Positions 1 through 64,000 are shown, counted from the stretch's first letter. The stretch: 64,000 bases of DNA from a virus (IMGVR_UViG_2681813215_000001:4521-68520), one strand, 5' to 3'. Made by a program: numbers and translations. The notes: generated by a model from the letters alone, not told the origin.

Positions 1-318
1 GATGAAGCAGGTAAACATGTTATCGAAAGCGAATTAAACCGGTCGAGGGGGTTTGTTCCCGGACTGCCGACGGATTTCGTAGAAGGCGTTCGTTCCGGCG
101 TTATGCAAGATGATTGGCCGCTCCCGCCGGGGGTGCTGACCATTGATCGTGCTGGATACGATGCAATGGAGTCTAGCTCGCCGATATTTATGGAGGCGGC
201 AATGGTGTTACGTGCTTGTATTAGCGCCAAATTGACCGGTCGCGCGGTAGAGCATAATGCGAAGGAAGCTATGCTTAAATTTGCGTCGATGGTATATCCT
301 CCGAGACACGAGGGCTAA
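1..318 (+). CDS. 3' part of a host-side hypothetical protein, open from the window edge
   Basis: Frame 1 is stop-free from base 1 to TAA at 316-318; lies outside the att core. Confidence 0.5.
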   Translation, partial: DEAGKHVIESELNRSRGFVPGLPTDFVEGVRSGVMQDDWPLPPGVLTIDRAGYDAMESSSPIFMEAAMVLRACISAKLTGRAVEHNAKEAMLKFASMVYPPRHEG

Positions 319-397
319 CAATGGATACTGACTCGGGCGCATAAAATCCATTGCAGACTGGACAAGCTCGTTGTAGGAAGAAGCCTGTATCTACCAG

Positions 398-439
398 CGC
401 CCCCGGCAGGAATCGAACCTGCGACCTAGGGATTAGAAG
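398..439 (-). mobile_element. Prophage att junction core: duplicated 3' half of tRNA-Arg(UCU)
   Basis: Minus strand reads CTTCTAA (anticodon loop, TCT)-TCCCT-AGGTCGCAGGTTCGATTCCTGC (T arm)-CGGGGGC-G; the 5' half is absent; 126 bp before the integrase. Confidence 0.88.
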
Positions 440-537
440 AACCTAGATATACCCCTTTGGGACCAGTAACCTAATCATATAACCCCAGTTCAGATGGATT
501 CTTAAGTAACCAGGGCTACCTGGGGGTACCGTATCGT

Positions 538-560
538 TGGCGGGAGTTATGGCGGGAGTT
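538..560 (+). repeat. Direct repeat TGGCGGGAGTT x2, probable integrase arm-type sites
   Basis: Copies at 538-548 and 550-560, between att core and int start. Confidence 0.6.
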
Positions 561-565
561 GGAAG

Positions 566-1801
566 ATGGCCAAAAGGACTAGACGGGCACCAGGCGACGG
601 CGGGCTATTCAAACGCGCTAATGGACTGTGGGTCGGGGTGGTGGAGATCCCCACAACCGACGGAAAACGGCGCCGCCGGGAAGTCGCGTCGAAGGACTAC
701 GCCACCGCGCTCACGAAGATGCGGGCCCTGCGCTCACAAGTCCAACAGGGCGCCATCCCAGTAACGGGATCGACGACTGTCGCCGCATGGCTGGATCGGT
801 GGATGGATGAGATTCACGGGCCCACACTGCGGCCCTCCACCGCTAAGTCCTACTCCAACACCATCCGTCTGTACATCAAGCCATCCATCGGTGGGCGCCG
901 ACTAGACAAGCTCACCCCCGAGGATGTGCGCGGCATGTACCGCGGACTCCAAGACCGGTCATTGACCCGCGCCGCCGAGAAAACCCATCAGGTATTGGGT
1001 AAGGCGCTCTCGGATGCGGTGAAAGAAGGCTTGATCACCCGCAGTGTTGTGGATGTCGTCAATAAACCTCGGCATACCCCAATGGAGCGCCAACCGCTCA
1101 CGTCTCAGCAGGCTAAGACGCTGCTGAAGTCCTCTATTGATTCCAGTGATCCGATGGCAACCCGTTGGGCCGCCGCATTACTTCTCGGTGCTCGACAGGG
1201 GGAGCTTCTCGGATTGACCTGGGACCGGGTAGACCTCGAGGCTGGATTAGTGGACTTGGCGTGGCAGTTGCAGCAGCTGCACCAAAGCCACGGCTGCGAA
1301 AAAGCCACGGAGGGTTGGTCGTGTGGCCGTCAGCGCCCCGGCTGGTGCCCGGAAAGAAAATGGGACCTGCCGGCAGGCTTTGAGTACCGGGTCGTTCACC
1401 GCTCTCTGGCATTGACCCGACCGAAATCCCGGTCAGGCAAGAGGGTTGTGCCGCTCCCACTTCCGCTGTGGGCGATGCTCAAATCCCACTACGAACTCCC
1501 ACGATCACCCCAGGGGTTCGTTTGGCATGACACGGGTAAGCCGATCGGACCCAGAGCCGACTATGAGAACTGGCAGAACGCGCTACTAGCTGCCGGGATT
1601 CGCGGCGAAGACTCTCCACCCATCCCTCTGCACTGCGCGCGGCACACCACCGCCACACTCCTGCTTGAGGCTGGCGTGACCGAAGATGTGCGGATGGCGA
1701 TCATGGGTCAATCCTCCGTCGCGGCCCACCGGGGATACGCGCACATCGACCAATCCCAAGCCCGTGCGGCGTTGTCCAATCTGGACGCGCTTCTGAGTTA
1801 A
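566..1801 (+). CDS. int: Tyrosine integrase
   Basis: N-terminal arm-binding region, ARQGELLGL (R), LHCARH (HxxR), MGQS and C-terminal GY (Tyr); adjacent to att. Confidence 0.96.
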   Translation: MAKRTRRAPGDGGLFKRANGLWVGVVEIPTTDGKRRRREVASKDYATALTKMRALRSQVQQGAIPVTGSTTVAAWLDRWMDEIHGPTLRPSTAKSYSNTIRLYIKPSIGGRRLDKLTPEDVRGMYRGLQDRSLTRAAEKTHQVLGKALSDAVKEGLITRSVVDVVNKPRHTPMERQPLTSQQAKTLLKSSIDSSDPMATRWAAALLLGARQGELLGLTWDRVDLEAGLVDLAWQLQQLHQSHGCEKATEGWSCGRQRPGWCPERKWDLPAGFEYRVVHRSLALTRPKSRSGKRVVPLPLPLWAMLKSHYELPRSPQGFVWHDTGKPIGPRADYENWQNALLAAGIRGEDSPPIPLHCARHTTATLLLEAGVTEDVRMAIMGQSSVAAHRGYAHIDQSQARAALSNLDALLS

Positions 1802-1897
1802 CTCACCACCATGTGTCCTGCAGGGCCACTTCGCAATCCTGCTGCCTGGCTAGTTCGGCGATCACTCCAAGCGTGATCCAGAGAGCTAGGAACAAAG

Positions 1898-2935
1898 TCA
1901 CGCGGACTCCTTGATTCGTTGCCGCTTCTTAAGTGCGAGCGCGCGTTTCTCCACCACAAACCAGCTCATTGCCGCTAGCGGAAGTGTCACCAGGGTTGCC
2001 AGGACAAAGAATGGGAACACCCCTAGTGTCCCGAGTCCCATGATCACTAGGAGTTGTTGGATGGGGAATGCGTAGATGTACACGCCATACGAAAGATCGT
2101 TGCGCAGGTTCGGGCGTTTGAGCATAGCGCCGGACGCTATAACCAGATAGGCCAACGGGATAGCGGCCAGCACCCGGTAGTTCGGCAGCAACCCGGACAG
2201 CAGCAGTAACCCGACACTGACGGCGACGAGTGACCATCGGGCAGGGATCTTGTCTCGGTACTGGTAGATCAAGGCCCCGGCGGCGAACATCACGGCGAAG
2301 CGGGAAACCATCTGCGGAATTGTGGACATCGCGAACGCCGGAAACCCGAATACCGTCGTAGCGGCGAGAGTTAGCGCGAAAGCGATGGGGATGGTCCACC
2401 GGTATTTGAGAAGTCCCGCAATACCGAAGAGGGCGACCACGACGTAGCAGCCTGCTTCAAACGCCAGTGTCCACAGCGAGCCGTTCCACACTCCCGGCCA
2501 TGGGATGTCTTTCGGGGTTCCGGCGATGCCGGGGTAGAACAGTACGTTCATCAAACCGTTGTTTAACACGTAAGCTACTGGCGCCCCGGACTTCATCAGT
2601 GCACCGGCGGAGCCGTGCTGAATCACTACTCCCAGGGGTGCGATGACGAACGCGGTCACGAAAACGCACACCCATAGTCCGGGGAGGATCCTGAGGGCGC
2701 GGGCTTTGAAGTAGTCGCGCGGTTTGGGGTTGCGCATCCAGCTCGAGGTGATGAGGAATCCGGAGATCGCGAAGAACCCATCCACACCGACTTGGGATAG
2801 CAGCTGCGTTACGGGGGTGGGGGGTATTGGGTGTCCGGTCAAAGGCCAGGTGTGCCAGAGGATCACGGAGGTCGCCAGGATGAGGCGCCATGCGTTGAGC
2901 GCGTTGTTACGCGGATCGAATACCCGTCCCAGCAC
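1898..2935 (-). CDS. Acyltransferase family 3 (OafA/Oac-like) membrane O-acyltransferase
   Basis: RNNALNAWRLILA, VDGFFAISGFLI, RALRILPGL, NGSLWTLAFE, DLSYGVYIYAFPIQQ motifs; about 10 hydrophobic segments. Confidence 0.9.
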   Translation of the reverse strand: MLGRVFDPRNNALNAWRLILATSVILWHTWPLTGHPIPPTPVTQLLSQVGVDGFFAISGFLITSSWMRNPKPRDYFKARALRILPGLWVCVFVTAFVIAPLGVVIQHGSAGALMKSGAPVAYVLNNGLMNVLFYPGIAGTPKDIPWPGVWNGSLWTLAFEAGCYVVVALFGIAGLLKYRWTIPIAFALTLAATTVFGFPAFAMSTIPQMVSRFAVMFAAGALIYQYRDKIPARWSLVAVSVGLLLLSGLLPNYRVLAAIPLAYLVIASGAMLKRPNLRNDLSYGVYIYAFPIQQLLVIMGLGTLGVFPFFVLATLVTLPLAAMSWFVVEKRALALKKRQRIKESA

Positions 2936-3002
2936 TGCCCCTCCAAGATTCCGTGGGCAGACTGTACGCCGAAAGGCTCACGCCCACAGCGATTTCACAG
3001 GC

Positions 3003-3764
3003 TCAACTAGCCACTACATTCGTAGTGACTTCTGGTTGTCGGTCAATCACCACACCCAGCAACAACATTCCGGCGTTAGACCGGGTGTGCCAGGCCCGCA
3101 GATTCACCGTGACAACATCCCCATTCTCGACGTCGCGCAGCACCCACGGCCTCGTCGCCGGGTCAATGGGGATGATCTGCGATGCCCACTGAGTGCGGAA
3201 CTCTGCGAGCGACATCAAGCTGTCCAACAGCTCACGAAGCCCCGGATCTTCCGGGGTGATAGCAATGCTGAACCTCAGCAGACCGACGCACCACTGCGAG
3301 GTTTCGTCCCAGTTCTGGATGATTTCCCGCGCTGCGGGGGAGTGGTAATGCCAGTGGATCAGGTTCGGATGCCCATTAGACAGAGGTAGAAGGCGGTGAA
3401 ACGCCTCGTTGTGCTCCTCAACCTTCCATGCCGCATCCATCCACGCCGCCGGGTGAGGCTCGATCCCTCGCAAATACTCCGCGATCCCCGCAGGTAGGGC
3501 CGACTTGGCGTGCACCCAACCGCCGAGGGCATGGAAGTACTGCGTCTCCCTCGGTGTCATATTGAGCTGCCGGGCGATGAGTTCAGCGGAATCACTGCTG
3601 AGGCGCCGCCGCCCGGACTCGTAGTGCTGAATCTGGGCGACTGTGTATCCAGTTAGAGAGGCCAGTCGACGCTGCGACATCTGAGCCCGATCTCTTACTG
3701 CCCGCAAAAACTGGCCTTGGCTATTACCAAAGACCATGGACTCCATAGTAAACGTGCTTGACAA
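3003..3764 (-). CDS. XRE-family HTH regulator with MmyB-like C-terminal ligand-binding domain
   Basis: FLRAVRDRAQMSQRRLA...YESGRRR HTH, then HPAAWMDAAWKVEEHNEAF...NWDE...EFRTQW pattern; start could be at 3746 or 3737. Confidence 0.82.
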   Translation of the reverse strand: MSSTFTMESMVFGNSQGQFLRAVRDRAQMSQRRLASLTGYTVAQIQHYESGRRRLSSDSAELIARQLNMTPRETQYFHALGGWVHAKSALPAGIAEYLRGIEPHPAAWMDAAWKVEEHNEAFHRLLPLSNGHPNLIHWHYHSPAAREIIQNWDETSQWCVGLLRFSIAITPEDPGLRELLDSLMSLAEFRTQWASQIIPIDPATRPWVLRDVENGDVVTVNLRAWHTRSNAGMLLLGVVIDRQPEVTTNVVAS

Positions 3765-3786
3765 GGGGCTACAGATTTGTAGCCCC
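3765..3786. promoter_or_regulatory. Inverted repeat GGGGCTACA-N4-TGTAGCCCC, candidate operator
   Basis: Perfect 9-bp IR immediately upstream of the MmyB-like gene. Confidence 0.6.
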
Positions 3787-4051
3787 CCAACCTATTGACC
3801 AAAGTGACGGGTGATGCTTTGGTGTCATTTAGGTGAACAACAGCTCACAGTCCGAATCTGTTGAACTCCAATACATCTCAACATGATGGACGCTGCGACC
3901 TGCGGGTCTGCGCGCCCAGTGATCAAGCACACCTTTTTCGCTACAGGAGGAACTAAATCGTGCATGAAAATCCTAGCCGGACACCTGAATCCGGATTCAT
4001 CATAGTTAGCGGTCGGGGACCCACGCGCTGGTTCGGCACTGGTGGGTTCCG

Positions 4052-4795
4052 ATGCTCAATCCCCTAATCATCTTCACACTGTGCGTGTTCGCATGGTCAC
4101 TATGGATCCGCCGAATGACATGGACCTGCAAGGGTCAAGTGGCCGCATCGTTGAACATCGCACTACAAGCATTCGCTGTCGTACTGATGTCACCGTGGGC
4201 TTCTGTAACCGTCGGGGTGTGGTTATACGAACGCACAGGACAGAGAAATCTCGAGGACCTGATAGCGCACGACGCCTACATCGTCGCCGCGAGCGCGATC
4301 GTCTACAACGCAATCAGCCGGCTCAAGGACGAAAACCGACAAGCACGATTCCGGCTATGCGTGGAGACTCCCGCGACGCTCGCCATCCCCCTGATGTTCC
4401 TCACCTTCACCTCAGGGGCTGGAGTCCGAGACTTCCACCCCGACTTCTTCCGAGTCGGCACCGATCTGTGGCTCACCGCGTACTGGCTATTGATGACCGG
4501 CATAACCACATGGCTCCTGACGTACGGGGCTCGAGCCTTGGTGGCGCTGCGGCGCGACCCGAAATCCAAGCTGATCGCGACTGTCTATCTAGTCTCAGCC
4601 GCGATGGGAGTAGGGGCGTGTCTGGTGCGAGCCGTCACGGCCTGCTGGCCGGGAGAGTTTCAGACAACCCTCACGGCGAGTCTGATGGTGTGGACGCCGT
4701 CTTGTCTATGCGGTGCGGGGTTCGCGCTAATGTCGGCGTGGACTTGGAAGACTAGGCCAAGGGTCCCGCTTCTGGATCAATCTCCAGTTCCGTGA
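4052..4795 (+). CDS. Multi-pass membrane protein (resembles actinobacterial MAB_1171c/DUF6545-type proteins)
   Basis: About 7 hydrophobic helices; 3' end overlaps the repressor 3' end by 44 bp. Confidence 0.7.
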   Translation: MLNPLIIFTLCVFAWSLWIRRMTWTCKGQVAASLNIALQAFAVVLMSPWASVTVGVWLYERTGQRNLEDLIAHDAYIVAASAIVYNAISRLKDENRQARFRLCVETPATLAIPLMFLTFTSGAGVRDFHPDFFRVGTDLWLTAYWLLMTGITTWLLTYGARALVALRRDPKSKLIATVYLVSAAMGVGACLVRAVTACWPGEFQTTLTASLMVWTPSCLCGAGFALMSAWTWKTRPRVPLLDQSPVP

Positions 4796-5387
4796 CCCGC
4801 TTCATCTTCGGCGTTTTGGGCGCAGCGGCCACTCGGAACGCTGACTCCACTACCTCGAGGAACTGGCTTAGCTCCTCCTGGTACATGAGGTGTATTTCGG
4901 GGTTGGACAGTCGGTCGCCGAGGATCTCGTCAGACCGCTCAAAGCGTGCCGCCGCGCCTCGTAAGCGCTTCGATTCCGCCGCGGTCACCATCTCCGTGGC
5001 TTGGAATGCATCAACCATGGCTAAGGTCGCCGCGCCTAAGTTTCGGATTCCCACGCCGACGGATCCGAGGATCTGTTCGTCCGTTGCCGCTGGCGCCTGG
5101 GTGAGGGCTTGTAGTTCCTCGGCGGCGTCTTCTCTATTCGCGTTGCGCAGCTGCTCTGGTGTGGCACCGACAACCTTGGCCATTCGCGCCAGCGTGTCGG
5201 CGGGCGCCCGGACGGGGGCGCGCACGTCTGAAGTGACTTGTTGGTATCCCTTGACAATCTGCCGCCAACGCCCCTCGCTGATACCGGCCTGCTCGGCGGC
5301 TTTGCGCACAGAGAGGCGCGGCCGGTGCGCGTCGCGAAGCTCGTCGATGAGCACACCTTCCGGGTATGCCGCGTCAACCTCTGTCAT
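4752..5387 (-). CDS. Immunity repressor (HTH)
   Basis: LSVRKAAEQAGISEGRWRQIVKG HTH; divergent from cro; AGGAG RBS. Confidence 0.85.
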   Translation of the reverse strand: MTEVDAAYPEGVLIDELRDAHRPRLSVRKAAEQAGISEGRWRQIVKGYQQVTSDVRAPVRAPADTLARMAKVVGATPEQLRNANREDAAEELQALTQAPAATDEQILGSVGVGIRNLGAATLAMVDAFQATEMVTAAESKRLRGAAARFERSDEILGDRLSNPEIHLMYQEELSQFLEVVESAFRVAAAPKTPKMKRVTELEIDPEAGPLA

Positions 5388-5400
5388 GACTACAACTCTC

Positions 5401-5554
5401 CTACGCGTAGTGCTGCGAAGTCTAGTGCGGAGTTTTCGGCAAATCTACGCAACTACAGCCTTGTAATATTCGAACACGGCAGCTCAGCGGCACTACGCAA
5501 GAAACTCGCGTATAACTACTTGACCTACGCGAAGCTACGCAGTAGCGTAGGTCA
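5401..5554. promoter_or_regulatory. Genetic switch: CTACGC/GCGTAG operator half-sites and rightward promoter
   Basis: CTACGC at 5401, 5445, 5493, 5525, 5535; GCGTAG at 5405, 5545; 10-bp IR TGACCTACGC (5521)/GCGTAGGTCA (5545); TTGACC-N17-TAGCGT at 5520-5548. Confidence 0.75.
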
Positions 5555-5555
5555 C

Positions 5556-5858
5556 ATGCCATCCAACGGAACCCCACACGGGGTATGGACTGAGCTCCGC
5601 GTCAATAGGGATAAGAACGGCGACAGCCTCACCTCACTGGCAAGCCGATCCAAGATCTCCCTCTCTCACCTATCTGATCTTGAGCGCGGCCGACGACTAC
5701 CAACCGCCGACGTGTACAAGAAGTTGTCACGCGCACTCAACGTGCCGATCAGCGTCCTCGAACGGGAGAAGCGGGTGGATGACGACGGAAACGACGTCGC
5801 CCTCGTAGAGCTGATCCGCAGGGTTGTACGCGAGGAGCTCGAGCGAGGTGCAGCATGA
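5556..5858 (+). CDS. cro: Cro-like HTH protein
   Basis: SLTSLASRSKISLSHLSDLERGRR XRE HTH; first rightward early gene; ATG 5556. Confidence 0.8.
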   Translation: MPSNGTPHGVWTELRVNRDKNGDSLTSLASRSKISLSHLSDLERGRRLPTADVYKKLSRALNVPISVLEREKRVDDDGNDVALVELIRRVVREELERGAA

Positions 5859-6622
5859 GGGCTGAGCTAGTTCCTACGTCAGCATTCGACGCGGGGCGTA
5901 TTCCCTGTCCACAGGGCGGCGAGGACCGTTGGTCGGCTCGCTGGCTCATGGGGCAAATGGGGTATGCCGCCTGGCAGAAGTTCGAGCCCATCATTGAGCG
6001 CGCCAAGACTGCCGCTCATGGCGAGGGCTTCAACGTCCGGACCCTTTTTACCCAAACGGTTAAAAAGACTGGTGGCAGGCCAGAAAATGACTATCACGTC
6101 ACTCGATTCGCGGCGTACCTGATCGCCATGAACGGCCATCCGGGAAAGCCTGAGGTCGCCGCGGCGCAGGTCTACTTCGCGGTACGCACTCGCCAGCAGG
6201 AGTTGGCGCAGCAAGCATTCGAGATTCCTCAGAGCTACGCGGCAGCGTTACGTGCTGCGGCAGATCAAGCCGAACGTGCGGAGCTCGCCGAGGCCAAGGT
6301 GGCCGAACTGGAACCCAAGGCCGAGTTCTACGACGAGCTTATGGACGCTGACGGCACCTACTCATTCCTAGCCGTCTCCAAGATGATCGGCTGGGGCCGC
6401 AACATCATGATGGCCGAACTCCGCAAGTCTGGGGTCCTCCAGAAGAACAACCTCCCGTACCAGCGGTACGAGCACCACTTCAAAGTCACGCCCCAGACCT
6501 TCGTCAATCGCAAGACGGGGGAGACCGTGCCCACCGCAACAACATCGGTGTGGCCCAGCGGCATCGAGTTCATCCGCAAGAAGCTCGCCCAGACATCGGA
6601 ACTGATGGAGGTGACGGCATGA
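5855..6622 (+). CDS. Antirepressor (DinD/Bro-like N-terminus plus KilA-C/ANT domain)
   Basis: WSARWLMGQMGY...YHVTRFAAYLIAMNG...PEVAAAQVYFA; SYAAALRAAAD...LEPKAEFYDELM. Confidence 0.88.
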   Translation: MRAELVPTSAFDAGRIPCPQGGEDRWSARWLMGQMGYAAWQKFEPIIERAKTAAHGEGFNVRTLFTQTVKKTGGRPENDYHVTRFAAYLIAMNGHPGKPEVAAAQVYFAVRTRQQELAQQAFEIPQSYAAALRAAADQAERAELAEAKVAELEPKAEFYDELMDADGTYSFLAVSKMIGWGRNIMMAELRKSGVLQKNNLPYQRYEHHFKVTPQTFVNRKTGETVPTATTSVWPSGIEFIRKKLAQTSELMEVTA

Positions 6623-6816
6623 ACACTGAATCTGAATCACGCGCCCTGCGGCGGACTGCCGCAGCCAAGTACATCGGGGCTTCCCCAACCGAGCTCGACA
6701 CCTTACGTCGTAACGGGGAAATCGCGGCCAGATACAAGGGGCGTATCCCGCTGTACCTGCGCGAAGAACTCGACCGGTACCTGGACTCGCTGCCGTCAGA
6801 ACCTAAGTCGGCGTAG
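6619..6816 (+). CDS. Excisionase-like HTH protein
   Basis: ALRRTAAAKYIGAS...LYLREELDRYL; ATGA overlap with the antirepressor. Confidence 0.75.
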   Translation: MNTESESRALRRTAAAKYIGASPTELDTLRRNGEIAARYKGRIPLYLREELDRYLDSLPSEPKSA

Positions 6817-6842
6817 ATCGTTCACAACTGAATAACCCCCGA

Positions 6843-6882
6843 ACGCTGGCGGTCCCTCTCGCCAAAGCTGAACCGCCAGCGT
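6843..6882 (+). terminator. Hairpin ACGCTGGCGGT...ACCGCCAGCGT after xis
   Basis: 11-bp perfect IR, no strong U-tract. Confidence 0.5.
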
Positions 6883-6909
6883 CACCAACCAACACCTTGG
6901 AGGTGTGGC

Positions 6910-7218
6910 GTGTTCAAGCGTAGATCAATTGCGGCTGTAGCCGTAGTACTGGTGGCAGTTGGGTGTGCACCACCGGCTGCCGCCGACCCCGCCGAAGATC
7001 TAGCCGTCAAGTATGGGGCGGCGGTGTGTAAGAGCCTGGATGAAACCCCAACGATTGACGGGGTACTCACCACCGGGATGCGGTTGGTGAAGACAACCGG
7101 CGTAACCCCTTACGTGGCAGGGGAAGTACTCGCTTACAGCGTCGTCGGGCAATGCCCACAACACATCGACCTCTTGAAGCGGTTCATCGCGAAGTACAAG
7201 GGGGAACGATCGGTATGA
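6910..7218 (+). CDS. Secreted DUF732-like protein
   Basis: Signal peptide AxA-ADP, then YGAAVCKSL...VLAYSVVGQCP (two conserved Cys). Confidence 0.75.
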   Translation: MFKRRSIAAVAVVLVAVGCAPPAAADPAEDLAVKYGAAVCKSLDETPTIDGVLTTGMRLVKTTGVTPYVAGEVLAYSVVGQCPQHIDLLKRFIAKYKGERSV

Positions 7219-7766
7219 GCGAGAAGCTGAATCCGTCTGAAGCGCAGCGGAAAGCGATGACTGCGTATATCGATTGTTTTCGTCAAAGTTCGGAGTACCT
7301 CGCATCCAACGAAATCGTGGAGGAACTTGTCGCCGCCGCCAACAGCATCCCTGAGGGTCCACCCGTTGGCACCATCGCACGACGACCAGATGGGAAGTGG
7401 ATAGCGGTTCGGCGCGAGAGGCACTGGGGTTACCGCTGGCTAAAGGGAGGCCACGTGCCCAGAGTGCTGGTACCGAACCCCCGCGACGCCGACTCTTGGC
7501 CTGTCATCTACGACCCGGGCTGGAACAAGTTGCGCGTGATAGATCAACTTGACGAACTGATTTGCGGGTCGGGCCTGAATGATTCTAGGGAATTAGCGGC
7601 ACTCATCGTCAAGTACCACAAGGTGATGCCGCTCGACCCGACAGCACAACAGGAACCGGTGCCGAAGGACTGCACTTGCCGCGACTGGGGTGATTGTGAC
7701 GGCCTGTGTGAGAAGGCAACTGCCGATCCTGTAGCAGGCAATGGCCACACCGAGGTGCTGTCATGA
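7215..7766 (+). CDS. Hypothetical protein, paralog of 10121-11239
   Basis: ATGA-coupled; shares four blocks with the 10121 ORF. Confidence 0.7.
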   Translation: MSEKLNPSEAQRKAMTAYIDCFRQSSEYLASNEIVEELVAAANSIPEGPPVGTIARRPDGKWIAVRRERHWGYRWLKGGHVPRVLVPNPRDADSWPVIYDPGWNKLRVIDQLDELICGSGLNDSRELAALIVKYHKVMPLDPTAQQEPVPKDCTCRDWGDCDGLCEKATADPVAGNGHTEVLS

Positions 7767-9007
7767 GCCCTGAAGAGGTGTTGAGCCGCACCGTACTTGA
7801 CTGCATCGCCGCTATCGACATGGAAGACATTGAGGCGCTACTTGCCCCCATCCGCGCGCAGCTTCCCGAGTATGCGAGGAACTCGCAGTTGTGGCGTTTG
7901 GAGCCCTGCGATTTTGAAATCTACCGCGCGAGATCCAAGCGAAAACAAAGATCAACCCCCGTGGACTCACTTGGCCCGGTTTGGCTTTCGAGTGGGACAC
8001 ACCAGAAGACGAAGAAGTTGATGCAGCGTGAATTCTCCAATCGCGTTGATTGTTGTGGCACTACTCACTGGTGTCGCGTTGCCTGGTCTGATCTTTGCGG
8101 GGGACGCGTTCCGGGAGTGCTGGAAAACCGATCACGTACCCGGCTATCAGTCCCCACTAGTACATGGTTGGGAGGACTGACCATGTCACGTGAGATCCGA
8201 AGGGTTCCTGTTGATTTCGAATGGCCTATCAACAAGGTCTGGGAAGGCTATCAACTCCCCGAAAAGTACACCGCAGACCCGTGTCCAGACTGCTACAGGC
8301 TGGGCTACTACGGCGAGCGCTCATTCGGCTCGGGCGCAACAGCTTCCCTCAACTGGTTACACGCAGCCCTCTACCTCGTAGGGATGATGGCAGAAGATAT
8401 ACGTGCTCAAGGGTTCGAGGGAACTGAGCTTCAGTTCACCCAATTCGGTGACGATAGAAGTAGATTGCACCCTTATCTGGCTACCCTACAAGGGATTAAC
8501 GTCTACGAGCATCGTCGGCCCTCGCGCGACATCATCGAACTGGCTAGTGGGCTCATCGGAGACAACCGTGTGAGTTTCGGTATCGGCTCCGACTTTGCAC
8601 GCCACGCCACTAAGGCACTGAAAGAAGCCGCTGGTGTCGATGAGAACTGGGGTGAATGCCCGACTTGTGACGGTCATGGCTCCGTAGAAAAGTACCCAGG
8701 CCAGCATGTCGAAGGCGAGGCATGGTCCGAGGAAGACCACGACCCACCTACCGGAGACGGTTGGCAGGTATGGGAAACGGTCAGCGAGGGCAGTCCCATC
8801 TCGCCGGTGTTCCCCAACCGTGAAGGTGTCATCCAATGGCTGATGTCCCCGGCCTACACATGGGGAACCTCACGACCACTCACACGCGAACAGGCTGAAG
8901 CCTTTGTAGGTGCCGGCTACTCCATTGGCAGCGGCGTGATCATGTCCGATGGCCGTCACATACCCGGCGACGCGGCAGTCCATGAACTTAAGGCGGGTCA
9001 ATCATGA
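7763..9007 (+). CDS. Hypothetical CxxC protein; internal start with GGAGG at 8183 likely
   Basis: MSREIRRVPVDFEWP at 8183; CPDC and CPTCDG motifs; WQVWETVSEGSPISPVF. Confidence 0.65.
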   Translation: MSPEEVLSRTVLDCIAAIDMEDIEALLAPIRAQLPEYARNSQLWRLEPCDFEIYRARSKRKQRSTPVDSLGPVWLSSGTHQKTKKLMQREFSNRVDCCGTTHWCRVAWSDLCGGRVPGVLENRSRTRLSVPTSTWLGGLTMSREIRRVPVDFEWPINKVWEGYQLPEKYTADPCPDCYRLGYYGERSFGSGATASLNWLHAALYLVGMMAEDIRAQGFEGTELQFTQFGDDRSRLHPYLATLQGINVYEHRRPSRDIIELASGLIGDNRVSFGIGSDFARHATKALKEAAGVDENWGECPTCDGHGSVEKYPGQHVEGEAWSEEDHDPPTGDGWQVWETVSEGSPISPVFPNREGVIQWLMSPAYTWGTSRPLTREQAEAFVGAGYSIGSGVIMSDGRHIPGDAAVHELKAGQS

Positions 9008-9183
9008 TCCAGATCTACCCGATCCCATGGTGTTACAAGCATGGAGCGTTTCATGAGGATTGCCCTAAGGGTGAGCCGTCGCAGCATGGGCATCTGATCG
9101 CGAATGTTGTTGGATTCGTGTCACTTACCGCAGTCTTATTCATATTCATTGTGGGTATGTACTTCCTGGCGGGTGGGCGATGA
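9004..9183 (+). CDS. Small membrane protein
   Basis: ATGA-coupled at both ends; C-terminal hydrophobic helix. Confidence 0.55.
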   Translation: MIQIYPIPWCYKHGAFHEDCPKGEPSQHGHLIANVVGFVSLTAVLFIFIVGMYFLAGGR

Positions 9184-9404
9184 ACAACGTGAGCTCGATA
9201 GACCAACTGTTCGCGACAGCCAACCACCACCTCAACCAAGAGCTTGCGGTTATCGCAGACCTACTCGCGGAAGCATCCCCAGAGCTGGTGTGGGACCGCT
9301 ACGGACGTGAAATCCTGGCCCGCTTGGAGTCTGGGGACTGCAACTACAGGACGGTCGCAGCAGTACATGTAGCGGCAGTCGTCCGGTTAGCGAGGCAGTC
9401 ATGA
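9180..9404 (+). CDS. Hypothetical protein
   Basis: Coupled operon gene. Confidence 0.65.
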   Translation: MNNVSSIDQLFATANHHLNQELAVIADLLAEASPELVWDRYGREILARLESGDCNYRTVAAVHVAAVVRLARQS

Positions 9405-9580
9405 TGACCATCTTCTGTGCCGTGCTGACGATCGCACTGCTGTGGCTTATGGCCGAGAACGGCTTGTTGCGAAGCGAGAACACTGAGTTGCGGCGAGCTG
9501 TCGCCCGTCTGTCAAAGCATCCCTCCACCTACCACGAACAACCACTTCCTTACGCGCGGAGGCGAGCTGACGATGAGTAG
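9401..9580 (+). CDS. Small membrane/coiled-coil protein
   Basis: MMTIFCAVLTIALLWLMAENGLLRSEN; fills the operon gap. Confidence 0.55.
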   Translation: MMTIFCAVLTIALLWLMAENGLLRSENTELRRAVARLSKHPSTYHEQPLPYARRRADDE

Positions 9581-9806
9581 CGCCTACTACTCCCTGTTCA
9601 TCTCGGACTATGTGAATGACACCACCGACCAGGATTATGCGTCGAATTGGGATGAGGCACAGGGGAAAGCGGCAGCCTACGCAGCGGACAACAGCTATCA
9701 GATGGAGCTGCATCAGCGCAGCGATGACCATGCCGTGTGGTGGCTATCGCGGGGTTTGGAGTTGGCGGCCATCGTTTCCCTGGAGAGGCAGTACTCCGAT
9801 GAGTGA
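9573..9806 (+). CDS. Hypothetical protein
   Basis: GGAGG RBS; overlaps neighbours. Confidence 0.6.
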   Translation: MSSAYYSLFISDYVNDTTDQDYASNWDEAQGKAAAYAADNSYQMELHQRSDDHAVWWLSRGLELAAIVSLERQYSDE

Positions 9807-9975
9807 TTGCCGTTGCGAGAAGCCACTACTGATTGAGCGCTGGGGAGAAGGGTGGCGCTGGTGCTGGGTTGATCAATCCGGCAAGCCACACAAGGGCATG
9901 TTCCCGCACCCCGACAAGCAAGCCGCCCAAGCAGCTGGCGAGCGGTTCCAGTACGCGAAGGGGATGCGCCCGTGA
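9799..9975 (+). CDS. Hypothetical protein
   Basis: MSDCRCEKPLL; GGAG RBS. Confidence 0.55.
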   Translation: MSDCRCEKPLLIERWGEGWRWCWVDQSGKPHKGMFPHPDKQAAQAAGERFQYAKGMRP

Positions 9976-10120
9976 AGTGCCGATTCTGCGAAGGCAGCCG
10001 ACAGATTCTGATCGCAGATGTGTATTCGTCTGTCGGGTCGCAGCGTGATTCCTATGTGGCCTGGGAGCTCTCAACCCCTGAGCCGTGCCCCTGGTGCTTG
10101 AGACGTGAGGAGTTAGTGGC

Positions 10121-11239
10121 GTGACCGAGTTGAATCCGTCTGAATCGCAGCGGAAAGCGATGCTGGAAAAGCTCGCCGATCATTCAATGTGGGATCGAGA
10201 GGGTATGCAACGAGCGGTATATGAAATGATCGAAGTCGCCAATAGCGTCCCCGAGGGTGCTCCTGTCGGCACCATCGCACGACGACCAGGCGGACGCTGG
10301 ATTGCAGACAGAGCGACGCCTACCGATTGGCGCTATACGCCACTTCAGAGATCTCACACGTGGCCGAAGCCCAACGAAGCTGATTCTTGGCCTGTCATCT
10401 ACGACCCGACAAAGCCGGAGTATCCACATGTTGATGGTCCGCAGGTGTGGATTTCGCCTGATTGTTTCGCTGACTACGATGAGCGAATAATCAACTGGCG
10501 CAACAGGAATTACTACAGACCGCGCGGTGCCTCAAATGAGGTAGACCCTGAGGTTATTGCCGAGGTTGAGTCGTTGGGTCTTGACCCGACAGCACAACAG
10601 GAACCGGTAGAGATTCCCGGATTCGAGTGCCCCTGCTGCCGCTTGAACTTCACTGAAGATTCACCACGGGTTGAGGTTTGTGAACTGTGCGTCGCGTCGC
10701 ATCCGATCACCCTCCGAGGCCAGGAGCCAGAAAGTGGAGACGACTGCCGTAACTGCGATGGCCGCAGATGCATGGGCTGCGTATTCCGAGAGTACGACCA
10801 CGACTGTGCCGATGACTGCCCGGACTGCTGCACACCCCCTCGTACACCCCGTGTTGTTGACCGTCTAGGGGTAGACGAGCAGGGATCACGGTGGCGGGAC
10901 CGGGATGGTGATAAATGGCGCTACCAAGCAAACAAAGGTTGGCAGTACACAGACGAAGGCAAGTGGGTTGACCAATACATGCAGGCATCGATTCTAGAAG
11001 GCGATGGCCCCTACACCGAAATCCTTGAGCCCCGTGTACTTCCCACGTTGGACTGTGAAGAGGCGCGGGACGGCTCGGTATGGACCGACTCGCAAGGTGT
11101 CCTTGATTGGCACTATCGATTTCGTGGGGTATGGGAGAGCTTCTCGGTTTACGGTTCCCGTACCTGGGTTCCCCTACGCGCCCTGAATCACCTGAAGCTG
11201 CATGGTCCATACACCGAAGTTCTCGGTGATCCGTCATGA
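10121..11239 (+). CDS. Modular hypothetical protein with Cys-rich segments and a duplicated C-terminal module
   Basis: CPCC/CELC and CRNC...CPDCC clusters; two PRV...W.D..G..W.Y...GPYTE(I/V)L repeats. Confidence 0.75.
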   Translation: MTELNPSESQRKAMLEKLADHSMWDREGMQRAVYEMIEVANSVPEGAPVGTIARRPGGRWIADRATPTDWRYTPLQRSHTWPKPNEADSWPVIYDPTKPEYPHVDGPQVWISPDCFADYDERIINWRNRNYYRPRGASNEVDPEVIAEVESLGLDPTAQQEPVEIPGFECPCCRLNFTEDSPRVEVCELCVASHPITLRGQEPESGDDCRNCDGRRCMGCVFREYDHDCADDCPDCCTPPRTPRVVDRLGVDEQGSRWRDRDGDKWRYQANKGWQYTDEGKWVDQYMQASILEGDGPYTEILEPRVLPTLDCEEARDGSVWTDSQGVLDWHYRFRGVWESFSVYGSRTWVPLRALNHLKLHGPYTEVLGDPS

Positions 11240-11727
11240 CCGATACCCCTATGACTGAGCTTCAAGCTGTTGCCGGTGAGGCTGCGGTGTTCGCCTACAT
11301 CGAGTCTCAAGCCAAAGCGTGTAAGGAGGAGCGCCGGGATTGGGTTGCTGCTCGTATGCGGGAGCAGGGTATCCGGGGGACTGTTGACGGTATGGCGATG
11401 GGTCAAATCGTCGGCGCTGTAACAGTGAATGGCCCTAAACGAAAGATTGGCATCACGAACCACGCCGAGTTCGTCGCTTACGCAGTCCAGCATCACGCCG
11501 ACGCTTTAAGACTTCCCTACCAATACGAACGCGCCCTACTGGACAAGCTGACCGACCATGACGGGACGTTCATCGACCGCGCCGGCACCGTCGTCCCCGG
11601 GGTTGACTGGGTAGAAACCACAGGATCTTCCAGTGCTTCAGCCAACAAGGATACGTGCCCGATTCTGGTGCGCGGCATGCTCTCCAACGGACGGGTCTCT
11701 CTCGATCTGAAGGCGGTCGAGTCATGA
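11236..11727 (+). CDS. Hypothetical protein (possibly Gp157/Gam-like)
   Basis: Coupled ORF; AKACKEERRDWVAARM helix and VPGVDWVE. Confidence 0.65.
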   Translation: MTDTPMTELQAVAGEAAVFAYIESQAKACKEERRDWVAARMREQGIRGTVDGMAMGQIVGAVTVNGPKRKIGITNHAEFVAYAVQHHADALRLPYQYERALLDKLTDHDGTFIDRAGTVVPGVDWVETTGSSSASANKDTCPILVRGMLSNGRVSLDLKAVES

Positions 11728-11894
11728 CCCTGCCCGAGAGGATGCGGCTGGCTGCCGACATTTTGGATGAGGCCCAAGCCAGGTACCTGTCCGACTATCC
11801 CTGGCTTGCAGACGAGCTCGAGGGTGGCTGGTCGGCGAACGGGTTGAGGACTTTCGCTGAGATTTGGGAACGCCAGGAGGCCGCAAGTGCCTAG
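11724..11894 (+). CDS. Hypothetical protein
   Basis: MTLPERMRLAAD; coupled. Confidence 0.6.
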   Translation: MTLPERMRLAADILDEAQARYLSDYPWLADELEGGWSANGLRTFAEIWERQEAASA

Positions 11895-12534
11895 GCTCCT
11901 GGATCTTTTCTGTGGCGCGGGAGGCGCTGGTATGGGGTATCGCCGAGCCGGTTTTGAGGTTGTGGGGGTTGATATCAATCCGCAGCCGAACTATCCGTTC
12001 GAGTTTCATCAGGCGGACGCTTTGGAGTTCCTTGCCGAGCATGGCGGGGAGTTCGACGTCATACACGCTTCCCCGCCTTGCCAGGATCATTCACCACTAA
12101 GGTCGCGCGCCGGCGTTCATGGCACTGGATGGCTACTGGGAGCCACATTCGATTCCTTGATGTCTCAGCCGGCGCCCTGGGTGATTGAGAATGTGATGGG
12201 CGCTGACATGCGCGCCGATCTAGTGCTATGTGGGGGGATGTTCGGGCTACGAACGTATCGGCACAGGAAGTTCCGGATCGATCTGCGGTTGCCGATGTTG
12301 TTGACGGAGCCGATTCATCCGCCACATGTGGTGAAGACCTGCACTAAACAGCGTCGCAAGGGCTTTGAAGCCGGCATGAACGTCTCCATCACAGGGGATG
12401 TGGGCTCATGGGTGGGGCCGGCCTGTATGGGTATCGATTGGATGACCGGTGCTGAACTATCGCAGGCCATTCCGCCGGCATACACCATGTATATCGGATC
12501 CCAGCTGCTCGAGCACATGAGGGCTGCGGCATGA
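11887..12534 (+). CDS. Compact DNA cytosine-C5 methyltransferase
   Basis: Motif I LDLFCGAGG, motif IV ASPPCQ, motif VI ENV, C-terminal QAIPPAY. Confidence 0.88.
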   Translation: MPRLLDLFCGAGGAGMGYRRAGFEVVGVDINPQPNYPFEFHQADALEFLAEHGGEFDVIHASPPCQDHSPLRSRAGVHGTGWLLGATFDSLMSQPAPWVIENVMGADMRADLVLCGGMFGLRTYRHRKFRIDLRLPMLLTEPIHPPHVVKTCTKQRRKGFEAGMNVSITGDVGSWVGPACMGIDWMTGAELSQAIPPAYTMYIGSQLLEHMRAAA

Positions 12535-12887
12535 AGGCTGGCGAGTTCACCGCGGAATCCAAAGAGCTCATGGCCTATCGCTGCGGCGGCGAGTGCGAGG
12601 TGTGTTGGCCGAACGTTTGCATGCAGACGGTAGAGACGTATCACCATCGTCGCCCTAGAGGCCGGGGTGGTAGCCGCCAGGAGTCCACGAGCCAGCCTTC
12701 GAACGGGCTCGGGATATGCCGCGGCTGCCACTCCTTCATTGAGACGCGTGAGCGCGGTAAGGCTATCGAGTTGGGGTTCATTGTGTCTCAGTGGGGTGAG
12801 CCGGCGCAGGTTCCCGTGTTCTATCGGCACGAGTTTAGGGCGTTGTTGGGTGATGACGGTTCTGTTATCCGGGAGGTGGCGGCGTGA
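12531..12887 (+). CDS. HNH-like nuclease / Zn-finger protein
   Basis: CGGECEVC...YHHRRPRGRGG...NGLGICRGCH. Confidence 0.75.
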   Translation: MKAGEFTAESKELMAYRCGGECEVCWPNVCMQTVETYHHRRPRGRGGSRQESTSQPSNGLGICRGCHSFIETRERGKAIELGFIVSQWGEPAQVPVFYRHEFRALLGDDGSVIREVAA

Positions 12888-13300
12888 GGCGAACGTTTGA
12901 TCCTTTGAATGTGGATGCTGTTCTGCAGGGTTATCCGGTGTCGTTGTCGAAGTCTGATCGTGTGGTGGCGGCGAAAGTGCTAACGGCGCAGGGGTTGAAG
13001 GCTGGTGATGTCGCCGAGCGGCTGAATGTCACTGATCGGCAGATTGAGCGCTACAAGTCTGCACCAATGCCCGAACCCGAGGAGCCTTTGGTAGTGGATT
13101 ACGAGTTCTGCTCCAGTGAGCAGGTTTTGGTTCGTAAGGCAACGGATCTGATTCGGTCACTGCGAACCAAGGACCACATGGAAGTGCTGGGGGATTGTGT
13201 GGACTTCTGCGCCTGGCATCCCGGCCTAGCAGCACAAGTCATGTGTGCGTTGGCGTTGTGGGCCGATTCGGGTGAGTGGGCTTTGAGGAGGACGGCGTGA
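12884..13300 (+). CDS. HTH DNA-binding protein
   Basis: GLKAGDVAERLNVTDRQIERYK. Confidence 0.75.
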   Translation: MRRTFDPLNVDAVLQGYPVSLSKSDRVVAAKVLTAQGLKAGDVAERLNVTDRQIERYKSAPMPEPEEPLVVDYEFCSSEQVLVRKATDLIRSLRTKDHMEVLGDCVDFCAWHPGLAAQVMCALALWADSGEWALRRTA

Positions 13301-13449
13301 CTGTTTGGCCTACCTACCATTTCTGCCGTTGTGGTCATCAGAGATACCAGCACAACTCTGGAGCTGGTGACTGTTACGGGGCTTTGGATGACGGTGTGAC
13401 CCTTTGTGATTGCGGAGGGTTTGTTGAAGACAAGAAGGAATGCGCATGA
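13297..13449 (+). CDS. Cys/His-rich mini-protein
   Basis: CRCGHQRYQH...C...CDCGGF; GTGA/ATGA-coupled. Confidence 0.55.
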   Translation: MTVWPTYHFCRCGHQRYQHNSGAGDCYGALDDGVTLCDCGGFVEDKKECA

Positions 13450-13853
13450 GCGGCAATGAAGAAGTGGGCGCGGTGGCAGTACTTGTAGAAGCCCTCCAGG
13501 GTCCGTGGGTGTGGACCGATCCAGAGACCGGCGAGGGTGTTCCCTACACCCCTGAGATGACCGCGCAGAGACTGCTCAGCACCCTCAAGGCTAATGGATA
13601 CGCACTAGTAGAACTTCCGGCGCCGGAGGCAAGGGGTGTTACCGGGCAGTCGGAGTGGCCCGTTCCCATCACCTGCACATTGACAGGAGGGCTGCGTACA
13701 GGTTCGCGAGGCGGGGCGGTGTTCATCCGCAGATCTGATGGCCGTATTGCCCTGGATGGCATACCTACGCCCCTACCTACTGCCGACGACGCGCGGCGTA
13801 CTGCTGCCGCCCTTCTCGCCGCTGCGGCTGAACGTGATTCGGAGGAGCGATGA
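13446..13853 (+). CDS. Hypothetical protein
   Basis: Coupled operon gene. Confidence 0.65.
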   Translation: MSGNEEVGAVAVLVEALQGPWVWTDPETGEGVPYTPEMTAQRLLSTLKANGYALVELPAPEARGVTGQSEWPVPITCTLTGGLRTGSRGGAVFIRRSDGRIALDGIPTPLPTADDARRTAAALLAAAAERDSEER

Positions 13854-14053
13854 GCGACAACCCGTGGCATTTTGTTGACAAGTTCCCGGGGGAATGCACA
13901 ACCGAAGTGGGTCGGAGTGGTGAGGTTCAGCCTTGCGACAAGCCCGCCTACGCCGTCGCATTCGACACCGAGGGCTACTGGCCTGTGTGTATCCATCATG
14001 CGCGGGGTCAAGCGTTGGTCACTCTCTCTGAGATTCTGGCGGCTCACTCATGA
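13850..14053 (+). CDS. Small Cys/His protein, paralog of 17997-18203
   Basis: PAYAVAFD.EGYWPVCIHHARG shared. Confidence 0.7.
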   Translation: MSDNPWHFVDKFPGECTTEVGRSGEVQPCDKPAYAVAFDTEGYWPVCIHHARGQALVTLSEILAAHS

Positions 14054-14190
14054 GCGACACCTGCTGCTGCAGCCACGATCTCGATGAACATCCGGGTTTC
14101 GGTCGCTGTCAAGGCACTCTCCCTGGTTCTTGGGAGCCTCTTTACCGGTACTGCCCCTGTGGGGGATTTGAGAGGAGTGACGATGAGTGA
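14050..14190 (+). CDS. Cys/His-rich mini-protein
   Basis: MSDTCCCSHDLDEH...C...YCPCGGF. Confidence 0.5.
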   Translation: MSDTCCCSHDLDEHPGFGRCQGTLPGSWEPLYRYCPCGGFERSDDE

Positions 14191-14383
14191 CGAAACCGTT
14201 GATTCGTTGACGGATCTTCTGGAGCGGCTGGACGCTGCTGAGGTCAAGCTAGTGCAGCTCTCAGAGTTCCACAAACCCCTGAGTCACGAGCGGATACGCC
14301 TAGAGGGCAAGGCTAATGGTGTACGCCTCGCCGCTTCTTACGTCCGTGAGTCCCTTCGCCTCGCCGACCAGGAGGCAGTGTAG
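14183..14383 (+). CDS. Hypothetical protein
   Basis: GAGGAG RBS; MSDETVDSL. Confidence 0.6.
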   Translation: MSDETVDSLTDLLERLDAAEVKLVQLSEFHKPLSHERIRLEGKANGVRLAASYVRESLRLADQEAV

Positions 14384-14959
14384 ATGGCCGTCACCAAGAG
14401 GCTCAGGTATGAAGTCCTGCGCCGCGACAACTACAGCTGCCGCTACTGCGGACGTTCCGCTCCCGAGGTGAAGCTGACGGTTGATCACGTTGTCCCAGTT
14501 GCCTTGGGGGGTAGTGATGAGCCGTCGAACCTGGTAGCGGCTTGTGCGGACTGCAATGCCGGGAAGTCGTCGGTGCCGGCGGACGCGCCCCTTGTGGCCG
14601 ATGTGGCCGCTGATGCGCTGCGTTGGTCGAGAGCCATGAACCAAGTGGCTGAGATGCGTATCGCCCAGATTGAGAGCGATGCAGGGGTTCTGAAGTGGTT
14701 CCGCGATCTATGGGGCGAGTGGACCTATGGACCCGAAAAGCTTCCAGTTCCAGCACCGGATGGATTCGATGGCGTGCTCAAGTTCCTGGCTAACGGGCTG
14801 AGCCGTGAGGAGATCGCGAATCTCGTGCGGGTGGCAATGAAGGCCGATCACATCCGGCCCGATGCTACGTGGAGGTACTTCTGTGGCTGCTGTTGGAAAC
14901 GTGTGCGGGAGAACGTCGATATGGCTGCTGAGCTCATTGCCGCTGAGGGTGATGTCTGA
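14384..14959 (+). CDS. HNH endonuclease
   Basis: LRRDNYSCRYCG...VDHVVPVALGGSDEPSNLVAACADCNAGK. Confidence 0.9.
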   Translation: MAVTKRLRYEVLRRDNYSCRYCGRSAPEVKLTVDHVVPVALGGSDEPSNLVAACADCNAGKSSVPADAPLVADVAADALRWSRAMNQVAEMRIAQIESDAGVLKWFRDLWGEWTYGPEKLPVPAPDGFDGVLKFLANGLSREEIANLVRVAMKADHIRPDATWRYFCGCCWKRVRENVDMAAELIAAEGDV

Positions 14960-15822
14960 TGGCCAATGCGGCGGGTCTCATCAATGAAGGTCTGTGGCGT
15001 AAAGACCGCGACTTCCAACGCCTTCCACGGCTCGTGCAGTGCACGTTCCTACAGGTGTTGTCACAGAAGGATCTGGACACCGCTGGTGTCCTGACGCTGC
15101 ACCTGGAACTCCTGGCGAAGGGCTGCGACGAGCTGACTACGGAGCAGCTGCGGTCCGACCTCAAGGTACTAGGGGAACGACGATTTGTGTTCGTGGACTA
15201 CGACACCGATGAACTACTGATTCGTTCGTACGTGCGCGTCGTGAGTGTCAATTCACCGAACGCCTGGAAGTCGGTGCCAAAGAACGCTCGGCTCCTCGCG
15301 TCCGAGAAGCTGCGGCACGAGCTGGCGACAGAACTCAGACGCCTACGGAAGGCGGATGCCACTGCACTCGCCAATGAGATAGACCCCCAACCAACCCCAT
15401 CTGGACCCCGTCCCGACCCGGTGGCGACCCCATCCGAAGGGAATACCCCATCCGAAGGGGGTCCGAATCCCCCCAGTCTAGTACCAGTACAAGTCCAGTC
15501 TTCTGTTGGTAATGGGTCACTTTGGGAAGGCGAACCCCCCAGCCCCTACTGCCAAGACCATCCAAACGGCACACCGCGGGCATGCCTCAAATGTCAGCGC
15601 TGCCGCGAGGAATCTCAGCGCTGGATAGACGACAAGGCCGCTTACGAAAAGTCCCTGCGTGCCGCAGTGGCTGAGCGCCGGCGCAACTGCAAGCTCTGCG
15701 GCGGCAGCGGATGGATCGACCTCCCTGACGATTCCGGCGCCACCGACTGCGAATGCAAAACACCCATCCCGAATCTCCAGCTTGTCCATGACGCCACAAA
15801 CCAAAGGAGGTCGGCATCGTGA
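14959..15822 (+). CDS. Phage replication initiator (lambda O-like position)
   Basis: N-terminal wHTH-like region, Pro-rich linker containing iterons, C-terminal Cys motifs. Confidence 0.65.
   Translation: MANAAGLINEGLWRKDRDFQRLPRLVQCTFLQVLSQKDLDTAGVLTLHLELLAKGCDELTTEQLRSDLKVLGERRFVFVDYDTDELLIRSYVRVVSVNSPNAWKSVPKNARLLASEKLRHELATELRRLRKADATALANEIDPQPTPSGPRPDPVATPSEGNTPSEGGPNPPSLVPVQVQSSVGNGSLWEGEPPSPYCQDHPNGTPRACLKCQRCREESQRWIDDKAAYEKSLRAAVAERRRNCKLCGGSGWIDLPDDSGATDCECKTPIPNLQLVHDATNQRRSAS
15394..15459 (+). repeat. Iteron-like repeats (putative ori)
   Basis: ACCCCATCCGAAGGG at 15427 and 15445; ACCCCATCTGGA at 15394. Confidence 0.65.
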
Positions 15823-15872
15823 CAACCCAAGCAGTAACAGACATCAAAGAACTCGTAGGAGAACGGGAATGA
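15819..15872 (+). CDS. 17-aa micro-ORF MTTQAVTDIKELVGERE
   Basis: AAGGAGG RBS; GTGA and ATGA overlaps at both ends. Confidence 0.45.
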   Translation: MTTQAVTDIKELVGERE

Positions 15873-16135
15873 TTGACATCAATGCAGCGAACGAAGACAA
15901 GTCAATCAGAGACTACGTGCGTGAAGCCGTGAAGTCCGGGGAGACGCACGACCAGTTGGTACGTCGGGATGCTTTTACGTCAGTAATAGAACGGCTGGAG
16001 ATGCGAAAAGTTGACTTCCTTGATTCTGCCCGTAAATTCCCGTGTGCAGGTATGGAGTACAGCGACCACATGGAGCTACTAGGCAGGGCATATGGGATAG
16101 ACATAGCTCTCTCATACCTAAGGGAGGAACAATGA
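15869..16135 (+). CDS. Hypothetical protein
   Basis: AGGAG RBS; coupled. Confidence 0.6.
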   Translation: MIDINAANEDKSIRDYVREAVKSGETHDQLVRRDAFTSVIERLEMRKVDFLDSARKFPCAGMEYSDHMELLGRAYGIDIALSYLREEQ

Positions 16136-16455
16136 GAACCCTACTTACGGCTGTAATCGCCGTGTTGTCAATCGGTTTCGCCGTACCGGCTGTCGCTGAT
16201 CCGTACCACGATCCGTACCACCCCGATTACGTCCGGGGCTGGTGCCCCGGTGGTGGGACCAACGAGGGTGTCGGTGTGTCGTACTCCAACCTGACGGGTT
16301 GGTGCAACGGTGTCCAGTACCCGGACGGGACGTTCTGGCACCAGACGGCGTACACCGCGTTCGGTCGGTTCCGTATTGATACCGCGTGCAAGACGCGGAA
16401 CGGGATTCTGTTGTCGGATGCACCTTCTGGTGGGTGCGGTGGTGAATGGCCATGA
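16132..16455 (+). CDS. Small secreted Cys-containing mycobacterial-type protein
   Basis: Signal peptide ending PAVA-DP; WCPGGG...WCNG...YPDGTFWH...GGCGG. Confidence 0.75.
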   Translation: MRTLLTAVIAVLSIGFAVPAVADPYHDPYHPDYVRGWCPGGGTNEGVGVSYSNLTGWCNGVQYPDGTFWHQTAYTAFGRFRIDTACKTRNGILLSDAPSGGCGGEWP

Positions 16456-16811
16456 GTGAGTTGACTGAACGCGGTAAGGCGCTCCTGGAAGGCGTAACCG
16501 AGGGAGTGTGGACGGTTGACGCCGCGTGGGGAGGCCACTACGGCGTGCGGGGCGGCAAATATCAACTACAGGTCGTATACGCCCACTCCGACTGGGAGGG
16601 ATTCGGCAACGGAAGCAGGCTGGCCGACGCCGAGTTCATTGCCGCTTCAAGGCAGTTGGTTCCCGAACTCATCGCAGAAGTAGAGCGGCTAGAGGGCCTG
16701 TTGGACTGGGCGAATACCGCCTTAAGGGCCTCGCTGGATAGTCAGGCAGCTGGTTGGACCGAGGTGAAGCGTCTTCGGGATGCACTACAAGTAGAGGAGA
16801 GCAAGGAATGA
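16452..16811 (+). CDS. Hypothetical protein (Ead-like)
   Basis: ADAEFIAASRQLVPELIAEVERL. Confidence 0.7.
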   Translation: MSELTERGKALLEGVTEGVWTVDAAWGGHYGVRGGKYQLQVVYAHSDWEGFGNGSRLADAEFIAASRQLVPELIAEVERLEGLLDWANTALRASLDSQAAGWTEVKRLRDALQVEESKE

Positions 16812-17071
16812 GGACGCCTGATGTGTGGGTTAACCACTCCGGGCGTGGGGGGTCTGAACGGGTAATCCTCCCCTCAAGGGGTGAGGTTGCGCGGGCTTCG
16901 GAATACATCGGATGGGCCTACAACAGTTGTTGGCAGACGGCTCTAGATCTCTACCGCGAGAAGTACGGGGACGAACCAAATTTCGCCGTAGACGCCCCGG
17001 ACGGAGGCCTTCTATCTGCCGTGGAGTATCTGGATAAGGCTCTGACTGCGATAGAGGGGAGCGGTAAATGA
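16808..17071 (+). CDS. Hypothetical protein
   Basis: ATGA-coupled. Confidence 0.6.
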   Translation: MRTPDVWVNHSGRGGSERVILPSRGEVARASEYIGWAYNSCWQTALDLYREKYGDEPNFAVDAPDGGLLSAVEYLDKALTAIEGSGK

Positions 17072-17376
17072 GCGCGCGGAAGTTTCGAAAGAGGCCTGTC
17101 ATTGTAGAAGCGATGCGGTGGGACGGGACCGCCACCGGCTCCGCAATGATCGTGGATTGGATTTACGACAACGACGCCGAATGCCAGTACTACGCCCCCG
17201 GCGAGTGGAACGAAGAATGGCCCACGGTGGCGTACATAAAGATCGAGACACTCGAAGGCTCCATGCTCGCATCCTCTGGCGATTGGATCATCAGGGGTGT
17301 AGCCGGTGAGTTCTACCCGTGCAAGCCAGACATTTTCGAGAAAACCTACGAGCCTGTAGAGGAGAGCGGGAAATGA
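17068..17376 (+). CDS. Conserved phage protein (KFRKRPVIVEA...GEFYPCKPDIF type)
   Basis: Recognisable terminal motifs. Confidence 0.8.
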   Translation: MSARKFRKRPVIVEAMRWDGTATGSAMIVDWIYDNDAECQYYAPGEWNEEWPTVAYIKIETLEGSMLASSGDWIIRGVAGEFYPCKPDIFEKTYEPVEESGK

Positions 17377-17579
17377 GCAGGTCACGCGAGATCGTCGTTA
17401 CGGCTCCAGTCGTCGCCTTCAAGGGGCCACACGACACCGATGCCTCCATGTTCCTGGAGGCCGCGAAGCGTTTGGACGGTGGATACCCAATCGGGGGAAG
17501 CAATCTGGCCCGCGCCGTTTCTCAGTTGCTCAGATCTGCCGCTGCCGCTCTGCAAGTAGAGACAGGAGAAGATCGATGA
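17373..17579 (+). CDS. Hypothetical protein
   Basis: ATGA-coupled. Confidence 0.6.
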   Translation: MSRSREIVVTAPVVAFKGPHDTDASMFLEAAKRLDGGYPIGGSNLARAVSQLLRSAAAALQVETGEDR

Positions 17580-17815
17580 CGTACGGGATAGACCGGGGAG
17601 CTTTCAGTGAGCGTATCTACATCGGTCGCATCAACAAAGCCGGTACCGAGTGGGTAACCAAAGAAGACCACACCGATGCGGCCATATGGACAGTGGCAGA
17701 ACACGTCATCGAATCCTTCAACGGCGGTGTGGTGATAACACGTCCCGACGGTAAAAGACTGGAGATCACCGCCAAGTTTGTAGAGACAGGGGACAAAGAC
17801 GTGGTGAAGCTATGA
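17576..17815 (+). CDS. Hypothetical protein
   Basis: SERIYIGRINK...KEDHT..AI..VAEH. Confidence 0.65.
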   Translation: MTYGIDRGAFSERIYIGRINKAGTEWVTKEDHTDAAIWTVAEHVIESFNGGVVITRPDGKRLEITAKFVETGDKDVVKL

Positions 17816-18000
17816 GCTGGGCTATTCCGAGGTGGCGCATACGACAGAAGGGCGATAACGCCTGGGTTGTCGAAGAATATGGGCGACTCCCGAGTGGTGC
17901 AACGCAGTGGTACGTGGGAACTGTCGAGTTCTGGTCCGTTCACGCCCAGTTCCCCTCTGGTGCTGAGGCTATAGCAGCATTCGCGGCAGGTGGAAGATGA
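17812..18000 (+). CDS. Hypothetical protein
   Basis: ATGA-coupled. Confidence 0.6.
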   Translation: MSWAIPRWRIRQKGDNAWVVEEYGRLPSGATQWYVGTVEFWSVHAQFPSGAEAIAAFAAGGR

Positions 18001-18203
18001 GCGGGGACCTCTGGCGCGACGTAGATAAGTACCCCCACGAGTGTGTGGCAGAGGTTGGGCGACGCCGCGAAATACAACCCTGCGGCCTCCCCGCCTACGC
18101 CGTCGCGTTCGACCCAGAAGGCTATTGGCCAGTGTGTATTCATCACGCAAGAGGTCGGGATCTAGTACCGCTTTCAAAGATTCTGGAGCACACCCATGAG
18201 TGA
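17997..18203 (+). CDS. Small Cys/His protein, paralog of 13850-14053
   Basis: Direct alignment. Confidence 0.7.
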   Translation: MSGDLWRDVDKYPHECVAEVGRRREIQPCGLPAYAVAFDPEGYWPVCIHHARGRDLVPLSKILEHTHE

Positions 18204-18423
18204 CCCTGCAATCGAAGCCGCACAACGGGCGTGGGGTTTGTTGCCCGAACGGTCCTATGCAACCCGCGAACAGGTCATGAATGCCGCTGCCCGTGAGATG
18301 GCTAAGTCGGTACAGACAGTTATTGAGGAGTGGGACTCCAAGGGCGAACTCCACCCTCAGGTCAACGAATTACTAGACCAACTTGCGCCACTGGTCTACC
18401 CAAGTGAGGAACTAGGACTATGA
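18196..18423 (+). CDS. Hypothetical protein, paralog of 24904-25158
   Basis: DPAIEAA...LLDQLAPLVYPSEEL. Confidence 0.7.
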   Translation: MSDPAIEAAQRAWGLLPERSYATREQVMNAAAREMAKSVQTVIEEWDSKGELHPQVNELLDQLAPLVYPSEELGL

Positions 18424-18578
18424 GTCGCACCAAGCGCCGATTCAAGAATGGAAGCGGAACGCCGACATGTCACGGAATCGTCTGCCACTGCCTTTGCCAT
18501 GAGGTCTGCTACGGCGGACATGATGACCCAGACTGCGCCTCGCGCAAGGGTAAGCCCCTGGATGTTCTCGATGGGTGA
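18420..18578 (+). CDS. Cys/His-rich mini-protein
   Basis: MSRTKRRFK...CHGIVCHCLCHEVC; ATGA-coupled. Confidence 0.5.
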   Translation: MSRTKRRFKNGSGTPTCHGIVCHCLCHEVCYGGHDDPDCASRKGKPLDVLDG

Positions 18579-18720
18579 AGTGCGGAAACTCATCTGCATC
18601 TACTGCCATGAGGAGATCCGCCCAAACCAGACAGGCGGCTATTACCACATACAAACCCAGAGGCACGGATCTGATCAGAGGTGCTTTTTGTACGCAACAC
18701 CAGAGGGGCTAGAGCAATGA
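18571..18720 (+). CDS. Small CxxC protein
   Basis: MGEVRKLICIYCHEEI; similar layout to the next gene. Confidence 0.55.
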   Translation: MGEVRKLICIYCHEEIRPNQTGGYYHIQTQRHGSDQRCFLYATPEGLEQ

Positions 18721-18884
18721 CTGAGCGCTTGTGTCGGCACTGCCGCCGTCCAATCCTAGAATCCACCTTCTCTGAAGGTAAACGGTGGTGGCACCTTCCG
18801 TTGGGCCGCAACAACATCGCATCCCTGAACTGTTACGCGTTCGGAGACAGTCCTACCGCAGAACCTCAGGAGCTAGAGCGATGA
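18717..18884 (+). CDS. Small CxxC protein
   Basis: MTERLCRHCRRPI...WWH. Confidence 0.6.
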   Translation: MTERLCRHCRRPILESTFSEGKRWWHLPLGRNNIASLNCYAFGDSPTAEPQELER

Positions 18885-19057
18885 GCGCCCTTATCCGCCA
18901 GTGGGGCAGCAACTGGCACGTCCGATACGACGGCGAATCCACCACCACGGGCTCATTCATGGGTTGCGTCGAATGGGCTTGCGGAGCGCTAGAGCCCGGT
19001 GGGCCACCTATTTCCATTCAATGGGGACTACCGATACCGGAGGACCAAGCACCATGA
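18881..19057 (+). CDS. Hypothetical protein
   Basis: ATGA-coupled. Confidence 0.55.
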   Translation: MSALIRQWGSNWHVRYDGESTTTGSFMGCVEWACGALEPGGPPISIQWGLPIPEDQAP

Positions 19058-19239
19058 GCGAGTTGCTTGATAGGGCCAAAGCATCCCTAGAGGACTCAAA
19101 GTGCACTGATGAGATGCAAGATTTGTTTCGCGTGGGACTTGTGCGGGAACTCATCGCTGAAATTGAGCGCCTGGAACGGGTGAATGAACGATGGGGTGTC
19201 TGGTGGGAACGTCACTCCTGCGATGGGAGGCCGATCTGA
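19054..19239 (+). CDS. Hypothetical protein
   Basis: MSELLDRAKASLE...RELIAEIERL. Confidence 0.55.
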   Translation: MSELLDRAKASLEDSKCTDEMQDLFRVGLVRELIAEIERLERVNERWGVWWERHSCDGRPI

Positions 19240-19610
19240 TGAGTGACGAACCTTCGGACGCACAGAAGCTCATAGCGGAAGTGATGGTGACCCATGCGCT
19301 CGTCTATGACGATTGGGCGGTCGTTGACGCCGATTTCTACACGTGTGCGTGTGGCTGGCACTTGAGCACAAGCGCCAGCGTTCACGACCATGCCGCCCAC
19401 GTTGCCGCCGAGGTGGATAAAGCCCTTGGAGGACTCAACCGGACGTGGGCTGCTGTATTTCCAGACGGCTCCTACATGACCCCGTACCACGAAGTGTGGA
19501 ACTTCCACCCCAACAAGAGCGCTCGCGAACTGGCCGAAGGCGATGTAGCGGAATATGAAGACACCACCCTTAAGGCTCAATGGGTGTCTGGCTGGACGGT
19601 GACCGAATGA
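19239..19610 (+). CDS. Hypothetical protein with CxCxW...HxxH motif
   Basis: TGATG-coupled. Confidence 0.65.
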   Translation: MSDEPSDAQKLIAEVMVTHALVYDDWAVVDADFYTCACGWHLSTSASVHDHAAHVAAEVDKALGGLNRTWAAVFPDGSYMTPYHEVWNFHPNKSARELAEGDVAEYEDTTLKAQWVSGWTVTE

Positions 19611-19795
19611 GCGGCAACAAGACCCGGATGTGGACACGGGAATACAAGCTGATCACCTGCCACGAAGAGGTGGTTCGACGTGGCGAGTACGCGCCCTGCG
19701 AGAAGCCAGCCGTCGGATACGCCATGGATGACGACCGCAGCTTCTACCCGGTCTGCAATGAGCATCTGGTGAAAAACCAAGGGATGCAGCCGTGA
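19607..19795 (+). CDS. Small Cys/His protein, distant paralog of 13850/17997
   Basis: C...PCEKPAV...YPVCNEH. Confidence 0.6.
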   Translation: MSGNKTRMWTREYKLITCHEEVVRRGEYAPCEKPAVGYAMDDDRSFYPVCNEHLVKNQGMQP

Positions 19796-19980
19796 CTGAC
19801 TACCAAGACACCGGTAGCCGGCGGAAACCTACGGCATACACCGAAACCGGGGCAGCTGATCGGGTGTGCCCGGACTGTAGTGCCCCAGAAGGACATCCCT
19901 GTAGATGGATAGCCATGGATGGGCAGGGGGATTTAGGGAAACCAAGGCATTGGCCGCATGAGACACGTTGGAGGAAATGA
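19792..19980 (+). CDS. Small Zn-finger protein
   Basis: VCPDCSAPEGHPC...H..R. Confidence 0.65.
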   Translation: MTDYQDTGSRRKPTAYTETGAADRVCPDCSAPEGHPCRWIAMDGQGDLGKPRHWPHETRWRK

Positions 19981-19981
19981 A

Positions 19982-20299
19982 ATGCGTGACGATATTCACC
20001 CTGGACCGCGCATCATCTCCGGTAAGGCGGAACTACCCTGCCTGAAACCGGAGCCCTGGATGATCCAGGCGTCCTGCGCCACCGCAGACCCGGACGCGTT
20101 TTTCCCCCATAAGCGTGGCGACGGTGATAGTGAGTCGATCACCGTGCAGTACCAATACGCCAAGAAGATATGCCGCTCATGCCCAGTCAGGGTTGAGTGC
20201 TTGACCTACGCGATCGTCAACGACGAACGCGACGGGATCTACGGCGGCTTAGGCCCTCGTGAGCGCGCGAAGATCATGCGTAACAGGGAGGCCAGCTGA
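19982..20299 (+). CDS. whiB: WhiB family transcription factor
   Basis: WMIQASC...DAFFP...AKKICRSCPVRVECL...GIYGG (four Cys). Confidence 0.93.
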   Translation: MRDDIHPGPRIISGKAELPCLKPEPWMIQASCATADPDAFFPHKRGDGDSESITVQYQYAKKICRSCPVRVECLTYAIVNDERDGIYGGLGPRERAKIMRNREAS

Positions 20300-20967
20300 T
20301 GTCCAATGAGATCTGGCGCCCGGTGCCCGAATGGGAAGGGCTTTATGAGGTTAGCAGCACTGGGCGGGTGCGAAGCATAAACCGCGTCAGCATCTCTCGA
20401 TTGGGCCGTAAGACATCGCTGCGAGGAAGGGTGCTGAAACAGAGGTTCGGAAAGCACTACTACAAAGTGGAGCTGAGTCGATCCGGGGTTCACAGCACTG
20501 CGCATGTGCACCAACTGGTGTGCAAAGCATTTCATGGCCCTCGTCCGCCTGGTGCTGTGGTCCGACATCTAGACGGGAATGGGCGTAACAACCACAAAGA
20601 CAACCTCGCGTGGGGTACTTGGCAAGAAAACAGCCAAGACATGCTCGATCACGACACCGCGTACTGGGCCAATAAGACTCACTGCAAATACGGCCACGAG
20701 TTCACCGAATCAAATACCAGGCTAGATAGAAGTCCAAACGGTGGAACCAAGCGTTCATGTCGTGAATGCGAGCGACGGCGCGCCATTCCCAAGAATCGGC
20801 GTCGTGACGAGCTGAAGCGCGTGAGTAGGCCATGGAGGCTGTGCGCGGTATGTGGTGAGCGATATCAATCCGCGTATCAACATTCGGCTTACTGCTCGAC
20901 AGAGTGCCGCAAGATGTCTCGGCGCGTTGGGTACAAACGCAGGGCCGCACGGCAGGAGGCAAGCTGA
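20299..20967 (+). CDS. NUMOD4-HNH homing endonuclease
   Basis: EIWRPVPEWEGLYEVSSTGRVRS; VHQLVCKAF...VVRHLDGN..NN; THCKYGHEF. Confidence 0.92.
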   Translation: MSNEIWRPVPEWEGLYEVSSTGRVRSINRVSISRLGRKTSLRGRVLKQRFGKHYYKVELSRSGVHSTAHVHQLVCKAFHGPRPPGAVVRHLDGNGRNNHKDNLAWGTWQENSQDMLDHDTAYWANKTHCKYGHEFTESNTRLDRSPNGGTKRSCRECERRRAIPKNRRRDELKRVSRPWRLCAVCGERYQSAYQHSAYCSTECRKMSRRVGYKRRAARQEAS

Positions 20968-21281
20968 TGCCGCACTCAAACCCTACCGACTGGATAGCAG
21001 GGGGAAGTGTCGCCGCGGACATCGTCGGATGCCTCACCGGTCTTGTCGCTGACCTGTCATGGCAAGACGAAGCAGCGTGCCGCGGACTCCCCACGGAGTG
21101 GTGGTTCCCAGATCAAGGCGCAAGCCGGGAATGTAAGCGGGCCAAGGAAATCTGCCACGGATGCCCAGTCAAACTCCAATGCCTCCAATTCGCCATAGAG
21201 GTACACGACCAACACGGTATCTACGGGGAGCTGTCATTGAAGGACAGGCGTAGGTGGAACCAGGAAAGGAAAGCGGGCTAG
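20967..21281 (+). CDS. whiB: Second WhiB family transcription factor
   Basis: WQDEAAC...WWFP...AKEICHGCPVKLQCL...GIYG. Confidence 0.9.
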   Translation: MPHSNPTDWIAGGSVAADIVGCLTGLVADLSWQDEAACRGLPTEWWFPDQGASRECKRAKEICHGCPVKLQCLQFAIEVHDQHGIYGELSLKDRRRWNQERKAG

Positions 21282-21322
21282 ACACCGCGACTTGTCCTGA
21301 AACGGAGGATAATTGAGGTATG
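21279..21322 (+). promoter_or_regulatory. TAGAC-box leaderless promoter element, copy 1
   Basis: TAGACACCGC-N19-GATAAT-TGAGGT-ATG. Confidence 0.75.
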
Positions 21323-21643
21323 GGCACATTACCTGATGCAGTACCACAGATGCCCGTATGTGGTGCTTGCGGCGGCGAGACTAGATCTGACGGCGAGCAC
21401 TTCTATTGCGAATACTGCCTACTTGGATTCGCGCCGATCACACTAATTGCATTCTTCCTTGATCCCAACGCCAAAACATGTGGGGCTCCATGTGACAACA
21501 GCTGGCACGGCGACCACAGAATCCGGCAAGGGTGGGGCTATGACTGTGGACCGTGTGGGCTCCCTGCCGGTCACGAATCGATGCATTGGACCAACTGCCA
21601 ACCGAAGCAAGTAGCGGCAATTCCCGGAGGTAGTGAGAGTTGA
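21320..21643 (+). CDS. Cys-rich hypothetical protein
   Basis: Several CxxC motifs; preceded by the TAGAC-box element. Confidence 0.7.
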   Translation: MGTLPDAVPQMPVCGACGGETRSDGEHFYCEYCLLGFAPITLIAFFLDPNAKTCGAPCDNSWHGDHRIRQGWGYDCGPCGLPAGHESMHWTNCQPKQVAAIPGGSES

Positions 21644-21930
21644 GTAAGTACAAGATGCCCGACCCACCTGCTGGCATGTGGTGGGAGGTCAAGTTTGACA
21701 AGCCGCTAGAGAAGACATATTTGATGGTCAAGCTACGCCGCAAGGCATGGGGCATCTTCACCAAGACGGTCGACTGGTCGTGTTATTCGCCGAGTGTCGA
21801 CGCGGAAATCAATGCATACCGTTCCGTATGGCTTGCGGAAGAGATCCTCAAAGGTAAAGGGGCGGAAGCGAGGCGGTTTAAGCGGTCAGATTTCGGACTC
21901 AATGGTTTGACGGGGTACCGCCGTGGCTGA
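21640..21930 (+). CDS. Hypothetical protein
   Basis: Coupled; PDPPAGMWWEV. Confidence 0.65.
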   Translation: MSKYKMPDPPAGMWWEVKFDKPLEKTYLMVKLRRKAWGIFTKTVDWSCYSPSVDAEINAYRSVWLAEEILKGKGAEARRFKRSDFGLNGLTGYRRG

Positions 21931-22210
21931 GTTGAGTGCTAAACCGCTAGTCGCATCCATGTGCACGCTGTGTTGCGCAGATCGACATGAGGCCCCAAGT
22001 GCTGGTTGTCCTGGCGCAAATGCCACCGGTCCCCAAAGGATCCTATGGAACTGGAATGCCAAGTACCGGAAATCTTCACGCACCGTCACGCTGTCAATCC
22101 CACGCGCGGCGATAACCCTGTACGACGCGGACATGAACAGGATTGGCACCGTAGCCGAGTACGAGGCAGTAACTGGCGTCAAGGTGATATTAGGGAGTGA
22201 TGCCCCGTGA
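21923..22210 (+). CDS. Hypothetical protein
   Basis: Overlapping operon gene. Confidence 0.55.
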   Translation: MAELSAKPLVASMCTLCCADRHEAPSAGCPGANATGPQRILWNWNAKYRKSSRTVTLSIPRAAITLYDADMNRIGTVAEYEAVTGVKVILGSDAP

Positions 22211-22464
22211 GTGCTGAACCGCTTATACCGCACTGGCGCCAATCGGGTTTTGGTGAGTGTGACAACTGTGGACATGGTGCCAGCGCTCATGACTACAACA
22301 TGGGCGCGTGTCTATCTGTCAATGAGGGACAAGCTGGAATGTATCAAGGCTACTGCGGCTGCGACCAGCTGGAGAATGCTGCGGCTTCTGCTAATCGCCG
22401 CCGTCTCGCCTGGGAACGCTATATGGCAGAGAACGATCCACCGTCGAACGGAGAAGCCTTGTGA
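22207..22464 (+). CDS. Cys/His-rich protein
   Basis: CDNCGHGASAH...C...YCGCDQL. Confidence 0.6.
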   Translation: MSAEPLIPHWRQSGFGECDNCGHGASAHDYNMGACLSVNEGQAGMYQGYCGCDQLENAAASANRRRLAWERYMAENDPPSNGEAL

Positions 22465-22655
22465 GCGACCGCAGCGGAATCATCCGGCATCCCGCCAACA
22501 TCCTCGGTGAACTACAAGTCATCGGACTCCATATGCACACCCTGTCGGTTCGGTTGGATGAGTTGAGGGATCAGTTGGACCAAGTGGCGCAGATCGGTTA
22601 CGAGATGTGGGGAAAGCCGCAGCCGCACGAAGACTTCCCGAAGAAGGGCGCCTGA
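22461..22655 (+). CDS. Hypothetical coiled-coil protein
   Basis: GTGA-coupled. Confidence 0.6.
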   Translation: MSDRSGIIRHPANILGELQVIGLHMHTLSVRLDELRDQLDQVAQIGYEMWGKPQPHEDFPKKGA

Positions 22656-23333
22656 ATGTCCGTCTCTGACAGCTTCTTTCTAGATAAGGGCTCACAACAC
22701 AAGCTCCGTGAGGAGTTGGCCAGCATCCCCCGCATGATCGGGGAGCTGTCCGTCACCCTCACCCGCCAGGCCCGCATCCAGAGGCCGGGGTTGAGTATGT
22801 CCCGACGACCCAAACCTGAATCTCAGGTCCCCATCCATATCGGCGCACACAACGCCGCCGACGTACTGCACAACTGCTTGGGCACGTGGGTGAGGCTGGT
22901 ATGTGAACAGCGAGCGATCGTGTGGGACAAGGGCAACGACATCATCACCTTGGCGAAGTGGCTGCGAGTCAACATGATCGCCTTAGCCCTCACTGAAGGT
23001 TCAGAAGAAGCCTACGAGGACATCAAAGCCGCTATCGATGAGTGCTGGCGACAGATAGACATCCCCGCAGACGACGACATAGTGATCGACCGAGGTCGAG
23101 TCCATGAAGCCAATAAGCACATCGTAACCGCCGACACCATCGAACCTATTGCCCGCCGAATAGGGGAGATGGGCAAGAAGCTGAACGCGCAGCGAGTGCA
23201 CTCACTGACCCGTGGTGGGCATTTACGCCCGGTCTCCAGTGACCCGGATACGGGTAAGAAGTTCTACCGCCTGGGGGATGTACTACACGCGCACAACAAC
23301 TGTGAGAAGCGGGACCGGAAGAAGGGTGCATGA
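22656..23333 (+). CDS. Putative late-transcription regulator with C-terminal wHTH
   Basis: Position at the end of the early region; RVHSLTRGGHL...KFYRLGDVL. Confidence 0.6.
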   Translation: MSVSDSFFLDKGSQHKLREELASIPRMIGELSVTLTRQARIQRPGLSMSRRPKPESQVPIHIGAHNAADVLHNCLGTWVRLVCEQRAIVWDKGNDIITLAKWLRVNMIALALTEGSEEAYEDIKAAIDECWRQIDIPADDDIVIDRGRVHEANKHIVTADTIEPIARRIGEMGKKLNAQRVHSLTRGGHLRPVSSDPDTGKKFYRLGDVLHAHNNCEKRDRKKGA

Positions 23334-23509
23334 TGAGCGACACATTGAATCGGCAGCTCAATCAAAAAGTCAAAGAGCTGCAGGATGATATAGAGGCGTG
23401 GGGTCGCAAGGCCGAGTGGGCGCTACTGCAGGACGATGTGGGCTGGTGGTACGACGTTCTTGAGGCTCTTGTAAAACGCGGTAAAAAGATGAAAGAGACG
23501 GGAATCTAG
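23330..23509 (+). CDS. Hypothetical protein
   Basis: ATGA-coupled. Confidence 0.5.
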   Translation: MMSDTLNRQLNQKVKELQDDIEAWGRKAEWALLQDDVGWWYDVLEALVKRGKKMKETGI

Positions 23510-23620
23510 ATGTGCCCGCCACGCTGCCGGGGATGTGTGCATGAACAACACGAGCATGAGGCTTGGTGGGGTAGATGCCTACATGCGGACTGCGATTGCG
23601 ATCAGTGGGAAGACCGCTAG
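23510..23620 (+). CDS. Cys/His-rich mini-protein
   Basis: MCPPRCRGCVHEQHEH...CLHADCDCDQW. Confidence 0.45.
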   Translation: MCPPRCRGCVHEQHEHEAWWGRCLHADCDCDQWEDR

Positions 23621-23727
23621 TTCCGGTGTGGCTCGATTGCGACACGCCGACCAGCTGATATACCCCTTAACCATCGTCAAGTAGTAAACTGCGCCTAGGC
23701 GCAACTCGCACCCCCGCATAGTCCCCT

Positions 23728-23758
23728 CCCCGTCCTCTCGTTAGGGGCGGGGTCTTTT
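23728..23758 (+). terminator. Intrinsic terminator-like hairpin plus U-tract
   Basis: CCCCGTCCT...AGGGGCGGGG-TCTTTT. Confidence 0.6.
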
Positions 23759-23775
23759 CATTCCCGGAGGTTCCC

Positions 23776-23922
23776 ATGCCTCTGTCTCGTGTCCGCTGCT
23801 GCATCCCCTGTGGCCGTATCCGCTACGCCCCCTGCTCTGCAGGGTGTCGAGTAGATCCCGAGAACGACCCAACAAGCTGGACAGAACAGGTGACCGTGCC
23901 CGCCGAGGCTGATCCGTCGTGA
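23776..23922 (+). CDS. Small Cys-rich protein
   Basis: GGAGG RBS; MPLSRVRCCIPCG. Confidence 0.55.
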   Translation: MPLSRVRCCIPCGRIRYAPCSAGCRVDPENDPTSWTEQVTVPAEADPS

Positions 23923-24086
23923 TTCTGTGCCGCATCGGCTGGCATCACTGGGAGAAGTGGCGCCTCAATAAGCGCTTCATCGACACCTCGTGGGACTGCG
24001 ATGTTCCCTCGGCGCAGTACAAGCGCTGCTGCATCCGCTGCGGTAAGCCGCAAACCGAGTCCATCCGCGACTTCTCCAAGGATTAG
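23919..24086 (+). CDS. Small Cys/His protein
   Basis: ILCRIGWHHW...KRCCIRCG; GTGA-coupled. Confidence 0.55.
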   Translation: MILCRIGWHHWEKWRLNKRFIDTSWDCDVPSAQYKRCCIRCGKPQTESIRDFSKD

Positions 24087-24094
24087 GTGCCGCC

Positions 24095-24391
24095 ATGCTC
24101 GACAGATTCTTCGCAGCACTAGCCGGCGCCATGGCCCCTCTACTCGTGGCCATGTGTGAGCGCATCGCGAACAGGAAGATCCCTGACGACACGGTGCCGA
24201 AGTTCATGGACGGCCTACTGGACATTGCCCGAGACGGCGTTGACCGCGCCGTCGGTGTGGTGCAGACGTCCGCCGACGGTATCGCCGGTAGCGCGGAAGC
24301 TGAACTAGGCCAGCTCGGTTCGGAGATCAGGGGAGTGGTCAAAGCGGCCAACCTCATCGATATTCTCGGCAGCCTGTTCGGGCGACGCTAG
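24095..24391 (+). CDS. Hypothetical protein
   Basis: Clean ORF; its stop TAG begins a TAGAC box. Confidence 0.7.
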   Translation: MLDRFFAALAGAMAPLLVAMCERIANRKIPDDTVPKFMDGLLDIARDGVDRAVGVVQTSADGIAGSAEAELGQLGSEIRGVVKAANLIDILGSLFGRR

Positions 24392-24433
24392 ACACCGCTG
24401 GTACCGGCCGTTTCGCGATAAGATTGGAGCATG
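24389..24433 (+). promoter_or_regulatory. TAGAC-box element, copy 2
   Basis: TAGACACCGC-N20-TAAGAT-TGGAGC-ATG. Confidence 0.7.
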
Positions 24434-24571
24434 AACCTCTTTGAGGCGCTGGAGCAGGTGCCTATCTGGCAGACGCTCCTAGCGATGCTGGTTCTCGTTA
24501 TCGTCGGTGACATCACTAGATTCGCCACGACCGCTCTCTATAACCGCTTCAGCCCCACAAGAAGGCGGTAA
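24431..24571 (+). CDS. 46-aa membrane protein
   Basis: WQTLLAMLVLVIVGDI hydrophobic helix; follows copy 2. Confidence 0.6.
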   Translation: MNLFEALEQVPIWQTLLAMLVLVIVGDITRFATTALYNRFSPTRRR

Positions 24572-24583
24572 CGGGGGCCTCAC

Positions 24584-24627
24584 TTGCCTCCGCGGACTCC
24601 CCGTTCTACTATCGAACACATGTTCGA
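24584..24627 (+). promoter_or_regulatory. SigA-type leaderless promoter overlapped by a LexA (SOS) box
   Basis: TTGCCT-N17-TACTAT-N7-ATG; TCGAAC-ACAT-GTTCGA at 24612-24627. Confidence 0.85.
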
Positions 24628-24865
24628 CAAGGTGTCATACCGTATCGAAGGGGATGGACCCGTCATAGCGGTACTCACCTACCAAAACCGGGAGTACCGG
24701 CACACCTCCCGAACCATGTGGCTGGGACACGAATACGGCATGCCGCAGGGCAGATTGCAGCTGTCGCCGCACATTTCGGTGAGTCTTCGCCGCATCAACG
24801 GAACCATAGAAGCCACCATCACCGATTCTAAGACTGGTGAAAGCTACACCCTCACACCTGAATAG
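24620..24865 (+). CDS. Putative SOS-regulated hypothetical protein
   Basis: MFDKVSYRIEGDGP; ATG lies inside the SOS box. Confidence 0.75.
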   Translation: MFDKVSYRIEGDGPVIAVLTYQNREYRHTSRTMWLGHEYGMPQGRLQLSPHISVSLRRINGTIEATITDSKTGESYTLTPE

Positions 24866-24906
24866 ACACCGCGACTTGCGCTGCGCCTCGGTAAAATTGA
24901 GGGATG
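24863..24906 (+). promoter_or_regulatory. TAGAC-box element, copy 3
   Basis: TAGACACCGC-N19-TAAAAT-TGAGGG-ATG. Confidence 0.75.
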
Positions 24907-25158
24907 AACGAACTGATGGGCGACCCAACTATGAGTGGCGACCCGGCCGTGGAGGCTGCACATCGGTCATTTCACCCCAAATACAATTACTCATGGGAAG
25001 ACAAATCAACAGGCGTCGCCTCTGCCCGTGAAGCTTTGAGGCCAGTACGGGAATGGTGCGACAAGTGGCTCAACGAACTCTCTATTCGCGGCCTAGACGA
25101 GGCGCTGGACGAGTTGGCGCCGCTGATCTTCACGGCAGAGGAACTGACCGATGACTGA
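24904..25158 (+). CDS. Hypothetical protein, paralog of 18196-18423
   Basis: DPAVEAA...ALDELAPLIFTAEEL. Confidence 0.7.
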   Translation: MNELMGDPTMSGDPAVEAAHRSFHPKYNYSWEDKSTGVASAREALRPVREWCDKWLNELSIRGLDEALDELAPLIFTAEELTDD

Positions 25159-25411
25159 ACCATCCCAAGCCCATATAGACCGGGCACGTGAACTCGGCCT
25201 CTCTTTCGATCCTTCTGATACATCGGATGAAGAGTTAAGTCGTGCTATCGCAACGTATGAACGGGTTTACATCGAGGCGATGACCGAGAATTCTGGTAGG
25301 GACACTGATACTCCTACCGAGCGTCGCAAGATGCTGGGCTGCTGGACACAGCGCGATGAAGACGAGGCCGAGGCGGCAGCTGGACGGCGGCGGATGTTCG
25401 GCTCCCATTAA
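25151..25411 (+). CDS. Hypothetical protein
   Basis: Overlapping operon gene. Confidence 0.6.
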   Translation: MTEPSQAHIDRARELGLSFDPSDTSDEELSRAIATYERVYIEAMTENSGRDTDTPTERRKMLGCWTQRDEDEAEAAAGRRRMFGSH

Positions 25412-25423
25412 ATCCCACCCGCC

Positions 25424-25467
25424 TAGACACCGCTAATCCCGTTGAAACACGGGATAATTGAGGTATG
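25424..25467 (+). promoter_or_regulatory. TAGAC-box element, copy 4
   Basis: TAGACACCGC-N19-GATAAT-TGAGGT-ATG. Confidence 0.75.
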
Positions 25468-25668
25468 ACGGTAGCTGAGTTGATTGATGAGCTAGGGAAG
25501 TATCCGGGCGACACACCCGTGTTACGGCCTGGACACCCGGATGGTGGCGGCTACGACGACCTGGACTTCGTTCGAGTCACACGCTACAACCCAAACGGCT
25601 ACCCGTGCTCATATGCCGGGTATTACGACTGGGCAGAGGATGGTATAGAAGCCGTCTTGCTCACCTGA
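25465..25668 (+). CDS. Conserved small phage protein (MTVAELIDELGKYPGDTPV type)
   Basis: Common phage N-terminal motif. Confidence 0.7.
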   Translation: MTVAELIDELGKYPGDTPVLRPGHPDGGGYDDLDFVRVTRYNPNGYPCSYAGYYDWAEDGIEAVLLT

Positions 25669-25693
25669 CGCTGAATCCCTTTGGGAGGCAATC

Positions 25694-25858
25694 ATGCTTG
25701 ATGGTCAACCATTGGATCCAGTTGAAGCCGCGCGGCTGTATGACCAACGATTGAAAGCCATGTGCACTCCAGAAGAGTGGGAAGTGTACGACCGCCGCCT
25801 ACATCCCGAGAGCTACCCTCCGGAGCTCCCATGGTGGCGAAAGCTGTTCAGGCTCTAG
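25694..25858 (+). CDS. Hypothetical protein
   Basis: GGAGG RBS; ends PWWRKLFRL. Confidence 0.55.
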   Translation: MLDGQPLDPVEAARLYDQRLKAMCTPEEWEVYDRRLHPESYPPELPWWRKLFRL

Positions 25859-25860
25859 CC

Positions 25861-26028
25861 ATGGCCCTGACCGCTAACCAGCTCCGCATTTTAGAAGCGT
25901 TGCAGCGGTTACGTATAGCCCGTACTGAGGGTGATCTCCATGAAGAGTTGGTTTGTACTCGCCGCATGGACTACCTGCTAGACCGTGAGCCTACGGGCAT
26001 AGGTTCCGTTTCGCCGATCGCGCCATAG
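25861..26028 (+). CDS. Hypothetical protein
   Basis: MALTANQLRILEALQRL; overlaps the 3' end of the reverse DUF732 gene. Confidence 0.5.
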   Translation: MALTANQLRILEALQRLRIARTEGDLHEELVCTRRMDYLLDREPTGIGSVSPIAP

Positions 26029-26272
26029 CCAACAGATTGGCTGGTGTCGCGTTCGGATAGTTGGAGTGCGAGGCGACTTGTTCCGGGGTTTCCCCGTTTC
26101 GTAAGTCATTACACATGCCGTTACCGGCAGCCAGTAGGAACGGCCGGGACTGCCACATCACTTGAAAACCCTGCCCGGACAGTTCGTCCAGGTAGGCGTC
26201 ATCGTCCGCGTACGCCGCGGGCGCGAAAACAATGCTGGCCGCTACGGCGGCTGCAGCTGCGATCTTGATCAT
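25991..26272 (-). CDS. Secreted DUF732-like protein (counter-oriented)
   Basis: Signal peptide PAAYA-DDDAYLDEL...GNGMCNDL...AKRNLCP; TACGAT 6 nt before ATG. Confidence 0.8.
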   Translation of the reverse strand: MIKIAAAAAVAASIVFAPAAYADDDAYLDELSGQGFQVMWQSRPFLLAAGNGMCNDLRNGETPEQVASHSNYPNATPANLLAMARSAKRNLCP

Positions 26273-26324
26273 TGGCGGATCGTAGACCTCCACCCCGACG
26301 GGTACAGGCGAAACGGGAGATCAG

Positions 26325-26402
26325 ATGGCCGTGCAGCACTGCGAGTACTGCGGCCGCCGCCTCCGGTACGACTGCTGCCCGCACTGTGAAGAGGGGCAGT
26401 AG
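26325..26402 (+). CDS. 25-aa Zn-ribbon mini-protein
   Basis: CEYCG...CCPHC; stop overlaps the next start. Confidence 0.45.
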   Translation: MAVQHCEYCGRRLRYDCCPHCEEGQ

Positions 26403-27664
26403 TGCTCGGGGTAGCGATCACCACCCACAACCGCAGGGATGTCCTTCTCAACGCTCTAATGCATTGGATCGAGCACACGTCGGCTGATGTGCCGATTGTT
26501 GTTGTGGACGACGGCAGCGACGAGCCGATATGTCTTGAGGGCTGGCGGGGTATCCCGGTGCATCGAGTGCCGAGTGTGAGTGTTGTTCGCCATCCATTAC
26601 CTATGGGGATAGCGGTGGCGAAGAACCGGTGCATCGCCGAGCTTATGGACTTGGGGTGCGACCACCTCTTTCTCGCTGACGATGATGTGTGGCCCACCGT
26701 AGACGAGTGGTGGAAGCCTTACGTTGAGTCCCCGGAACCGCATTTGTCGTTTCAGTGGCCCAGCGGTGGCCGGCACAGTGTCACTCACCAAGACGAGCAG
26801 CATTTCGCTATCGGATTCCCCCGCGGGGTTCTCCTGTATGCCGAACGTCGAGTGATCGACGCGGTGGGCGGCATGGATATCGGATATGGGGCGCACGGCG
26901 GCGAACACGTCGACTGGTCGCAGAGAATCCACGACGCAGGGTTGACGCGATGGCCATTCGCCGATGTCCGCGGATCACACAACCTGATCTACTCGCGGGA
27001 CAAAGCCGAAGGAAACCGCACGGGTTCTTCCCGGTTTGAGCTTCCCGAGCGTGCCCGGATGTGTGAGGCGAATGGAAACCGTTGGGGCCACAAGCACCCA
27101 ACATGGCCGTACTTTCCCTACCAGGAAGGTGAAGGTGTCCAGGACTACCAGTTAGGCCCATACTTCCCGCCCGTGGAGCACTATTCGCTTCTGCGGCACG
27201 TGGTCGGTTTGAGGCCTTCTGGTGTGGCTTTGGAGTTCGGGGTGGGTAAAGGCGAATCGACCCGCATCATTGCCGAGCATATGCCGGTGATCGGGTTCGA
27301 CAGCTTCACCGGCCTACCGGAGGATTGGCGTGACGGGTTCCCTAAGGGGTCGTTCGCGCATAAACCACCAGCCATCAACAACACTCGCCTAGTGATAGGT
27401 CGGTACGCCGACACTCTGCCAGGGTTCACATTTCCCGAGTGTGGTTTGGTGCATATCGACTGCGACCTTTACTCGTCCACGGCAACAGCTTTGGAGCACC
27501 TACAGCTCAAGCCGGGAACTTATGTTGTGTTTGACGAGTGGCACAGCTACGACGGCTGCGAAGACCATGAGATGAAAGCCTGGCGAGAGTACGCCGACCG
27601 CACCGGCATCAACTGGTGTGTGGTTGGGCATTCGCATGAGGCGTGGGCGATTCGGATCACTTAG
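26402..27664 (+). CDS. Glycosyltransferase (GT-A/GT2-like) fused to a class I SAM methyltransferase (TylF/MycF-like)
   Basis: ITTHNR, VVDDGS, ADDD; then LEFGVGKG, GFDSFTGLPEDW, VHIDCDLYSS, VFDEW. Confidence 0.88.
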   Translation: MLGVAITTHNRRDVLLNALMHWIEHTSADVPIVVVDDGSDEPICLEGWRGIPVHRVPSVSVVRHPLPMGIAVAKNRCIAELMDLGCDHLFLADDDVWPTVDEWWKPYVESPEPHLSFQWPSGGRHSVTHQDEQHFAIGFPRGVLLYAERRVIDAVGGMDIGYGAHGGEHVDWSQRIHDAGLTRWPFADVRGSHNLIYSRDKAEGNRTGSSRFELPERARMCEANGNRWGHKHPTWPYFPYQEGEGVQDYQLGPYFPPVEHYSLLRHVVGLRPSGVALEFGVGKGESTRIIAEHMPVIGFDSFTGLPEDWRDGFPKGSFAHKPPAINNTRLVIGRYADTLPGFTFPECGLVHIDCDLYSSTATALEHLQLKPGTYVVFDEWHSYDGCEDHEMKAWREYADRTGINWCVVGHSHEAWAIRIT

Positions 27665-27670
27665 GGAGTT

Positions 27671-28492
27671 GTGTTGCGAGTCATCCTCTTTGTGTTCGCG
27701 GGCCGCAAAGCCAACATGGAACTTCAAGTCCCGTACATCAAGCGCATACTGGCCGAGCATCCGAACGTCGAATACGACATCTGGAACCTCGCCCGCGACC
27801 CCAAGGACGCGGAGCATCTGCAAACCATCACAGGGGAGCGGATCACCGTCCGCAACGACTTCCACGGCGGATGCCATTGGACCGGCTTCAACAAGGTGTG
27901 GTGGCACTACGCCCAACCCGAGTATCAGGACTGTTTGTTCGTCAAGGTCGACGACGATGACGTGTTCTTCGAGACCGCACGATTCAGTGAACACCTCGAG
28001 GCGATAGACAACAACCGCGGCAGTGTTGTCTCCGCGCTGACCGTGAACAACGGCGCCTCAACATGGTTAGAGCCGTTGATTTGGCGCGGCTTCGAGAACC
28101 TGAACATCCCTTTGTTGGATGTGCACATGTCCGGCGACTACGCGGCCATGTCCCACGAGCATTTCCTGACCAATTGGCGGGATGTGACCGGTCAGCCCAA
28201 CCAAGTCATCCCGACGACGGATTGGTTGTCGATCAACTGCATCGGACTCGACCACCCCACCCTGAAACGCATCGCGGACCTACTGGACGCGCCGTCGCCT
28301 GCCCATATCGCCGGCAGGGATTGGCCGCCCGGTTTCAAGATCGGTGACGAAGGTGCAGCCAACATGCAGCCCCGAGTCATCCACAGAGGGTTTGTGGTGT
28401 CGCACCTATCGTTTGGACCGCAGCAGCTCCCCGATGAGACATGGGACCTACTGCGCAGGGGGTACGCCAAGGTCGCAGGGGAGTACCTGTGA
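27671..28492 (+). CDS. Glycosyltransferase-like protein
   Basis: FVFAGRKANM, FVKVDDDDVF (DxD), WLSINCI, HLSFGPQ. Confidence 0.75.
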   Translation: MLRVILFVFAGRKANMELQVPYIKRILAEHPNVEYDIWNLARDPKDAEHLQTITGERITVRNDFHGGCHWTGFNKVWWHYAQPEYQDCLFVKVDDDDVFFETARFSEHLEAIDNNRGSVVSALTVNNGASTWLEPLIWRGFENLNIPLLDVHMSGDYAAMSHEHFLTNWRDVTGQPNQVIPTTDWLSINCIGLDHPTLKRIADLLDAPSPAHIAGRDWPPGFKIGDEGAANMQPRVIHRGFVVSHLSFGPQQLPDETWDLLRRGYAKVAGEYL

Positions 28493-29184
28493 ACATCGCC
28501 GTGATCATCCCGTTCCGGGACCGCGGTAAGGACCCTCTAAGGCCCGCGAATCTGCGACGCGTCCTGATGGGCATGGAGGGGCTGTACCGCATCCACGTTG
28601 TTGATGACGGCCGCTCAGGCTATGAGTCGTTCAACCGATCCGCCGCATATAACCGCGGTGCCGACATGGTTGACGCCGACGTGCTTGTCTATTGCGAATC
28701 AGATCTGCTGGTCGACGCTCTCCAGATTCGGGAAGCGGTCGCGCTGGCTTCGTCGGCGCCAGGTTTAGTCGTTCCGTTCTCACGCTTCATGGCCATTACC
28801 CCCGAGGACTCGGTTCGCGTCCGGGACCTTGAGTTAGAGCCCGAAGAAGCTGTATCGCATCAGGTCCGAGGCGACCGTCAGTCGATCGGTGCCGTCAATG
28901 TCGTCTCCCGGGAATCACTCTCACTCATCGGCCAGTACGACGAGTCGTTCGAGGGTGCCTGGTATGACGACGACGCGATGTGCCGAGCGTTTGAGGTGTG
29001 CTGCGGCCCAACCCGCTTCATCGACGGACCGGGATATCACCTGTACCACCTACCTGGCGCCAGTGGCGATCATTTGACCGCGGCTGATCGGGCCGCCACT
29101 GAACGCAATAAGGCCCGCTACCAGCTTTACCGGCAGGCCACAACACCTGAACGTATCCGCGAACTCACCGCAGGGGGTGTGTGA
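28489..29184 (+). CDS. Glycosyltransferase (GT7C/galactosyltransferase-like)
   Basis: VIIPFRDRG, FNRSAAYNRG, CESD, YDESFEGAWYDD, LYHL. Confidence 0.85.
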   Translation: MNIAVIIPFRDRGKDPLRPANLRRVLMGMEGLYRIHVVDDGRSGYESFNRSAAYNRGADMVDADVLVYCESDLLVDALQIREAVALASSAPGLVVPFSRFMAITPEDSVRVRDLELEPEEAVSHQVRGDRQSIGAVNVVSRESLSLIGQYDESFEGAWYDDDAMCRAFEVCCGPTRFIDGPGYHLYHLPGASGDHLTAADRAATERNKARYQLYRQATTPERIRELTAGGV

Positions 29185-29429
29185 TGGCCGACCATCTCAT
29201 CACCGGCCCTGACGGCACCCAATACACCTTGGCAGAGTGGGTGAACTCCCACATCGTCGGAACTTTCGAGCAGATGCTCCCCGGCGGGAAGACCCGCAAG
29301 GGCGGTGCCTGCTCCTGTGGGTGGCGCACCCCGCCTTTCGATCCTATCGGTGACCGCGCTAGAGCGATGGCCGATGAACATAAGCGTCTAGAAGACCTCG
29401 CTGATGAGATGCGAAGGGAGAACGGGTAA
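29184..29429 (+). CDS. Hypothetical protein with CSCGW motif
   Basis: Coupled to both neighbours. Confidence 0.6.
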   Translation: MADHLITGPDGTQYTLAEWVNSHIVGTFEQMLPGGKTRKGGACSCGWRTPPFDPIGDRARAMADEHKRLEDLADEMRRENG

Positions 29430-29845
29430 TGGCAGCCTTCGTGTACTTCACTGTGGCCGACACCTATCAGGCCATCGTCTCTGATGGGTCCGATGAGGGT
29501 AGCGAGCCGGATCTGAAGATGATTTCCGGCACTGTCACTTTCACACCTTCGGTGAAGGAAGTGCTGGCCACCATCTCCGATATCCCCACCACGGTGCGTT
29601 TGGAGCCGATCATTGGCCGCATCGAGGAAGACGGTGTGCTGAAGACTCTCGATTCCACGCCGGGTGTGAAGCTGCTCGCCAACACCGAAGCCATCGGGCC
29701 CCTGCCCGAGCTGACGTATCGGGTGGACTTCACGAACGTGGTCTACAACCGCAAAACCAACCAGCGCATCGAGCCGTTCCGGTTCGCCGCCGCCACAAGC
29801 GCCACCACACTGCGCTTGTCTTCGGTTGAGCGCCTGCCTTTATGA
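29429..29845 (+). CDS. Beta-rich protein resembling the N-terminal domain of mycobacteriophage minor structural proteins
   Basis: DEGSEPDL..ISGTVTFTPSV...GVKLLAN...LTYRVDF. Confidence 0.65.
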   Translation: MAAFVYFTVADTYQAIVSDGSDEGSEPDLKMISGTVTFTPSVKEVLATISDIPTTVRLEPIIGRIEEDGVLKTLDSTPGVKLLANTEAIGPLPELTYRVDFTNVVYNRKTNQRIEPFRFAAATSATTLRLSSVERLPL

Positions 29846-29991
29846 GCGCCACTGAACATGAATGCCTCTATCCAGAGGTGCGTGAAGGTAATTGGTTCCG
29901 AATAGCTCCGTGTGAAGTATGCGGGACGCTACCGCCGTATGAATGGATGATGGAGCGCATGCGGCGCGGTGGCCCACGTGAGAGCACGTGA
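29842..29991 (+). CDS. Small hypothetical protein
   Basis: ATGA/GTGA-coupled; PCEVCG. Confidence 0.5.
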   Translation: MSATEHECLYPEVREGNWFRIAPCEVCGTLPPYEWMMERMRRGGPREST

Positions 29992-30632
29992 CTGATTACC
30001 GCATCGGCATAGTCGCCCATAACAAGCGGGCCGCTGCGGCTCACGAGTTGATGGAAGCAACTGGTGCGGCGTTCCTGTCGATAGACAACGGAACACTGGG
30101 GTGTGACAGGAACCATCGCCGCACTCTGCAATGGCTCGCCAGTAGCCCTACCGAGTGGGGTGTTGTCCTCGAGGATGACGCCATCCCATGCGGGGACTGG
30201 TCAACCACGTTGACGAATGTCCTAGATGCTTCACCGGCACCGATTGTTTCGTTCTATCTAGGTATCAACTACCCGAAGCATTGGCAGCCGAGAGTCCTGC
30301 AAGCCACTCAAGCCGCTGATGCGGCGGGTGCTTCGTGGATTGTGGCCGAAGGGTTCCTTCTCCACGCTGTGGGGTATGCGATACGTACCGAGTTGATCGA
30401 CAGCGCACTAGATCACAACCGCTGGTTCCAGATGCCGGTAGATCAGGTACTCACAGACTGGGCACGCAACAACAACCACCAAGTCGCCTACACGTGGCCG
30501 AGTATCTGCGATCACGCCGATACGCCGACACTGTTCCAGCATCCCGACGGATCCTCACGCACACTGCCGCGTGTAGCGCACAGATTTGGTGTCCCACAAC
30601 AGACCCCGCGATCCGTCCTACTCTGCAACTAG
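29988..30632 (+). CDS. Glycosyltransferase (GT25-like)
   Basis: GVVLEDDAIP, LLHAVGYAI, MPVD, TWPSICDH. Confidence 0.8.
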   Translation: MTDYRIGIVAHNKRAAAAHELMEATGAAFLSIDNGTLGCDRNHRRTLQWLASSPTEWGVVLEDDAIPCGDWSTTLTNVLDASPAPIVSFYLGINYPKHWQPRVLQATQAADAAGASWIVAEGFLLHAVGYAIRTELIDSALDHNRWFQMPVDQVLTDWARNNNHQVAYTWPSICDHADTPTLFQHPDGSSRTLPRVAHRFGVPQQTPRSVLLCN

Positions 30633-30649
30633 AATGGAATCCCAGACCC

Positions 30650-30808
30650 ATGAAACAGGGCATCCCAATTATCACTTCCGCCGCGTGCAGCTCAATCACC
30701 ATCCCGCTGCACCAACCCGATGACCCGATCTATATGTGCGTGCTATCGAGTGCACGCGCAGTGAAGGTCACTTGGTGGCGGCGTCTACTTCTTTGGATTG
30801 GCCGCTGA
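30650..30808 (+). CDS. Small hypothetical protein
   Basis: Ends WWRRLLLWIGR; TGATG-coupled to the next gene. Confidence 0.4.
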   Translation: MKQGIPIITSAACSSITIPLHQPDDPIYMCVLSSARAVKVTWWRRLLLWIGR

Positions 30809-31050
30809 TGCCAGTCCTAGTGACCATCCCCGGAAGCACTGATAACCAAGGCTGGCCCTCCGCCACCCACTACGTAGTAGACCCACAGGCCGTGCTGCAC
30901 GTATATAACGGCGACAAGCTGATCACCTCATACAAGACATGGGATCAGGTAGTAGTACAGGACGCGCTCACACTGAAGAGTGCAGTTGAGGCCACGTTCA
31001 GTACTTACGACGATGACGCTGTAGTAGAGCTCAATGCCAAGAGCGCTTAG
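30808..31050 (+). CDS. Hypothetical protein
   Basis: MPVLVTIPG...YVVDPQAVLHVY. Confidence 0.6.
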   Translation: MPVLVTIPGSTDNQGWPSATHYVVDPQAVLHVYNGDKLITSYKTWDQVVVQDALTLKSAVEATFSTYDDDAVVELNAKSA

Positions 31051-31216
31051 AGCACGGATGCCCGTTATTGGCTGCAGGTGTGGAGACTGCACGCAGCTTG
31101 ATGTAGTCCGTGACTGGTGGTGGTGGAACATCTTCCAGCGCTGGGTCACATTCCGATACGAGCAGCGCAATGGGCGTACACAGACCAAATATCCGTGGGG
31201 TTTCTACTGCCAATGA
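31034..31216 (+). CDS. Small hypothetical protein
   Basis: GCRCGDC; ORF track. Confidence 0.45.
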   Translation: MPRALRARMPVIGCRCGDCTQLDVVRDWWWWNIFQRWVTFRYEQRNGRTQTKYPWGFYCQ

Positions 31217-31229
31217 TCCAGTACTGCTG

Positions 31230-31583
31230 ATGCCGCGAGCCCCAAAAGTCTGCACCTTCAAGGACTGCACCACCCTTGTCTACAACGGACACCGCTGCCC
31301 TACACACACCACTCATGGCTGGGGTAAGGGCAACCCACGCACCAAGACACCAGAGCACGAAGCATGGCGTAAAGCCGTGCTAGACCGCGACCACTACCGC
31401 TGCCGCATCCAATACCCAGGCTGCACAGGCAGAGCAGGCATAGCTGATCACATCACCGCCACCAAATTCGGCGGAGCACCGTACGACATCACCAACGGCC
31501 AAGCCGCATGCCGCCCCTGCCACGACAAGAAGAGCGCAGACGAAGGCAATACTGCACAGGGCCATCAGGTTAGACCCCGCTGA
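31230..31583 (+). CDS. Packaging-associated HNH endonuclease
   Basis: MPRAPKVC...VLDRDHYRC...ADHI...NGQAACRPCHDKKS; upstream of terS. Confidence 0.88.
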   Translation: MPRAPKVCTFKDCTTLVYNGHRCPTHTTHGWGKGNPRTKTPEHEAWRKAVLDRDHYRCRIQYPGCTGRAGIADHITATKFGGAPYDITNGQAACRPCHDKKSADEGNTAQGHQVRPR

Positions 31584-31616
31584 TAGTCACCGTCCGCTAG
31601 TAAGATCAGAAACATG
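31571..31616 (+). promoter_or_regulatory. TAGAC-box element, copy 5
   Basis: TAGACCCCGC-N20-TAAGAT-N7-ATG. Confidence 0.7.
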
Positions 31617-31778
31617 CAATGGCCCGTCCTAATCACCTGCTGGGTACTGATACTCAGCCTATGGATAGCCGACACTGCCCCGGTTAGGCGCTTCTACACC
31701 AAGACGCGCCCAGGCAAGTTCCTCACCAACACCTTCAACTGGATGCGCAAACTGTTCGTCAGGCTCGGCGTCAACTAG
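31614..31778 (+). CDS. 54-aa membrane protein
   Basis: MQWPVLITCWVLILSLWIA followed by a basic tail; not in the ORF track. Confidence 0.6.
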   Translation: MQWPVLITCWVLILSLWIADTAPVRRFYTKTRPGKFLTNTFNWMRKLFVRLGVN

Positions 31779-31807
31779 CCCCCAGGGGGCACCCCGTACC
31801 CCCATCG

Positions 31808-31820
31808 CACGCCGCCACGG
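31808..31820 (+). other. Candidate cohesive end (cos) CACGCCGCCACGG
   Basis: Lies between HNH and terS; resembles the CCCGCCGCC..GG 3' overhangs recalled for cluster N/P-type mycobacteriophages. Confidence 0.45.
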
Positions 31821-31913
31821 GCCGAAGCTGCTCTTTCCGGTCCGTACGGGTTCCCACAGTTTTAGTCCCGCAACGGGGCGCTCACCTTTGTTCCCGAAAC
31901 GGGAGGTTGTTTG

Positions 31914-32363
31914 ATGCCTGGACCTACTCCTAAGGATCCGAGTGTTCGTGCGCGGCGGAATAAGTCGGCCACCAAGGCTGTGTTGTCTGGTGATCACGAT
32001 GTTGAGACGCCGCCGTTGCCGGATGAGATTGCGTGGCATTCGATGACTAAGCGGTGGTGGGCTGATATCTGGTCGTCGCCGATGGCTCCAGAGTATGCGG
32101 AGTCTGACATCAACGGGTTGATGCGTGTGGCGATGCTGTACAACGATTTTTGGCTGGCTGAGACGCCGAAGGAGCGGGCCGAGATTCAGGTTCGCCTCGA
32201 GAAAGCTGATGCCGACTACGGAACAAACCCTATGGCTCGGCGCCGGCTGGAATGGCAGATCGAGCAGTCGGAGGATTCGAAGGCGAAGGGGCAGAAGCGG
32301 CGTCCGCCCGCGACCCCACCGCCTGAACCCGGTACCGATCCGCGGCTCAAGCTAGTCCAGTAA
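31914..32363 (+). CDS. terS: Terminase small subunit
   Basis: MPGPTPKDPSVRARRNK...WWADIWSSPMA...YGTNPMARRRL. Confidence 0.88.
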   Translation: MPGPTPKDPSVRARRNKSATKAVLSGDHDVETPPLPDEIAWHSMTKRWWADIWSSPMAPEYAESDINGLMRVAMLYNDFWLAETPKERAEIQVRLEKADADYGTNPMARRRLEWQIEQSEDSKAKGQKRRPPATPPPEPGTDPRLKLVQ

Positions 32364-32370
32364 TTCCGCT

Positions 32371-34023
32371 ATGGCGGTTCTGATTGTTCCGCCGCTCGAC
32401 CTGTCTTACCCGACACTTGGGGCGCAGGTGTGCCAGTTCATTGAAGAGCGGATGGTGTTCGGCCCCGGATCCTTATCAGGTCAGCCGGCGCGGCTCGACG
32501 ATGAGAAGCGCGGCATCATCTACCGCCTCTATGAGATCTACCCGCAGGGGCATCGGCTTGAGGGGCGCCGCAGGTTTCAGCGTGGCGCCATTGAGGTCCG
32601 CAAGGGTCTCGCGAAAACCGAGCTCGCCGCCTGGATCGCCGGTTGTGAGCTGCATCCGGAGGCGCCTGTCCGGTGTGACGGGTTTGATGCGTATGGGAAT
32701 CCGGTTGGGCGCCCCGTGGAGTCGCCGGTCATCCCAATGATGGCGGTCACCGAAGAGCAGGTCGAAGAACTTGCCTACGGCGTACTCAAGTACGTGCTGG
32801 AGAACGGCCCGGACGCGGATCTGTTTGTCATCACCAAAGAGAAGATCATTCGAAAGGGCTGGAACGGCACCGAAGACGGATTTGTCGTCGCAGTGTCTAA
32901 CGCCCCCGGTTCTCGTGACGGTGCGCGGACCACATTTCAGCACTTCGATGAGCCGCACCGCCTGTTTATGCAGCGGATGCGAGACGCACACGAAACGATG
33001 CTGCAGAACATGCCGAAGCGGCCCCTCGAGGATCCGTGGACCTTGTACACGTCTACCGCAGGGCAGCCGGGGCAGAACAGCATCGAAGAGGATGTGCTCG
33101 CCGAAGCGGAAGCTATCGCCAAGGGTGAGGTAGACGATCCGAGCCTGTTCTTTTTCCGTCGCTGGGCTGGGGATGAGCACCGCGACCTCACCACGGTCGA
33201 AAACCGCATCGCCGCCGTCGCCGACGCCACGGGACCAGTAGGGGAGTGGGGCGTCGGCCAGTTTGAGCGGATCGCAAAGGACTACGACCGCAAAGGTGTC
33301 GACAAAGCCTACTGGGAGCGGGTCTGGCTGAACCGGTGGCGCAAATCCGGCTCACAAGCGTTCGACATGACGAAAGTTGAAGCCCTCAAGCTCAATCCGG
33401 ACGGGAAACCGTGGGGACCTGTGCCGGATGGGGCGTTTGTTACAGCCGGATTCGACGGTGCGCGCTTCCGTGACGCTACAGCGCTGACCATCACCGATAT
33501 TTCTACGGGCCGCCAGATGCTCCTGGGCTGTTGGCAGCGCCCTGAGAATGTCGAGGACTGGGAAGTCCCCGAAGACGAAGTAACAGACCTCGTTACGGAC
33601 ATGATGTCCCGATACGAGGTGTGGCGCATGTACTGCGACCCGCCGCATTGGACCGAAACGGTCGCATCCTGGGCCGCTAGATACCCAGATCGGGTTGTTG
33701 AGTGGCATACGCAGCGGAAAACGCCCATGGCAGCCGCCGTCCGGGCTTATGTCGAGGCGATTGACTCCGGAATCGTCACCTACGGGTCGAACCGGTGGAT
33801 TGACACCCTGATTCAGCACATGGGGCACGCCGGAAGGCGTGAACTCAAGCTACTTGACGATCAGGGCGAGCCGATCTGGATCCTCCAGAAGCAAGACGGA
33901 CGCCTGGAAGACAAATTCGACGCCGCAATGGCCGCTGTACTGTCCTGGACCGCCTGTGTAGATGCCCGCCGCGAAGGCGCGCAACCAAGACCCAAATCTT
34001 ATGTGCCGAGGCGCATCTACTGA
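32371..34023 (+). CDS. terL: Terminase large subunit
   Basis: RKGLAKTE (Walker A-like), HFDEPH (Walker B), YTSTAG, GFDGARFRD nuclease, KFDAAMA. Confidence 0.93.
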   Translation: MAVLIVPPLDLSYPTLGAQVCQFIEERMVFGPGSLSGQPARLDDEKRGIIYRLYEIYPQGHRLEGRRRFQRGAIEVRKGLAKTELAAWIAGCELHPEAPVRCDGFDAYGNPVGRPVESPVIPMMAVTEEQVEELAYGVLKYVLENGPDADLFVITKEKIIRKGWNGTEDGFVVAVSNAPGSRDGARTTFQHFDEPHRLFMQRMRDAHETMLQNMPKRPLEDPWTLYTSTAGQPGQNSIEEDVLAEAEAIAKGEVDDPSLFFFRRWAGDEHRDLTTVENRIAAVADATGPVGEWGVGQFERIAKDYDRKGVDKAYWERVWLNRWRKSGSQAFDMTKVEALKLNPDGKPWGPVPDGAFVTAGFDGARFRDATALTITDISTGRQMLLGCWQRPENVEDWEVPEDEVTDLVTDMMSRYEVWRMYCDPPHWTETVASWAARYPDRVVEWHTQRKTPMAAAVRAYVEAIDSGIVTYGSNRWIDTLIQHMGHAGRRELKLLDDQGEPIWILQKQDGRLEDKFDAAMAAVLSWTACVDARREGAQPRPKSYVPRRIY

Positions 34024-34040
34024 CCAAAGAAGGGAGTCTC

Positions 34041-35420
34041 GTGGCGTCAACACCAGAAGAATGGCTCCCTATCCTGTCGAAGCGCATTGACGACAACATG
34101 GCCCGTGTGCGCCTCCTGGACCGATATGTATCCGGCGATGCACCACTACCGGAGGCGTCTAAGAACACCAGAGCCTCCTGGAAAGCGTTCCAGCGTGAAT
34201 CCCGCACCAACTGGGGGATGCTGATACGGGATTCGGTGGCAGACCGGATCGTCCCGAATGGAATTACGGTCGGCGGCTCGTCGGATTCGGATATTGCCAA
34301 GCAGGCGCAGCGGATTTGGCGAGACAACCGCATGGACGCCATCGCCAGGCAGTGGCTCGAATACGGCCTTACTTTCCGTGACTCGTTCTTGACCTGCTGG
34401 CAGGGTGACAACGGCGCTGTCATCACGGCGGATTCGCCAGAAACCATGTGCGTCGCAGCAGATCCGCTACAACCTTGGCGGGTTCGCGCAGGCATCCGAT
34501 ACTGGCGCGACATCGACGAACAGAAGGACTATGCGCTCGTCTGGGTAAATGGTGCGCGCCAAAAGTTCTCCCGCGACTGCTACGTACCAAACATCAACTC
34601 AAAGCGCCTCCTGTCTCGCATATCCGGTCAGTGGGATCCGGCGGGACCACTCATTGAAACCGCAGGTGCCCCACCGATCGTCGTGTACGCAAACCCGGGC
34701 GGCCAGGGCGAGTTTGAGCCCCACATTGACATCATCAACCGCATCAACCGCGGAATTTTGGAACGCATGTCCACCATGGCGATTCAGGCATTCCGCCAGC
34801 GGGCTCTGCAGTCGGATCTGAACAATCCACTGCCGACAACCGACGAGCACGGCAACGCCATCGATTACGCCGCCATATTCGAGCCCGCACCAGGCGCCCT
34901 ATGGGACCTACCCCCCGGCGTGAAGATCTGGGAGTCGCAGACAACCGACATTATGCCGATGCTGAATGCGTCCAAAGAAGACATCAGACAGCTCTCCGCG
35001 GCCACAAAGACCCCCTTGCCGGTACTTATGCCAGATAGCGCGAATCAGTCCGCTGAGGGCGCTCTGAACACCGAGAAGGGCTTCATTTTCAAGTGTGATG
35101 CACGCCTTGCGGTTGCAAAGCTCGGGCTGGAAGCGATTTTGGTCAAGGCGCTCGAAACTGAGGGTGTAACGGACATCCCGACCGTGGATGTCTCGTTTGA
35201 ATCCCCAGCTCGCGTTACCTTGTCCGAGAAATACTCTGCCGCGGCACAGGCTAAAGCCGCTGGGGAGTCGTGGGGATCGATCGCACGGAACATCCTCAAC
35301 TACTCGCCCGACCAGATCAACCAAGACGCCCTGGATCGCGCCAAAGAGCAGCTGTCATTGTTCGGCGCACAGAACCAGAATCAACCTCCTCAACAGCCAG
35401 TGACCGGTGGACCACGCTGA
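34041..35420 (+). CDS. Portal protein (SPP1 gp6-like)
   Basis: LDRYVSGD, RTNWG, AFRQR, FKCDAR; follows terL. Confidence 0.92.
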   Translation: MASTPEEWLPILSKRIDDNMARVRLLDRYVSGDAPLPEASKNTRASWKAFQRESRTNWGMLIRDSVADRIVPNGITVGGSSDSDIAKQAQRIWRDNRMDAIARQWLEYGLTFRDSFLTCWQGDNGAVITADSPETMCVAADPLQPWRVRAGIRYWRDIDEQKDYALVWVNGARQKFSRDCYVPNINSKRLLSRISGQWDPAGPLIETAGAPPIVVYANPGGQGEFEPHIDIINRINRGILERMSTMAIQAFRQRALQSDLNNPLPTTDEHGNAIDYAAIFEPAPGALWDLPPGVKIWESQTTDIMPMLNASKEDIRQLSAATKTPLPVLMPDSANQSAEGALNTEKGFIFKCDARLAVAKLGLEAILVKALETEGVTDIPTVDVSFESPARVTLSEKYSAAAQAKAAGESWGSIARNILNYSPDQINQDALDRAKEQLSLFGAQNQNQPPQQPVTGGPR

Positions 35421-36162
35421 TTACGCCGCCGCCGTCGCGGAACTAAGACGGCGGCTACTGGCCTACGCCGCAACAGTGTGGAGCCAAGTTGAACTAGACG
35501 ATGCGGGACTGGAACGCCTCATCGAGTTGATGGCCCCAACCGTGTTGGCGGCCCAATTGCAGGTCGGGAATCTGACCTCGGTGTACTTCGCCGAAGTCGC
35601 CGGGGTACAAGCCATCCCAGCGGGGGGTGCGATCACCACGGCCCGCGGGGTTGCCCCGGAGGTTGTGTACGCACGCCCGGTAATCACTGCGCGTACCGCG
35701 CTCGCACGTGGAAAACCGGTGCAGCAGGCCCTCGCCGCGGGCGGGCGCCGTCTGCAGAACATAGCTGGAACCGATTTGCAGATGGCGAAAGTTCGCCAAT
35801 CTCAGAGATCGTTAGAGCACAGCGGCAGGCAGTACTTCCGGCGCGTACCCACGGGTGCTGAGAACTGCGCTATGTGCCTGATTGCCGCAACGCAGCGCTA
35901 CAAAACTAAGCGGCTGATGCCCATCCACCCAGGATGCGACTGCAACATCGCCCCACTCTCACCTAGAGAGTCGGTCAGCCAAGTTATCGACCAGAACATG
36001 CTCGAAGCCACCCACACGCAGGTGAAAGCCTTCACCGACCTGCAGGACCGCGGCGGACGAGCCCCCGACTACCGCAAGCTGCTTGTCACGCACGAGCACG
36101 GCGAGGTAGGCCCAGTGATCGGATGGGCCGGACAACAGTTCACCTCCAAATCCGATCTGTAA
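35407..36162 (+). CDS. Head maturation / MuF-like protein
   Basis: FRRVPTGAENCAMC...PIHPGCDC. Confidence 0.8.
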   Translation: MDHADYAAAVAELRRRLLAYAATVWSQVELDDAGLERLIELMAPTVLAAQLQVGNLTSVYFAEVAGVQAIPAGGAITTARGVAPEVVYARPVITARTALARGKPVQQALAAGGRRLQNIAGTDLQMAKVRQSQRSLEHSGRQYFRRVPTGAENCAMCLIAATQRYKTKRLMPIHPGCDCNIAPLSPRESVSQVIDQNMLEATHTQVKAFTDLQDRGGRAPDYRKLLVTHEHGEVGPVIGWAGQQFTSKSDL

Positions 36163-36231
36163 AAGACTTCCCCCACAAGGGGGTTCGCCCGAACGGGCGC
36201 CAACCAATGCGCAACGCAAAGGAAAAATCAC

Positions 36232-36840
36232 ATGTCTGATGTGACCCCGAATGACATGCCGGGAGCCGTAACGGAACCGGGCGAACCCACTCCTGAAACT
36301 AAGCCGGAAGCCCCCCAAAACGAGGTTTTCACGGCCGAAGAGCGACAGGAGCTAGAGAAGCTTCGCGCAGCCCGCGTAGAGGAACGACGCTGGGAAAAAC
36401 GTGCGAAAGAAAACTTCGACGACGCCAACAAATGGCGAGAACTCCTCGAAAAGACTGGTGCGGATAAGAAGTCCGATTTCGACCCGAGGGCCGAAATCGA
36501 CAAGATCCGAGCAGAACTCACCTCCGAACGCACGGAACGACTGCGCACAGAGGTAGCCCGCACCACTGGCGTTGACCCTGACGACATCAAGGGCAACACC
36601 GAAGAAGAGATGCGCGCATCCGCTGAACGCTGGCAACAGCGCTTCAATGCGCGCCTCGAAGAGGCCATGAAGTCGAAGACTGCACCGGCGGCAGCACCGG
36701 CAGCCGAGGTCACCACAGACACAAAAGTCACTGGGCCGAAACAAATCACGACCCACGACGAACTCAAATCCCTGTCCCCAGCAGACCGGATGGCCGCCTA
36801 CAAAGACGGACGTCTGGACGAGCTGATGGGCAAGAAGTAA
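36232..36840 (+). CDS. Scaffolding protein
   Basis: RRWEKRAKEN; charged coiled coil before the capsid gene. Confidence 0.85.
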   Translation: MSDVTPNDMPGAVTEPGEPTPETKPEAPQNEVFTAEERQELEKLRAARVEERRWEKRAKENFDDANKWRELLEKTGADKKSDFDPRAEIDKIRAELTSERTERLRTEVARTTGVDPDDIKGNTEEEMRASAERWQQRFNARLEEAMKSKTAPAAAPAAEVTTDTKVTGPKQITTHDELKSLSPADRMAAYKDGRLDELMGKK

Positions 36841-36858
36841 CTCCCGAAAGGAGTAGTC

Positions 36859-37680
36859 ATGGCTATCACCAATTTCATCCCCGAGCTATGGAGCGCAGCG
36901 CTGATGGAGCGCTGGAAGGCGGAGAACGTCTTCGCCGCCCTGGTTGACCGTCGATACGAAGGTCTCGCCACCAAGGGCAACACCGTCCACATCACCGGCG
37001 TCGTCCCCCCGACCGTGAAGGACTACAAGGCCGCGGGCCGACTCACCTCCGCAGACGCGATCACCGACACCCGAGTTTCGCTGTCGATCGACCAGGAGAA
37101 GTCCATCGACTTCTACGTCGATGACATCGACGAAGCGCAGGCAGCCGGCTCGCTGGAGGACTACACCAACGCTGGCGCCGACGCCCTCGTAGCCGACTCC
37201 GACCAGTTCATCGCTAACCGTCTGGTCGCGGACGGCAGCAACCTCGCTTACTCCAGCCTCACGACTGGCGACGGAGCATTCAACGTCATTCGTGACGCAG
37301 TGGTAGCGATGAACAAGGCCAATGTCCCCAACGCCGGCCGTGTCGCGGTTATCAACGCCGCCTACGCCGGTCTGCTGCAGGGCGCCGACTCGAAGCTCAC
37401 CAGCTTTGAAAAGGCTGGAGACAACAACGGCCTGCGCAACGGCACCATCGGGCAGCTTTTGAACGTCCGAATCGTGATGTCGAACAACCTGCCCGAGACC
37501 GACTCGCCACAGGCCGTCTTCTTCCACCCGACCGCCTACGCGTTCGTGTCGCAGATCGACGAGATCGAAGGCATGCGAGCGGAGAACAAGTTCGCCGACC
37601 GTGTCCGTGCGCTGCACGTGTACGGCGGCAAGGTCGTTCGCCCCACCGGCGTTCTGGTCTTCAACGAGCTGGGCAGCTAG
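36859..37680 (+). CDS. Major capsid protein
   Basis: FIPELWSA...GNTVHI...IDQEK...ALHVYGGKVVRP. Confidence 0.93.
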   Translation: MAITNFIPELWSAALMERWKAENVFAALVDRRYEGLATKGNTVHITGVVPPTVKDYKAAGRLTSADAITDTRVSLSIDQEKSIDFYVDDIDEAQAAGSLEDYTNAGADALVADSDQFIANRLVADGSNLAYSSLTTGDGAFNVIRDAVVAMNKANVPNAGRVAVINAAYAGLLQGADSKLTSFEKAGDNNGLRNGTIGQLLNVRIVMSNNLPETDSPQAVFFHPTAYAFVSQIDEIEGMRAENKFADRVRALHVYGGKVVRPTGVLVFNELGS

Positions 37681-38252
37681 TGCTGGCATCTCCCGCTGAC
37701 GTCGCCGCAGCCCTAGGACTGGCCGACGAGAACGAGCTCACCGACTCCCAGCAGGCCCGTGTAGAGGGCCTACTGGAGAGGGTGTCTCGAGTGTTTCAGC
37801 GGGAGGCTGGCCGCACCTTCACCGCAGGTTCGGTGACCGTGCGCGCGCACATCGTGGACGGACGGGTACACCTACCCGACCCGCCCACCGGTGCAAGCGT
37901 CACGGTCACCGACCTCGAAGGTGAATCCATCGACGGTGTAATCGAAGACGACTACGTGAACGTCACCCGTAACGGGTGCCGCATTCCCACCGGGGAGATT
38001 GTCTACGTCGAGTACACCCGCGATGAACCACCGGCTTCCGTGGTTTCGGCTGTAGCGGCGATCGTTGCACGAAACCTCACTGTCGAACCCGGATCGGTGG
38101 AGTCGCAGTCCACGGACATCACTGCTGGCGCCGACTATCGGCAACGGCTAGCGGATTGGGTTTCATCGACCGCCCTACTGACCAGAGATGAGCTGGCTGA
38201 GGCGCGAAGCTACCGCTACCCCGTCCCTAACGTGATCATCCACCGCCTGTGA
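37680..38252 (+). CDS. Head-to-tail adaptor
   Basis: MLASPADVAAALG; synteny. Confidence 0.8.
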   Translation: MLASPADVAAALGLADENELTDSQQARVEGLLERVSRVFQREAGRTFTAGSVTVRAHIVDGRVHLPDPPTGASVTVTDLEGESIDGVIEDDYVNVTRNGCRIPTGEIVYVEYTRDEPPASVVSAVAAIVARNLTVEPGSVESQSTDITAGADYRQRLADWVSSTALLTRDELAEARSYRYPVPNVIIHRL

Positions 38253-38584
38253 GCTTCCAGTCGCTCGCCCGAATCCCGGTGACACACACTCCCGTAACGG
38301 GAGTCACCCAAGACGGTATGGGCAACGACGTACCCACCTTCGGCACGCCAGTGTCAAAGAAGGCGTACTCATTCGGCACCCACAGGGCCGAAAACCTGGA
38401 TGGGCACACATCGCAAGATGTCGCGGAGCGCGACCTAGCCATCCCGCCCCTAGCGGTCAGTCTGATGGACCGCTTCACTGTCAACGGTGTGACGTACGAA
38501 ACCGTCGGTGTGCGTGATCAAACCGGCGGATTCCACGGCTGGAAACCGGGCATCGTTGTCGAGCTCAAAAAGGTGACCGGCTGA
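38249..38584 (+). CDS. Head-to-tail stopper
   Basis: DRFTVNGVTYETVG...FHGWKPG. Confidence 0.8.
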   Translation: MSFQSLARIPVTHTPVTGVTQDGMGNDVPTFGTPVSKKAYSFGTHRAENLDGHTSQDVAERDLAIPPLAVSLMDRFTVNGVTYETVGVRDQTGGFHGWKPGIVVELKKVTG

Positions 38585-38862
38585 TGGCCAAGCTCAAGTT
38601 CAACAAGAAGAACTGGAACGCCACCGTTCGGAAAATAATCGACACCGACGGCGTAGAGCGCATGCAACGCGTCGCCGACGCCTGCAACCAAGGCTTAGAG
38701 ACCGACGAAGCCCCCGGATACAGGGTCTCCACCGAAGGCGATGAGCCACTATCCAAGCGCGGATATCGTGCCACCGTCATCACCGCCGAAGTGGAATCCA
38801 TCGTCGACAACGCCGAAAACAACACCCTCGTAAGGAACCTACACCTCGCAGGAGGTGACTAA
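38584..38862 (+). CDS. Neck/tail completion protein (HK97 gp10-like position)
   Basis: Synteny; DNAENNTLVR. Confidence 0.7.
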   Translation: MAKLKFNKKNWNATVRKIIDTDGVERMQRVADACNQGLETDEAPGYRVSTEGDEPLSKRGYRATVITAEVESIVDNAENNTLVRNLHLAGGD

Positions 38863-39237
38863 ATGTTCCCCTACGCACCAAAAGTTGTCCGCGACTACCT
38901 CGCGGCCCAAACAGGTATACGGGTATCCGGTGACGTTCCCACCAACCGCCCGAACCCACTGATCACCGTCAGCTCTGTGCCGATAGGGCCAGAACTTGAA
39001 GGTGTGAAACAACGAATTCTGTCGAAACGACGCCTGATCATCCAATGCTGGAACACAAGCGAAGTCACCGCAGGCGAGCTCGCCGAGCAAGTACGAGACC
39101 TTCTTCTGCAGGCCCCGTATGAACACATCGGCATACGCCGCGTCAACATCGTCGGCGAACCAGCCAAATGGAATGAGCCTGTAACAGGTTCTCCGCGTTT
39201 CCAACTCACGGTAGACGTGCTTCTGCGCGCTACCTAA
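38863..39237 (+). CDS. Tail terminator
   Basis: Synteny; RLIIQCW...PRFQLTV. Confidence 0.8.
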   Translation: MFPYAPKVVRDYLAAQTGIRVSGDVPTNRPNPLITVSSVPIGPELEGVKQRILSKRRLIIQCWNTSEVTAGELAEQVRDLLLQAPYEHIGIRRVNIVGEPAKWNEPVTGSPRFQLTVDVLLRAT

Positions 39238-39285
39238 ACACCCTTTCTGGTCCCGGCTGCACCGTGCCTTGAAAGGGGCAAAATC

Positions 39286-39873
39286 ATGGCGTCTGACGTC
39301 AAAAATGTTTACGCTGCCGAGCCTTTGGCGACCGGGTCATGCCTTGTTGCACCCCTCGGCACCACACTCCCCACCACAGTGAGCGCAACCCTAAATGTTG
39401 CGTTCGTCGACCTCGGATACATCGGCGAAGACGGATTCACCGAGACCATGGAGCGCACGACCGAAGAAAAGAAAGCCTTCGGCGGCGACACGGTCAAGGT
39501 TCTGCAGACCGAGTACAACCACACCTTCCAGTTCGTTCTCCTTGAATCACTCAAGGGTGATGTCCTGAAGGCGATCTACGGCGAGTCCAACGTGACGATC
39601 ACTCCGGCTAACGGTTCCCACGGAACCCAGGTTGCGGTCAAGAAGAACTCGAAGAAGCTCCCGCACATGTCGTGGGTCATCGACACCACTGACACCGAGC
39701 TGGATGCCAAGTACCGCAACGTCATCCCCGATGGACAGATCACCGAAGTCGGTGACGTGACCATCGTGCACTCGGACACCATCTCCTACGAGGTGACTGT
39801 CAAGTGCTTCAAGGATGCGGACGGCAACTACGTCTACCTGTACACCGACGACGGTCAGGTAACCGGCTCATAG
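39286..39873 (+). CDS. Major tail protein
   Basis: DLGYIGEDG...AFGGDTV...IPDGQITEVGDVT. Confidence 0.92.
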   Translation: MASDVKNVYAAEPLATGSCLVAPLGTTLPTTVSATLNVAFVDLGYIGEDGFTETMERTTEEKKAFGGDTVKVLQTEYNHTFQFVLLESLKGDVLKAIYGESNVTITPANGSHGTQVAVKKNSKKLPHMSWVIDTTDTELDAKYRNVIPDGQITEVGDVTIVHSDTISYEVTVKCFKDADGNYVYLYTDDGQVTGS

Positions 39874-39962
39874 CCCCGGCGGGGCTTGTTCTTCTGATGC
39901 AGCCGGGACCGCAGGCCCCGCCGGTCTAACCGGCTGCGCTAACAATCACCGAAAGGCTGCAG

Positions 39963-40220
39963 ATGTTCGTCTACAAATTTGAACTCGGCGAAGGCGATGA
40001 AAAAGTCGAGCACACAATCGCTTTGAAGCCATTCGACCAGATACCTACAGGCGTGCTGCGAAAGAACCGGGACGACGCTGAGGCGGGAATGTGGGCGATG
40101 TTCGAATGGGCGCTGACCGAAAAGGATCTGGAGCTGTTCGACCAGATGCCAGCCAAGAAGGTTAATGAGCTGATGACCGCTTGGCAGAAGGATGCCAACG
40201 TCGACGCCCCAAAATCCTAG
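39963..40220 (+). CDS. Tail assembly chaperone (short form)
   Basis: Between the major tail and tape measure genes. Confidence 0.85.
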   Translation: MFVYKFELGEGDEKVEHTIALKPFDQIPTGVLRKNRDDAEAGMWAMFEWALTEKDLELFDQMPAKKVNELMTAWQKDANVDAPKS

Positions 40221-40651
40221 CGCTTCTAGCGCTCATTGATGAGCATCGGGACGCGCTAGAAGCCGACCTACTCAACGCAGGTTTCCGGTTACGGCACTGT
40301 CCTTCACCGGAATTCACGTGGCGAGACCTGCATGTGTTCGTGATGTTCCTAGATCGTAAATCCAGACTGTTTCAGCAGCTACATCCAGACAAGGCCGATT
40401 GGACATTGACCAACCGGCTCCTAGCGATGGTTGTCAACTGCCTGCGCCTACTCCTGTGGTCGAAGTCCAAAGACGGTCAAAAGAACCGCAAGCGGCCATC
40501 GATGATCGGCCCGGACATGCAAGACAAGAGCTCGGAACGTAAGGGCTCAAATGTGAAAGCCGCACCGCTGTCACGGATCAAGGCGGCACTCGGGCGCGGT
40601 GACGATCTGGACGACAAGAGCAGGAAACTGCGGAATGTATTTGGGAGGTGA
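39963..40651 (+). CDS. Tail assembly chaperone, -1 frameshift-extended form
   Basis: Slippery C CCA AAA at 40208-40214; the -1 frame reads PKILALL...ALEADLL. Confidence 0.82.
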
Positions 40652-40654
40652 ACT

Positions 40655-43600
40655 GTGGCAACTGAACTCGCGGCAGGATACCTATCCTTAACAGTTAAGT
40701 ACAAAGAAGCCCAAAAGGGCATCGGCGCACTCTTTGACAACGCCCAAAAGCAGGCGCTGAAGTCTGGCGACAAGGCCGGAGCGGACTTCTCGAAGGCCGC
40801 GTTGGCGTCTGGCGCAAAGTGGAACTCTGCGAGCAAGTGGTGGTCCCCCTTTACGCGGGGGGCCGCAGCTGAAGGGCAGAAGGCTGGCCAGCAGTTCACT
40901 CGCGGTGCGGAATCGGCAACCTCACGCGGCCGGGTCACCTCGTTGTTCTCGGGTGCCGCACGTACCGCTCAGGTAGAGGGGACGGCTGCTGGATCACGCT
41001 TTGGCGAGGGATTCAAGTCGGCACTGAAAGCTTCCGGGGTTGTTGCCGCAGCCGGCGCCTTGGCCGTGGGGTTCAAGGCTGCGATAACTACCGGCGTCGA
41101 TTTCGAGCGGACCATGAACACCCTCTCGGGCGTCACTGGCGCTACTGCGGATCAGATGGGCCTACTTCGTCAGCGCGCCAAGGATCTTGGTAACGACGTA
41201 AGCCTGTCCAGCACGTCCGCTGTCGACGCATCCCAGGCTATGACCGAACTGGCCAAGGCCGGTTTCACTGTCGAACAGTCCATGACTGCAGCCAAGGGCA
41301 CTCTGCAGTTGGCTGCAGCGGCACAGATCTCAGCCGCAGAAGCAGCAAAGATTCAGGCCAACGCTCTACAGGTCTTCGGCCTGAACGCCGATTACGCGGC
41401 TAAAGCCTCAGACGTTCTAGCGAACGTCGCAAACGCTACTTCGGCCGACATTACCGATGTAGCGTTCGCGATGCAGGCCGGTGGCTCTGTGGCGTCCCAG
41501 TTCGGCTTAACCCTGGAAGACACCGCTGCCGCGATCGGCATGCTGACAGCGAACGGCATCAAGGGCTCCGACGCGGGCACCCTGCTAAAGGCCACCCTGC
41601 TGGCGCTGACTGACCAGTCCAACCCCGCCCAGGGTGCGATTGAAGAACTTGGCCTAACCGTGTACAACGCGAGCGGCCAGTTTGTCGGCATGAGTTCGCT
41701 ATTGGGGCAGCTGGGTGAAGCCGCAAAGCGTATGACCCCCGAGATGTACCAGGCCGCCACCGGAACACTCTTCGGCTCCGACGCGGCCCGCCTAGCCGGT
41801 GTTGCGGCAAAGGAAGGCAGCGTGGGGTATGACCGGCTCCGTAAGGCCGTCGACAGGCAGGGCGCCGCAGCAGATCTAGCCGCAGCGCAGAATCAGGGAC
41901 TACCCGGCGTTATTGAGCGGATGAAGAATGCTGTAGAGACCGCCTCGATCACATTCTTTGAGCTCATTGACGGGCCGCTGCAGTCGGTCGGCGATGGATT
42001 GACGGGCTTTGTCAACACGATGCAAACAGCGTTTGCGTCAGACTCGGTCAAGCAGGCCGCATCAACCCTCGGAACCGTGATCGGTGGGCTGGGCAAGGCA
42101 ATTGGTGAGATTGCCGAAAATGTTGGCCCCGGTCTGATTTCGGGGATAAGTGGAGCGGTCAACCTGTTCGAGCGGTTTAAGGCCGTCATCATCCCGCTGG
42201 TTGCTGGGTTTGTGGCCTACAAGACGACCGTCCTGGTTATTATCGGGATCACCAAGTTGTGGGCTGCCGCTCAGGCGATCCTCAATATCGCATTGACCGC
42301 CAACCCGATCGGCTTGATCGTGGCCGCTATTGCGGCACTCGTCGCCGGTGTCATCCTGGCATACAAGAACTCTGAGACATTCCGCAAGATCGTCCAAACC
42401 GCCTGGGCCGCCATAAAAACAGTAGTTGGCGTGGCGTGGAACTTCCTAAAGACCGTGTTCGCGGCGATGAAACCCGCCTTTCAGGCGATCGGTACCGCCG
42501 CGATGTGGCTATGGGAGAACGCCATTAAGCCCGCCTGGGAAGGGATTAAACAAGTCATCGGCTTAGCGTGGGAAGTCGTATCGGACGTCTTCAACAACTG
42601 GGTGCGCGTTGGCAAGATTGTCGGCGAAGGCGCGATGTGGTTGTGGAACAACGCCATCGCGCCCGCTTGGGAGGGCATCAAGACGGCCATCAGCGCCGCA
42701 TGGGACTTCGTCTCCCCGATCCTCGACAAGTTCCAGGCCGGATGGGATGCCCTTAAGTCCGGCATCTCTGGTGCGGCAAGTGCGATCAAAGACGCTGTCA
42801 CATCTGCATTCTCAGGACTGGCTGCGGTCATTAAGGCGCCCCTGAAAGCCCTAGGCGCTTTCTTGTCGGCTATCCCCACTTCGGTATTCGGGTTTGAGGT
42901 TCCCGGAGCTGACAAACTCAATCAGTGGGGTAAGTCCCTGCAGGGGTTCTCCGGCGGCGGCCCGGTGCGTGGCCCCGGAACGGGTACCTCCGATTCGATC
43001 CTTGCGTGGCTATCCGATGGCGAGGGCGTCGTCACTGCCAAAGGCATGAACAACGGCGGCGCGGGAATTGTCGCCGCACTCAACGCCGGATGGGTCCCCT
43101 CGGCCTCATATCTGCGGGACATGATGATCCCAGGTTTCGCCGAGGGACTGAATCCTGGGGCGAACTACCTGCGGTCGATGGTGATGAAGCTGTGGCCGCA
43201 GATCTCCAATATTGGCGGGCGACGCTCCGAAGACGGATACGGGGAGCACTCGTCCGGAAACGCCATCGACATCATGATCCCCAACTACAACACCCCAATG
43301 GGCAAGGCGTTGGGCGATGCAGTCGCCGCATTCGTAGTGAAGAACGCACAAGTACTTGGTCTGGACGGGCTCATCTGGCGGCAAACTAGCTACGGCTACG
43401 GCGGTTCACTTACCGAAGGTAAGCCGATGTCCGACCGGGGCAGCGACACCCAGAACCACATGGACCACCTGCACGTAATGCTCGGCAAGGGACGTGGATC
43501 TGGCGCAGCCGCAGTCGGATTGCCCGCAAGCTCGGTGTCACTACCCGGCGCATCAGGCTCAGTTTCCCCACTCGGATTTGGAAGCGGATCGTCGGGACAA

Positions 43601-44401
43601 GGAGCGTCATCAAAGCAGGTTCGCGAAGCAGACGACCGCATCGATGACCTCTCCAACCGTCTCGACGTTACAGAGCAGGAACTCGCAGACCTCGAATCCA
43701 ATCCGAAGGCTAAGGAGACCACGAAGCAGCGCAAGCGCGACATGGTCGAGAAGCTCAAGCGCGATCTGCAGCAAGCCAAAGATGACCGCGCCGGGCTAGA
43801 CCTACAAGGCGGTGGATCAGGCTTCGGTGGATCGGCCAACAACCCGATCGCGAAGATTTCCGAGGGCCTCAAGGAACTGATGCCAAACTTCGGTGAACTC
43901 GCCGACACTGGGGTGGGCGGACTGACGGAAACGCTACTTCCCGACGGTTTCTCAAACCCGATGGACTGGGGCATATTCAAGGCCGGATCCACGCTCCTCA
44001 AATTCTTCGGTGGGCTCCGTAAGGAATCGGACGGCTCTCCGCTCTTGGGCGAAGGCGGGGCGGCATTCGCAAATATCGCGGGTGCCGCAATGGGCGGATC
44101 AGGAAGTGGTGTCGTAGATGCCATCACCGGCCTACTGCCACAACCGTTTGGCGGCGGCATGGCACAGCCCGGCGACTTCCAAGGTGGAAACCAGCTGGGG
44201 CGTCCAGGCATGGATCCTGCTGCGGCATTCGTGCCCGGCCAAAACCCCGGCACCGGCGGTGGCCCCACTGACCAGTCCACGAACGTCAACTTCAACGGAC
44301 CCGTCGGAGCCAATGCCGGGGATGTAGTCAACAAAGTCAACGACGGCTACAACTCCAACTGGCGCCGCAACTTCGGTACTGCACGAGTGGGGGCGCCCTA
44401 G
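40655..44401 (+). CDS. Tape measure protein (TP901-type core, peptidoglycan-hydrolase-like motif)
   Basis: Ala/Gly-rich 1248 aa; GPGTGTSDSI; EHSSGNAIDI...NHMDHLHV. Confidence 0.95.
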   Translation: MATELAAGYLSLTVKYKEAQKGIGALFDNAQKQALKSGDKAGADFSKAALASGAKWNSASKWWSPFTRGAAAEGQKAGQQFTRGAESATSRGRVTSLFSGAARTAQVEGTAAGSRFGEGFKSALKASGVVAAAGALAVGFKAAITTGVDFERTMNTLSGVTGATADQMGLLRQRAKDLGNDVSLSSTSAVDASQAMTELAKAGFTVEQSMTAAKGTLQLAAAAQISAAEAAKIQANALQVFGLNADYAAKASDVLANVANATSADITDVAFAMQAGGSVASQFGLTLEDTAAAIGMLTANGIKGSDAGTLLKATLLALTDQSNPAQGAIEELGLTVYNASGQFVGMSSLLGQLGEAAKRMTPEMYQAATGTLFGSDAARLAGVAAKEGSVGYDRLRKAVDRQGAAADLAAAQNQGLPGVIERMKNAVETASITFFELIDGPLQSVGDGLTGFVNTMQTAFASDSVKQAASTLGTVIGGLGKAIGEIAENVGPGLISGISGAVNLFERFKAVIIPLVAGFVAYKTTVLVIIGITKLWAAAQAILNIALTANPIGLIVAAIAALVAGVILAYKNSETFRKIVQTAWAAIKTVVGVAWNFLKTVFAAMKPAFQAIGTAAMWLWENAIKPAWEGIKQVIGLAWEVVSDVFNNWVRVGKIVGEGAMWLWNNAIAPAWEGIKTAISAAWDFVSPILDKFQAGWDALKSGISGAASAIKDAVTSAFSGLAAVIKAPLKALGAFLSAIPTSVFGFEVPGADKLNQWGKSLQGFSGGGPVRGPGTGTSDSILAWLSDGEGVVTAKGMNNGGAGIVAALNAGWVPSASYLRDMMIPGFAEGLNPGANYLRSMVMKLWPQISNIGGRRSEDGYGEHSSGNAIDIMIPNYNTPMGKALGDAVAAFVVKNAQVLGLDGLIWRQTSYGYGGSLTEGKPMSDRGSDTQNHMDHLHVMLGKGRGSGAAAVGLPASSVSLPGASGSVSPLGFGSGSSGQGASSKQVREADDRIDDLSNRLDVTEQELADLESNPKAKETTKQRKRDMVEKLKRDLQQAKDDRAGLDLQGGGSGFGGSANNPIAKISEGLKELMPNFGELADTGVGGLTETLLPDGFSNPMDWGIFKAGSTLLKFFGGLRKESDGSPLLGEGGAAFANIAGAAMGGSGSGVVDAITGLLPQPFGGGMAQPGDFQGGNQLGRPGMDPAAAFVPGQNPGTGGGPTDQSTNVNFNGPVGANAGDVVNKVNDGYNSNWRRNFGTARVGAP

Positions 44402-45508
44402 ATGGCTGACTTCAACCTCCACGGCATCCATAAGCCTCCAACCGAGGACTTCTACGGCCTGCCTGAGTATTTGAAGGCGACCAAAATGAAGGTCGTCTAT
44501 ATCGGAGTGCCGCACCCCTCCACGGGCAAGCGGTTGATGTGGAACCTTGCTGGCACAAACGAGGGTCGCGAAGGGGTTATTCTCGCCCCCCAGCTGTCCG
44601 GGATGATGCATGTCCCGTTCGAGCAGCTGATGTCTGAAGGCCCCTACACGATCGGCGCCATTCCTGAGCGGGTGGACTGGAAGAAGCGGGAGATCAACTT
44701 CGGGGTTCACATCAATCCGGATGTGGCCCCGTGGATCTCCCGCAACGGAGAGGTCATCGACAACCCGTTCCGGTACCGAATCCTTGAGGATCGCTGGTGG
44801 GGTTCCTGGTCCGCGAAGGAGGACGGATACCTCGGGGTATGGACCCGCACCCATGGGTGGAGATTCCTGCGGGTTCGGTTGGCCTCTGATCCCAAGACAG
44901 CTTTCACGCTGGATCCGACCGCCATGGGGAACAACTTCATGACCTGGGATATGACGATCGTTGCCGTCCAACCGTATTGGGCGAAGCGCTCCGAGTATTC
45001 AACATGGAAGAACACGATCGACACCTCCACGTTGTGGGATCAGATCGAGGACCTCCTGAACGAGTTCATCCCCGGTCTCGACGTGGGCGAGGGTGTGATC
45101 ACTGTTCCTAACCGCGGTGATCAAGCCTCCTACCCGAAGTTCATTGTGTCCTCGCCAGGTAAGGCGTGGATACAAGAGGGCGATAGGTGGGTTCAGCTTC
45201 CGCTACTTACCCCGCAGGACGGGTACGTGCTGGTGGACACAGACCCGAACGCTCGAACCCTCACCGCGTCAACAGATCCGGTAGATCCGCTGTTCTACAA
45301 GATTCTGCGGAACTCGCAGCTGCTGGACTTCCTTCTACATGACTTGTTTAGCTCGACGCTGCCGGTGTGGCGGCGCATGACGCAGTCATTCACCGACGCA
45401 AGTCTGATCCCGCCAAAGACAATCGCGAAGCTGAAGGTGCGCCACTCAAACGCTAACGGCTCCATTACGGCCATTGTGCCCCAACGCTACGGGATGGCTT
45501 ACGCGTGA
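44402..45508 (+). CDS. Minor tail protein (Dit-like)
   Basis: First gene after tape measure; WGSWS...WRFLRVRL. Confidence 0.85.
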   Translation: MADFNLHGIHKPPTEDFYGLPEYLKATKMKVVYIGVPHPSTGKRLMWNLAGTNEGREGVILAPQLSGMMHVPFEQLMSEGPYTIGAIPERVDWKKREINFGVHINPDVAPWISRNGEVIDNPFRYRILEDRWWGSWSAKEDGYLGVWTRTHGWRFLRVRLASDPKTAFTLDPTAMGNNFMTWDMTIVAVQPYWAKRSEYSTWKNTIDTSTLWDQIEDLLNEFIPGLDVGEGVITVPNRGDQASYPKFIVSSPGKAWIQEGDRWVQLPLLTPQDGYVLVDTDPNARTLTASTDPVDPLFYKILRNSQLLDFLLHDLFSSTLPVWRRMTQSFTDASLIPPKTIAKLKVRHSNANGSITAIVPQRYGMAYA

Positions 45509-47295
45509 GTTGGTCGGTTGACCTCACCGGCATTTCATCTCCGCAGGAGATCCTGGACCGCATCATCGGCGCTACCCAGGCCCCGACTGTTGGTGACCCA
45601 ATGTCTGCCTACCGGTACCTTGAGGGGCGGCGGCGCGCGCAGGTGGCCGAAACCAAACAGCGCCCCCTGCTGCGGTTGTGGGACAAGAACATGAAGCCCG
45701 TCGGCACGATCGCTCAAGAAAAGAGCGTGCGTGTCGAAGAGGTGATGGCAGATTCGGGCACGGGAACATGTGTTATCCGGCGAGACAACTGGCTGTCCAA
45801 CTTCATCCTCTACGACCGCCGCGCCGAAGAAGACCTCCACTTCACCCTCGACCCGATCCCTACCAAGCGGTCGTACAAGACGCGTTGGGGCGGCAAGATC
45901 ACCGGCGTCACCGCTAAGCGCTCTAACGACGGATTGCACACCGTCGAAATGGAGATGGTGCACAACCGCGAACACGTCAAGCATCTTCTGGCGGGTGCGA
46001 ATCCGATCTTCCCTCCGGAGATCCAGTTCCCGAAGATGTTCGTGCTCCCCTGGAACTGCCGTACCGCCGTTTCGCTGACTATGTTCATCAACCTTGCGCG
46101 GCAGTACTTTCCGCTGCTGTCTATTCCGACGAACATCTTCAACCCGGGCGCATGGTTGGGGGTCGCGGACATCATCGGCGGCTTCGACCCGCTGCTATGG
46201 CCGGTGCAAGTCCAGTTCTTGAACCCGCTGTTTGATCAGTCCCGCACCACCATCCTCACTTCACGCTGGACCGACATTCACACCGTCACCGCCCCGCTAC
46301 TGGAAGATGCGGGCTGCATGATCCGCGCCTACACGTGGCTCACCGAAGACGAAGAGTCCCCGCACCCTGAATTGGGGAAGCTGGCGGGTCAACTCGCACG
46401 CCCGCACCGCAACGCCGTCATTCTCGCGGTAGAGGACAAGTCCGGCGTCACTGGCCCCACCGGAACGCTACTGGACGGCCCGATAAATCTGATCGCCTCC
46501 ACCGCGGACGACATGATCACCGAAACCCTCTCCAGTGTCATTGATCTGGACAAAGACAACGATGGGGAAACTGATCCGCTGATCCGCAAGTGGTTTGGTG
46601 TGGCACCAAAACCCCCGTGGGTTGTGTTCAAGGACGGCGAATACTCGGGGATCGTCGAGTCCCAGCGCACCATGCACGGCGCGACCGCGAAAACCATCAT
46701 GATCGGTGGACGTTCTCCGGGGTGGGTGAACCAGCTCCAAACCTTCGGCATTAAGTACGCCTTGTCGCAGTTATCTGCCGTCATCTCATACGGTTTGGGT
46801 GCGTACCAGCAGCCTGGAACGCCAGGTTTGGAAGAGCTGTACCAAGGCCAGTTGGACGACACCCTCTTGGCGTGGCAGCGATTTACCGACCCCATCAGGG
46901 CTATCCGCATGGGCGACTTCGGGTTCCTGGAGCACTTCGAACAGGGCGGCGGCGGAACCGCGTACACCGTGTCCGGAATCTTGAACCTGCGTTCAGGGCA
47001 CTGGAAGACAAGGGCATACACGAGCTTCAAGACCAGCATCCGAAACGGCACTCCATATCTACTGGACACCGATTTCACGCTAGGCGACCGTCTCGGGTTC
47101 CAGATGGGCAACGTCATCCACGTAGACCAGTGCACCGCGGTACGTCGGTCGTACGACGAGTCAAACCCCATGACTATCGAACTGTCGATCGGGGATGACT
47201 CCGAAGAAGAAGATCCAGTAGCCAAAGCCACCCGCACGCTCGCCGCGGTATGGGGATTGGTCGGCATGTTCCTGGGCTCAACGGACGTTTTCTGA
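45505..47295 (+). CDS. Minor tail protein (baseplate hub-like)
   Basis: PLLRLWDKNM...DFTLGDRLGF. Confidence 0.85.
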   Translation: MSWSVDLTGISSPQEILDRIIGATQAPTVGDPMSAYRYLEGRRRAQVAETKQRPLLRLWDKNMKPVGTIAQEKSVRVEEVMADSGTGTCVIRRDNWLSNFILYDRRAEEDLHFTLDPIPTKRSYKTRWGGKITGVTAKRSNDGLHTVEMEMVHNREHVKHLLAGANPIFPPEIQFPKMFVLPWNCRTAVSLTMFINLARQYFPLLSIPTNIFNPGAWLGVADIIGGFDPLLWPVQVQFLNPLFDQSRTTILTSRWTDIHTVTAPLLEDAGCMIRAYTWLTEDEESPHPELGKLAGQLARPHRNAVILAVEDKSGVTGPTGTLLDGPINLIASTADDMITETLSSVIDLDKDNDGETDPLIRKWFGVAPKPPWVVFKDGEYSGIVESQRTMHGATAKTIMIGGRSPGWVNQLQTFGIKYALSQLSAVISYGLGAYQQPGTPGLEELYQGQLDDTLLAWQRFTDPIRAIRMGDFGFLEHFEQGGGGTAYTVSGILNLRSGHWKTRAYTSFKTSIRNGTPYLLDTDFTLGDRLGFQMGNVIHVDQCTAVRRSYDESNPMTIELSIGDDSEEEDPVAKATRTLAAVWGLVGMFLGSTDVF

Positions 47296-47304
47296 GAGAA
47301 GGCA

Positions 47305-47796
47305 ATGGAACTCAACGAGACAAACGCTTTCAAGAAGTTCACCGCAAAGCGCGAAGCCGAAGAAGCGGAAAAGCAGGAGATGCTCACCGCGTTCCACCAA
47401 TTCCTTACCGACTGCCACTACCCGGTAGCCAACGACGGAACAGTAATGGACGCCTCCTACTGCGTCTCGATCATCGGATACCACATGGTTCGCCGAGGCT
47501 GGCGCCCATCAGCTACCCCAGTGATCAAGAAGCAGAAGGTTGTCGGACCTGGGGTTATCGAGGACGCCGTCAAATGGGTGCCCATGGACGCCCCCGACGA
47601 TCCGCTGGAAAACCTAGAGAAGATGACCTTCGCTGAGATAGCGGCACTCCCAGAAGACCTCAAGGTAGAAGCGGCGCGCCGGCTCAACAAGGGCCGGTTC
47701 GATCACGACCTGCCCGAGCCGCAGCCCGCATGGCAGGTCACCCCCAACATTTCGATCACCGACGAAGAACCGTCCGGTGACGACTTTGTCAAGTAA
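47305..47796 (+). CDS. Minor tail-associated protein (DUF2744-like)
   Basis: HMVRRGWR...KKQKV...WVPMDAPD. Confidence 0.7.
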   Translation: MELNETNAFKKFTAKREAEEAEKQEMLTAFHQFLTDCHYPVANDGTVMDASYCVSIIGYHMVRRGWRPSATPVIKKQKVVGPGVIEDAVKWVPMDAPDDPLENLEKMTFAEIAALPEDLKVEAARRLNKGRFDHDLPEPQPAWQVTPNISITDEEPSGDDFVK

Positions 47797-47812
47797 CCCG
47801 ATTTCCCTCGTC

Positions 47813-47838
47813 AAACCCCTGCTACGGCGGGGGTTTTC
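47813..47838 (+). terminator. Intrinsic terminator-like hairpin
   Basis: AAACCCCTGC-TACG-GCGGGGGTTT-T. Confidence 0.55.
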
Positions 47839-47855
47839 GCATGTGAGGAGCAGCT

Positions 47856-48932
47856 ATGCCCGATCCCGGTGACGCCGTATACCTGGGGAGTGTCCTAACC
47901 AACATGCACTTCTGGGGTGTTGTCTCGGACCTGGAAACCCCAGCGATGGTGACCGGCACTTTCGAGGTGGCCCAGAATGATGGCGCTATCACCTTGGATG
48001 CTTTGGTTGGCGCACAAGGTGTTCCGGGGGAGAACGCACCCATCGTCAAGATGCAGTACCAGTCGTCTATCGATGACCCCGATGATCTGCCCGACAACCT
48101 GACCGATGACGACGCCGACATCGGAAAAGCATGGTGGGTCGGGAACATCGTCTACCTGTGGGACGGGGAGCACTTCGTCCAGAAGCAGATGGGCACCCAG
48201 GGCCCCCCGGGGCCGTACCCCAACATTCACCCATCGATACAGCTGCTAGACCCTGACGACCCCGAACTGGAGTCGGAGATCATTGTCTCTGGCACCACCG
48301 CGGATCCGGGTTGGCTGTTCAAGATGAAGTGCCCCAAGGGGCCTCAGGGTGACAACGCCACCATCCGTGACGCCACCGACTATGACGACTCCACCGCACC
48401 CGCCACTGGTCAGGTGATCGCATGGAACGGCACAGATTTTGCTCCAGCCGACTTCAACCCGCTGGCAATGCGCGTCTACTCCCTTCCTGAGGCGTCATTC
48501 ACCAACTTTAGTGGCATCACCACCCGACAAACCATCGCATCCTTCGCCGTACCCCCACAGGAATTTGACTGGCAGCCCATCGTCTTCGGGCACATCAAAG
48601 CGACCGGACTTGAGCTGGACGAAGACCCATTCATCATCGGCTGCGAGGTTCGACTCGGTGACCCCAGCTCGGGGCAGCTTGTGGGCCGCGGCTTCGGCAA
48701 CATCTCTTCCTGGGCAACGATAATTCCGCACTTCTCATCAGTTGGAGACACCAGTAAGGCGATAAATCCAGACAATGGCGTTGCAGTGGTTCCTGGGTAT
48801 CACACCGGGGCGACAGGGACTCTGTACGTCAACCTCTACAACGACGGTCCAACTGGCATTTACCAGTTCAACAAGAACAACGCACAGCTGACAGTCATGG
48901 TCGTACCCGTTTCTCCGGTGCCGGGTAGCTAG
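47856..48932 (+). CDS. Minor tail protein with short collagen-like GxY segments
   Basis: GAQGVPGE, GTQGPPGP, GPQGD. Confidence 0.85.
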   Translation: MPDPGDAVYLGSVLTNMHFWGVVSDLETPAMVTGTFEVAQNDGAITLDALVGAQGVPGENAPIVKMQYQSSIDDPDDLPDNLTDDDADIGKAWWVGNIVYLWDGEHFVQKQMGTQGPPGPYPNIHPSIQLLDPDDPELESEIIVSGTTADPGWLFKMKCPKGPQGDNATIRDATDYDDSTAPATGQVIAWNGTDFAPADFNPLAMRVYSLPEASFTNFSGITTRQTIASFAVPPQEFDWQPIVFGHIKATGLELDEDPFIIGCEVRLGDPSSGQLVGRGFGNISSWATIIPHFSSVGDTSKAINPDNGVAVVPGYHTGATGTLYVNLYNDGPTGIYQFNKNNAQLTVMVVPVSPVPGS

Positions 48933-51900
48933 TGCCCAAGGCGTTTGACCGGAACTCTCCGGTTGCCGATTTCGATCCCAACAAGGCGATCGAGTTCAAC
49001 CCACTCTCGGCGCTGCGTCAAAGCACGGAGATGTGGGAGACCATCCTCGGTGCCATCAAGGAGTTCGCGGAGAACCTCGTCAAGGAGCTGATTCAGAAGC
49101 TGCTTGGGCTTGCCATCGACCCAGGGCAGGCCATAGAAGAGCTTTGGGAACTGCTAACTGGATGGACTGAGAACATCCCGATTCTCGGCGACATCATCCA
49201 GATCATTGAGGATTTCCTGAACGGGAATCTGTTCGGGCACGACGGATTCATCCTGTCCAACCTCATCCCACTACTTTCGTTCAGCTGGATCACCGCAGAG
49301 CAGTCGAACCTGTTGATTGCCGGTAACTTCCAAGACGGCACGACGATCGCGGACAACCCGTACTGGTCCTGGGAATCTGGGGTAACGCACAGCGCCGACA
49401 GTTCCGGCAGTGTCAAGGTCACAGCGAACGGCACCAGTAAGGCGCTGCGGTCGAACGAGATCATCGTGAGCCCGACACAAACCATGTCGCTGGAGATGTG
49501 GCTGAAGTGGTCCGGATACTCGGGATCTAACACGCCAATCAAGTTGCAGCTGGTGGAGTTTGAGGGACGTGGCGCAAGTGCTGTGCAAGTCGGTATCAAA
49601 GACGTTGCCACGTTCAACCCGTTAACCAGCACGGGGGATTGGCGTCAACTAACCGGCAACTACACCGTTCCCGATGGTGTGCAGTCGGTGCGTGTGCGCA
49701 TCTTGGTTACCAAAGACGCGGACACCGGAACGTTCAATTTCGATGACGGTATCGGCAAGAAGACCAACAAGATTCAGCAGAGCTGGATTGACGGTCTGTC
49801 AAACACTTTTCAGGAAGTGCTGTCCCGGTGGCAGCTGATCATCGACACCGTCGTCAACGGGATCACCGGTTCTAACAACGCCCTGCATTCCCTGGAAGAC
49901 CTGTTCGAGGCTGTCACTCACATACCGTTGTTCAAGATCCTGGGATTCGGTGGCCCGGGGGATGCGAACACTACGTTCGAGGAGTTCCTGTCTCATCTCC
50001 TCGGGGGTATGCAGGGGTCTACTGACCCGAATTCCAATGGTGGGTTCGCAGACCTGTTTAACGTCGCCAAGCTGCTACAGACGGCCGCGGCGATGGGGGA
50101 GAGCGCCTTCCAGATCCTGAGCCAGCGTAATAACACCGGCGGCCTACTGCCATCCGGCCGCTCAAACTACGGCATCACCAGCATCAACACCACTCTCTCT
50201 GCCACTCAGAGTGCGTCACTAATTGCGACGATGCGGGTGCGGCGAGACATTGCCCTGGGGGTGGTGTCCTGGTTAGGTTGCGGCACCAGTGGGTTGACGG
50301 CGTTCTACGTCAACATCTGGAAACTCGACTCAGCTACCGGCGATTGGGCGCTGGTCCACCACTCGCCAAACATCCTGTCCGAGTTGACCGCAGGCTCAAC
50401 ACCAAACTGGACCTTCTATCAGCTCGACACCCCGTTGGATCAGATATCCGGCGAAGACTACGCCTACGAGCTCGTCCCCGTCGGGGGAACGCACAGTGTG
50501 CGGGGTATCTCGACTACAGACGACATTCCGGATCACCCGTTCGCGCAAGTTGTTGGTTTGGCCGCAACGCGGGACAACACCTCGTCCCCGAACTCACCGC
50601 CGTCGACTATCGCCAAGGCCAGCGTTGTTCGTTCCGGGAACATCCCGTGGATTGAGACGGCCATCGACACCGGAAACGGTGTGGGCTACTACGACCCAAT
50701 CGGCGACTACGTAACCGAGTCCGGCACTGTCCCCATCCCGTCATGGTGCAACTTCGTTGATGTCGTCGCTGTTGGTGGCGCCGGTGGTGGCCAGATGGGG
50801 TTGACGCTCGGATTCCACGGCGAGTCCGGCTCTCCTGGCCTGTACAAGTCGGCCACATGGCAGCGGGGCATCCACTTCGGCGACGACACCGTCATGACCT
50901 TCACCAAAGGTGTCGGCGGACCGGGTGGACGTATCGGCCACGATGACGGCGAAAACGGCACGGCCAGCAGCTGGTCAATCCCCGACTACAGCATCACCGG
51001 CGAACCCGGAGTTGGTGGCACAGAGCTGCAGCTCGGATCCAACCCGATCGGTCGCGGCCCCGGAACCATCGAATACAAGGGCGAGAAGTACGTCGGCGGC
51101 GGCGACCAGAAAGTCCCCGGCGCCGATGGCGCGTCCCCTGCTGGTGGCGGTAACGGCGGCAATGGTCTGACGTTCCAGTTCGGCGGCAAAGGTGCTGACG
51201 GTAGGGGCTGGTATCGGTTCCGCCAGAACCCCCTTGAGGGCGAATCGATCATCGGCGGCCCGGGCCAAGTCTTGATCCCCAGCATCGAGTCCACGGCATC
51301 GCTGGGAACCCCCACCGTCACAGGTGGCTTGTCGCTGCTTTCACTCGAGGATCAGGCCGCCATCGACGCGATTGTGGCTGCGAACCTAACCGCCCCCGGC
51401 GCAACTTTGATGATCCAATCCCCGGACGGCTACTACGAGAAGGCGTACGGCAAGGTCTCCACCGCTGCAGGCGCGCGGAATGTGAACTTAGACGACCACT
51501 TCCGTATCGGTTCGTGCACGAAGTCATTCACGGCCACGATGATCCTGCAGGCAGTGGATCGCGGGTTGTTGTCGTTGGACGATCCGCTGGAGAAGTTCTT
51601 CCCCGGAGTTCCTGGTGGCGACAAGATGACTGTGCGGCACATGATTTCGTTGCGGTCGGGTCTATTCAATGAACAGGGCGACCCGGGCATGATGATCCGC
51701 TACTTCCTCTCCCCGGCTTCGGATTGGTCGGATCAGGACACGCTCGCGATCATGAAGCAGCACCAGCCGGCGTTTGAGCCTGGCTCAAGCTGGGCGTACG
51801 TCAACGCCAACTTCATCATCCTGGGAATGATCGTCGAGCTGGTCAACGGTCGCCCAACGCGTGACGTTCTACAAACAGACATTCTAGATCCACTGGGGTT

Positions 51901-53050
51901 GACGCAGACCAGCTACCCGACGAACGCGAAAATGCCTGAGCCGTACGCAAACGGCCACGCATACACAACTGGCATCTTTGGTGGCTGGGCTTGGCAGGAT
52001 GCCACAGAGACGGGGCCGGGTTATGCCAGCTGGGCAGGTTCGATGATCTCTACCGTCCACGACTTGCTGTTGTGGGCCAAGGAATTGCGTGACGGGACCT
52101 TGTTGAGCCCGGAAATGCACGCCATGCGGACCGAATGCTACTGGCCCATTCCCTGGGGTAACGATGACCAGTTGACCTACTTCGGGTACGGGCACGGCAT
52201 GTTCGAACTGGGCGAGTGGCGCGGGCATGGCGGGTCGTGGCGCGGCTACGAAGTGTCCGTCTACTACTTGCCGAACGGCACCTTGTTCGCGATGTGCGAG
52301 AACGCGCAGACCCCGACCGTTGAAGTCGAGGTGTCGATGATGTTCAAAATCGGCAAGTACCTCTACCCGGATTCGCTGACTGTTCCTGACTACCAGGTCA
52401 ATCGGGTGTTCGGGATCAAATCCAGGGCATCGGTTGGTAAGCCGATCATCGGCAGTATCGATGTCAAGTTCGACAACAAGAGCACCGTCGGCACAAGCCA
52501 GTCCGCGATACCAGGATTCACTCTGGATCCGGAAGCGAACATCGCCTTCGGCTATCTGACAACGCAATCCGGAATTGACCTGTCTGTGGTGACGGCGAAA
52601 ATCGGTGGCGCCACCATGAACAGGCTACCGGTCATGTCCAACGGATCTAACCAACTGGTGGTGTGGTGGCTGCTCGATCCACCCACTGGTGCGCAGTCGA
52701 TCAACCTGATCGGCACACCGTATGGATCGAACTACGCAACAGGTGCAGCGTCCTACAAACTCGCAGCAGGCGCTGGCATCGGCACACCCGTAATCACCCA
52801 GGGCTACAGCGCATCCCCATCCGTGAGTGCGACCACAAACAGCCATGGCAGGATCGTCAACGCCTTCCTGTATGGCGGCCAGACCAGCGCCTACAACCAG
52901 ACCGAACGCGGCCATCTAGACACCCAACCATTCGGTGCTGGCCTGATATTCGGTGACGCCCCAGGCGGTTCGGTGACATTCACGCAAACCCTCGCAGCAG
53001 CAGCCCCATGGATCGGTATCGCGATCCCCATCATCTCCAACGCGGAATAG
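48932..53050 (+). CDS. Large minor tail protein with Gly-rich region and serine beta-lactamase/DD-carboxypeptidase domain
   Basis: FRIGSCTKSF (SxxK), AYVNANF (YxN), GHGG; CBM-like N-terminal region. Confidence 0.9.
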   Translation: MPKAFDRNSPVADFDPNKAIEFNPLSALRQSTEMWETILGAIKEFAENLVKELIQKLLGLAIDPGQAIEELWELLTGWTENIPILGDIIQIIEDFLNGNLFGHDGFILSNLIPLLSFSWITAEQSNLLIAGNFQDGTTIADNPYWSWESGVTHSADSSGSVKVTANGTSKALRSNEIIVSPTQTMSLEMWLKWSGYSGSNTPIKLQLVEFEGRGASAVQVGIKDVATFNPLTSTGDWRQLTGNYTVPDGVQSVRVRILVTKDADTGTFNFDDGIGKKTNKIQQSWIDGLSNTFQEVLSRWQLIIDTVVNGITGSNNALHSLEDLFEAVTHIPLFKILGFGGPGDANTTFEEFLSHLLGGMQGSTDPNSNGGFADLFNVAKLLQTAAAMGESAFQILSQRNNTGGLLPSGRSNYGITSINTTLSATQSASLIATMRVRRDIALGVVSWLGCGTSGLTAFYVNIWKLDSATGDWALVHHSPNILSELTAGSTPNWTFYQLDTPLDQISGEDYAYELVPVGGTHSVRGISTTDDIPDHPFAQVVGLAATRDNTSSPNSPPSTIAKASVVRSGNIPWIETAIDTGNGVGYYDPIGDYVTESGTVPIPSWCNFVDVVAVGGAGGGQMGLTLGFHGESGSPGLYKSATWQRGIHFGDDTVMTFTKGVGGPGGRIGHDDGENGTASSWSIPDYSITGEPGVGGTELQLGSNPIGRGPGTIEYKGEKYVGGGDQKVPGADGASPAGGGNGGNGLTFQFGGKGADGRGWYRFRQNPLEGESIIGGPGQVLIPSIESTASLGTPTVTGGLSLLSLEDQAAIDAIVAANLTAPGATLMIQSPDGYYEKAYGKVSTAAGARNVNLDDHFRIGSCTKSFTATMILQAVDRGLLSLDDPLEKFFPGVPGGDKMTVRHMISLRSGLFNEQGDPGMMIRYFLSPASDWSDQDTLAIMKQHQPAFEPGSSWAYVNANFIILGMIVELVNGRPTRDVLQTDILDPLGLTQTSYPTNAKMPEPYANGHAYTTGIFGGWAWQDATETGPGYASWAGSMISTVHDLLLWAKELRDGTLLSPEMHAMRTECYWPIPWGNDDQLTYFGYGHGMFELGEWRGHGGSWRGYEVSVYYLPNGTLFAMCENAQTPTVEVEVSMMFKIGKYLYPDSLTVPDYQVNRVFGIKSRASVGKPIIGSIDVKFDNKSTVGTSQSAIPGFTLDPEANIAFGYLTTQSGIDLSVVTAKIGGATMNRLPVMSNGSNQLVVWWLLDPPTGAQSINLIGTPYGSNYATGAASYKLAAGAGIGTPVITQGYSASPSVSATTNSHGRIVNAFLYGGQTSAYNQTERGHLDTQPFGAGLIFGDAPGGSVTFTQTLAAAAPWIGIAIPIISNAE

Positions 53051-53060
53051 GGAGAACCTC

Positions 53061-53459
53061 ATGGTTAACGCTTTGTATGACAAAGCACGGGAGTCGTTCC
53101 TTATGGGCGACCTCGACTGGGAAACCCAGAACTTTAAAGTCGTCGGCGTTGACGCCACCTACACCCCCAACATGGCTACACACCAATATCTTTCGGACAC
53201 CACGGGAGCTGTCTGCACATCATCAAACCTGGCCAGTAAGTCCTGGACCGGCGGTGTAGCTGACGCCGCGGATGTCACTTTCCCGACTGTCACTGGTGCC
53301 ACGATCGTGCGTTGGATCGTCTACCAAGACACTGGCACTTCCAGCACGTCCCGGCTTGTCGCCATGTATGACACGGCATCCGGATTACCAACAATCCCGG
53401 ATGGCACGAACATCACCGTGACATGGGACAACGGAGCTTCGCGGATGTTTCGCATCTAG
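53061..53459 (+). CDS. Small minor tail protein
   Basis: MVNALYDKARESFL...VADAADVTF; similar to 54869-55300. Confidence 0.8.
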   Translation: MVNALYDKARESFLMGDLDWETQNFKVVGVDATYTPNMATHQYLSDTTGAVCTSSNLASKSWTGGVADAADVTFPTVTGATIVRWIVYQDTGTSSTSRLVAMYDTASGLPTIPDGTNITVTWDNGASRMFRI

Positions 53460-53461
53460 CC

Positions 53462-54853
53462 ATGGCAACTGGTTGGTGGGCTGAGACATTCAGCGAAACC
53501 ACCGGGGGTGCGCTCACGCTCACTGGTGGCGCTCCGGATGTCCATGCGACGACTGGGGTTTACGTGTTCCCCCTGGGTGCCTCGCTGACCCTGACCGGAT
53601 CAGCCCCCCCGGTGATTGGGCCACCCCTTCGCCCTACTGGGGCAGACCTGGTTCTCACCGGGGGGACGCCGAGTATCCGCGTCGCCAACGTCCTCACACC
53701 AGATGGCGCCAGCTTCACCATCACTGGGGGCACCCCGACGATCGTCCAGACCGACAACGACCTCATCCTGGCGACCGCTGGATCGCTTTCGGTTACCGGC
53801 AGTGCCCCAACGATCATCACCGGCAAGATCTTCCTCCCAACCGGCGCATCACTCACAGCCACAGGCGGGACTCCTTCACTCGCGGCCCGTTTCGTGCCCA
53901 CCGGCGCAACACCCACCCTTACGGGCGGGCGCCCGCTGATAGACATCACCTACCCGCCGCCGACACTCCAGATGACTTTGACCGGCGGGCGACCGCTGAT
54001 TGACCTGCGGGTGGTACCAGCCGGCGGCACTCCGGTCCTAACGGGCAGTGCTACCACCGTCATCCAGGGAATCATCGGCACCGCACCGACATTGACCCTC
54101 ACCGCCGGAACACCACGGATAGTCGTCACTCTCGCACCCACAGGAGCTACACCAACGGTTACCGGTGGATCTCCTCTGATTGCGTTGCAAATCCCACCAT
54201 CTGGGGCTTCGGTGACACTCACGGGTGGTACGCCGATCGTGACGAATGTATCCAATGCCTCCTATATTTCGTCTGCAGGTGCCGCGAGCAGTTCAGTGAC
54301 TATCCCCACCCACTCCATCGGGGATCTGATTGTGATCTTCACACTCAACCCGTTCACGACTACGGCGCCGTCTGCACCTGCCGCAGGCGGAACGGTTCCG
54401 AGCTGGAACTATATCGACAACGCCAATAGTGGCAGCGGGTCAGGTTGTGCGACCGCCTATTTCAAGGCCACGGCAACGAACACAACCACAGGTTCGTGGT
54501 CGAATGCTTCGCACATTATTGCGGTAGTTGTCCGCAACCAGAATGCGTCTTCGCCGATTGGCGGCCACGCATCACAGGGCGGATCTAGCGCCACATCCAC
54601 GGCACCCGCTGTGACCATGTCGCACACTGACGGGTCTTCGGTGCTGCTGCATTTCCATGGCCACTCCAGCCTGGGCGCGAGTGGATGGGATGCCGCACCA
54701 ACGGGTTACACCCGCGGCGCCACCTCGGGCGCTGCTTTCGGGTCGGCCACAGCGCTGAACTACAAGAACATCACCACTTCTGACGGTTCCGTCGGCCAAA
54801 CAGGCGGGCAGAACACAAGTTACGCGGCAGCCACCGTCGAAATCATCAACTAA
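53462..54853 (+). CDS. Minor tail/fibre protein with LTLTGGxP repeats
   Basis: More than 15 copies of (L/P)T(L/I)TGG(T/R/S)P; C-terminal beta-rich domain. Confidence 0.8.
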   Translation: MATGWWAETFSETTGGALTLTGGAPDVHATTGVYVFPLGASLTLTGSAPPVIGPPLRPTGADLVLTGGTPSIRVANVLTPDGASFTITGGTPTIVQTDNDLILATAGSLSVTGSAPTIITGKIFLPTGASLTATGGTPSLAARFVPTGATPTLTGGRPLIDITYPPPTLQMTLTGGRPLIDLRVVPAGGTPVLTGSATTVIQGIIGTAPTLTLTAGTPRIVVTLAPTGATPTVTGGSPLIALQIPPSGASVTLTGGTPIVTNVSNASYISSAGAASSSVTIPTHSIGDLIVIFTLNPFTTTAPSAPAAGGTVPSWNYIDNANSGSGSGCATAYFKATATNTTTGSWSNASHIIAVVVRNQNASSPIGGHASQGGSSATSTAPAVTMSHTDGSSVLLHFHGHSSLGASGWDAAPTGYTRGATSGAAFGSATALNYKNITTSDGSVGQTGGQNTSYAAATVEIIN

Positions 54854-54868
54854 CGAAAGGGCACTACC

Positions 54869-55300
54869 TTGACCGCAGGAACCTGGACGTTCCCCAATGG
54901 GGCGCGCACACGACTTCTCAACGGAACCTTTGACATCGACTCGGACACATGGCGAGTCGCCCTCGTCACCTCTTCATCCAACATTGGCTCATCCACCACC
55001 ACGTGGGCCGGTGTCACCAATGAGGTGTCACAGGCGAACGGCTACACCACGGGCGGTGTCGCGGTGACCCTGGCACTCTCGGGTACGACGAGCGTCACGG
55101 CGTCGTTCTCGAGCAACCCGACCTGGACGGCGTCGGGTGGCAGCATCACGGCACGCTGGGCTGTGCTCTACGAGCTTGGTGGTGACGTGCTTTGCTATGT
55201 GCTGCTGGACAATACACCCGCAGACGTGGTAACTACTGCAGGCAATTCGCTCACGATTGACGCCGATGGAAGCCCGGCCCCGGTCTTCACCCTCGCGTAA
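54869..55300 (+). CDS. Small minor tail protein
   Basis: GTFDIDSDTWRVAL...NGYTTGG...ARWAVLY. Confidence 0.8.
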   Translation: MTAGTWTFPNGARTRLLNGTFDIDSDTWRVALVTSSSNIGSSTTTWAGVTNEVSQANGYTTGGVAVTLALSGTTSVTASFSSNPTWTASGGSITARWAVLYELGGDVLCYVLLDNTPADVVTTAGNSLTIDADGSPAPVFTLA

Positions 55301-55302
55301 CA

Positions 55303-55344
55303 ACCCCACCTCCGAGGCCTCGCAAGTGCGGGGTCTTTTTTGTT
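55303..55344 (+). terminator. Terminator-like hairpin plus U-tract after the tail operon
   Basis: ACCCC...GGGGT-CTTTTTT. Confidence 0.5.
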
Positions 55345-55360
55345 GCCCGAAGGAGGTCGC

Positions 55361-55486
55361 ATGTTCTCTCAACTACTGCGATACCCCGCCTTCTACGCCG
55401 CTGTAGCGGTGGCAGCGTTCGGGACCGGGGTGTGGCTCCGGTCCCGGCGACGCAAGGTGTTTGACCCGAGAGTGGGGGATATCTGA
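55361..55486 (+). CDS. 41-aa membrane protein upstream of lysA
   Basis: AAGGAGG RBS; MFSQLLRYPAFYAAVAVAAFGTGVWL. Confidence 0.65.
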   Translation: MFSQLLRYPAFYAAVAVAAFGTGVWLRSRRRKVFDPRVGDI

Positions 55487-55536
55487 TGCGTAAACGCATT
55501 GAACAGTGGTTGGCCGCGATCTGGTGGTCGTACTGA
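55486..55536 (+). CDS. 16-aa micro-ORF MRKRIEQWLAAIWWSY
   Basis: TGATG overlaps at both ends. Confidence 0.45.
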   Translation: MRKRIEQWLAAIWWSY

Positions 55537-56837
55537 TGCCGCGCGTGGTCTACGGGAATTCGTTCTCTGAGAACGGTTGGCCAATGGTCAATTCCGATGA
55601 GTGCACATGGGTCACCGTGCCGGGTACGTCGGTTAGTCTGCAGATTCAGAACGGGCAGCCGTTGGCGATTCTGCGGGCATTCGCAGCGGATTTCAACGCC
55701 TACGTTGAACCGCTGCGTGACCCGGACTCGGCGTGCTGGACACCCACCAACTCGGTGTCAACATCCAACCACCTGAGTGGTACGGCATGCGATTTCAACT
55801 GGAACGATCACCCATTCCAGGTGAGCTACGCCGGATTCTCATCGAAAGAGACGGCAACAGTTCGTGAGCTGCTCGACTTCTACGAGCAGACCGTCTTCTG
55901 GGGGCAGGACTGGCAGTCCCCGAAAGATGCCATGCACTTTCAGGTCGGCTACAACACCTACCAGAATCCGCACACCGCGGACTTCATCGCCCGCAAGATC
56001 CGCGCCGACGGATTCTCCACGTTCCGGCGCGGCAACTCGGTGGTGCTGTCAACCAAGGATCGACACGCGCTAGCGACTATCAACGAGGGTAAGCGACTCG
56101 GCATCACCCCCAAGGGAATCTGCATCGCCATCGCAGTGGAGCTGGTGGAAACCAACCTCACGATGTACGCGAACAGCAATGTCCCTGCGAGCCTCGGCTA
56201 CCCACACGAGAAGGTCGGTAGCGACCACGACTCCACTGGGCTGTTCCAGCAGCGCCAGGCATGGGGTCCTTTGTCGGAAACCATGGACCCCACCCTGTCG
56301 GCGCGACTGTTCTTCCTTGGCGGCCACAGCGGGCAGCGCGGTCTTACCGACTTCGACTACAACTCCAACTCTCGTACGCCCGGCGGATGGGCGCAGGCCG
56401 TGCAAGTGAGTGCTTTCCCGTACCGCTACGACGAGCGCTACACCGAGGCCCAGCAGATCTACGCCCGACTCAGCAATCTAGGAGATGAAGACATGGCCCA
56501 AGTGCCACAGGACCAGTGGGACACCCTCTATCGGCTATTCACTCAGCCCACAGTGGGATCGGTGTCCATGTACGCCACACCGGGCGAAGGCCCGATCTAC
56601 AACCTGGTGCAGCTGATTCAGTCGATCGACGGAGCTGCACATAAGGACCTGACTGTCGAGGCCGACGCCAAGCTCGGAGACCTCGAGGCCATCGGCCGTA
56701 TTGCTCGTGTGGCCGCCGGGCAGGGATCGCGCACTGACGCCGCCGCAGTCGCCCATGCCAAGGCATTCCTCGCCGAGCTCGAGGCCACCAACCCTGCAGT
56801 CCTGCAGGAGTTCATCTCTCAGAAGGGACAATCATGA
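55536..56837 (+). CDS. lysA: Lysin A (M15-type peptidase plus lysozyme-like domain)
   Basis: SNHLSGTACD...DAMHFQ; DHDSTGLFQQ...WAQAVQVSAFPYRY. Confidence 0.92.
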   Translation: MPRVVYGNSFSENGWPMVNSDECTWVTVPGTSVSLQIQNGQPLAILRAFAADFNAYVEPLRDPDSACWTPTNSVSTSNHLSGTACDFNWNDHPFQVSYAGFSSKETATVRELLDFYEQTVFWGQDWQSPKDAMHFQVGYNTYQNPHTADFIARKIRADGFSTFRRGNSVVLSTKDRHALATINEGKRLGITPKGICIAIAVELVETNLTMYANSNVPASLGYPHEKVGSDHDSTGLFQQRQAWGPLSETMDPTLSARLFFLGGHSGQRGLTDFDYNSNSRTPGGWAQAVQVSAFPYRYDERYTEAQQIYARLSNLGDEDMAQVPQDQWDTLYRLFTQPTVGSVSMYATPGEGPIYNLVQLIQSIDGAAHKDLTVEADAKLGDLEAIGRIARVAAGQGSRTDAAAVAHAKAFLAELEATNPAVLQEFISQKGQS

Positions 56838-57250
56838 CCGCCCAGATTCGCAAGTGGTACTACCTCATCGGCGCACTGGTGACAGCGCTCGTGCCGATTC
56901 TGGTGACCTCCGGTGTCGTCAGTGACACCCAGGGCAATGCGTGGATCAACGCCGTTGTTGCCATCGGTGGCGTTCTGGGTGCTGCGGGTCTCGGCACTGC
57001 CGGTGTGGTCTTGGGCAAGCAGATCAAGGGAGCCCCCGGTGCCGCAGCGGACAAGGCCGTCACAAGCCTGCAGGACATCCAGGCTCAGCTGAACTCCACC
57101 GCGCAGGCCGCGCAGGATCAGCTTGCCGCCGCCACCCAGGTTGCGGTGGACAGCATCAACAAGATTCAGCAGACCGTCGGTAACGTTGTCGGCCCCCAGG
57201 TTTCCCCGGGTCCACTGGCCGCGCAGGTCATCAAAAGTGTGACCGAGTGA
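56834..57250 (+). CDS. Holin
   Basis: IRKWYYLIG plus two TM helices; between lysA and lysB. Confidence 0.85.
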   Translation: MTAQIRKWYYLIGALVTALVPILVTSGVVSDTQGNAWINAVVAIGGVLGAAGLGTAGVVLGKQIKGAPGAAADKAVTSLQDIQAQLNSTAQAAQDQLAAATQVAVDSINKIQQTVGNVVGPQVSPGPLAAQVIKSVTE

Positions 57251-58215
57251 TCCTTACCCTCGGTTCCCATGGGGATGTAGTCGCGAGGTGGCAGCGGGTC
57301 ATGGTGGCCCGCTACGCCTCCTACGCGAAAGCTGCAGACGGCGGCCCGCTGAAGGTTGATTCGTACTTCGGGTACGACGACCAAGATGTCCAGAAGGAAT
57401 ACCAGCGCCGCACCAACCAACCCCAGAACGGGATTGTGTCTAGCGACGACCTGATCAGGCTCGGCGTCACCCCAGTCCTATTCACAGTCCAGGGCACGGG
57501 TGTTGACATGTGGACCGGCTACCCAGCCGACACCGCCAGGGCATGCCTCGATCTGTGTCATTGGCAGCCCATCGGGAACTATCCCGCTGATCCGTTTCCG
57601 ATGTGGCGGTCCGTGCTGCAAGGGATTGCCGAATTACGTCTGCAGTTGCGCGATTACAACAACCGATACCCCGGATGCCGGATCTGGCTGGCTGGGTACA
57701 GCCAGGGGGCGATCGTCACATCTTGGGTGTACAAGCACGACATCGTGGACCCTAATGGCATGCTGCACGATCTGCTGCCTCAGGTGAAAAAGGCTGTCAC
57801 ATGGGGAAACCCTATGAGAGAACTTCACAAGGCGAACGGAAACGTCCGAGCCGGCTGGGTAGTGCCGGATGGACAGGGCATTCTGTATGACCGGCTGCAG
57901 GGCACCCCCGACTACTGGCTCGACTTCGCACACGGAGCCAATAGCGATTGGGGTCGGGACCTCTACACCGACACCGAAGTTGGGCCACGCGGCGACAACG
58001 AATCGGCGATCTGCGACATCATCATGCAGCAGACGCTATGGAGCGGACCGATCTCCCTCGCCAAGCGATTCGCGCATCTCGTAGCGGATCCGATAGAGGG
58101 TCTCCCGGCGGTTTTCGAGTCGATCTATGACGCGGGAATGTTCTTCGGCAGCGGCACGGCGCCGCACGTGAACTACGACCCGCAACCCGCTATCGACTAT
58201 CTGCGTGCCGCATAG
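57247..58215 (+). CDS. lysB: Lysin B (PG-binding domain plus cutinase-like esterase)
   Basis: GSHGDVVARWQR N-terminus; AGYSQGA; WGNPMRE; PHVNY. Confidence 0.92.
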   Translation: MILTLGSHGDVVARWQRVMVARYASYAKAADGGPLKVDSYFGYDDQDVQKEYQRRTNQPQNGIVSSDDLIRLGVTPVLFTVQGTGVDMWTGYPADTARACLDLCHWQPIGNYPADPFPMWRSVLQGIAELRLQLRDYNNRYPGCRIWLAGYSQGAIVTSWVYKHDIVDPNGMLHDLLPQVKKAVTWGNPMRELHKANGNVRAGWVVPDGQGILYDRLQGTPDYWLDFAHGANSDWGRDLYTDTEVGPRGDNESAICDIIMQQTLWSGPISLAKRFAHLVADPIEGLPAVFESIYDAGMFFGSGTAPHVNYDPQPAIDYLRAA

Positions 58216-58339
58216 CCATTGCGGCTAAAGAACGGCATTGTCACTGCTGGACAGTAGGATTGAAATCGGGACCGGGCGCGCTACCAACGCAACCCGATCC
58301 CTAACCCACCAATCTGAGCAAGCAGAAGGAGGGCTAGCA

Positions 58340-58861
58340 GTGAATGCTACCCGCGAACAATGGCGTCCTGTAGTCGGCTGGGAAAACCTGTACGAGGTCA
58401 GCGACCAGGGGCGAGTTCGATCACTTGACCGCATGGTTCCGGTTGGGCGATATGGCAAGCCCACCTTCCGAGCGGGGAGGGTCCTTAAACCTAGCCCCGG
58501 AGCCACCGAATACCCACGGGTAACGCTCATTGATGCGGCTAGCGGGTTGAAGCGTTTTGCCAACATCCACAGCCTGGTCCTAGAGGCATTCATTGGGCCG
58601 CGACCTGACGGTATGGAGTGCTGCCACAACGACGGCGATAGGTCCAATGCCAGATTGTCAAACCTGCGGTGGGATACACGCTCGGAGAACACATTAGATG
58701 CAGTCAGGCAGCGCACAAACCATAACGCCAAGAAGCAAACCTGCCCGAATGGCCACCTGTATGACGGCGTCTATCGCGGCAAGCGGGGCGCAGCGCGCTA
58801 TTGCAAGCGTTGCACGAAGGCGCGCGCTCAACGCCGCAGTCGCGAACTCCGTTCCGCTTAA
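58340..58861 (+). CDS. NUMOD4-HNH homing endonuclease
   Basis: WRPVVGWENLYEVSDQGRVRS; IHSLVLEAF...CCHNDGD..N; GAAGGAGG RBS. Confidence 0.92.
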   Translation: MNATREQWRPVVGWENLYEVSDQGRVRSLDRMVPVGRYGKPTFRAGRVLKPSPGATEYPRVTLIDAASGLKRFANIHSLVLEAFIGPRPDGMECCHNDGDRSNARLSNLRWDTRSENTLDAVRQRTNHNAKKQTCPNGHLYDGVYRGKRGAARYCKRCTKARAQRRSRELRSA

Positions 58862-58942
58862 CTGAAGTTACTGCTGCCCGCCGACCTCACTTAACAACTG
58901 AATAGAGCCCTCGAAGCGCCCCATGAAAGGCGGTTCAAACAA

Positions 58943-59164
58943 ATGTCCATCCGTGAAATGTTTGCGGAGCGGTCAAAGCCGCAGCCGCGCGTATGCACCA
59001 CCTGTGAGTGGTTCTCTGGACAGTCGGACGATGAGCAGGCCGCGGCGAGGGAATGGGTCGAGGCGGGTTTCTCAGTCGAGGAGCTTTGGCGTGGACTAAA
59101 GAAGCTGGGGTACCCACTGGGCGCGATCTCATTGCGCCGTCACGTCAGGGAGTGCCTGGGGTGA
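58943..59164 (+). CDS. Small Zn/HTH-like protein coupled to the phosphoesterase
   Basis: CTTCEW...SLRRHVREC. Confidence 0.7.
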   Translation: MSIREMFAERSKPQPRVCTTCEWFSGQSDDEQAAAREWVEAGFSVEELWRGLKKLGYPLGAISLRRHVRECLG

Positions 59165-60294
59165 CAATCCGAGACAATCTCAACCGGATGCTGGAAGCTC
59201 CGACGGCCGAGGAGAAGCGGTACACACCGGAGACCACGTTCGATGGTTCTGCGGGGCATATCCAGACCGGAACGATGAAAGCCGCCGATCCGGTGGACTA
59301 CACGGATCTACTCAAGCAGTTCGGGTATGACCCGGATGAGGTTCAGATCGTCGGTTCGGTGCGTACGTCGCGGTGGCAGCAGCGTGAGGATGGGGAGTGG
59401 CTGGTTGCGTACCGGTTCAACATCGCGCCCCGACAGACAATCTCCACCCTCGATCTGGAAGCACTCGTCAAGAAGGCCAAGACTCACAAACCAGTTGGTG
59501 CTAAAGGCCATTGGCTCGTATTTCAAGCAGCAGATCTACAGCTGGGCAAAAGATCACGTGACGGCTCAACCGAGCAGATAGTCGAAAACTACCTGGATAG
59601 TTTGCAACGAAGTATCGAACAGTATCGAGTACTGAAGCGGTACGGCATTGAGGGTATCCAGGTTTCCATGCCGGGGGACTGCATTGAAGGCGTGGTGAGC
59701 CAATCGGGGCGCAACCTGTGGTTGACCCAAGAGACGATCACGGAGCAGACCCGCATCTTGCGCAGGTTGATGGTCGCGACCGTAGACGCGTTCCGGCCGC
59801 TAGTCGATCAGGTCTATCTAGATGTTGTGAATGGGAACCATGATCAAAGTCAGCGCCAGCAGAACACCTACCCAGGAGATGGGTGGGCCACCGAGTGTGC
59901 GATAGCGGTACATGATGCGCTACAGCTGAATCCCGCAGCCTATGGTCACGTCTCTGTGCGGACCCCTGACCGATGGTCCAACTCCATGACCGTGCCAGTC
60001 GGGTCCAGTGTTGTGACAGTCACCCACGGTGATGCATGGCGTCGCGGTAAGGGAATGCTGTGGTGGTCGGGCCAAACCTTCACGTGTCAGCCGGCGGGCG
60101 CGGCCCAGGTATTGCAGCACGGTCACTGGCACGGCTTGGATATTGAGAAGGATGGCGACAGAACCCGCCTCTGCTGCCCGGCACTTGATTGTGGGTCGGA
60201 TTGGTACCGGAACCTATCGGGATCTGAATCGCGCCCTGGCGCGCTGACCTACCTGCTCGATCACGGCCAGTTTTCCCACCTTTCGGTTGTGTAG
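59161..60294 (+). CDS. Calcineurin-like metallophosphoesterase
   Basis: ADLQLGK, PGDCIEG, NGNHD, THGD, HGHWH motifs in order. Confidence 0.85.
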   Translation: MTIRDNLNRMLEAPTAEEKRYTPETTFDGSAGHIQTGTMKAADPVDYTDLLKQFGYDPDEVQIVGSVRTSRWQQREDGEWLVAYRFNIAPRQTISTLDLEALVKKAKTHKPVGAKGHWLVFQAADLQLGKRSRDGSTEQIVENYLDSLQRSIEQYRVLKRYGIEGIQVSMPGDCIEGVVSQSGRNLWLTQETITEQTRILRRLMVATVDAFRPLVDQVYLDVVNGNHDQSQRQQNTYPGDGWATECAIAVHDALQLNPAAYGHVSVRTPDRWSNSMTVPVGSSVVTVTHGDAWRRGKGMLWWSGQTFTCQPAGAAQVLQHGHWHGLDIEKDGDRTRLCCPALDCGSDWYRNLSGSESRPGALTYLLDHGQFSHLSVV

Positions 60295-60302
60295 GAGATG
60301 CC

Positions 60303-60530
60303 ATGAGCGACAACCATCCCGACGAACTCATACAGCAGTACGTCGATGCTGTTGATAGCGAACCGGAATGGGGTGTATCCGGCTTTGTGCTGATGGTCGG
60401 ATTCGAGCGCGTCGATTCAGACGGCACACTCCTACATGAGTACAAGGTGTACACGCGGCACAACCAACCGCCATGGACCACACACGGACTGATAGCAGAC
60501 AGTGTGGAACACCTAGAGCGAACAGAGTGA
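60303..60530 (+). CDS. Hypothetical protein
   Basis: AGGAG RBS; often accompanies such phosphoesterases. Confidence 0.7.
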   Translation: MSDNHPDELIQQYVDAVDSEPEWGVSGFVLMVGFERVDSDGTLLHEYKVYTRHNQPPWTTHGLIADSVEHLERTE

Positions 60531-60535
60531 TTGCC

Positions 60536-60724
60536 TCAGCTGTACTCAGACGGACTCTTACCCATGGTGTCCCACGGGAAGTACAAGACAGCGTCGGTTC
60601 CCCATGCCTCGGCAATCTGGGCGGCGCGCTCCATGTTGCGCAGCGTGATCCAGTCCATCACGTCCCGCTCGCGGAACCGGCCATTTTCATCCGGTTTCGG
60701 AAAACCTGTTAGGTCTTCTTCCAT
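60536..60724 (-). CDS. Counter-oriented hypothetical protein (moron-like)
   Basis: Has its own TAGAC-box promoter. Confidence 0.65.
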   Translation of the reverse strand: MEEDLTGFPKPDENGRFRERDVMDWITLRNMERAAQIAEAWGTDAVLYFPWDTMGKSPSEYS

Positions 60725-60765
60725 CTCTCAATTTTACGGCGCTACAGCAGTATCCACGGGGTCTA
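60722..60765 (-). promoter_or_regulatory. TAGAC-box element, copy 6
   Basis: TAGACCCCGT-N19-TAAAAT-TGAGAG-ATG on the minus strand. Confidence 0.75.
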
Positions 60766-60775
60766 GATAGTGAAA

Positions 60776-60808
60776 GGCCCCCGCGTGAGAGAGCTGTACG
60801 CGGGGGCC
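60776..60808. terminator. GC-rich hairpin
   Basis: GGCCCCCGCGT...ACGCGGGGGCC 11-bp IR. Confidence 0.5.
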
Positions 60809-60905
60809 GTCCTGCCCACGATTGATTGCCGCTTCTAACTTTACTCCGCTTCTCCGACATCACCGGGGTTTATCCGTCCTACCCATCTTCAAGTTAGGGG
60901 TCATC

Positions 60906-61241
60906 ATGGCTTTGATTGATGTGAACAATCCTCCCCAGCAGGGCGTCATATACCTGAGCAAGGGCTGCAATGTTGCGTTGACTTTCCGGTGCTTCGACGG
61001 GGATGAAAACCCGATTGATTTGAGTGGCGGCCTGGAGATCGAGATCGATCAGGGAACCGCTGATGCTGTACACATCGAGGGCGACATATCAGAGGACTCG
61101 TTTTCTGCATCGGTCCTGCTTCCATCGGAGGTGTCGGACACTGCCAAGAGTGGATGGCAGTGGCGGGTGAAGCTTTTGCCCTCCAAGCAGCCTCTAATAG
61201 TGGGTGTTTTCGAGCGGCGGGACGGCAAGGTCAATGTCTAA
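60906..61241 (+). CDS. Beta-rich protein (BppU N-terminal/LtfC-like)
   Basis: IYLSKGCNVALTFRC...PIDLSG...WQWRVKL. Confidence 0.65.
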   Translation: MALIDVNNPPQQGVIYLSKGCNVALTFRCFDGDENPIDLSGGLEIEIDQGTADAVHIEGDISEDSFSASVLLPSEVSDTAKSGWQWRVKLLPSKQPLIVGVFERRDGKVNV

Positions 61242-61536
61242 CATCACCGTTGAAGTTGAATCCGATGTAGTTAACGTGACGATGGATGATGATCCCACCG
61301 TTTTCACGGTTCAGATCGGCGGCCCCACCGGAACTAGTGGCTCTGGGGGGTATTACCGTCATGAACAGGCTTCAGCGTCTGACGAATGGGTGATCGAACA
61401 CGGTTTATCCCAGCCGATCTCGGCATGCCACATCGTGTGCGACGGCGCCCAGGTATTAGCGCCTTGGGTTGAGGACGAGGGTTCCGTAACGATCAGTTTC
61501 GGTAAGCCCTACACGGGCTACGCGGTTCTGTCCTAG
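61234..61536 (+). CDS. Small virion-appendage-like protein
   Basis: YYRHEQASASDEWVIEHGL motif. Confidence 0.65.
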   Translation: MSNITVEVESDVVNVTMDDDPTVFTVQIGGPTGTSGSGGYYRHEQASASDEWVIEHGLSQPISACHIVCDGAQVLAPWVEDEGSVTISFGKPYTGYAVLS

Positions 61537-61547
61537 AGAGGATTGCC

Positions 61548-62006
61548 ATGGCTGACATAGTTTTTGGGAACAATGTAGACGCGCAGGGCTTCAAGATAAC
61601 GAACGCGGCCGACGGGGTCGCAGCGGGGGATCTCGTCACCAAACGACAACTGGACTACGCAATCCTGCTCGCCACCCTGGCTTTTAAGGGAACCGCGATC
61701 AAGAACCCGGTGCGTGTTGTCGCCACCACCCCGATAACGCTCTCAGGTCTGCAGACCGTCTCAGGTGTCGCACTGTCCGCATACGATCGCGTACTGGTGA
61801 ACGGTCAGGCCGACCCGATCCAAAACGGCTTCTACGACGCCGCGTTTGGGGCATGGTCGCGTTCCTTCGACGCAGCAGCAGGCGACATACTTTCCTCGGG
61901 GACGATCGTCGTGGCCACCGAGAGCACAGAAAAGCTGTGGACGATCGCCACCACTTCAATCATCGGAACTAGCGCCCAGAACTGGGCACCACTCCTAGGT
62001 TCCTAG
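61548..62006 (+). CDS. Head/tail fibre-like protein
   Basis: KITNAADGVAAGDLVTKRQL; VRVVATTPITLSGLQTVSGVALSAYDRVLVNGQ. Confidence 0.7.
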   Translation: MADIVFGNNVDAQGFKITNAADGVAAGDLVTKRQLDYAILLATLAFKGTAIKNPVRVVATTPITLSGLQTVSGVALSAYDRVLVNGQADPIQNGFYDAAFGAWSRSFDAAAGDILSSGTIVVATESTEKLWTIATTSIIGTSAQNWAPLLGS

Positions 62007-62029
62007 CGCCACGGAACACCTGGAATGAT

Positions 62030-62341
62030 TCAGCGCCGTCGAGCTTCTTCGGCGGGCGGGTAGCCGTCGTAGAAAGAACCCTGGGGCCATATGGCGCTTT
62101 CAAGCGACTTGATTGACTCAGCCGTTGTCGCGTCAAGTTCGCCGATAATCCCGCCTGTTTCCATCGGTGGCATCTCGCGGTAATTGGTCTGCCATGGACT
62201 TTCTCGCCACATCAGATCCAAAAGCTCTTGAGAGCCACCCGTCAGTGTGTCGCCACGCTTAGCATTCTGCCGCAGCCACAGGTATGCCGCCTCCGTGGTT
62301 CCATGATCAGCCAAGAGTGCCACCCATGAGTATTCAGCCAT
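62030..62341 (-). CDS. Counter-oriented hypothetical protein (moron-like)
   Basis: Has its own TAGAC-box promoter. Confidence 0.7.
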   Translation of the reverse strand: MAEYSWVALLADHGTTEAAYLWLRQNAKRGDTLTGGSQELLDLMWRESPWQTNYREMPPMETGGIIGELDATTAESIKSLESAIWPQGSFYDGYPPAEEARRR

Positions 62342-62382
62342 GCCTTAATTTTACGGCGTTACAGCAGAAGTAGCGGTGTCTA
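62339..62382 (-). promoter_or_regulatory. TAGAC-box element, copy 7
   Basis: TAGACACCGC-N19-TAAAAT-TAAGGC-ATG on the minus strand. Confidence 0.78.
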
Positions 62383-62386
62383 GCGG

Positions 62387-62482
62387 GTGGTACGGATGCG
62401 CCAACTGTAATGGCAGGACCGTACCGAAAGTGGTACGGATGCGCCCACGTCAGTGTCAGAACCGTACCAAAAAGTGGTACGG
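62387..62482. repeat. 43-44 bp periodic palindromic repeat array
   Basis: GTGGTACGG at 62387, 62430, 62474; ACCGTACC at 62418, 62461; two different 15-nt spacers. Confidence 0.85.
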
Positions 62483-62508
62483 GGTAGCGATTTCACCGGG
62501 AGGGTCCC

Positions 62509-62751
62509 ATGGCTTTACATCCATCCGATTGGGCTTGGATCACTATGGCTGCTGGGATCGTCGCCTACGAGATCGCCTGCCCGCCGGGGGAACTACTCAG
62601 TGACGCTACGACGAGGTACGGGCAGTCCCACATGTTCCTCAGCTCCGCGGTCATCGGGGTAGTCGCAGTACACCTACTGCGCACCACCGGACTCTTGCGG
62701 TTCATCCCCGAACAGCTCGACCTCATCCATCTGTTGGCTTCACTGAAATGA
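62509..62751 (+). CDS. Small membrane protein
   Basis: DWAWITMAAGIVAYEIACPPGELLS. Confidence 0.75.
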   Translation: MALHPSDWAWITMAAGIVAYEIACPPGELLSDATTRYGQSHMFLSSAVIGVVAVHLLRTTGLLRFIPEQLDLIHLLASLK

Positions 62752-62812
62752 GAGGACACCCCATGTGCAGATACGGGTTTGAAAAGAGCGTCCTGTCGAC
62801 GGGTACTCCACG

Positions 62813-63148
62813 GTGAATGTCGCTGAGGTAGTCGGCTTGATCGCTGGCTCATCGCTCCTGTCCTCGCTCGGTGTAGCCCTCCTATCCCGCAAGAGCAACA
62901 CCTTCTCCAAATTCACCGAGGCCTACGAAGCCCTAGCTGATCGGGTTACCAAGCTCGAAGAGAAGCTCGTCGCCGTAGAAGCCGCGTACTCCAATGAGCA
63001 GGAGCAGCACGGAAACACACGCGGTCTGCTGAGAATCGCCCTGCGCTACATACGTGACGTCCTCGCTTGGGGAGTAGGGGACCGCGTACACCCACTACCT
63101 GAACCGCCAGCAGAGATATTCCGGCACCTAACGCAGCCCGAAACTTAG
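62813..63148 (+). CDS. Membrane-anchored coiled-coil protein
   Basis: N-terminal TM, YEALADRVTKLEE coil, PLPEPP. Confidence 0.75.
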   Translation: MNVAEVVGLIAGSSLLSSLGVALLSRKSNTFSKFTEAYEALADRVTKLEEKLVAVEAAYSNEQEQHGNTRGLLRIALRYIRDVLAWGVGDRVHPLPEPPAEIFRHLTQPET

Positions 63149-63190
63149 ACCTCGCCGTTGTCCATGGTCACCAATAGAATTGGTTTTATG
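63146..63190 (+). promoter_or_regulatory. TAGAC-box element, copy 8
   Basis: TAGACCTCGC-N19-TAGAAT-N7-ATG; begins with the upstream stop codon. Confidence 0.7.
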
Positions 63191-63430
63191 ATCGAACTGC
63201 AAGCTGATGGATGGTTCCAGGTCACCGATCAAGGGGTGTGGGCAAGTTTCGAGCCAGGTCGCCTTCCGCTCGAACTCAATCACCCGCGAGACTTGCTGAA
63301 CTGCGAGGTCGATGTCGATGGATACCACTTCACTGTAAAAGGCATTGAGCACTGGGCTATTGAGTGTCCGCGAGATGCCCAACGATGCGGACACCCATTC
63401 GGACTACGGCTCGAATCTCGCCCAACGTAG
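63188..63430 (+). CDS. Hypothetical protein
   Basis: MIELQADGWFQV; start chosen from promoter geometry. Confidence 0.6.
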   Translation: MIELQADGWFQVTDQGVWASFEPGRLPLELNHPRDLLNCEVDVDGYHFTVKGIEHWAIECPRDAQRCGHPFGLRLESRPT

Positions 63431-63472
63431 ATCCTCCCAGCCCCCTAGTCCCACCCCACAAGGGTGGTAGAG

Positions 63473-63525
63473 ACGCCCCCTGGCTCCCATGTACCCCCGC
63501 ATGGTCGAGCCGGGGGGCGTTTTTT
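63473..63525. terminator. Terminator between convergent genes
   Basis: ACGCCCCCTGGCTC...GAGCCGGGGGGCGT-TTTTT. Confidence 0.7.
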
Positions 63526-63529
63526 GCGT

Positions 63530-64000
63530 TCAATCCTTGGGGCAGTAGTGCTTAACGGAGAGGTTCACGAAGCTGACCGCTTCGGCGGGTTTGGAGTCGG
63601 AGGATTTCGCGAACCCGTCAGCGACTTGTAGTTCCGTCTGCCCGTCTTTGAGGAGTGTGCACACCAGCTTGGCGTTGTAGATGGCGGTGCCGGCGGTGTC
63701 GTAGAAAACCCCGGTGCTCTCGAGGTCCATCAGGAATGCGGTGTCTTTGTCGGGGTTCAGTAGTTTGGGGGAGCGGTACGGCTCTGGTGGTGGGGTGACC
63801 GTGACGGTGACGGGCGCTGATTTCAGTGAGCCTGTGCCGTATACGGCGACCGCGGCTAAAGCGGCTATTCCGATGATCAGGAGCGCTACCGCGACACCCC
63901 AGCGGGCGTACGCGGGTTCTGTCTGGGGTTCTGCGACCGTCTCGGGTTCGGGGAGTTCGGAGCTGTAGGCAAGGGTTCCTTCCGACGCTGGGCGTGCCAT
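63530..64000 (-). CDS. Membrane-anchored DUF732-like protein
   Basis: TM helix, Pro/Thr linker, DTAFLMDL...AKLVCTLL...FVNLSVKHYCP; true start may lie outside the window. Confidence 0.78.
   Translation of the reverse strand: MARPASEGTLAYSSELPEPETVAEPQTEPAYARWGVAVALLIIGIAALAAVAVYGTGSLKSAPVTVTVTPPPEPYRSPKLLNPDKDTAFLMDLESTGVFYDTAGTAIYNAKLVCTLLKDGQTELQVADGFAKSSDSKPAEAVSFVNLSVKHYCPKD

Follow-up and report, generated by a model that had tools for sequence, protein, structure and literature searches.

Eight copies of a TAGAC box, each closely followed by an ATG, lie in a 64,000-nucleotide stretch of DNA (hereafter the window) from a MabA-cluster Mycobacterium abscessus prophage, which raises the question of what these sites do for the genes behind them. 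An earlier note on this DNA had seen in them leaderless promoters of accessory genes, either read by a dedicated phage activator or acting as a portable insertion socket of the integron type. We asked whether transcription starts at these sites, whether genes are exchanged there and what might read the box.

A 44–45 bp module precedes eight small genes

Exact matches to TAGACMYCGY number eight in the window, compared with a mean of 0.66 in shuffled sequence (maximum 3; 0/100 shuffles reached eight), and no stray box was found outside the modules across the entire 68.5-kb record. The coordinates and strands given for the eight copies in the earlier note are right (Table 1), and the layout it described recurs in every one of them: the box is followed by 19–20 nt, a -10-like hexamer (TAAAAT in three copies, GATAAT and TAAGAT in two each, TAGAAT in one), 6–7 nt and an ATG, which lies 41–43 nt from the box and opens a small ORF, as the note had also claimed, here of 46–107 aa. 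In four of the eight copies, again in agreement with the note, the TAG of the box terminates the preceding ORF (ORF ends 21281, 24391, 24865 and 63148). Beyond what had been noticed before, the whole 44–45 bp is conserved, the module is widespread in relatives, and transcription start site (TSS) data for it had already been published.

The box forms the 5′ end of this module and occupies positions -41 to -32, followed by the -10 hexamer at -12 to -7, TGAGG and the ATG at +1; further conserved positions are T at -28, TG at -22/-21, C at -17, G at -13 and, for TGAGG, -6 to -2. Among 64 distinct module variants, the box, the -10 and TGAGG are invariant and the spacer is variable. A fixed 44-nt weight matrix, trained on other genomes, gave the five 44-nt copies of the window 53–67 bits and everything else at most 8 bits. 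The copy at 31571 is the most divergent, lacking TGAGG and having its box within the 3′-terminal part of an HNH gene; with no homologue among the modules with a mapped TSS, it is also the least certain of the eight. All eight hexamers fit the leaderless -10 pattern (T)ANNNT ending 6–7 nt before the start codon (TANNNT in 6/8, GATAAT in 2/8). A consensus scan for a -35 hexamer 16–18 bp upstream called none of the modules, and TAGACA stands 23 nt from the -10, which we agree is too distant for a SigA -35. A -35 hexamer is optional in mycobacteria.

Table 1. Modules, the genes that they head and other features of the window
Feature	Position	Strand	Remarks
Phage tyrosine integrase	566-1801		Only integrase among ORFs examined
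Zinc-finger protein, putative DNA-binding, 62 aa (PF24623)	19792..19980	+	Candidate box reader
WhiB1 (PF02467)	19958..20299	+	Upstream of module 1
WhiB2 (PF02467)	20904..21281	+	Candidate box reader; ends in module 1 TAG
Module 1	21279..21322	+	Box, 19-nt spacer, GATAAT, TGAGGT, ATG; 64.7 bits; TAG = WhiB2 stop
Cys-rich 107-aa ORF (phrog_36479)	21320..21643	+	First gene of module-1 unit
wHTH-type protein	22656..23333	+	Within module-1 unit
Intrinsic-terminator-like hairpin + T-run	23728..23752	+	Closes module-1-driven unit
Module 2	24389..24433	+	45 nt, TAAGAT; relatives' homology stops at box 3′ edge (24400)
46-aa ORF	24431..24571	+	One hydrophobic helix; downstream of module 2
Module 3	24863..24906	+	TAAAAT; relatives' homology stops exactly at ATG
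84-aa ORF (phrog_780)	24904..25158	+	Downstream of module 3
Module 4	25424..25467	+	GATAAT; perfect 7-bp inverted repeat in spacer, overlapping -10; relatives' homology stops at ATG
67-aa ORF	25465..25668	+	Downstream of module 4
HNH gene	31110-31583	+	3′ end contains module 5 box
Module 5	31571..31616	+	Divergent, 46 nt, TAAGAT, no TGAGG
54-aa ORF	31614..31778	+	N-terminal hydrophobic helix; downstream of module 5
62-aa ORF	60536..60724	-	Downstream of module 7
Module 7 (earlier note's numbering)	60722..60765	-	TAAAAT
103-aa ORF	62030..62341	-	Downstream of module 8
Module 8	62339..62382	-	TAAAAT, TAAGGC
Module 6	63146..63190	+	45 nt, TAGAAT within palindrome ACCAAT-AGA-ATTGGT
80-aa ORF	63188..63430	+	Downstream of module 6
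Terminator-like G+C-rich hairpin + TTTTTT	63472..63527	.	Read from sequence; ends module-6 gene

The module is confined to MabA prophages

Among 50,697 phage records searched, the module was confined to 17 MabA1, MabA2 and MabA3 records, with 6–8 copies per genome in the four MabA records examined. A search of 185,579 representative bacterial and archaeal genomes yielded 11 scattered chance matches and otherwise no complete module. The motif search of related prophages and host genomes that the earlier note had suggested thus places the module in MabA relatives, with no detection in the host-genome searches, and in the searchable literature we came upon no account of the motif. MabA is reported to be the most prevalent M. 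abscessus prophage cluster and to be resident in the species' major clade of closely related subsp. abscessus strains (PMC8092301).

Transcription starts on the ATG in an uninduced lysogen

The TSS evidence comes from published dRNA-seq of ATCC 19977, the carrier of a homologous MabA1 prophage. The ATGs of the eight modules of prophiGD17-2 map to eight ATCC 19977 coordinates, and Dataset S1 (PMC4974804) has a TSS on the A of the ATG at all eight. Seven of these TSSs are assigned to genes, with a 5′-UTR of 0, and the eighth is entered as tertiary under MAB_1724c, at the ATG coordinate; the upstream strings printed there are the modules. TSS mapping, a check that had been proposed together with the leaderless promoter claim, thus supports that claim in the homologous prophage. 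The TSS heights at these modules range from 165 to 1888, and module promoter strength tracks the -10 hexamer, with heights of 733–1888 at TAAAAT modules and 165–508 at GATAAT modules. In the window, module 1 corresponds in position to the ATCC 19977 module whose TSS is 1773427, modules 3 and 4 are 88.6% and 95.5% identical to those with a TSS height of 1808 and a TSS at 1779496, respectively, and module 6 is of the same TAGAAT-class variant as the one with a TSS at 1815646. Judged by their sequence, the window's own copies are presumably active as promoters too.

The RPKM was 46–94 for MAB_1766–1770 versus 0.9 for the gene directly upstream (Dataset S2, PMC4974804). In the same dataset, MAB_1766–1770 carry ribosome footprints in the uninduced lysogen, MAB_1767–1770 are represented by 1–4 peptides each, early and late lytic genes have RPKM values of about 0–4 and the annotated WhiB gene has 2.1. 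Since transcription starts on the ATG and the genes are expressed in the uninduced lysogen, the modules are lysogenically active leaderless promoters, and in ATCC 19977 they drive much of the prophage's lysogenic transcription, next to that of the attL-proximal genes, the repressor, the toxin-antitoxin pair and MAB_1773c. MAB_1766–1771 are up-regulated in a sheet of Dataset S3 that is most likely the artificial-sputum one.

Homology between relatives breaks at the modules

Along the window, homology to relatives stops at 21324, 24400, 24906 and 25467 and starts at 60721, where that of prophiGD43A-1 sets in at the ATG of module 7. Ten of the 164 unique homology endpoints fall inside modules, compared with 1.1 expected over the whole window and, for the variable regions alone, 2.4 (Poisson estimate, p ~2e-4). 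As homology breaks inside modules or at the ATG about 4–9 times more often than by chance, the modules are joints of cassette exchange. The breakpoints are scattered across the module length, as expected for homologous exchange, and those at the ATG may in part be due to selection of recombinants that express the gene, and not to crossovers occurring preferentially there. Counted at modules alone, the module instances sort into 34 clusters by their upstream flank and 55 by their downstream flank, and a single upstream context can have as many as six downstream partners; modules travel with the upstream or with the downstream flank. Many IMG/VR loci are near-identical, so the effective sample sizes are smaller than these raw counts. 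The 54-aa ORF of module 5 is missing from the aligned relatives GD17 and GD43, where homology picks up at 31779, and copies 5 and 8 have no matching position in the relatives aligned. The insertion socket proposed in the earlier note is supported as a recombination joint, with breakpoints at the box edge or the ATG, but not in its integron-style form, as neither attC-like 3′ sites nor, among the ORFs examined, a dedicated cassette integrase is present.

A probable promoter and recombination joint in one

We consider it very probable that the modules are leaderless promoters, active in the lysogen, for small accessory genes and at the same time joints for homologous recombination. Each copy would by itself constitute a SigA/SigB-type promoter from which a leaderless mRNA is made: RNA polymerase, with the -10 hexamer at -12 to -7, would start at the A of the ATG, so that the downstream ORF would need no ribosome-binding site. 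The TAGAC(A/C)CCGC box at -41 to -32 would serve as an upstream recognition element. Its distance exceeds that of a -35 hexamer by about half a helical turn, and a class-II or sigma-region-4-bound factor would be expected to contact the DNA at this position. In the lysogen, these promoters would be on, with the moron genes expressed and the lytic genes silent. The module also brings a stop for the gene before it and the start codon of the gene after it and, with some 44 bp common to many loci and MabA prophages, could thereby act as a joint at which downstream genes are replaced, we infer by homologous recombination.

Candidate readers of the box

A WhiB protein may read the box, judging from gene content: both WhiBs are common to every module-bearing genome examined. 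We tentatively entertain a phage regulon, in which the box would bind the MabA-encoded WhiB2 or WhiB1 (on region 4 of sigma-A) or the 62-aa zinc-finger protein, and the promoters would depend on a low lysogenic level of that factor. Such a regulon fits the box itself, which is invariant and stands at a fixed distance from the -10 across MabA1–A3 while the spacer diverges, the position of module 1 immediately behind the zinc-finger and WhiB genes, and the lack of the complete module in the bacterial and archaeal genomes beyond chance matches. The -41 to -37 geometry, just upstream of the -35 position, also fits WhiB7-type activation, where the activator site abuts the -35 region. The records with the zinc-finger protein (at least 95% identical) and with close orthologues of WhiB2 are exactly the 17 that bear the module, a correlation that is, however, confounded by the shared ancestry of the MabA early region. 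Moreover, the annotated WhiB has an RPKM of about 2 in the lysogen, whereas the TSSs of the box promoters rank with the strongest of the prophage, and WhiB2 and the zinc-finger gene are without annotation in ATCC 19977.

The other activator named in the earlier note, the wHTH-type protein at 22656, was rejected: it has no detectable homologue in the module-bearing MabA2 and MabA3 (8 and 6 modules), so it cannot be the universal reader. Homologues with about 56% identity occur in M. smegmatis phages, e.g., Charlie; no module was found in M. smegmatis phage records.

Somewhat doubtful is the alternative that the host alone reads the box, whether with its RNA polymerase holoenzyme or with one of its transcription factors; the phage would then have borrowed the element from a promoter of its host. 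In lysogeny the promoters work with most phage regulators off, and a strong host promoter upstream of MAB_2162 (TSS 2175950, height 6200) carries TAGACCCCGC at -41 to -32, a 19-nt spacer and TAGCGT; this is, however, a lone host match at that position, with a chance probability estimated at about 0.1, and no further host TSS with the box was found in the part of Dataset S1 searched. MAB_2162, annotated as a putative AAA-family ATPase and which we take to be mpa, is up-regulated together with MAB_1766–1771 in the probable artificial-sputum sheet, but the box-less repressor and toxin-antitoxin pair also rise in sputum. The -10 alone may also suffice without a contribution of the box, as is usual in mycobacteria.

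It seems rather improbable that the modules form a private MabA class of long-spacer leaderless promoters, read via a phage sigma-A adaptor (WhiB2 and/or the 62-aa zinc-finger protein) that keeps accessory genes on in lysogeny, with cassettes exchanged by an Erf-type recombinase through the 44-bp homology patch. An Erf-type recombinase is annotated in relatives of the window prophage, and if this reading were true, the system would be a homologous-recombination analogue of the integron.

Implications

Because the modules drive lysogenic genes, they mark which phage genes the bacterium actually expresses, and several of the genes downstream of modules appear to rise in artificial CF sputum. The module gives a one-line rule for spotting lysogenically expressed morons in hundreds of clinical genomes, and leaderless start codons of small genes can be corrected with it. 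It also offers graded, compact natural promoters for M. abscessus genetics, and a defined system in which to study the action of a box 23 nt from the -10 and to ask whether phage mosaicism is channelled by short promoters held in common.

Comparison with known systems

Like the SAS and ESAS of Cluster K (PMC3203893), the modules are cluster-specific, asymmetric and oriented, lie directly before the ATGs of different families, of non-structural genes only, in some cases contain the stop codon of the preceding gene and were seldom or never detected in host genomes. Genes are also replaced at them, but it is very unlikely that they are SAS-like translation-initiation signals or attC-like integron recombination sites: with the TSS on the ATG, the mRNA that the module serves does not contain it, GAGG is just 1–2 nt from the ATG, there is neither a cassette integrase among the ORFs examined nor an attC-like repeat on the 3′ side, and breakpoints are scattered over the module. 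The 13-bp SAS (GGGATAGGAGCCC) lies 3–7 bp before the start codon, within the mRNA, has AGGAG at the ribosome-binding-site position and is proposed to be translational (PMC3203893), whereas the module, unrelated in sequence, is transcriptional, lies upstream of the TSS and has its -10 hexamer at that place. Even less credible, and largely refuted, is a role as operators or stoperator-like sites to which the immunity repressor binds for silencing or activation: Cluster A stoperators (contrasted with SAS in PMC3203893) are likewise short, asymmetric, many per genome, in one orientation relative to transcription and placed in short intergenic gaps overlapping stop codons, but they bind the repressor and silence, whereas the modules head promoters active in the lysogen and are conserved across phages with unrelated repressors (a 253-aa MmyB-like XRE protein in the window, 146 aa in prophiGD17-2 and 437 aa in prophiGD43A-1), and no box lies in the repressor/cro region.

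Integron cassettes share with the modules a promoter-proximal site where diverse small genes exchange, but among the ORFs and sequence examined here there is no intI, attI or attC and no 3′ repeat, each cassette has its own promoter, and the exchange looks homologous and not site-specific. Ordinary mycobacterial leaderless promoters have the same -10 at -12 to -7, the TSS on the A of the ATG and no Shine-Dalgarno sequence; to our knowledge, they have no conserved upstream element, and the modules differ from them in the invariant 10-bp box at -41 to -32 and the conserved TGAGG discriminator.

Juhala and Hendrix (2000) reportedly described morons as additional genes that carry a promoter and a terminator of their own and are expressed from the prophage. 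The module genes, like the morons of temperate phages, have their own promoter, active in the prophage (by TSS, RPKM, footprints and peptides in the ATCC 19977 lysogen), are present in some close relatives and absent or replaced in others, and are expressed in lysogeny beside silent lytic genes. Terminator-like hairpins follow the module-1 unit, which extends from the 107-aa ORF through the wHTH gene to 23728, and the module-6 gene, where the hairpin possibly also ends a convergent DUF732 gene; the same arrangement is seen behind the corresponding module-headed gene 113 at the right end of prophiGD17-2. There is none between the tandem modules 2–4. Unlike other morons, several module genes stand in tandem without intervening terminators, with the junction precisely at the ATG, and 6–8 of them per genome share one 44-bp leaderless promoter with an invariant box.

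An Eight-Copy Module in a MabA-Type Prophage

The record is a 68,520-bp virus, of which the window is bases 4521-68520, and it shares about 93% identity across the shared parts with MabA-cluster Mycobacterium abscessus prophages such as prophiGD17-2 and prophiGD43A-1. The genes run from integrase, repressor and early genes through two WhiB genes, small genes and glycosyltransferases to the structural genes, lysis and the right arm. An exact scan with TAGACMYCGY found eight matches in the window (shuffle mean 0.66, maximum 3), which reproduced every position and strand listed in the earlier note (21279, 24389, 24863, 25424, 31571 and 63146 on the plus strand; 60765 and 62382 on the minus strand). 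At all eight boxes, 19-20 nt separate the box from a -10-like hexamer, which is followed after 6-7 nt by an ATG opening an ORF of 46-107 aa. In four of the eight copies, as had been noticed before, the upstream ORF ends with the TAG of the box, and no solitary box without the module was found in the whole 68.5-kb record. A weight matrix of fixed 44-nt length, trained solely on other genomes, gave the five 44-nt copies 53-67 bits and the rest of the sequence at most 8 bits; the remaining three copies, at 45-46 nt, are longer than the matrix. In summary, the box and its module are a real finding.

The most divergent copy is that at 31571, whose box lies inside the 3′ end of an HNH gene, and TTGAAC-type variants of the box occur in the window only at chance-level frequency. 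Two of the headed genes encode small proteins that each have one hydrophobic helix, and searches of Pfam, PHROGs and PADLOC assigned no function to the headed proteins. Terminator-like hairpins end the unit headed by the copy at 21279 and the gene headed by that at 63146.

Several other features of the prophage were observed. Record bases 1-4838, at the left end, hold a 1193-aa ORF without a Pfam match, then a DUF7674 protein and a 203-aa ORF, with GC going from 64% to 50%; this stretch may be a cargo cassette beside the attachment site. The leftward, integrase-proximal region encodes (3003-3764, minus strand) an XRE-HTH protein of 253 aa that has an MmyB-like ligand-binding domain. Its size is unrelated to that of the repressors of prophiGD17-2 and prophiGD43A-1, and a leaderless-type promoter precedes its gene (TACTAT, 7 nt upstream of the ATG at 3737). 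The two WhiB genes, adjacent in these relatives, are separated in the window by an HNH endonuclease ORF (20299-20967; NUMOD4 and HNH_3) that looks like a homing-endonuclease insertion. Between the modules at 24389 and 24863, an 81-aa gene (phrog_37605) has its own TACTAT leaderless-type promoter, and its ATG (24620) is spanned by a perfect palindrome, TCGAAC-ACAT-GTTCGA (24612-24627), which presumably fits the mycobacterial LexA-box consensus. Immediately upstream of the module at 62382, positions 62387-62482 carry two copies of GGTACGGATGCGCC and two of a CCGTACC...GGTACGG hairpin unit, flanked on one side by the divergent gene that the module heads and on the other by a DUF7427 gene, whose conservation is 98.75% in every MabA genome compared.

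Transcription Starts at the Module ATG in ATCC 19977

M. abscessus ATCC 19977 carries a homologous MabA1 prophage, and its transcription start sites (TSSs) in log phase have been mapped by dRNA-seq (Dataset S1 of Miranda-CasoLuengo et al. 2016, PMC4974804). The prophiGD17-2 sequence matches this prophage at every module checked, and its eight module ATGs all hit listed TSSs at a constant offset; moreover, the sequences that the TSS table prints upstream of these sites are those of the modules. A TSS is listed at each of the eight module ATG positions (see table), and the 5′-UTR is 0 at the seven assigned to annotated genes (PMC4974804). These are eight of about 30 prophage TSSs and include the strongest, bar one near attL, with TAAAAT modules stronger than GATAAT modules.

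Module elements in the consensus, and module TSSs and expression in ATCC 19977 (element positions relative to A of the ATG = +1)
Feature	Position	Strand	Value
Box	-41 to -32		conserved across variants
Hexamer (G/T)A(T/A/G)AAT	-12 to -7		conserved across variants
TGAGG	-6 to -2		conserved across variants
Module ATG/TSS	1756936	-	height 497
Module ATG/TSS	1773427		height 165.5
Module ATG/TSS	1778029		height 1887.5
Module ATG/TSS	1778637		height 1808
Module ATG/TSS	1779185		height 508
Module ATG/TSS	1779496		height 266
Module ATG/TSS	1814774	-	height 733.5
Module ATG/TSS	1815646		height 736
MAB_1765, just upstream of a module			RPKM 0.9
MAB_1766-1770			RPKM 46-94; ribosome footprints 20-47; 1-4 peptides each for MAB_1767-1770
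MAB_1757-1761			RPKM 13-16
MAB_1812c			RPKM 36
MAB_1815			RPKM 9
Early lytic genes			RPKM about 0-4
Annotated WhiB MAB_1756			RPKM 2.1
Structural genes			RPKM about 0

Together with the expression downstream (RNA-seq RPKM, ribosome footprints and peptides in Dataset S2, PMC4974804), the position of the TSS on the ATG indicates that the modules are leaderless-mRNA promoters active in the uninduced lysogen. Hence, the leaderless promoter proposed in the earlier note is backed by published data, obtained independently on a homologous prophage. Spontaneous induction as the source of the module-gene signal is excluded because the lytic genes are silent. MAB_1766, 1767, 1769, 1770 and 1771 are up-regulated (log2 1.2-3.5) in a sheet of Dataset S3 (PMC4974804) that is most likely artificial sputum, and the same list contains the repressor and the toxin gene MAB_1762 of the toxin-antitoxin pair, neither of which has the box. 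Dedrick et al. 2021 (PMC8092301) noted MabA1 lysogenic expression only for the toxin-antitoxin pair and make no mention of the motif.

At the right end of prophiGD17-2 (29549-29797), gene 113, the last to be headed by a module, is followed by a strong terminator and then, at attR, by the 5′ half of a tRNA-Met gene (anticodon CAT). The idea that the last module serves as phage promoter of the host tRNA-Met, which MabA1 rebuilds at attR, was rejected, since the terminator stands between gene 113 and the tRNA 5′ half; this implies that the tRNA uses another phage promoter, in the approximately 150 bp between.

Consensus and Distribution of the Module

A pattern scan of IMG/VR found 114 loci with the module, the multi-copy ones being mostly contigs of about 60 kb with isolate-type identifiers. 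The 139 module instances collapse to 64 distinct variants, nearly always 44 or 45 nt long. Counting only positions not forced by the instance filter, C -35, C -32, T -28, T -22, G -21, C -17, G -13, A -9/-8 and GAGG are near-invariant, and other spacer positions vary freely. In the GATAAT subfamily (window 25424-25467 and related loci), the spacer contains an inverted repeat of 5-7 bp, perfect in the window copy, which is centred on TGAAAC, overlaps the -10 and has co-varying arms (CCCGT/ACGGG, CCGGT/GCCGG, TCGCC/GGCGG). A spacer hairpin as a general feature of the module was rejected, the strong co-varying repeat being found in this subfamily only; over the 64 variants the mean z was -0.56. 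RPKM in ATCC 19977 goes from 81 to 12 across one module of this subfamily with the spacer repeat.

When two 44-nt modules were compared by BLAST with 50,697 phage records, only 17 matched, all of them M. abscessus prophages or phages that belong to MabA1, MabA2 or MabA3. There are eight copies each in prophiGD17-2, prophiGD43A-1 and prophiGD02-2 (MabA2), and six in prophiGD91-2 (MabA3), where two further, otherwise typical modules (19444 and 30983) have TTGAAC(A/C)CCGC in place of TAGAC(A/C)CCGC, a natural variant of the box similar to a -35 hexamer. The head genes annotated in MabA2 and MabA3 are another set (capsid maturation protease, capsid decoration protein), and the structural ORFs of the window have few clear matches there. 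As the structural genes differ, the module is part of the early/lysogeny region that these prophages have in common. Across 185,579 species of bacteria and archaea, each represented by one genome, a scan gave only 11 scattered single matches, none mycobacterial, although the ATCC 19977 prophage may be masked in this set.

Gene Swaps at the Module

Against prophiGD17-2 and prophiGD43A-1, homology crosses the upstream gene, enters the module and ends at 21324, 24400, 24906 and 25467, while at a minus-strand module it starts at 60721; each limit is either an ATG or a box's 3′ edge. Compared with all retrieved loci, 10 of the 164 collapsed endpoints fell inside the 420 nt of modules (expected 1.1); for the variable regions only (116 endpoints, 20.5 kb) the expectation is 2.4 (Poisson p ~2e-4 by our estimate). 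At nine of these ten endpoints the upstream side is kept and the downstream gene replaced.

Clustering the flanks of 134 instances gave 34 clusters for the upstream side and 55 for the downstream side, which occur in 65 combinations; a single upstream context is paired with up to six downstream partners, and 10 downstream genes were found in two contexts. In 19 of the 34 upstream contexts, the box TAG terminates an open frame that is 40 codons or longer. Mean module identity is 0.85 when only the upstream flank is shared, 0.90 (0.975 over the last 15 nt) when only the downstream gene is shared and 0.69 when neither is, which points to crossovers both within the module and at each of its edges; some variants look chimeric. 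The insertion socket put forward in the earlier note thus holds as a recombination joint, with homology ending at modules, but not in its integron form, as there is no integron-type recombinase among the ORFs examined and no 3′ site. Homologous recombination across the 44 bp that the copies share would be the simplest mechanism. Relatives carry an annotated Erf-family recombinase.

Candidate Readers of the Box

All five genomes compared share a 62-aa zinc-finger protein (PF24623) and two WhiB proteins, whose genes lie just upstream of the module at 21279. The zinc-finger protein is present in exactly the 17 module-bearing records, a correlation within one lineage.

A host promoter also shares the box: that of MAB_2162 in ATCC 19977, with a TSS at 2175950 of height 6200 (Dataset S1, PMC4974804). 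It carries TAGACCCCGC at exactly -41 to -32, followed by a 19-nt spacer and TAGCGT. The gene, which we take to be probably mpa, is annotated as a putative AAA-family ATPase. We estimate the chance probability of a single host match at that position at about 0.1, and the MAB_2162 box may be due to chance or may hint at a host factor that reads the box.

The wHTH protein encoded at 22656, proposed earlier as a dedicated activator, is excluded as a universal reader by the lack of a detectable homologue in MabA2 or MabA3; M. smegmatis phages, Charlie among them, have homologues of about 56% identity, and the 50,697 records searched showed no module in any M. smegmatis phage. The small HTH protein at 24620 was rejected for the same lack of detectable homologues in MabA2 and MabA3. 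The immunity repressor was also rejected, since the phages that bear the module carry unrelated repressors; the immunity region of the record contains no box.

Relation to Known Systems

Searches of the literature with the box sequence and the MAB gene names found no description of the module. We regard it as a variant of the moron promoters and of the cluster-specific repeats of mycobacteriophages.
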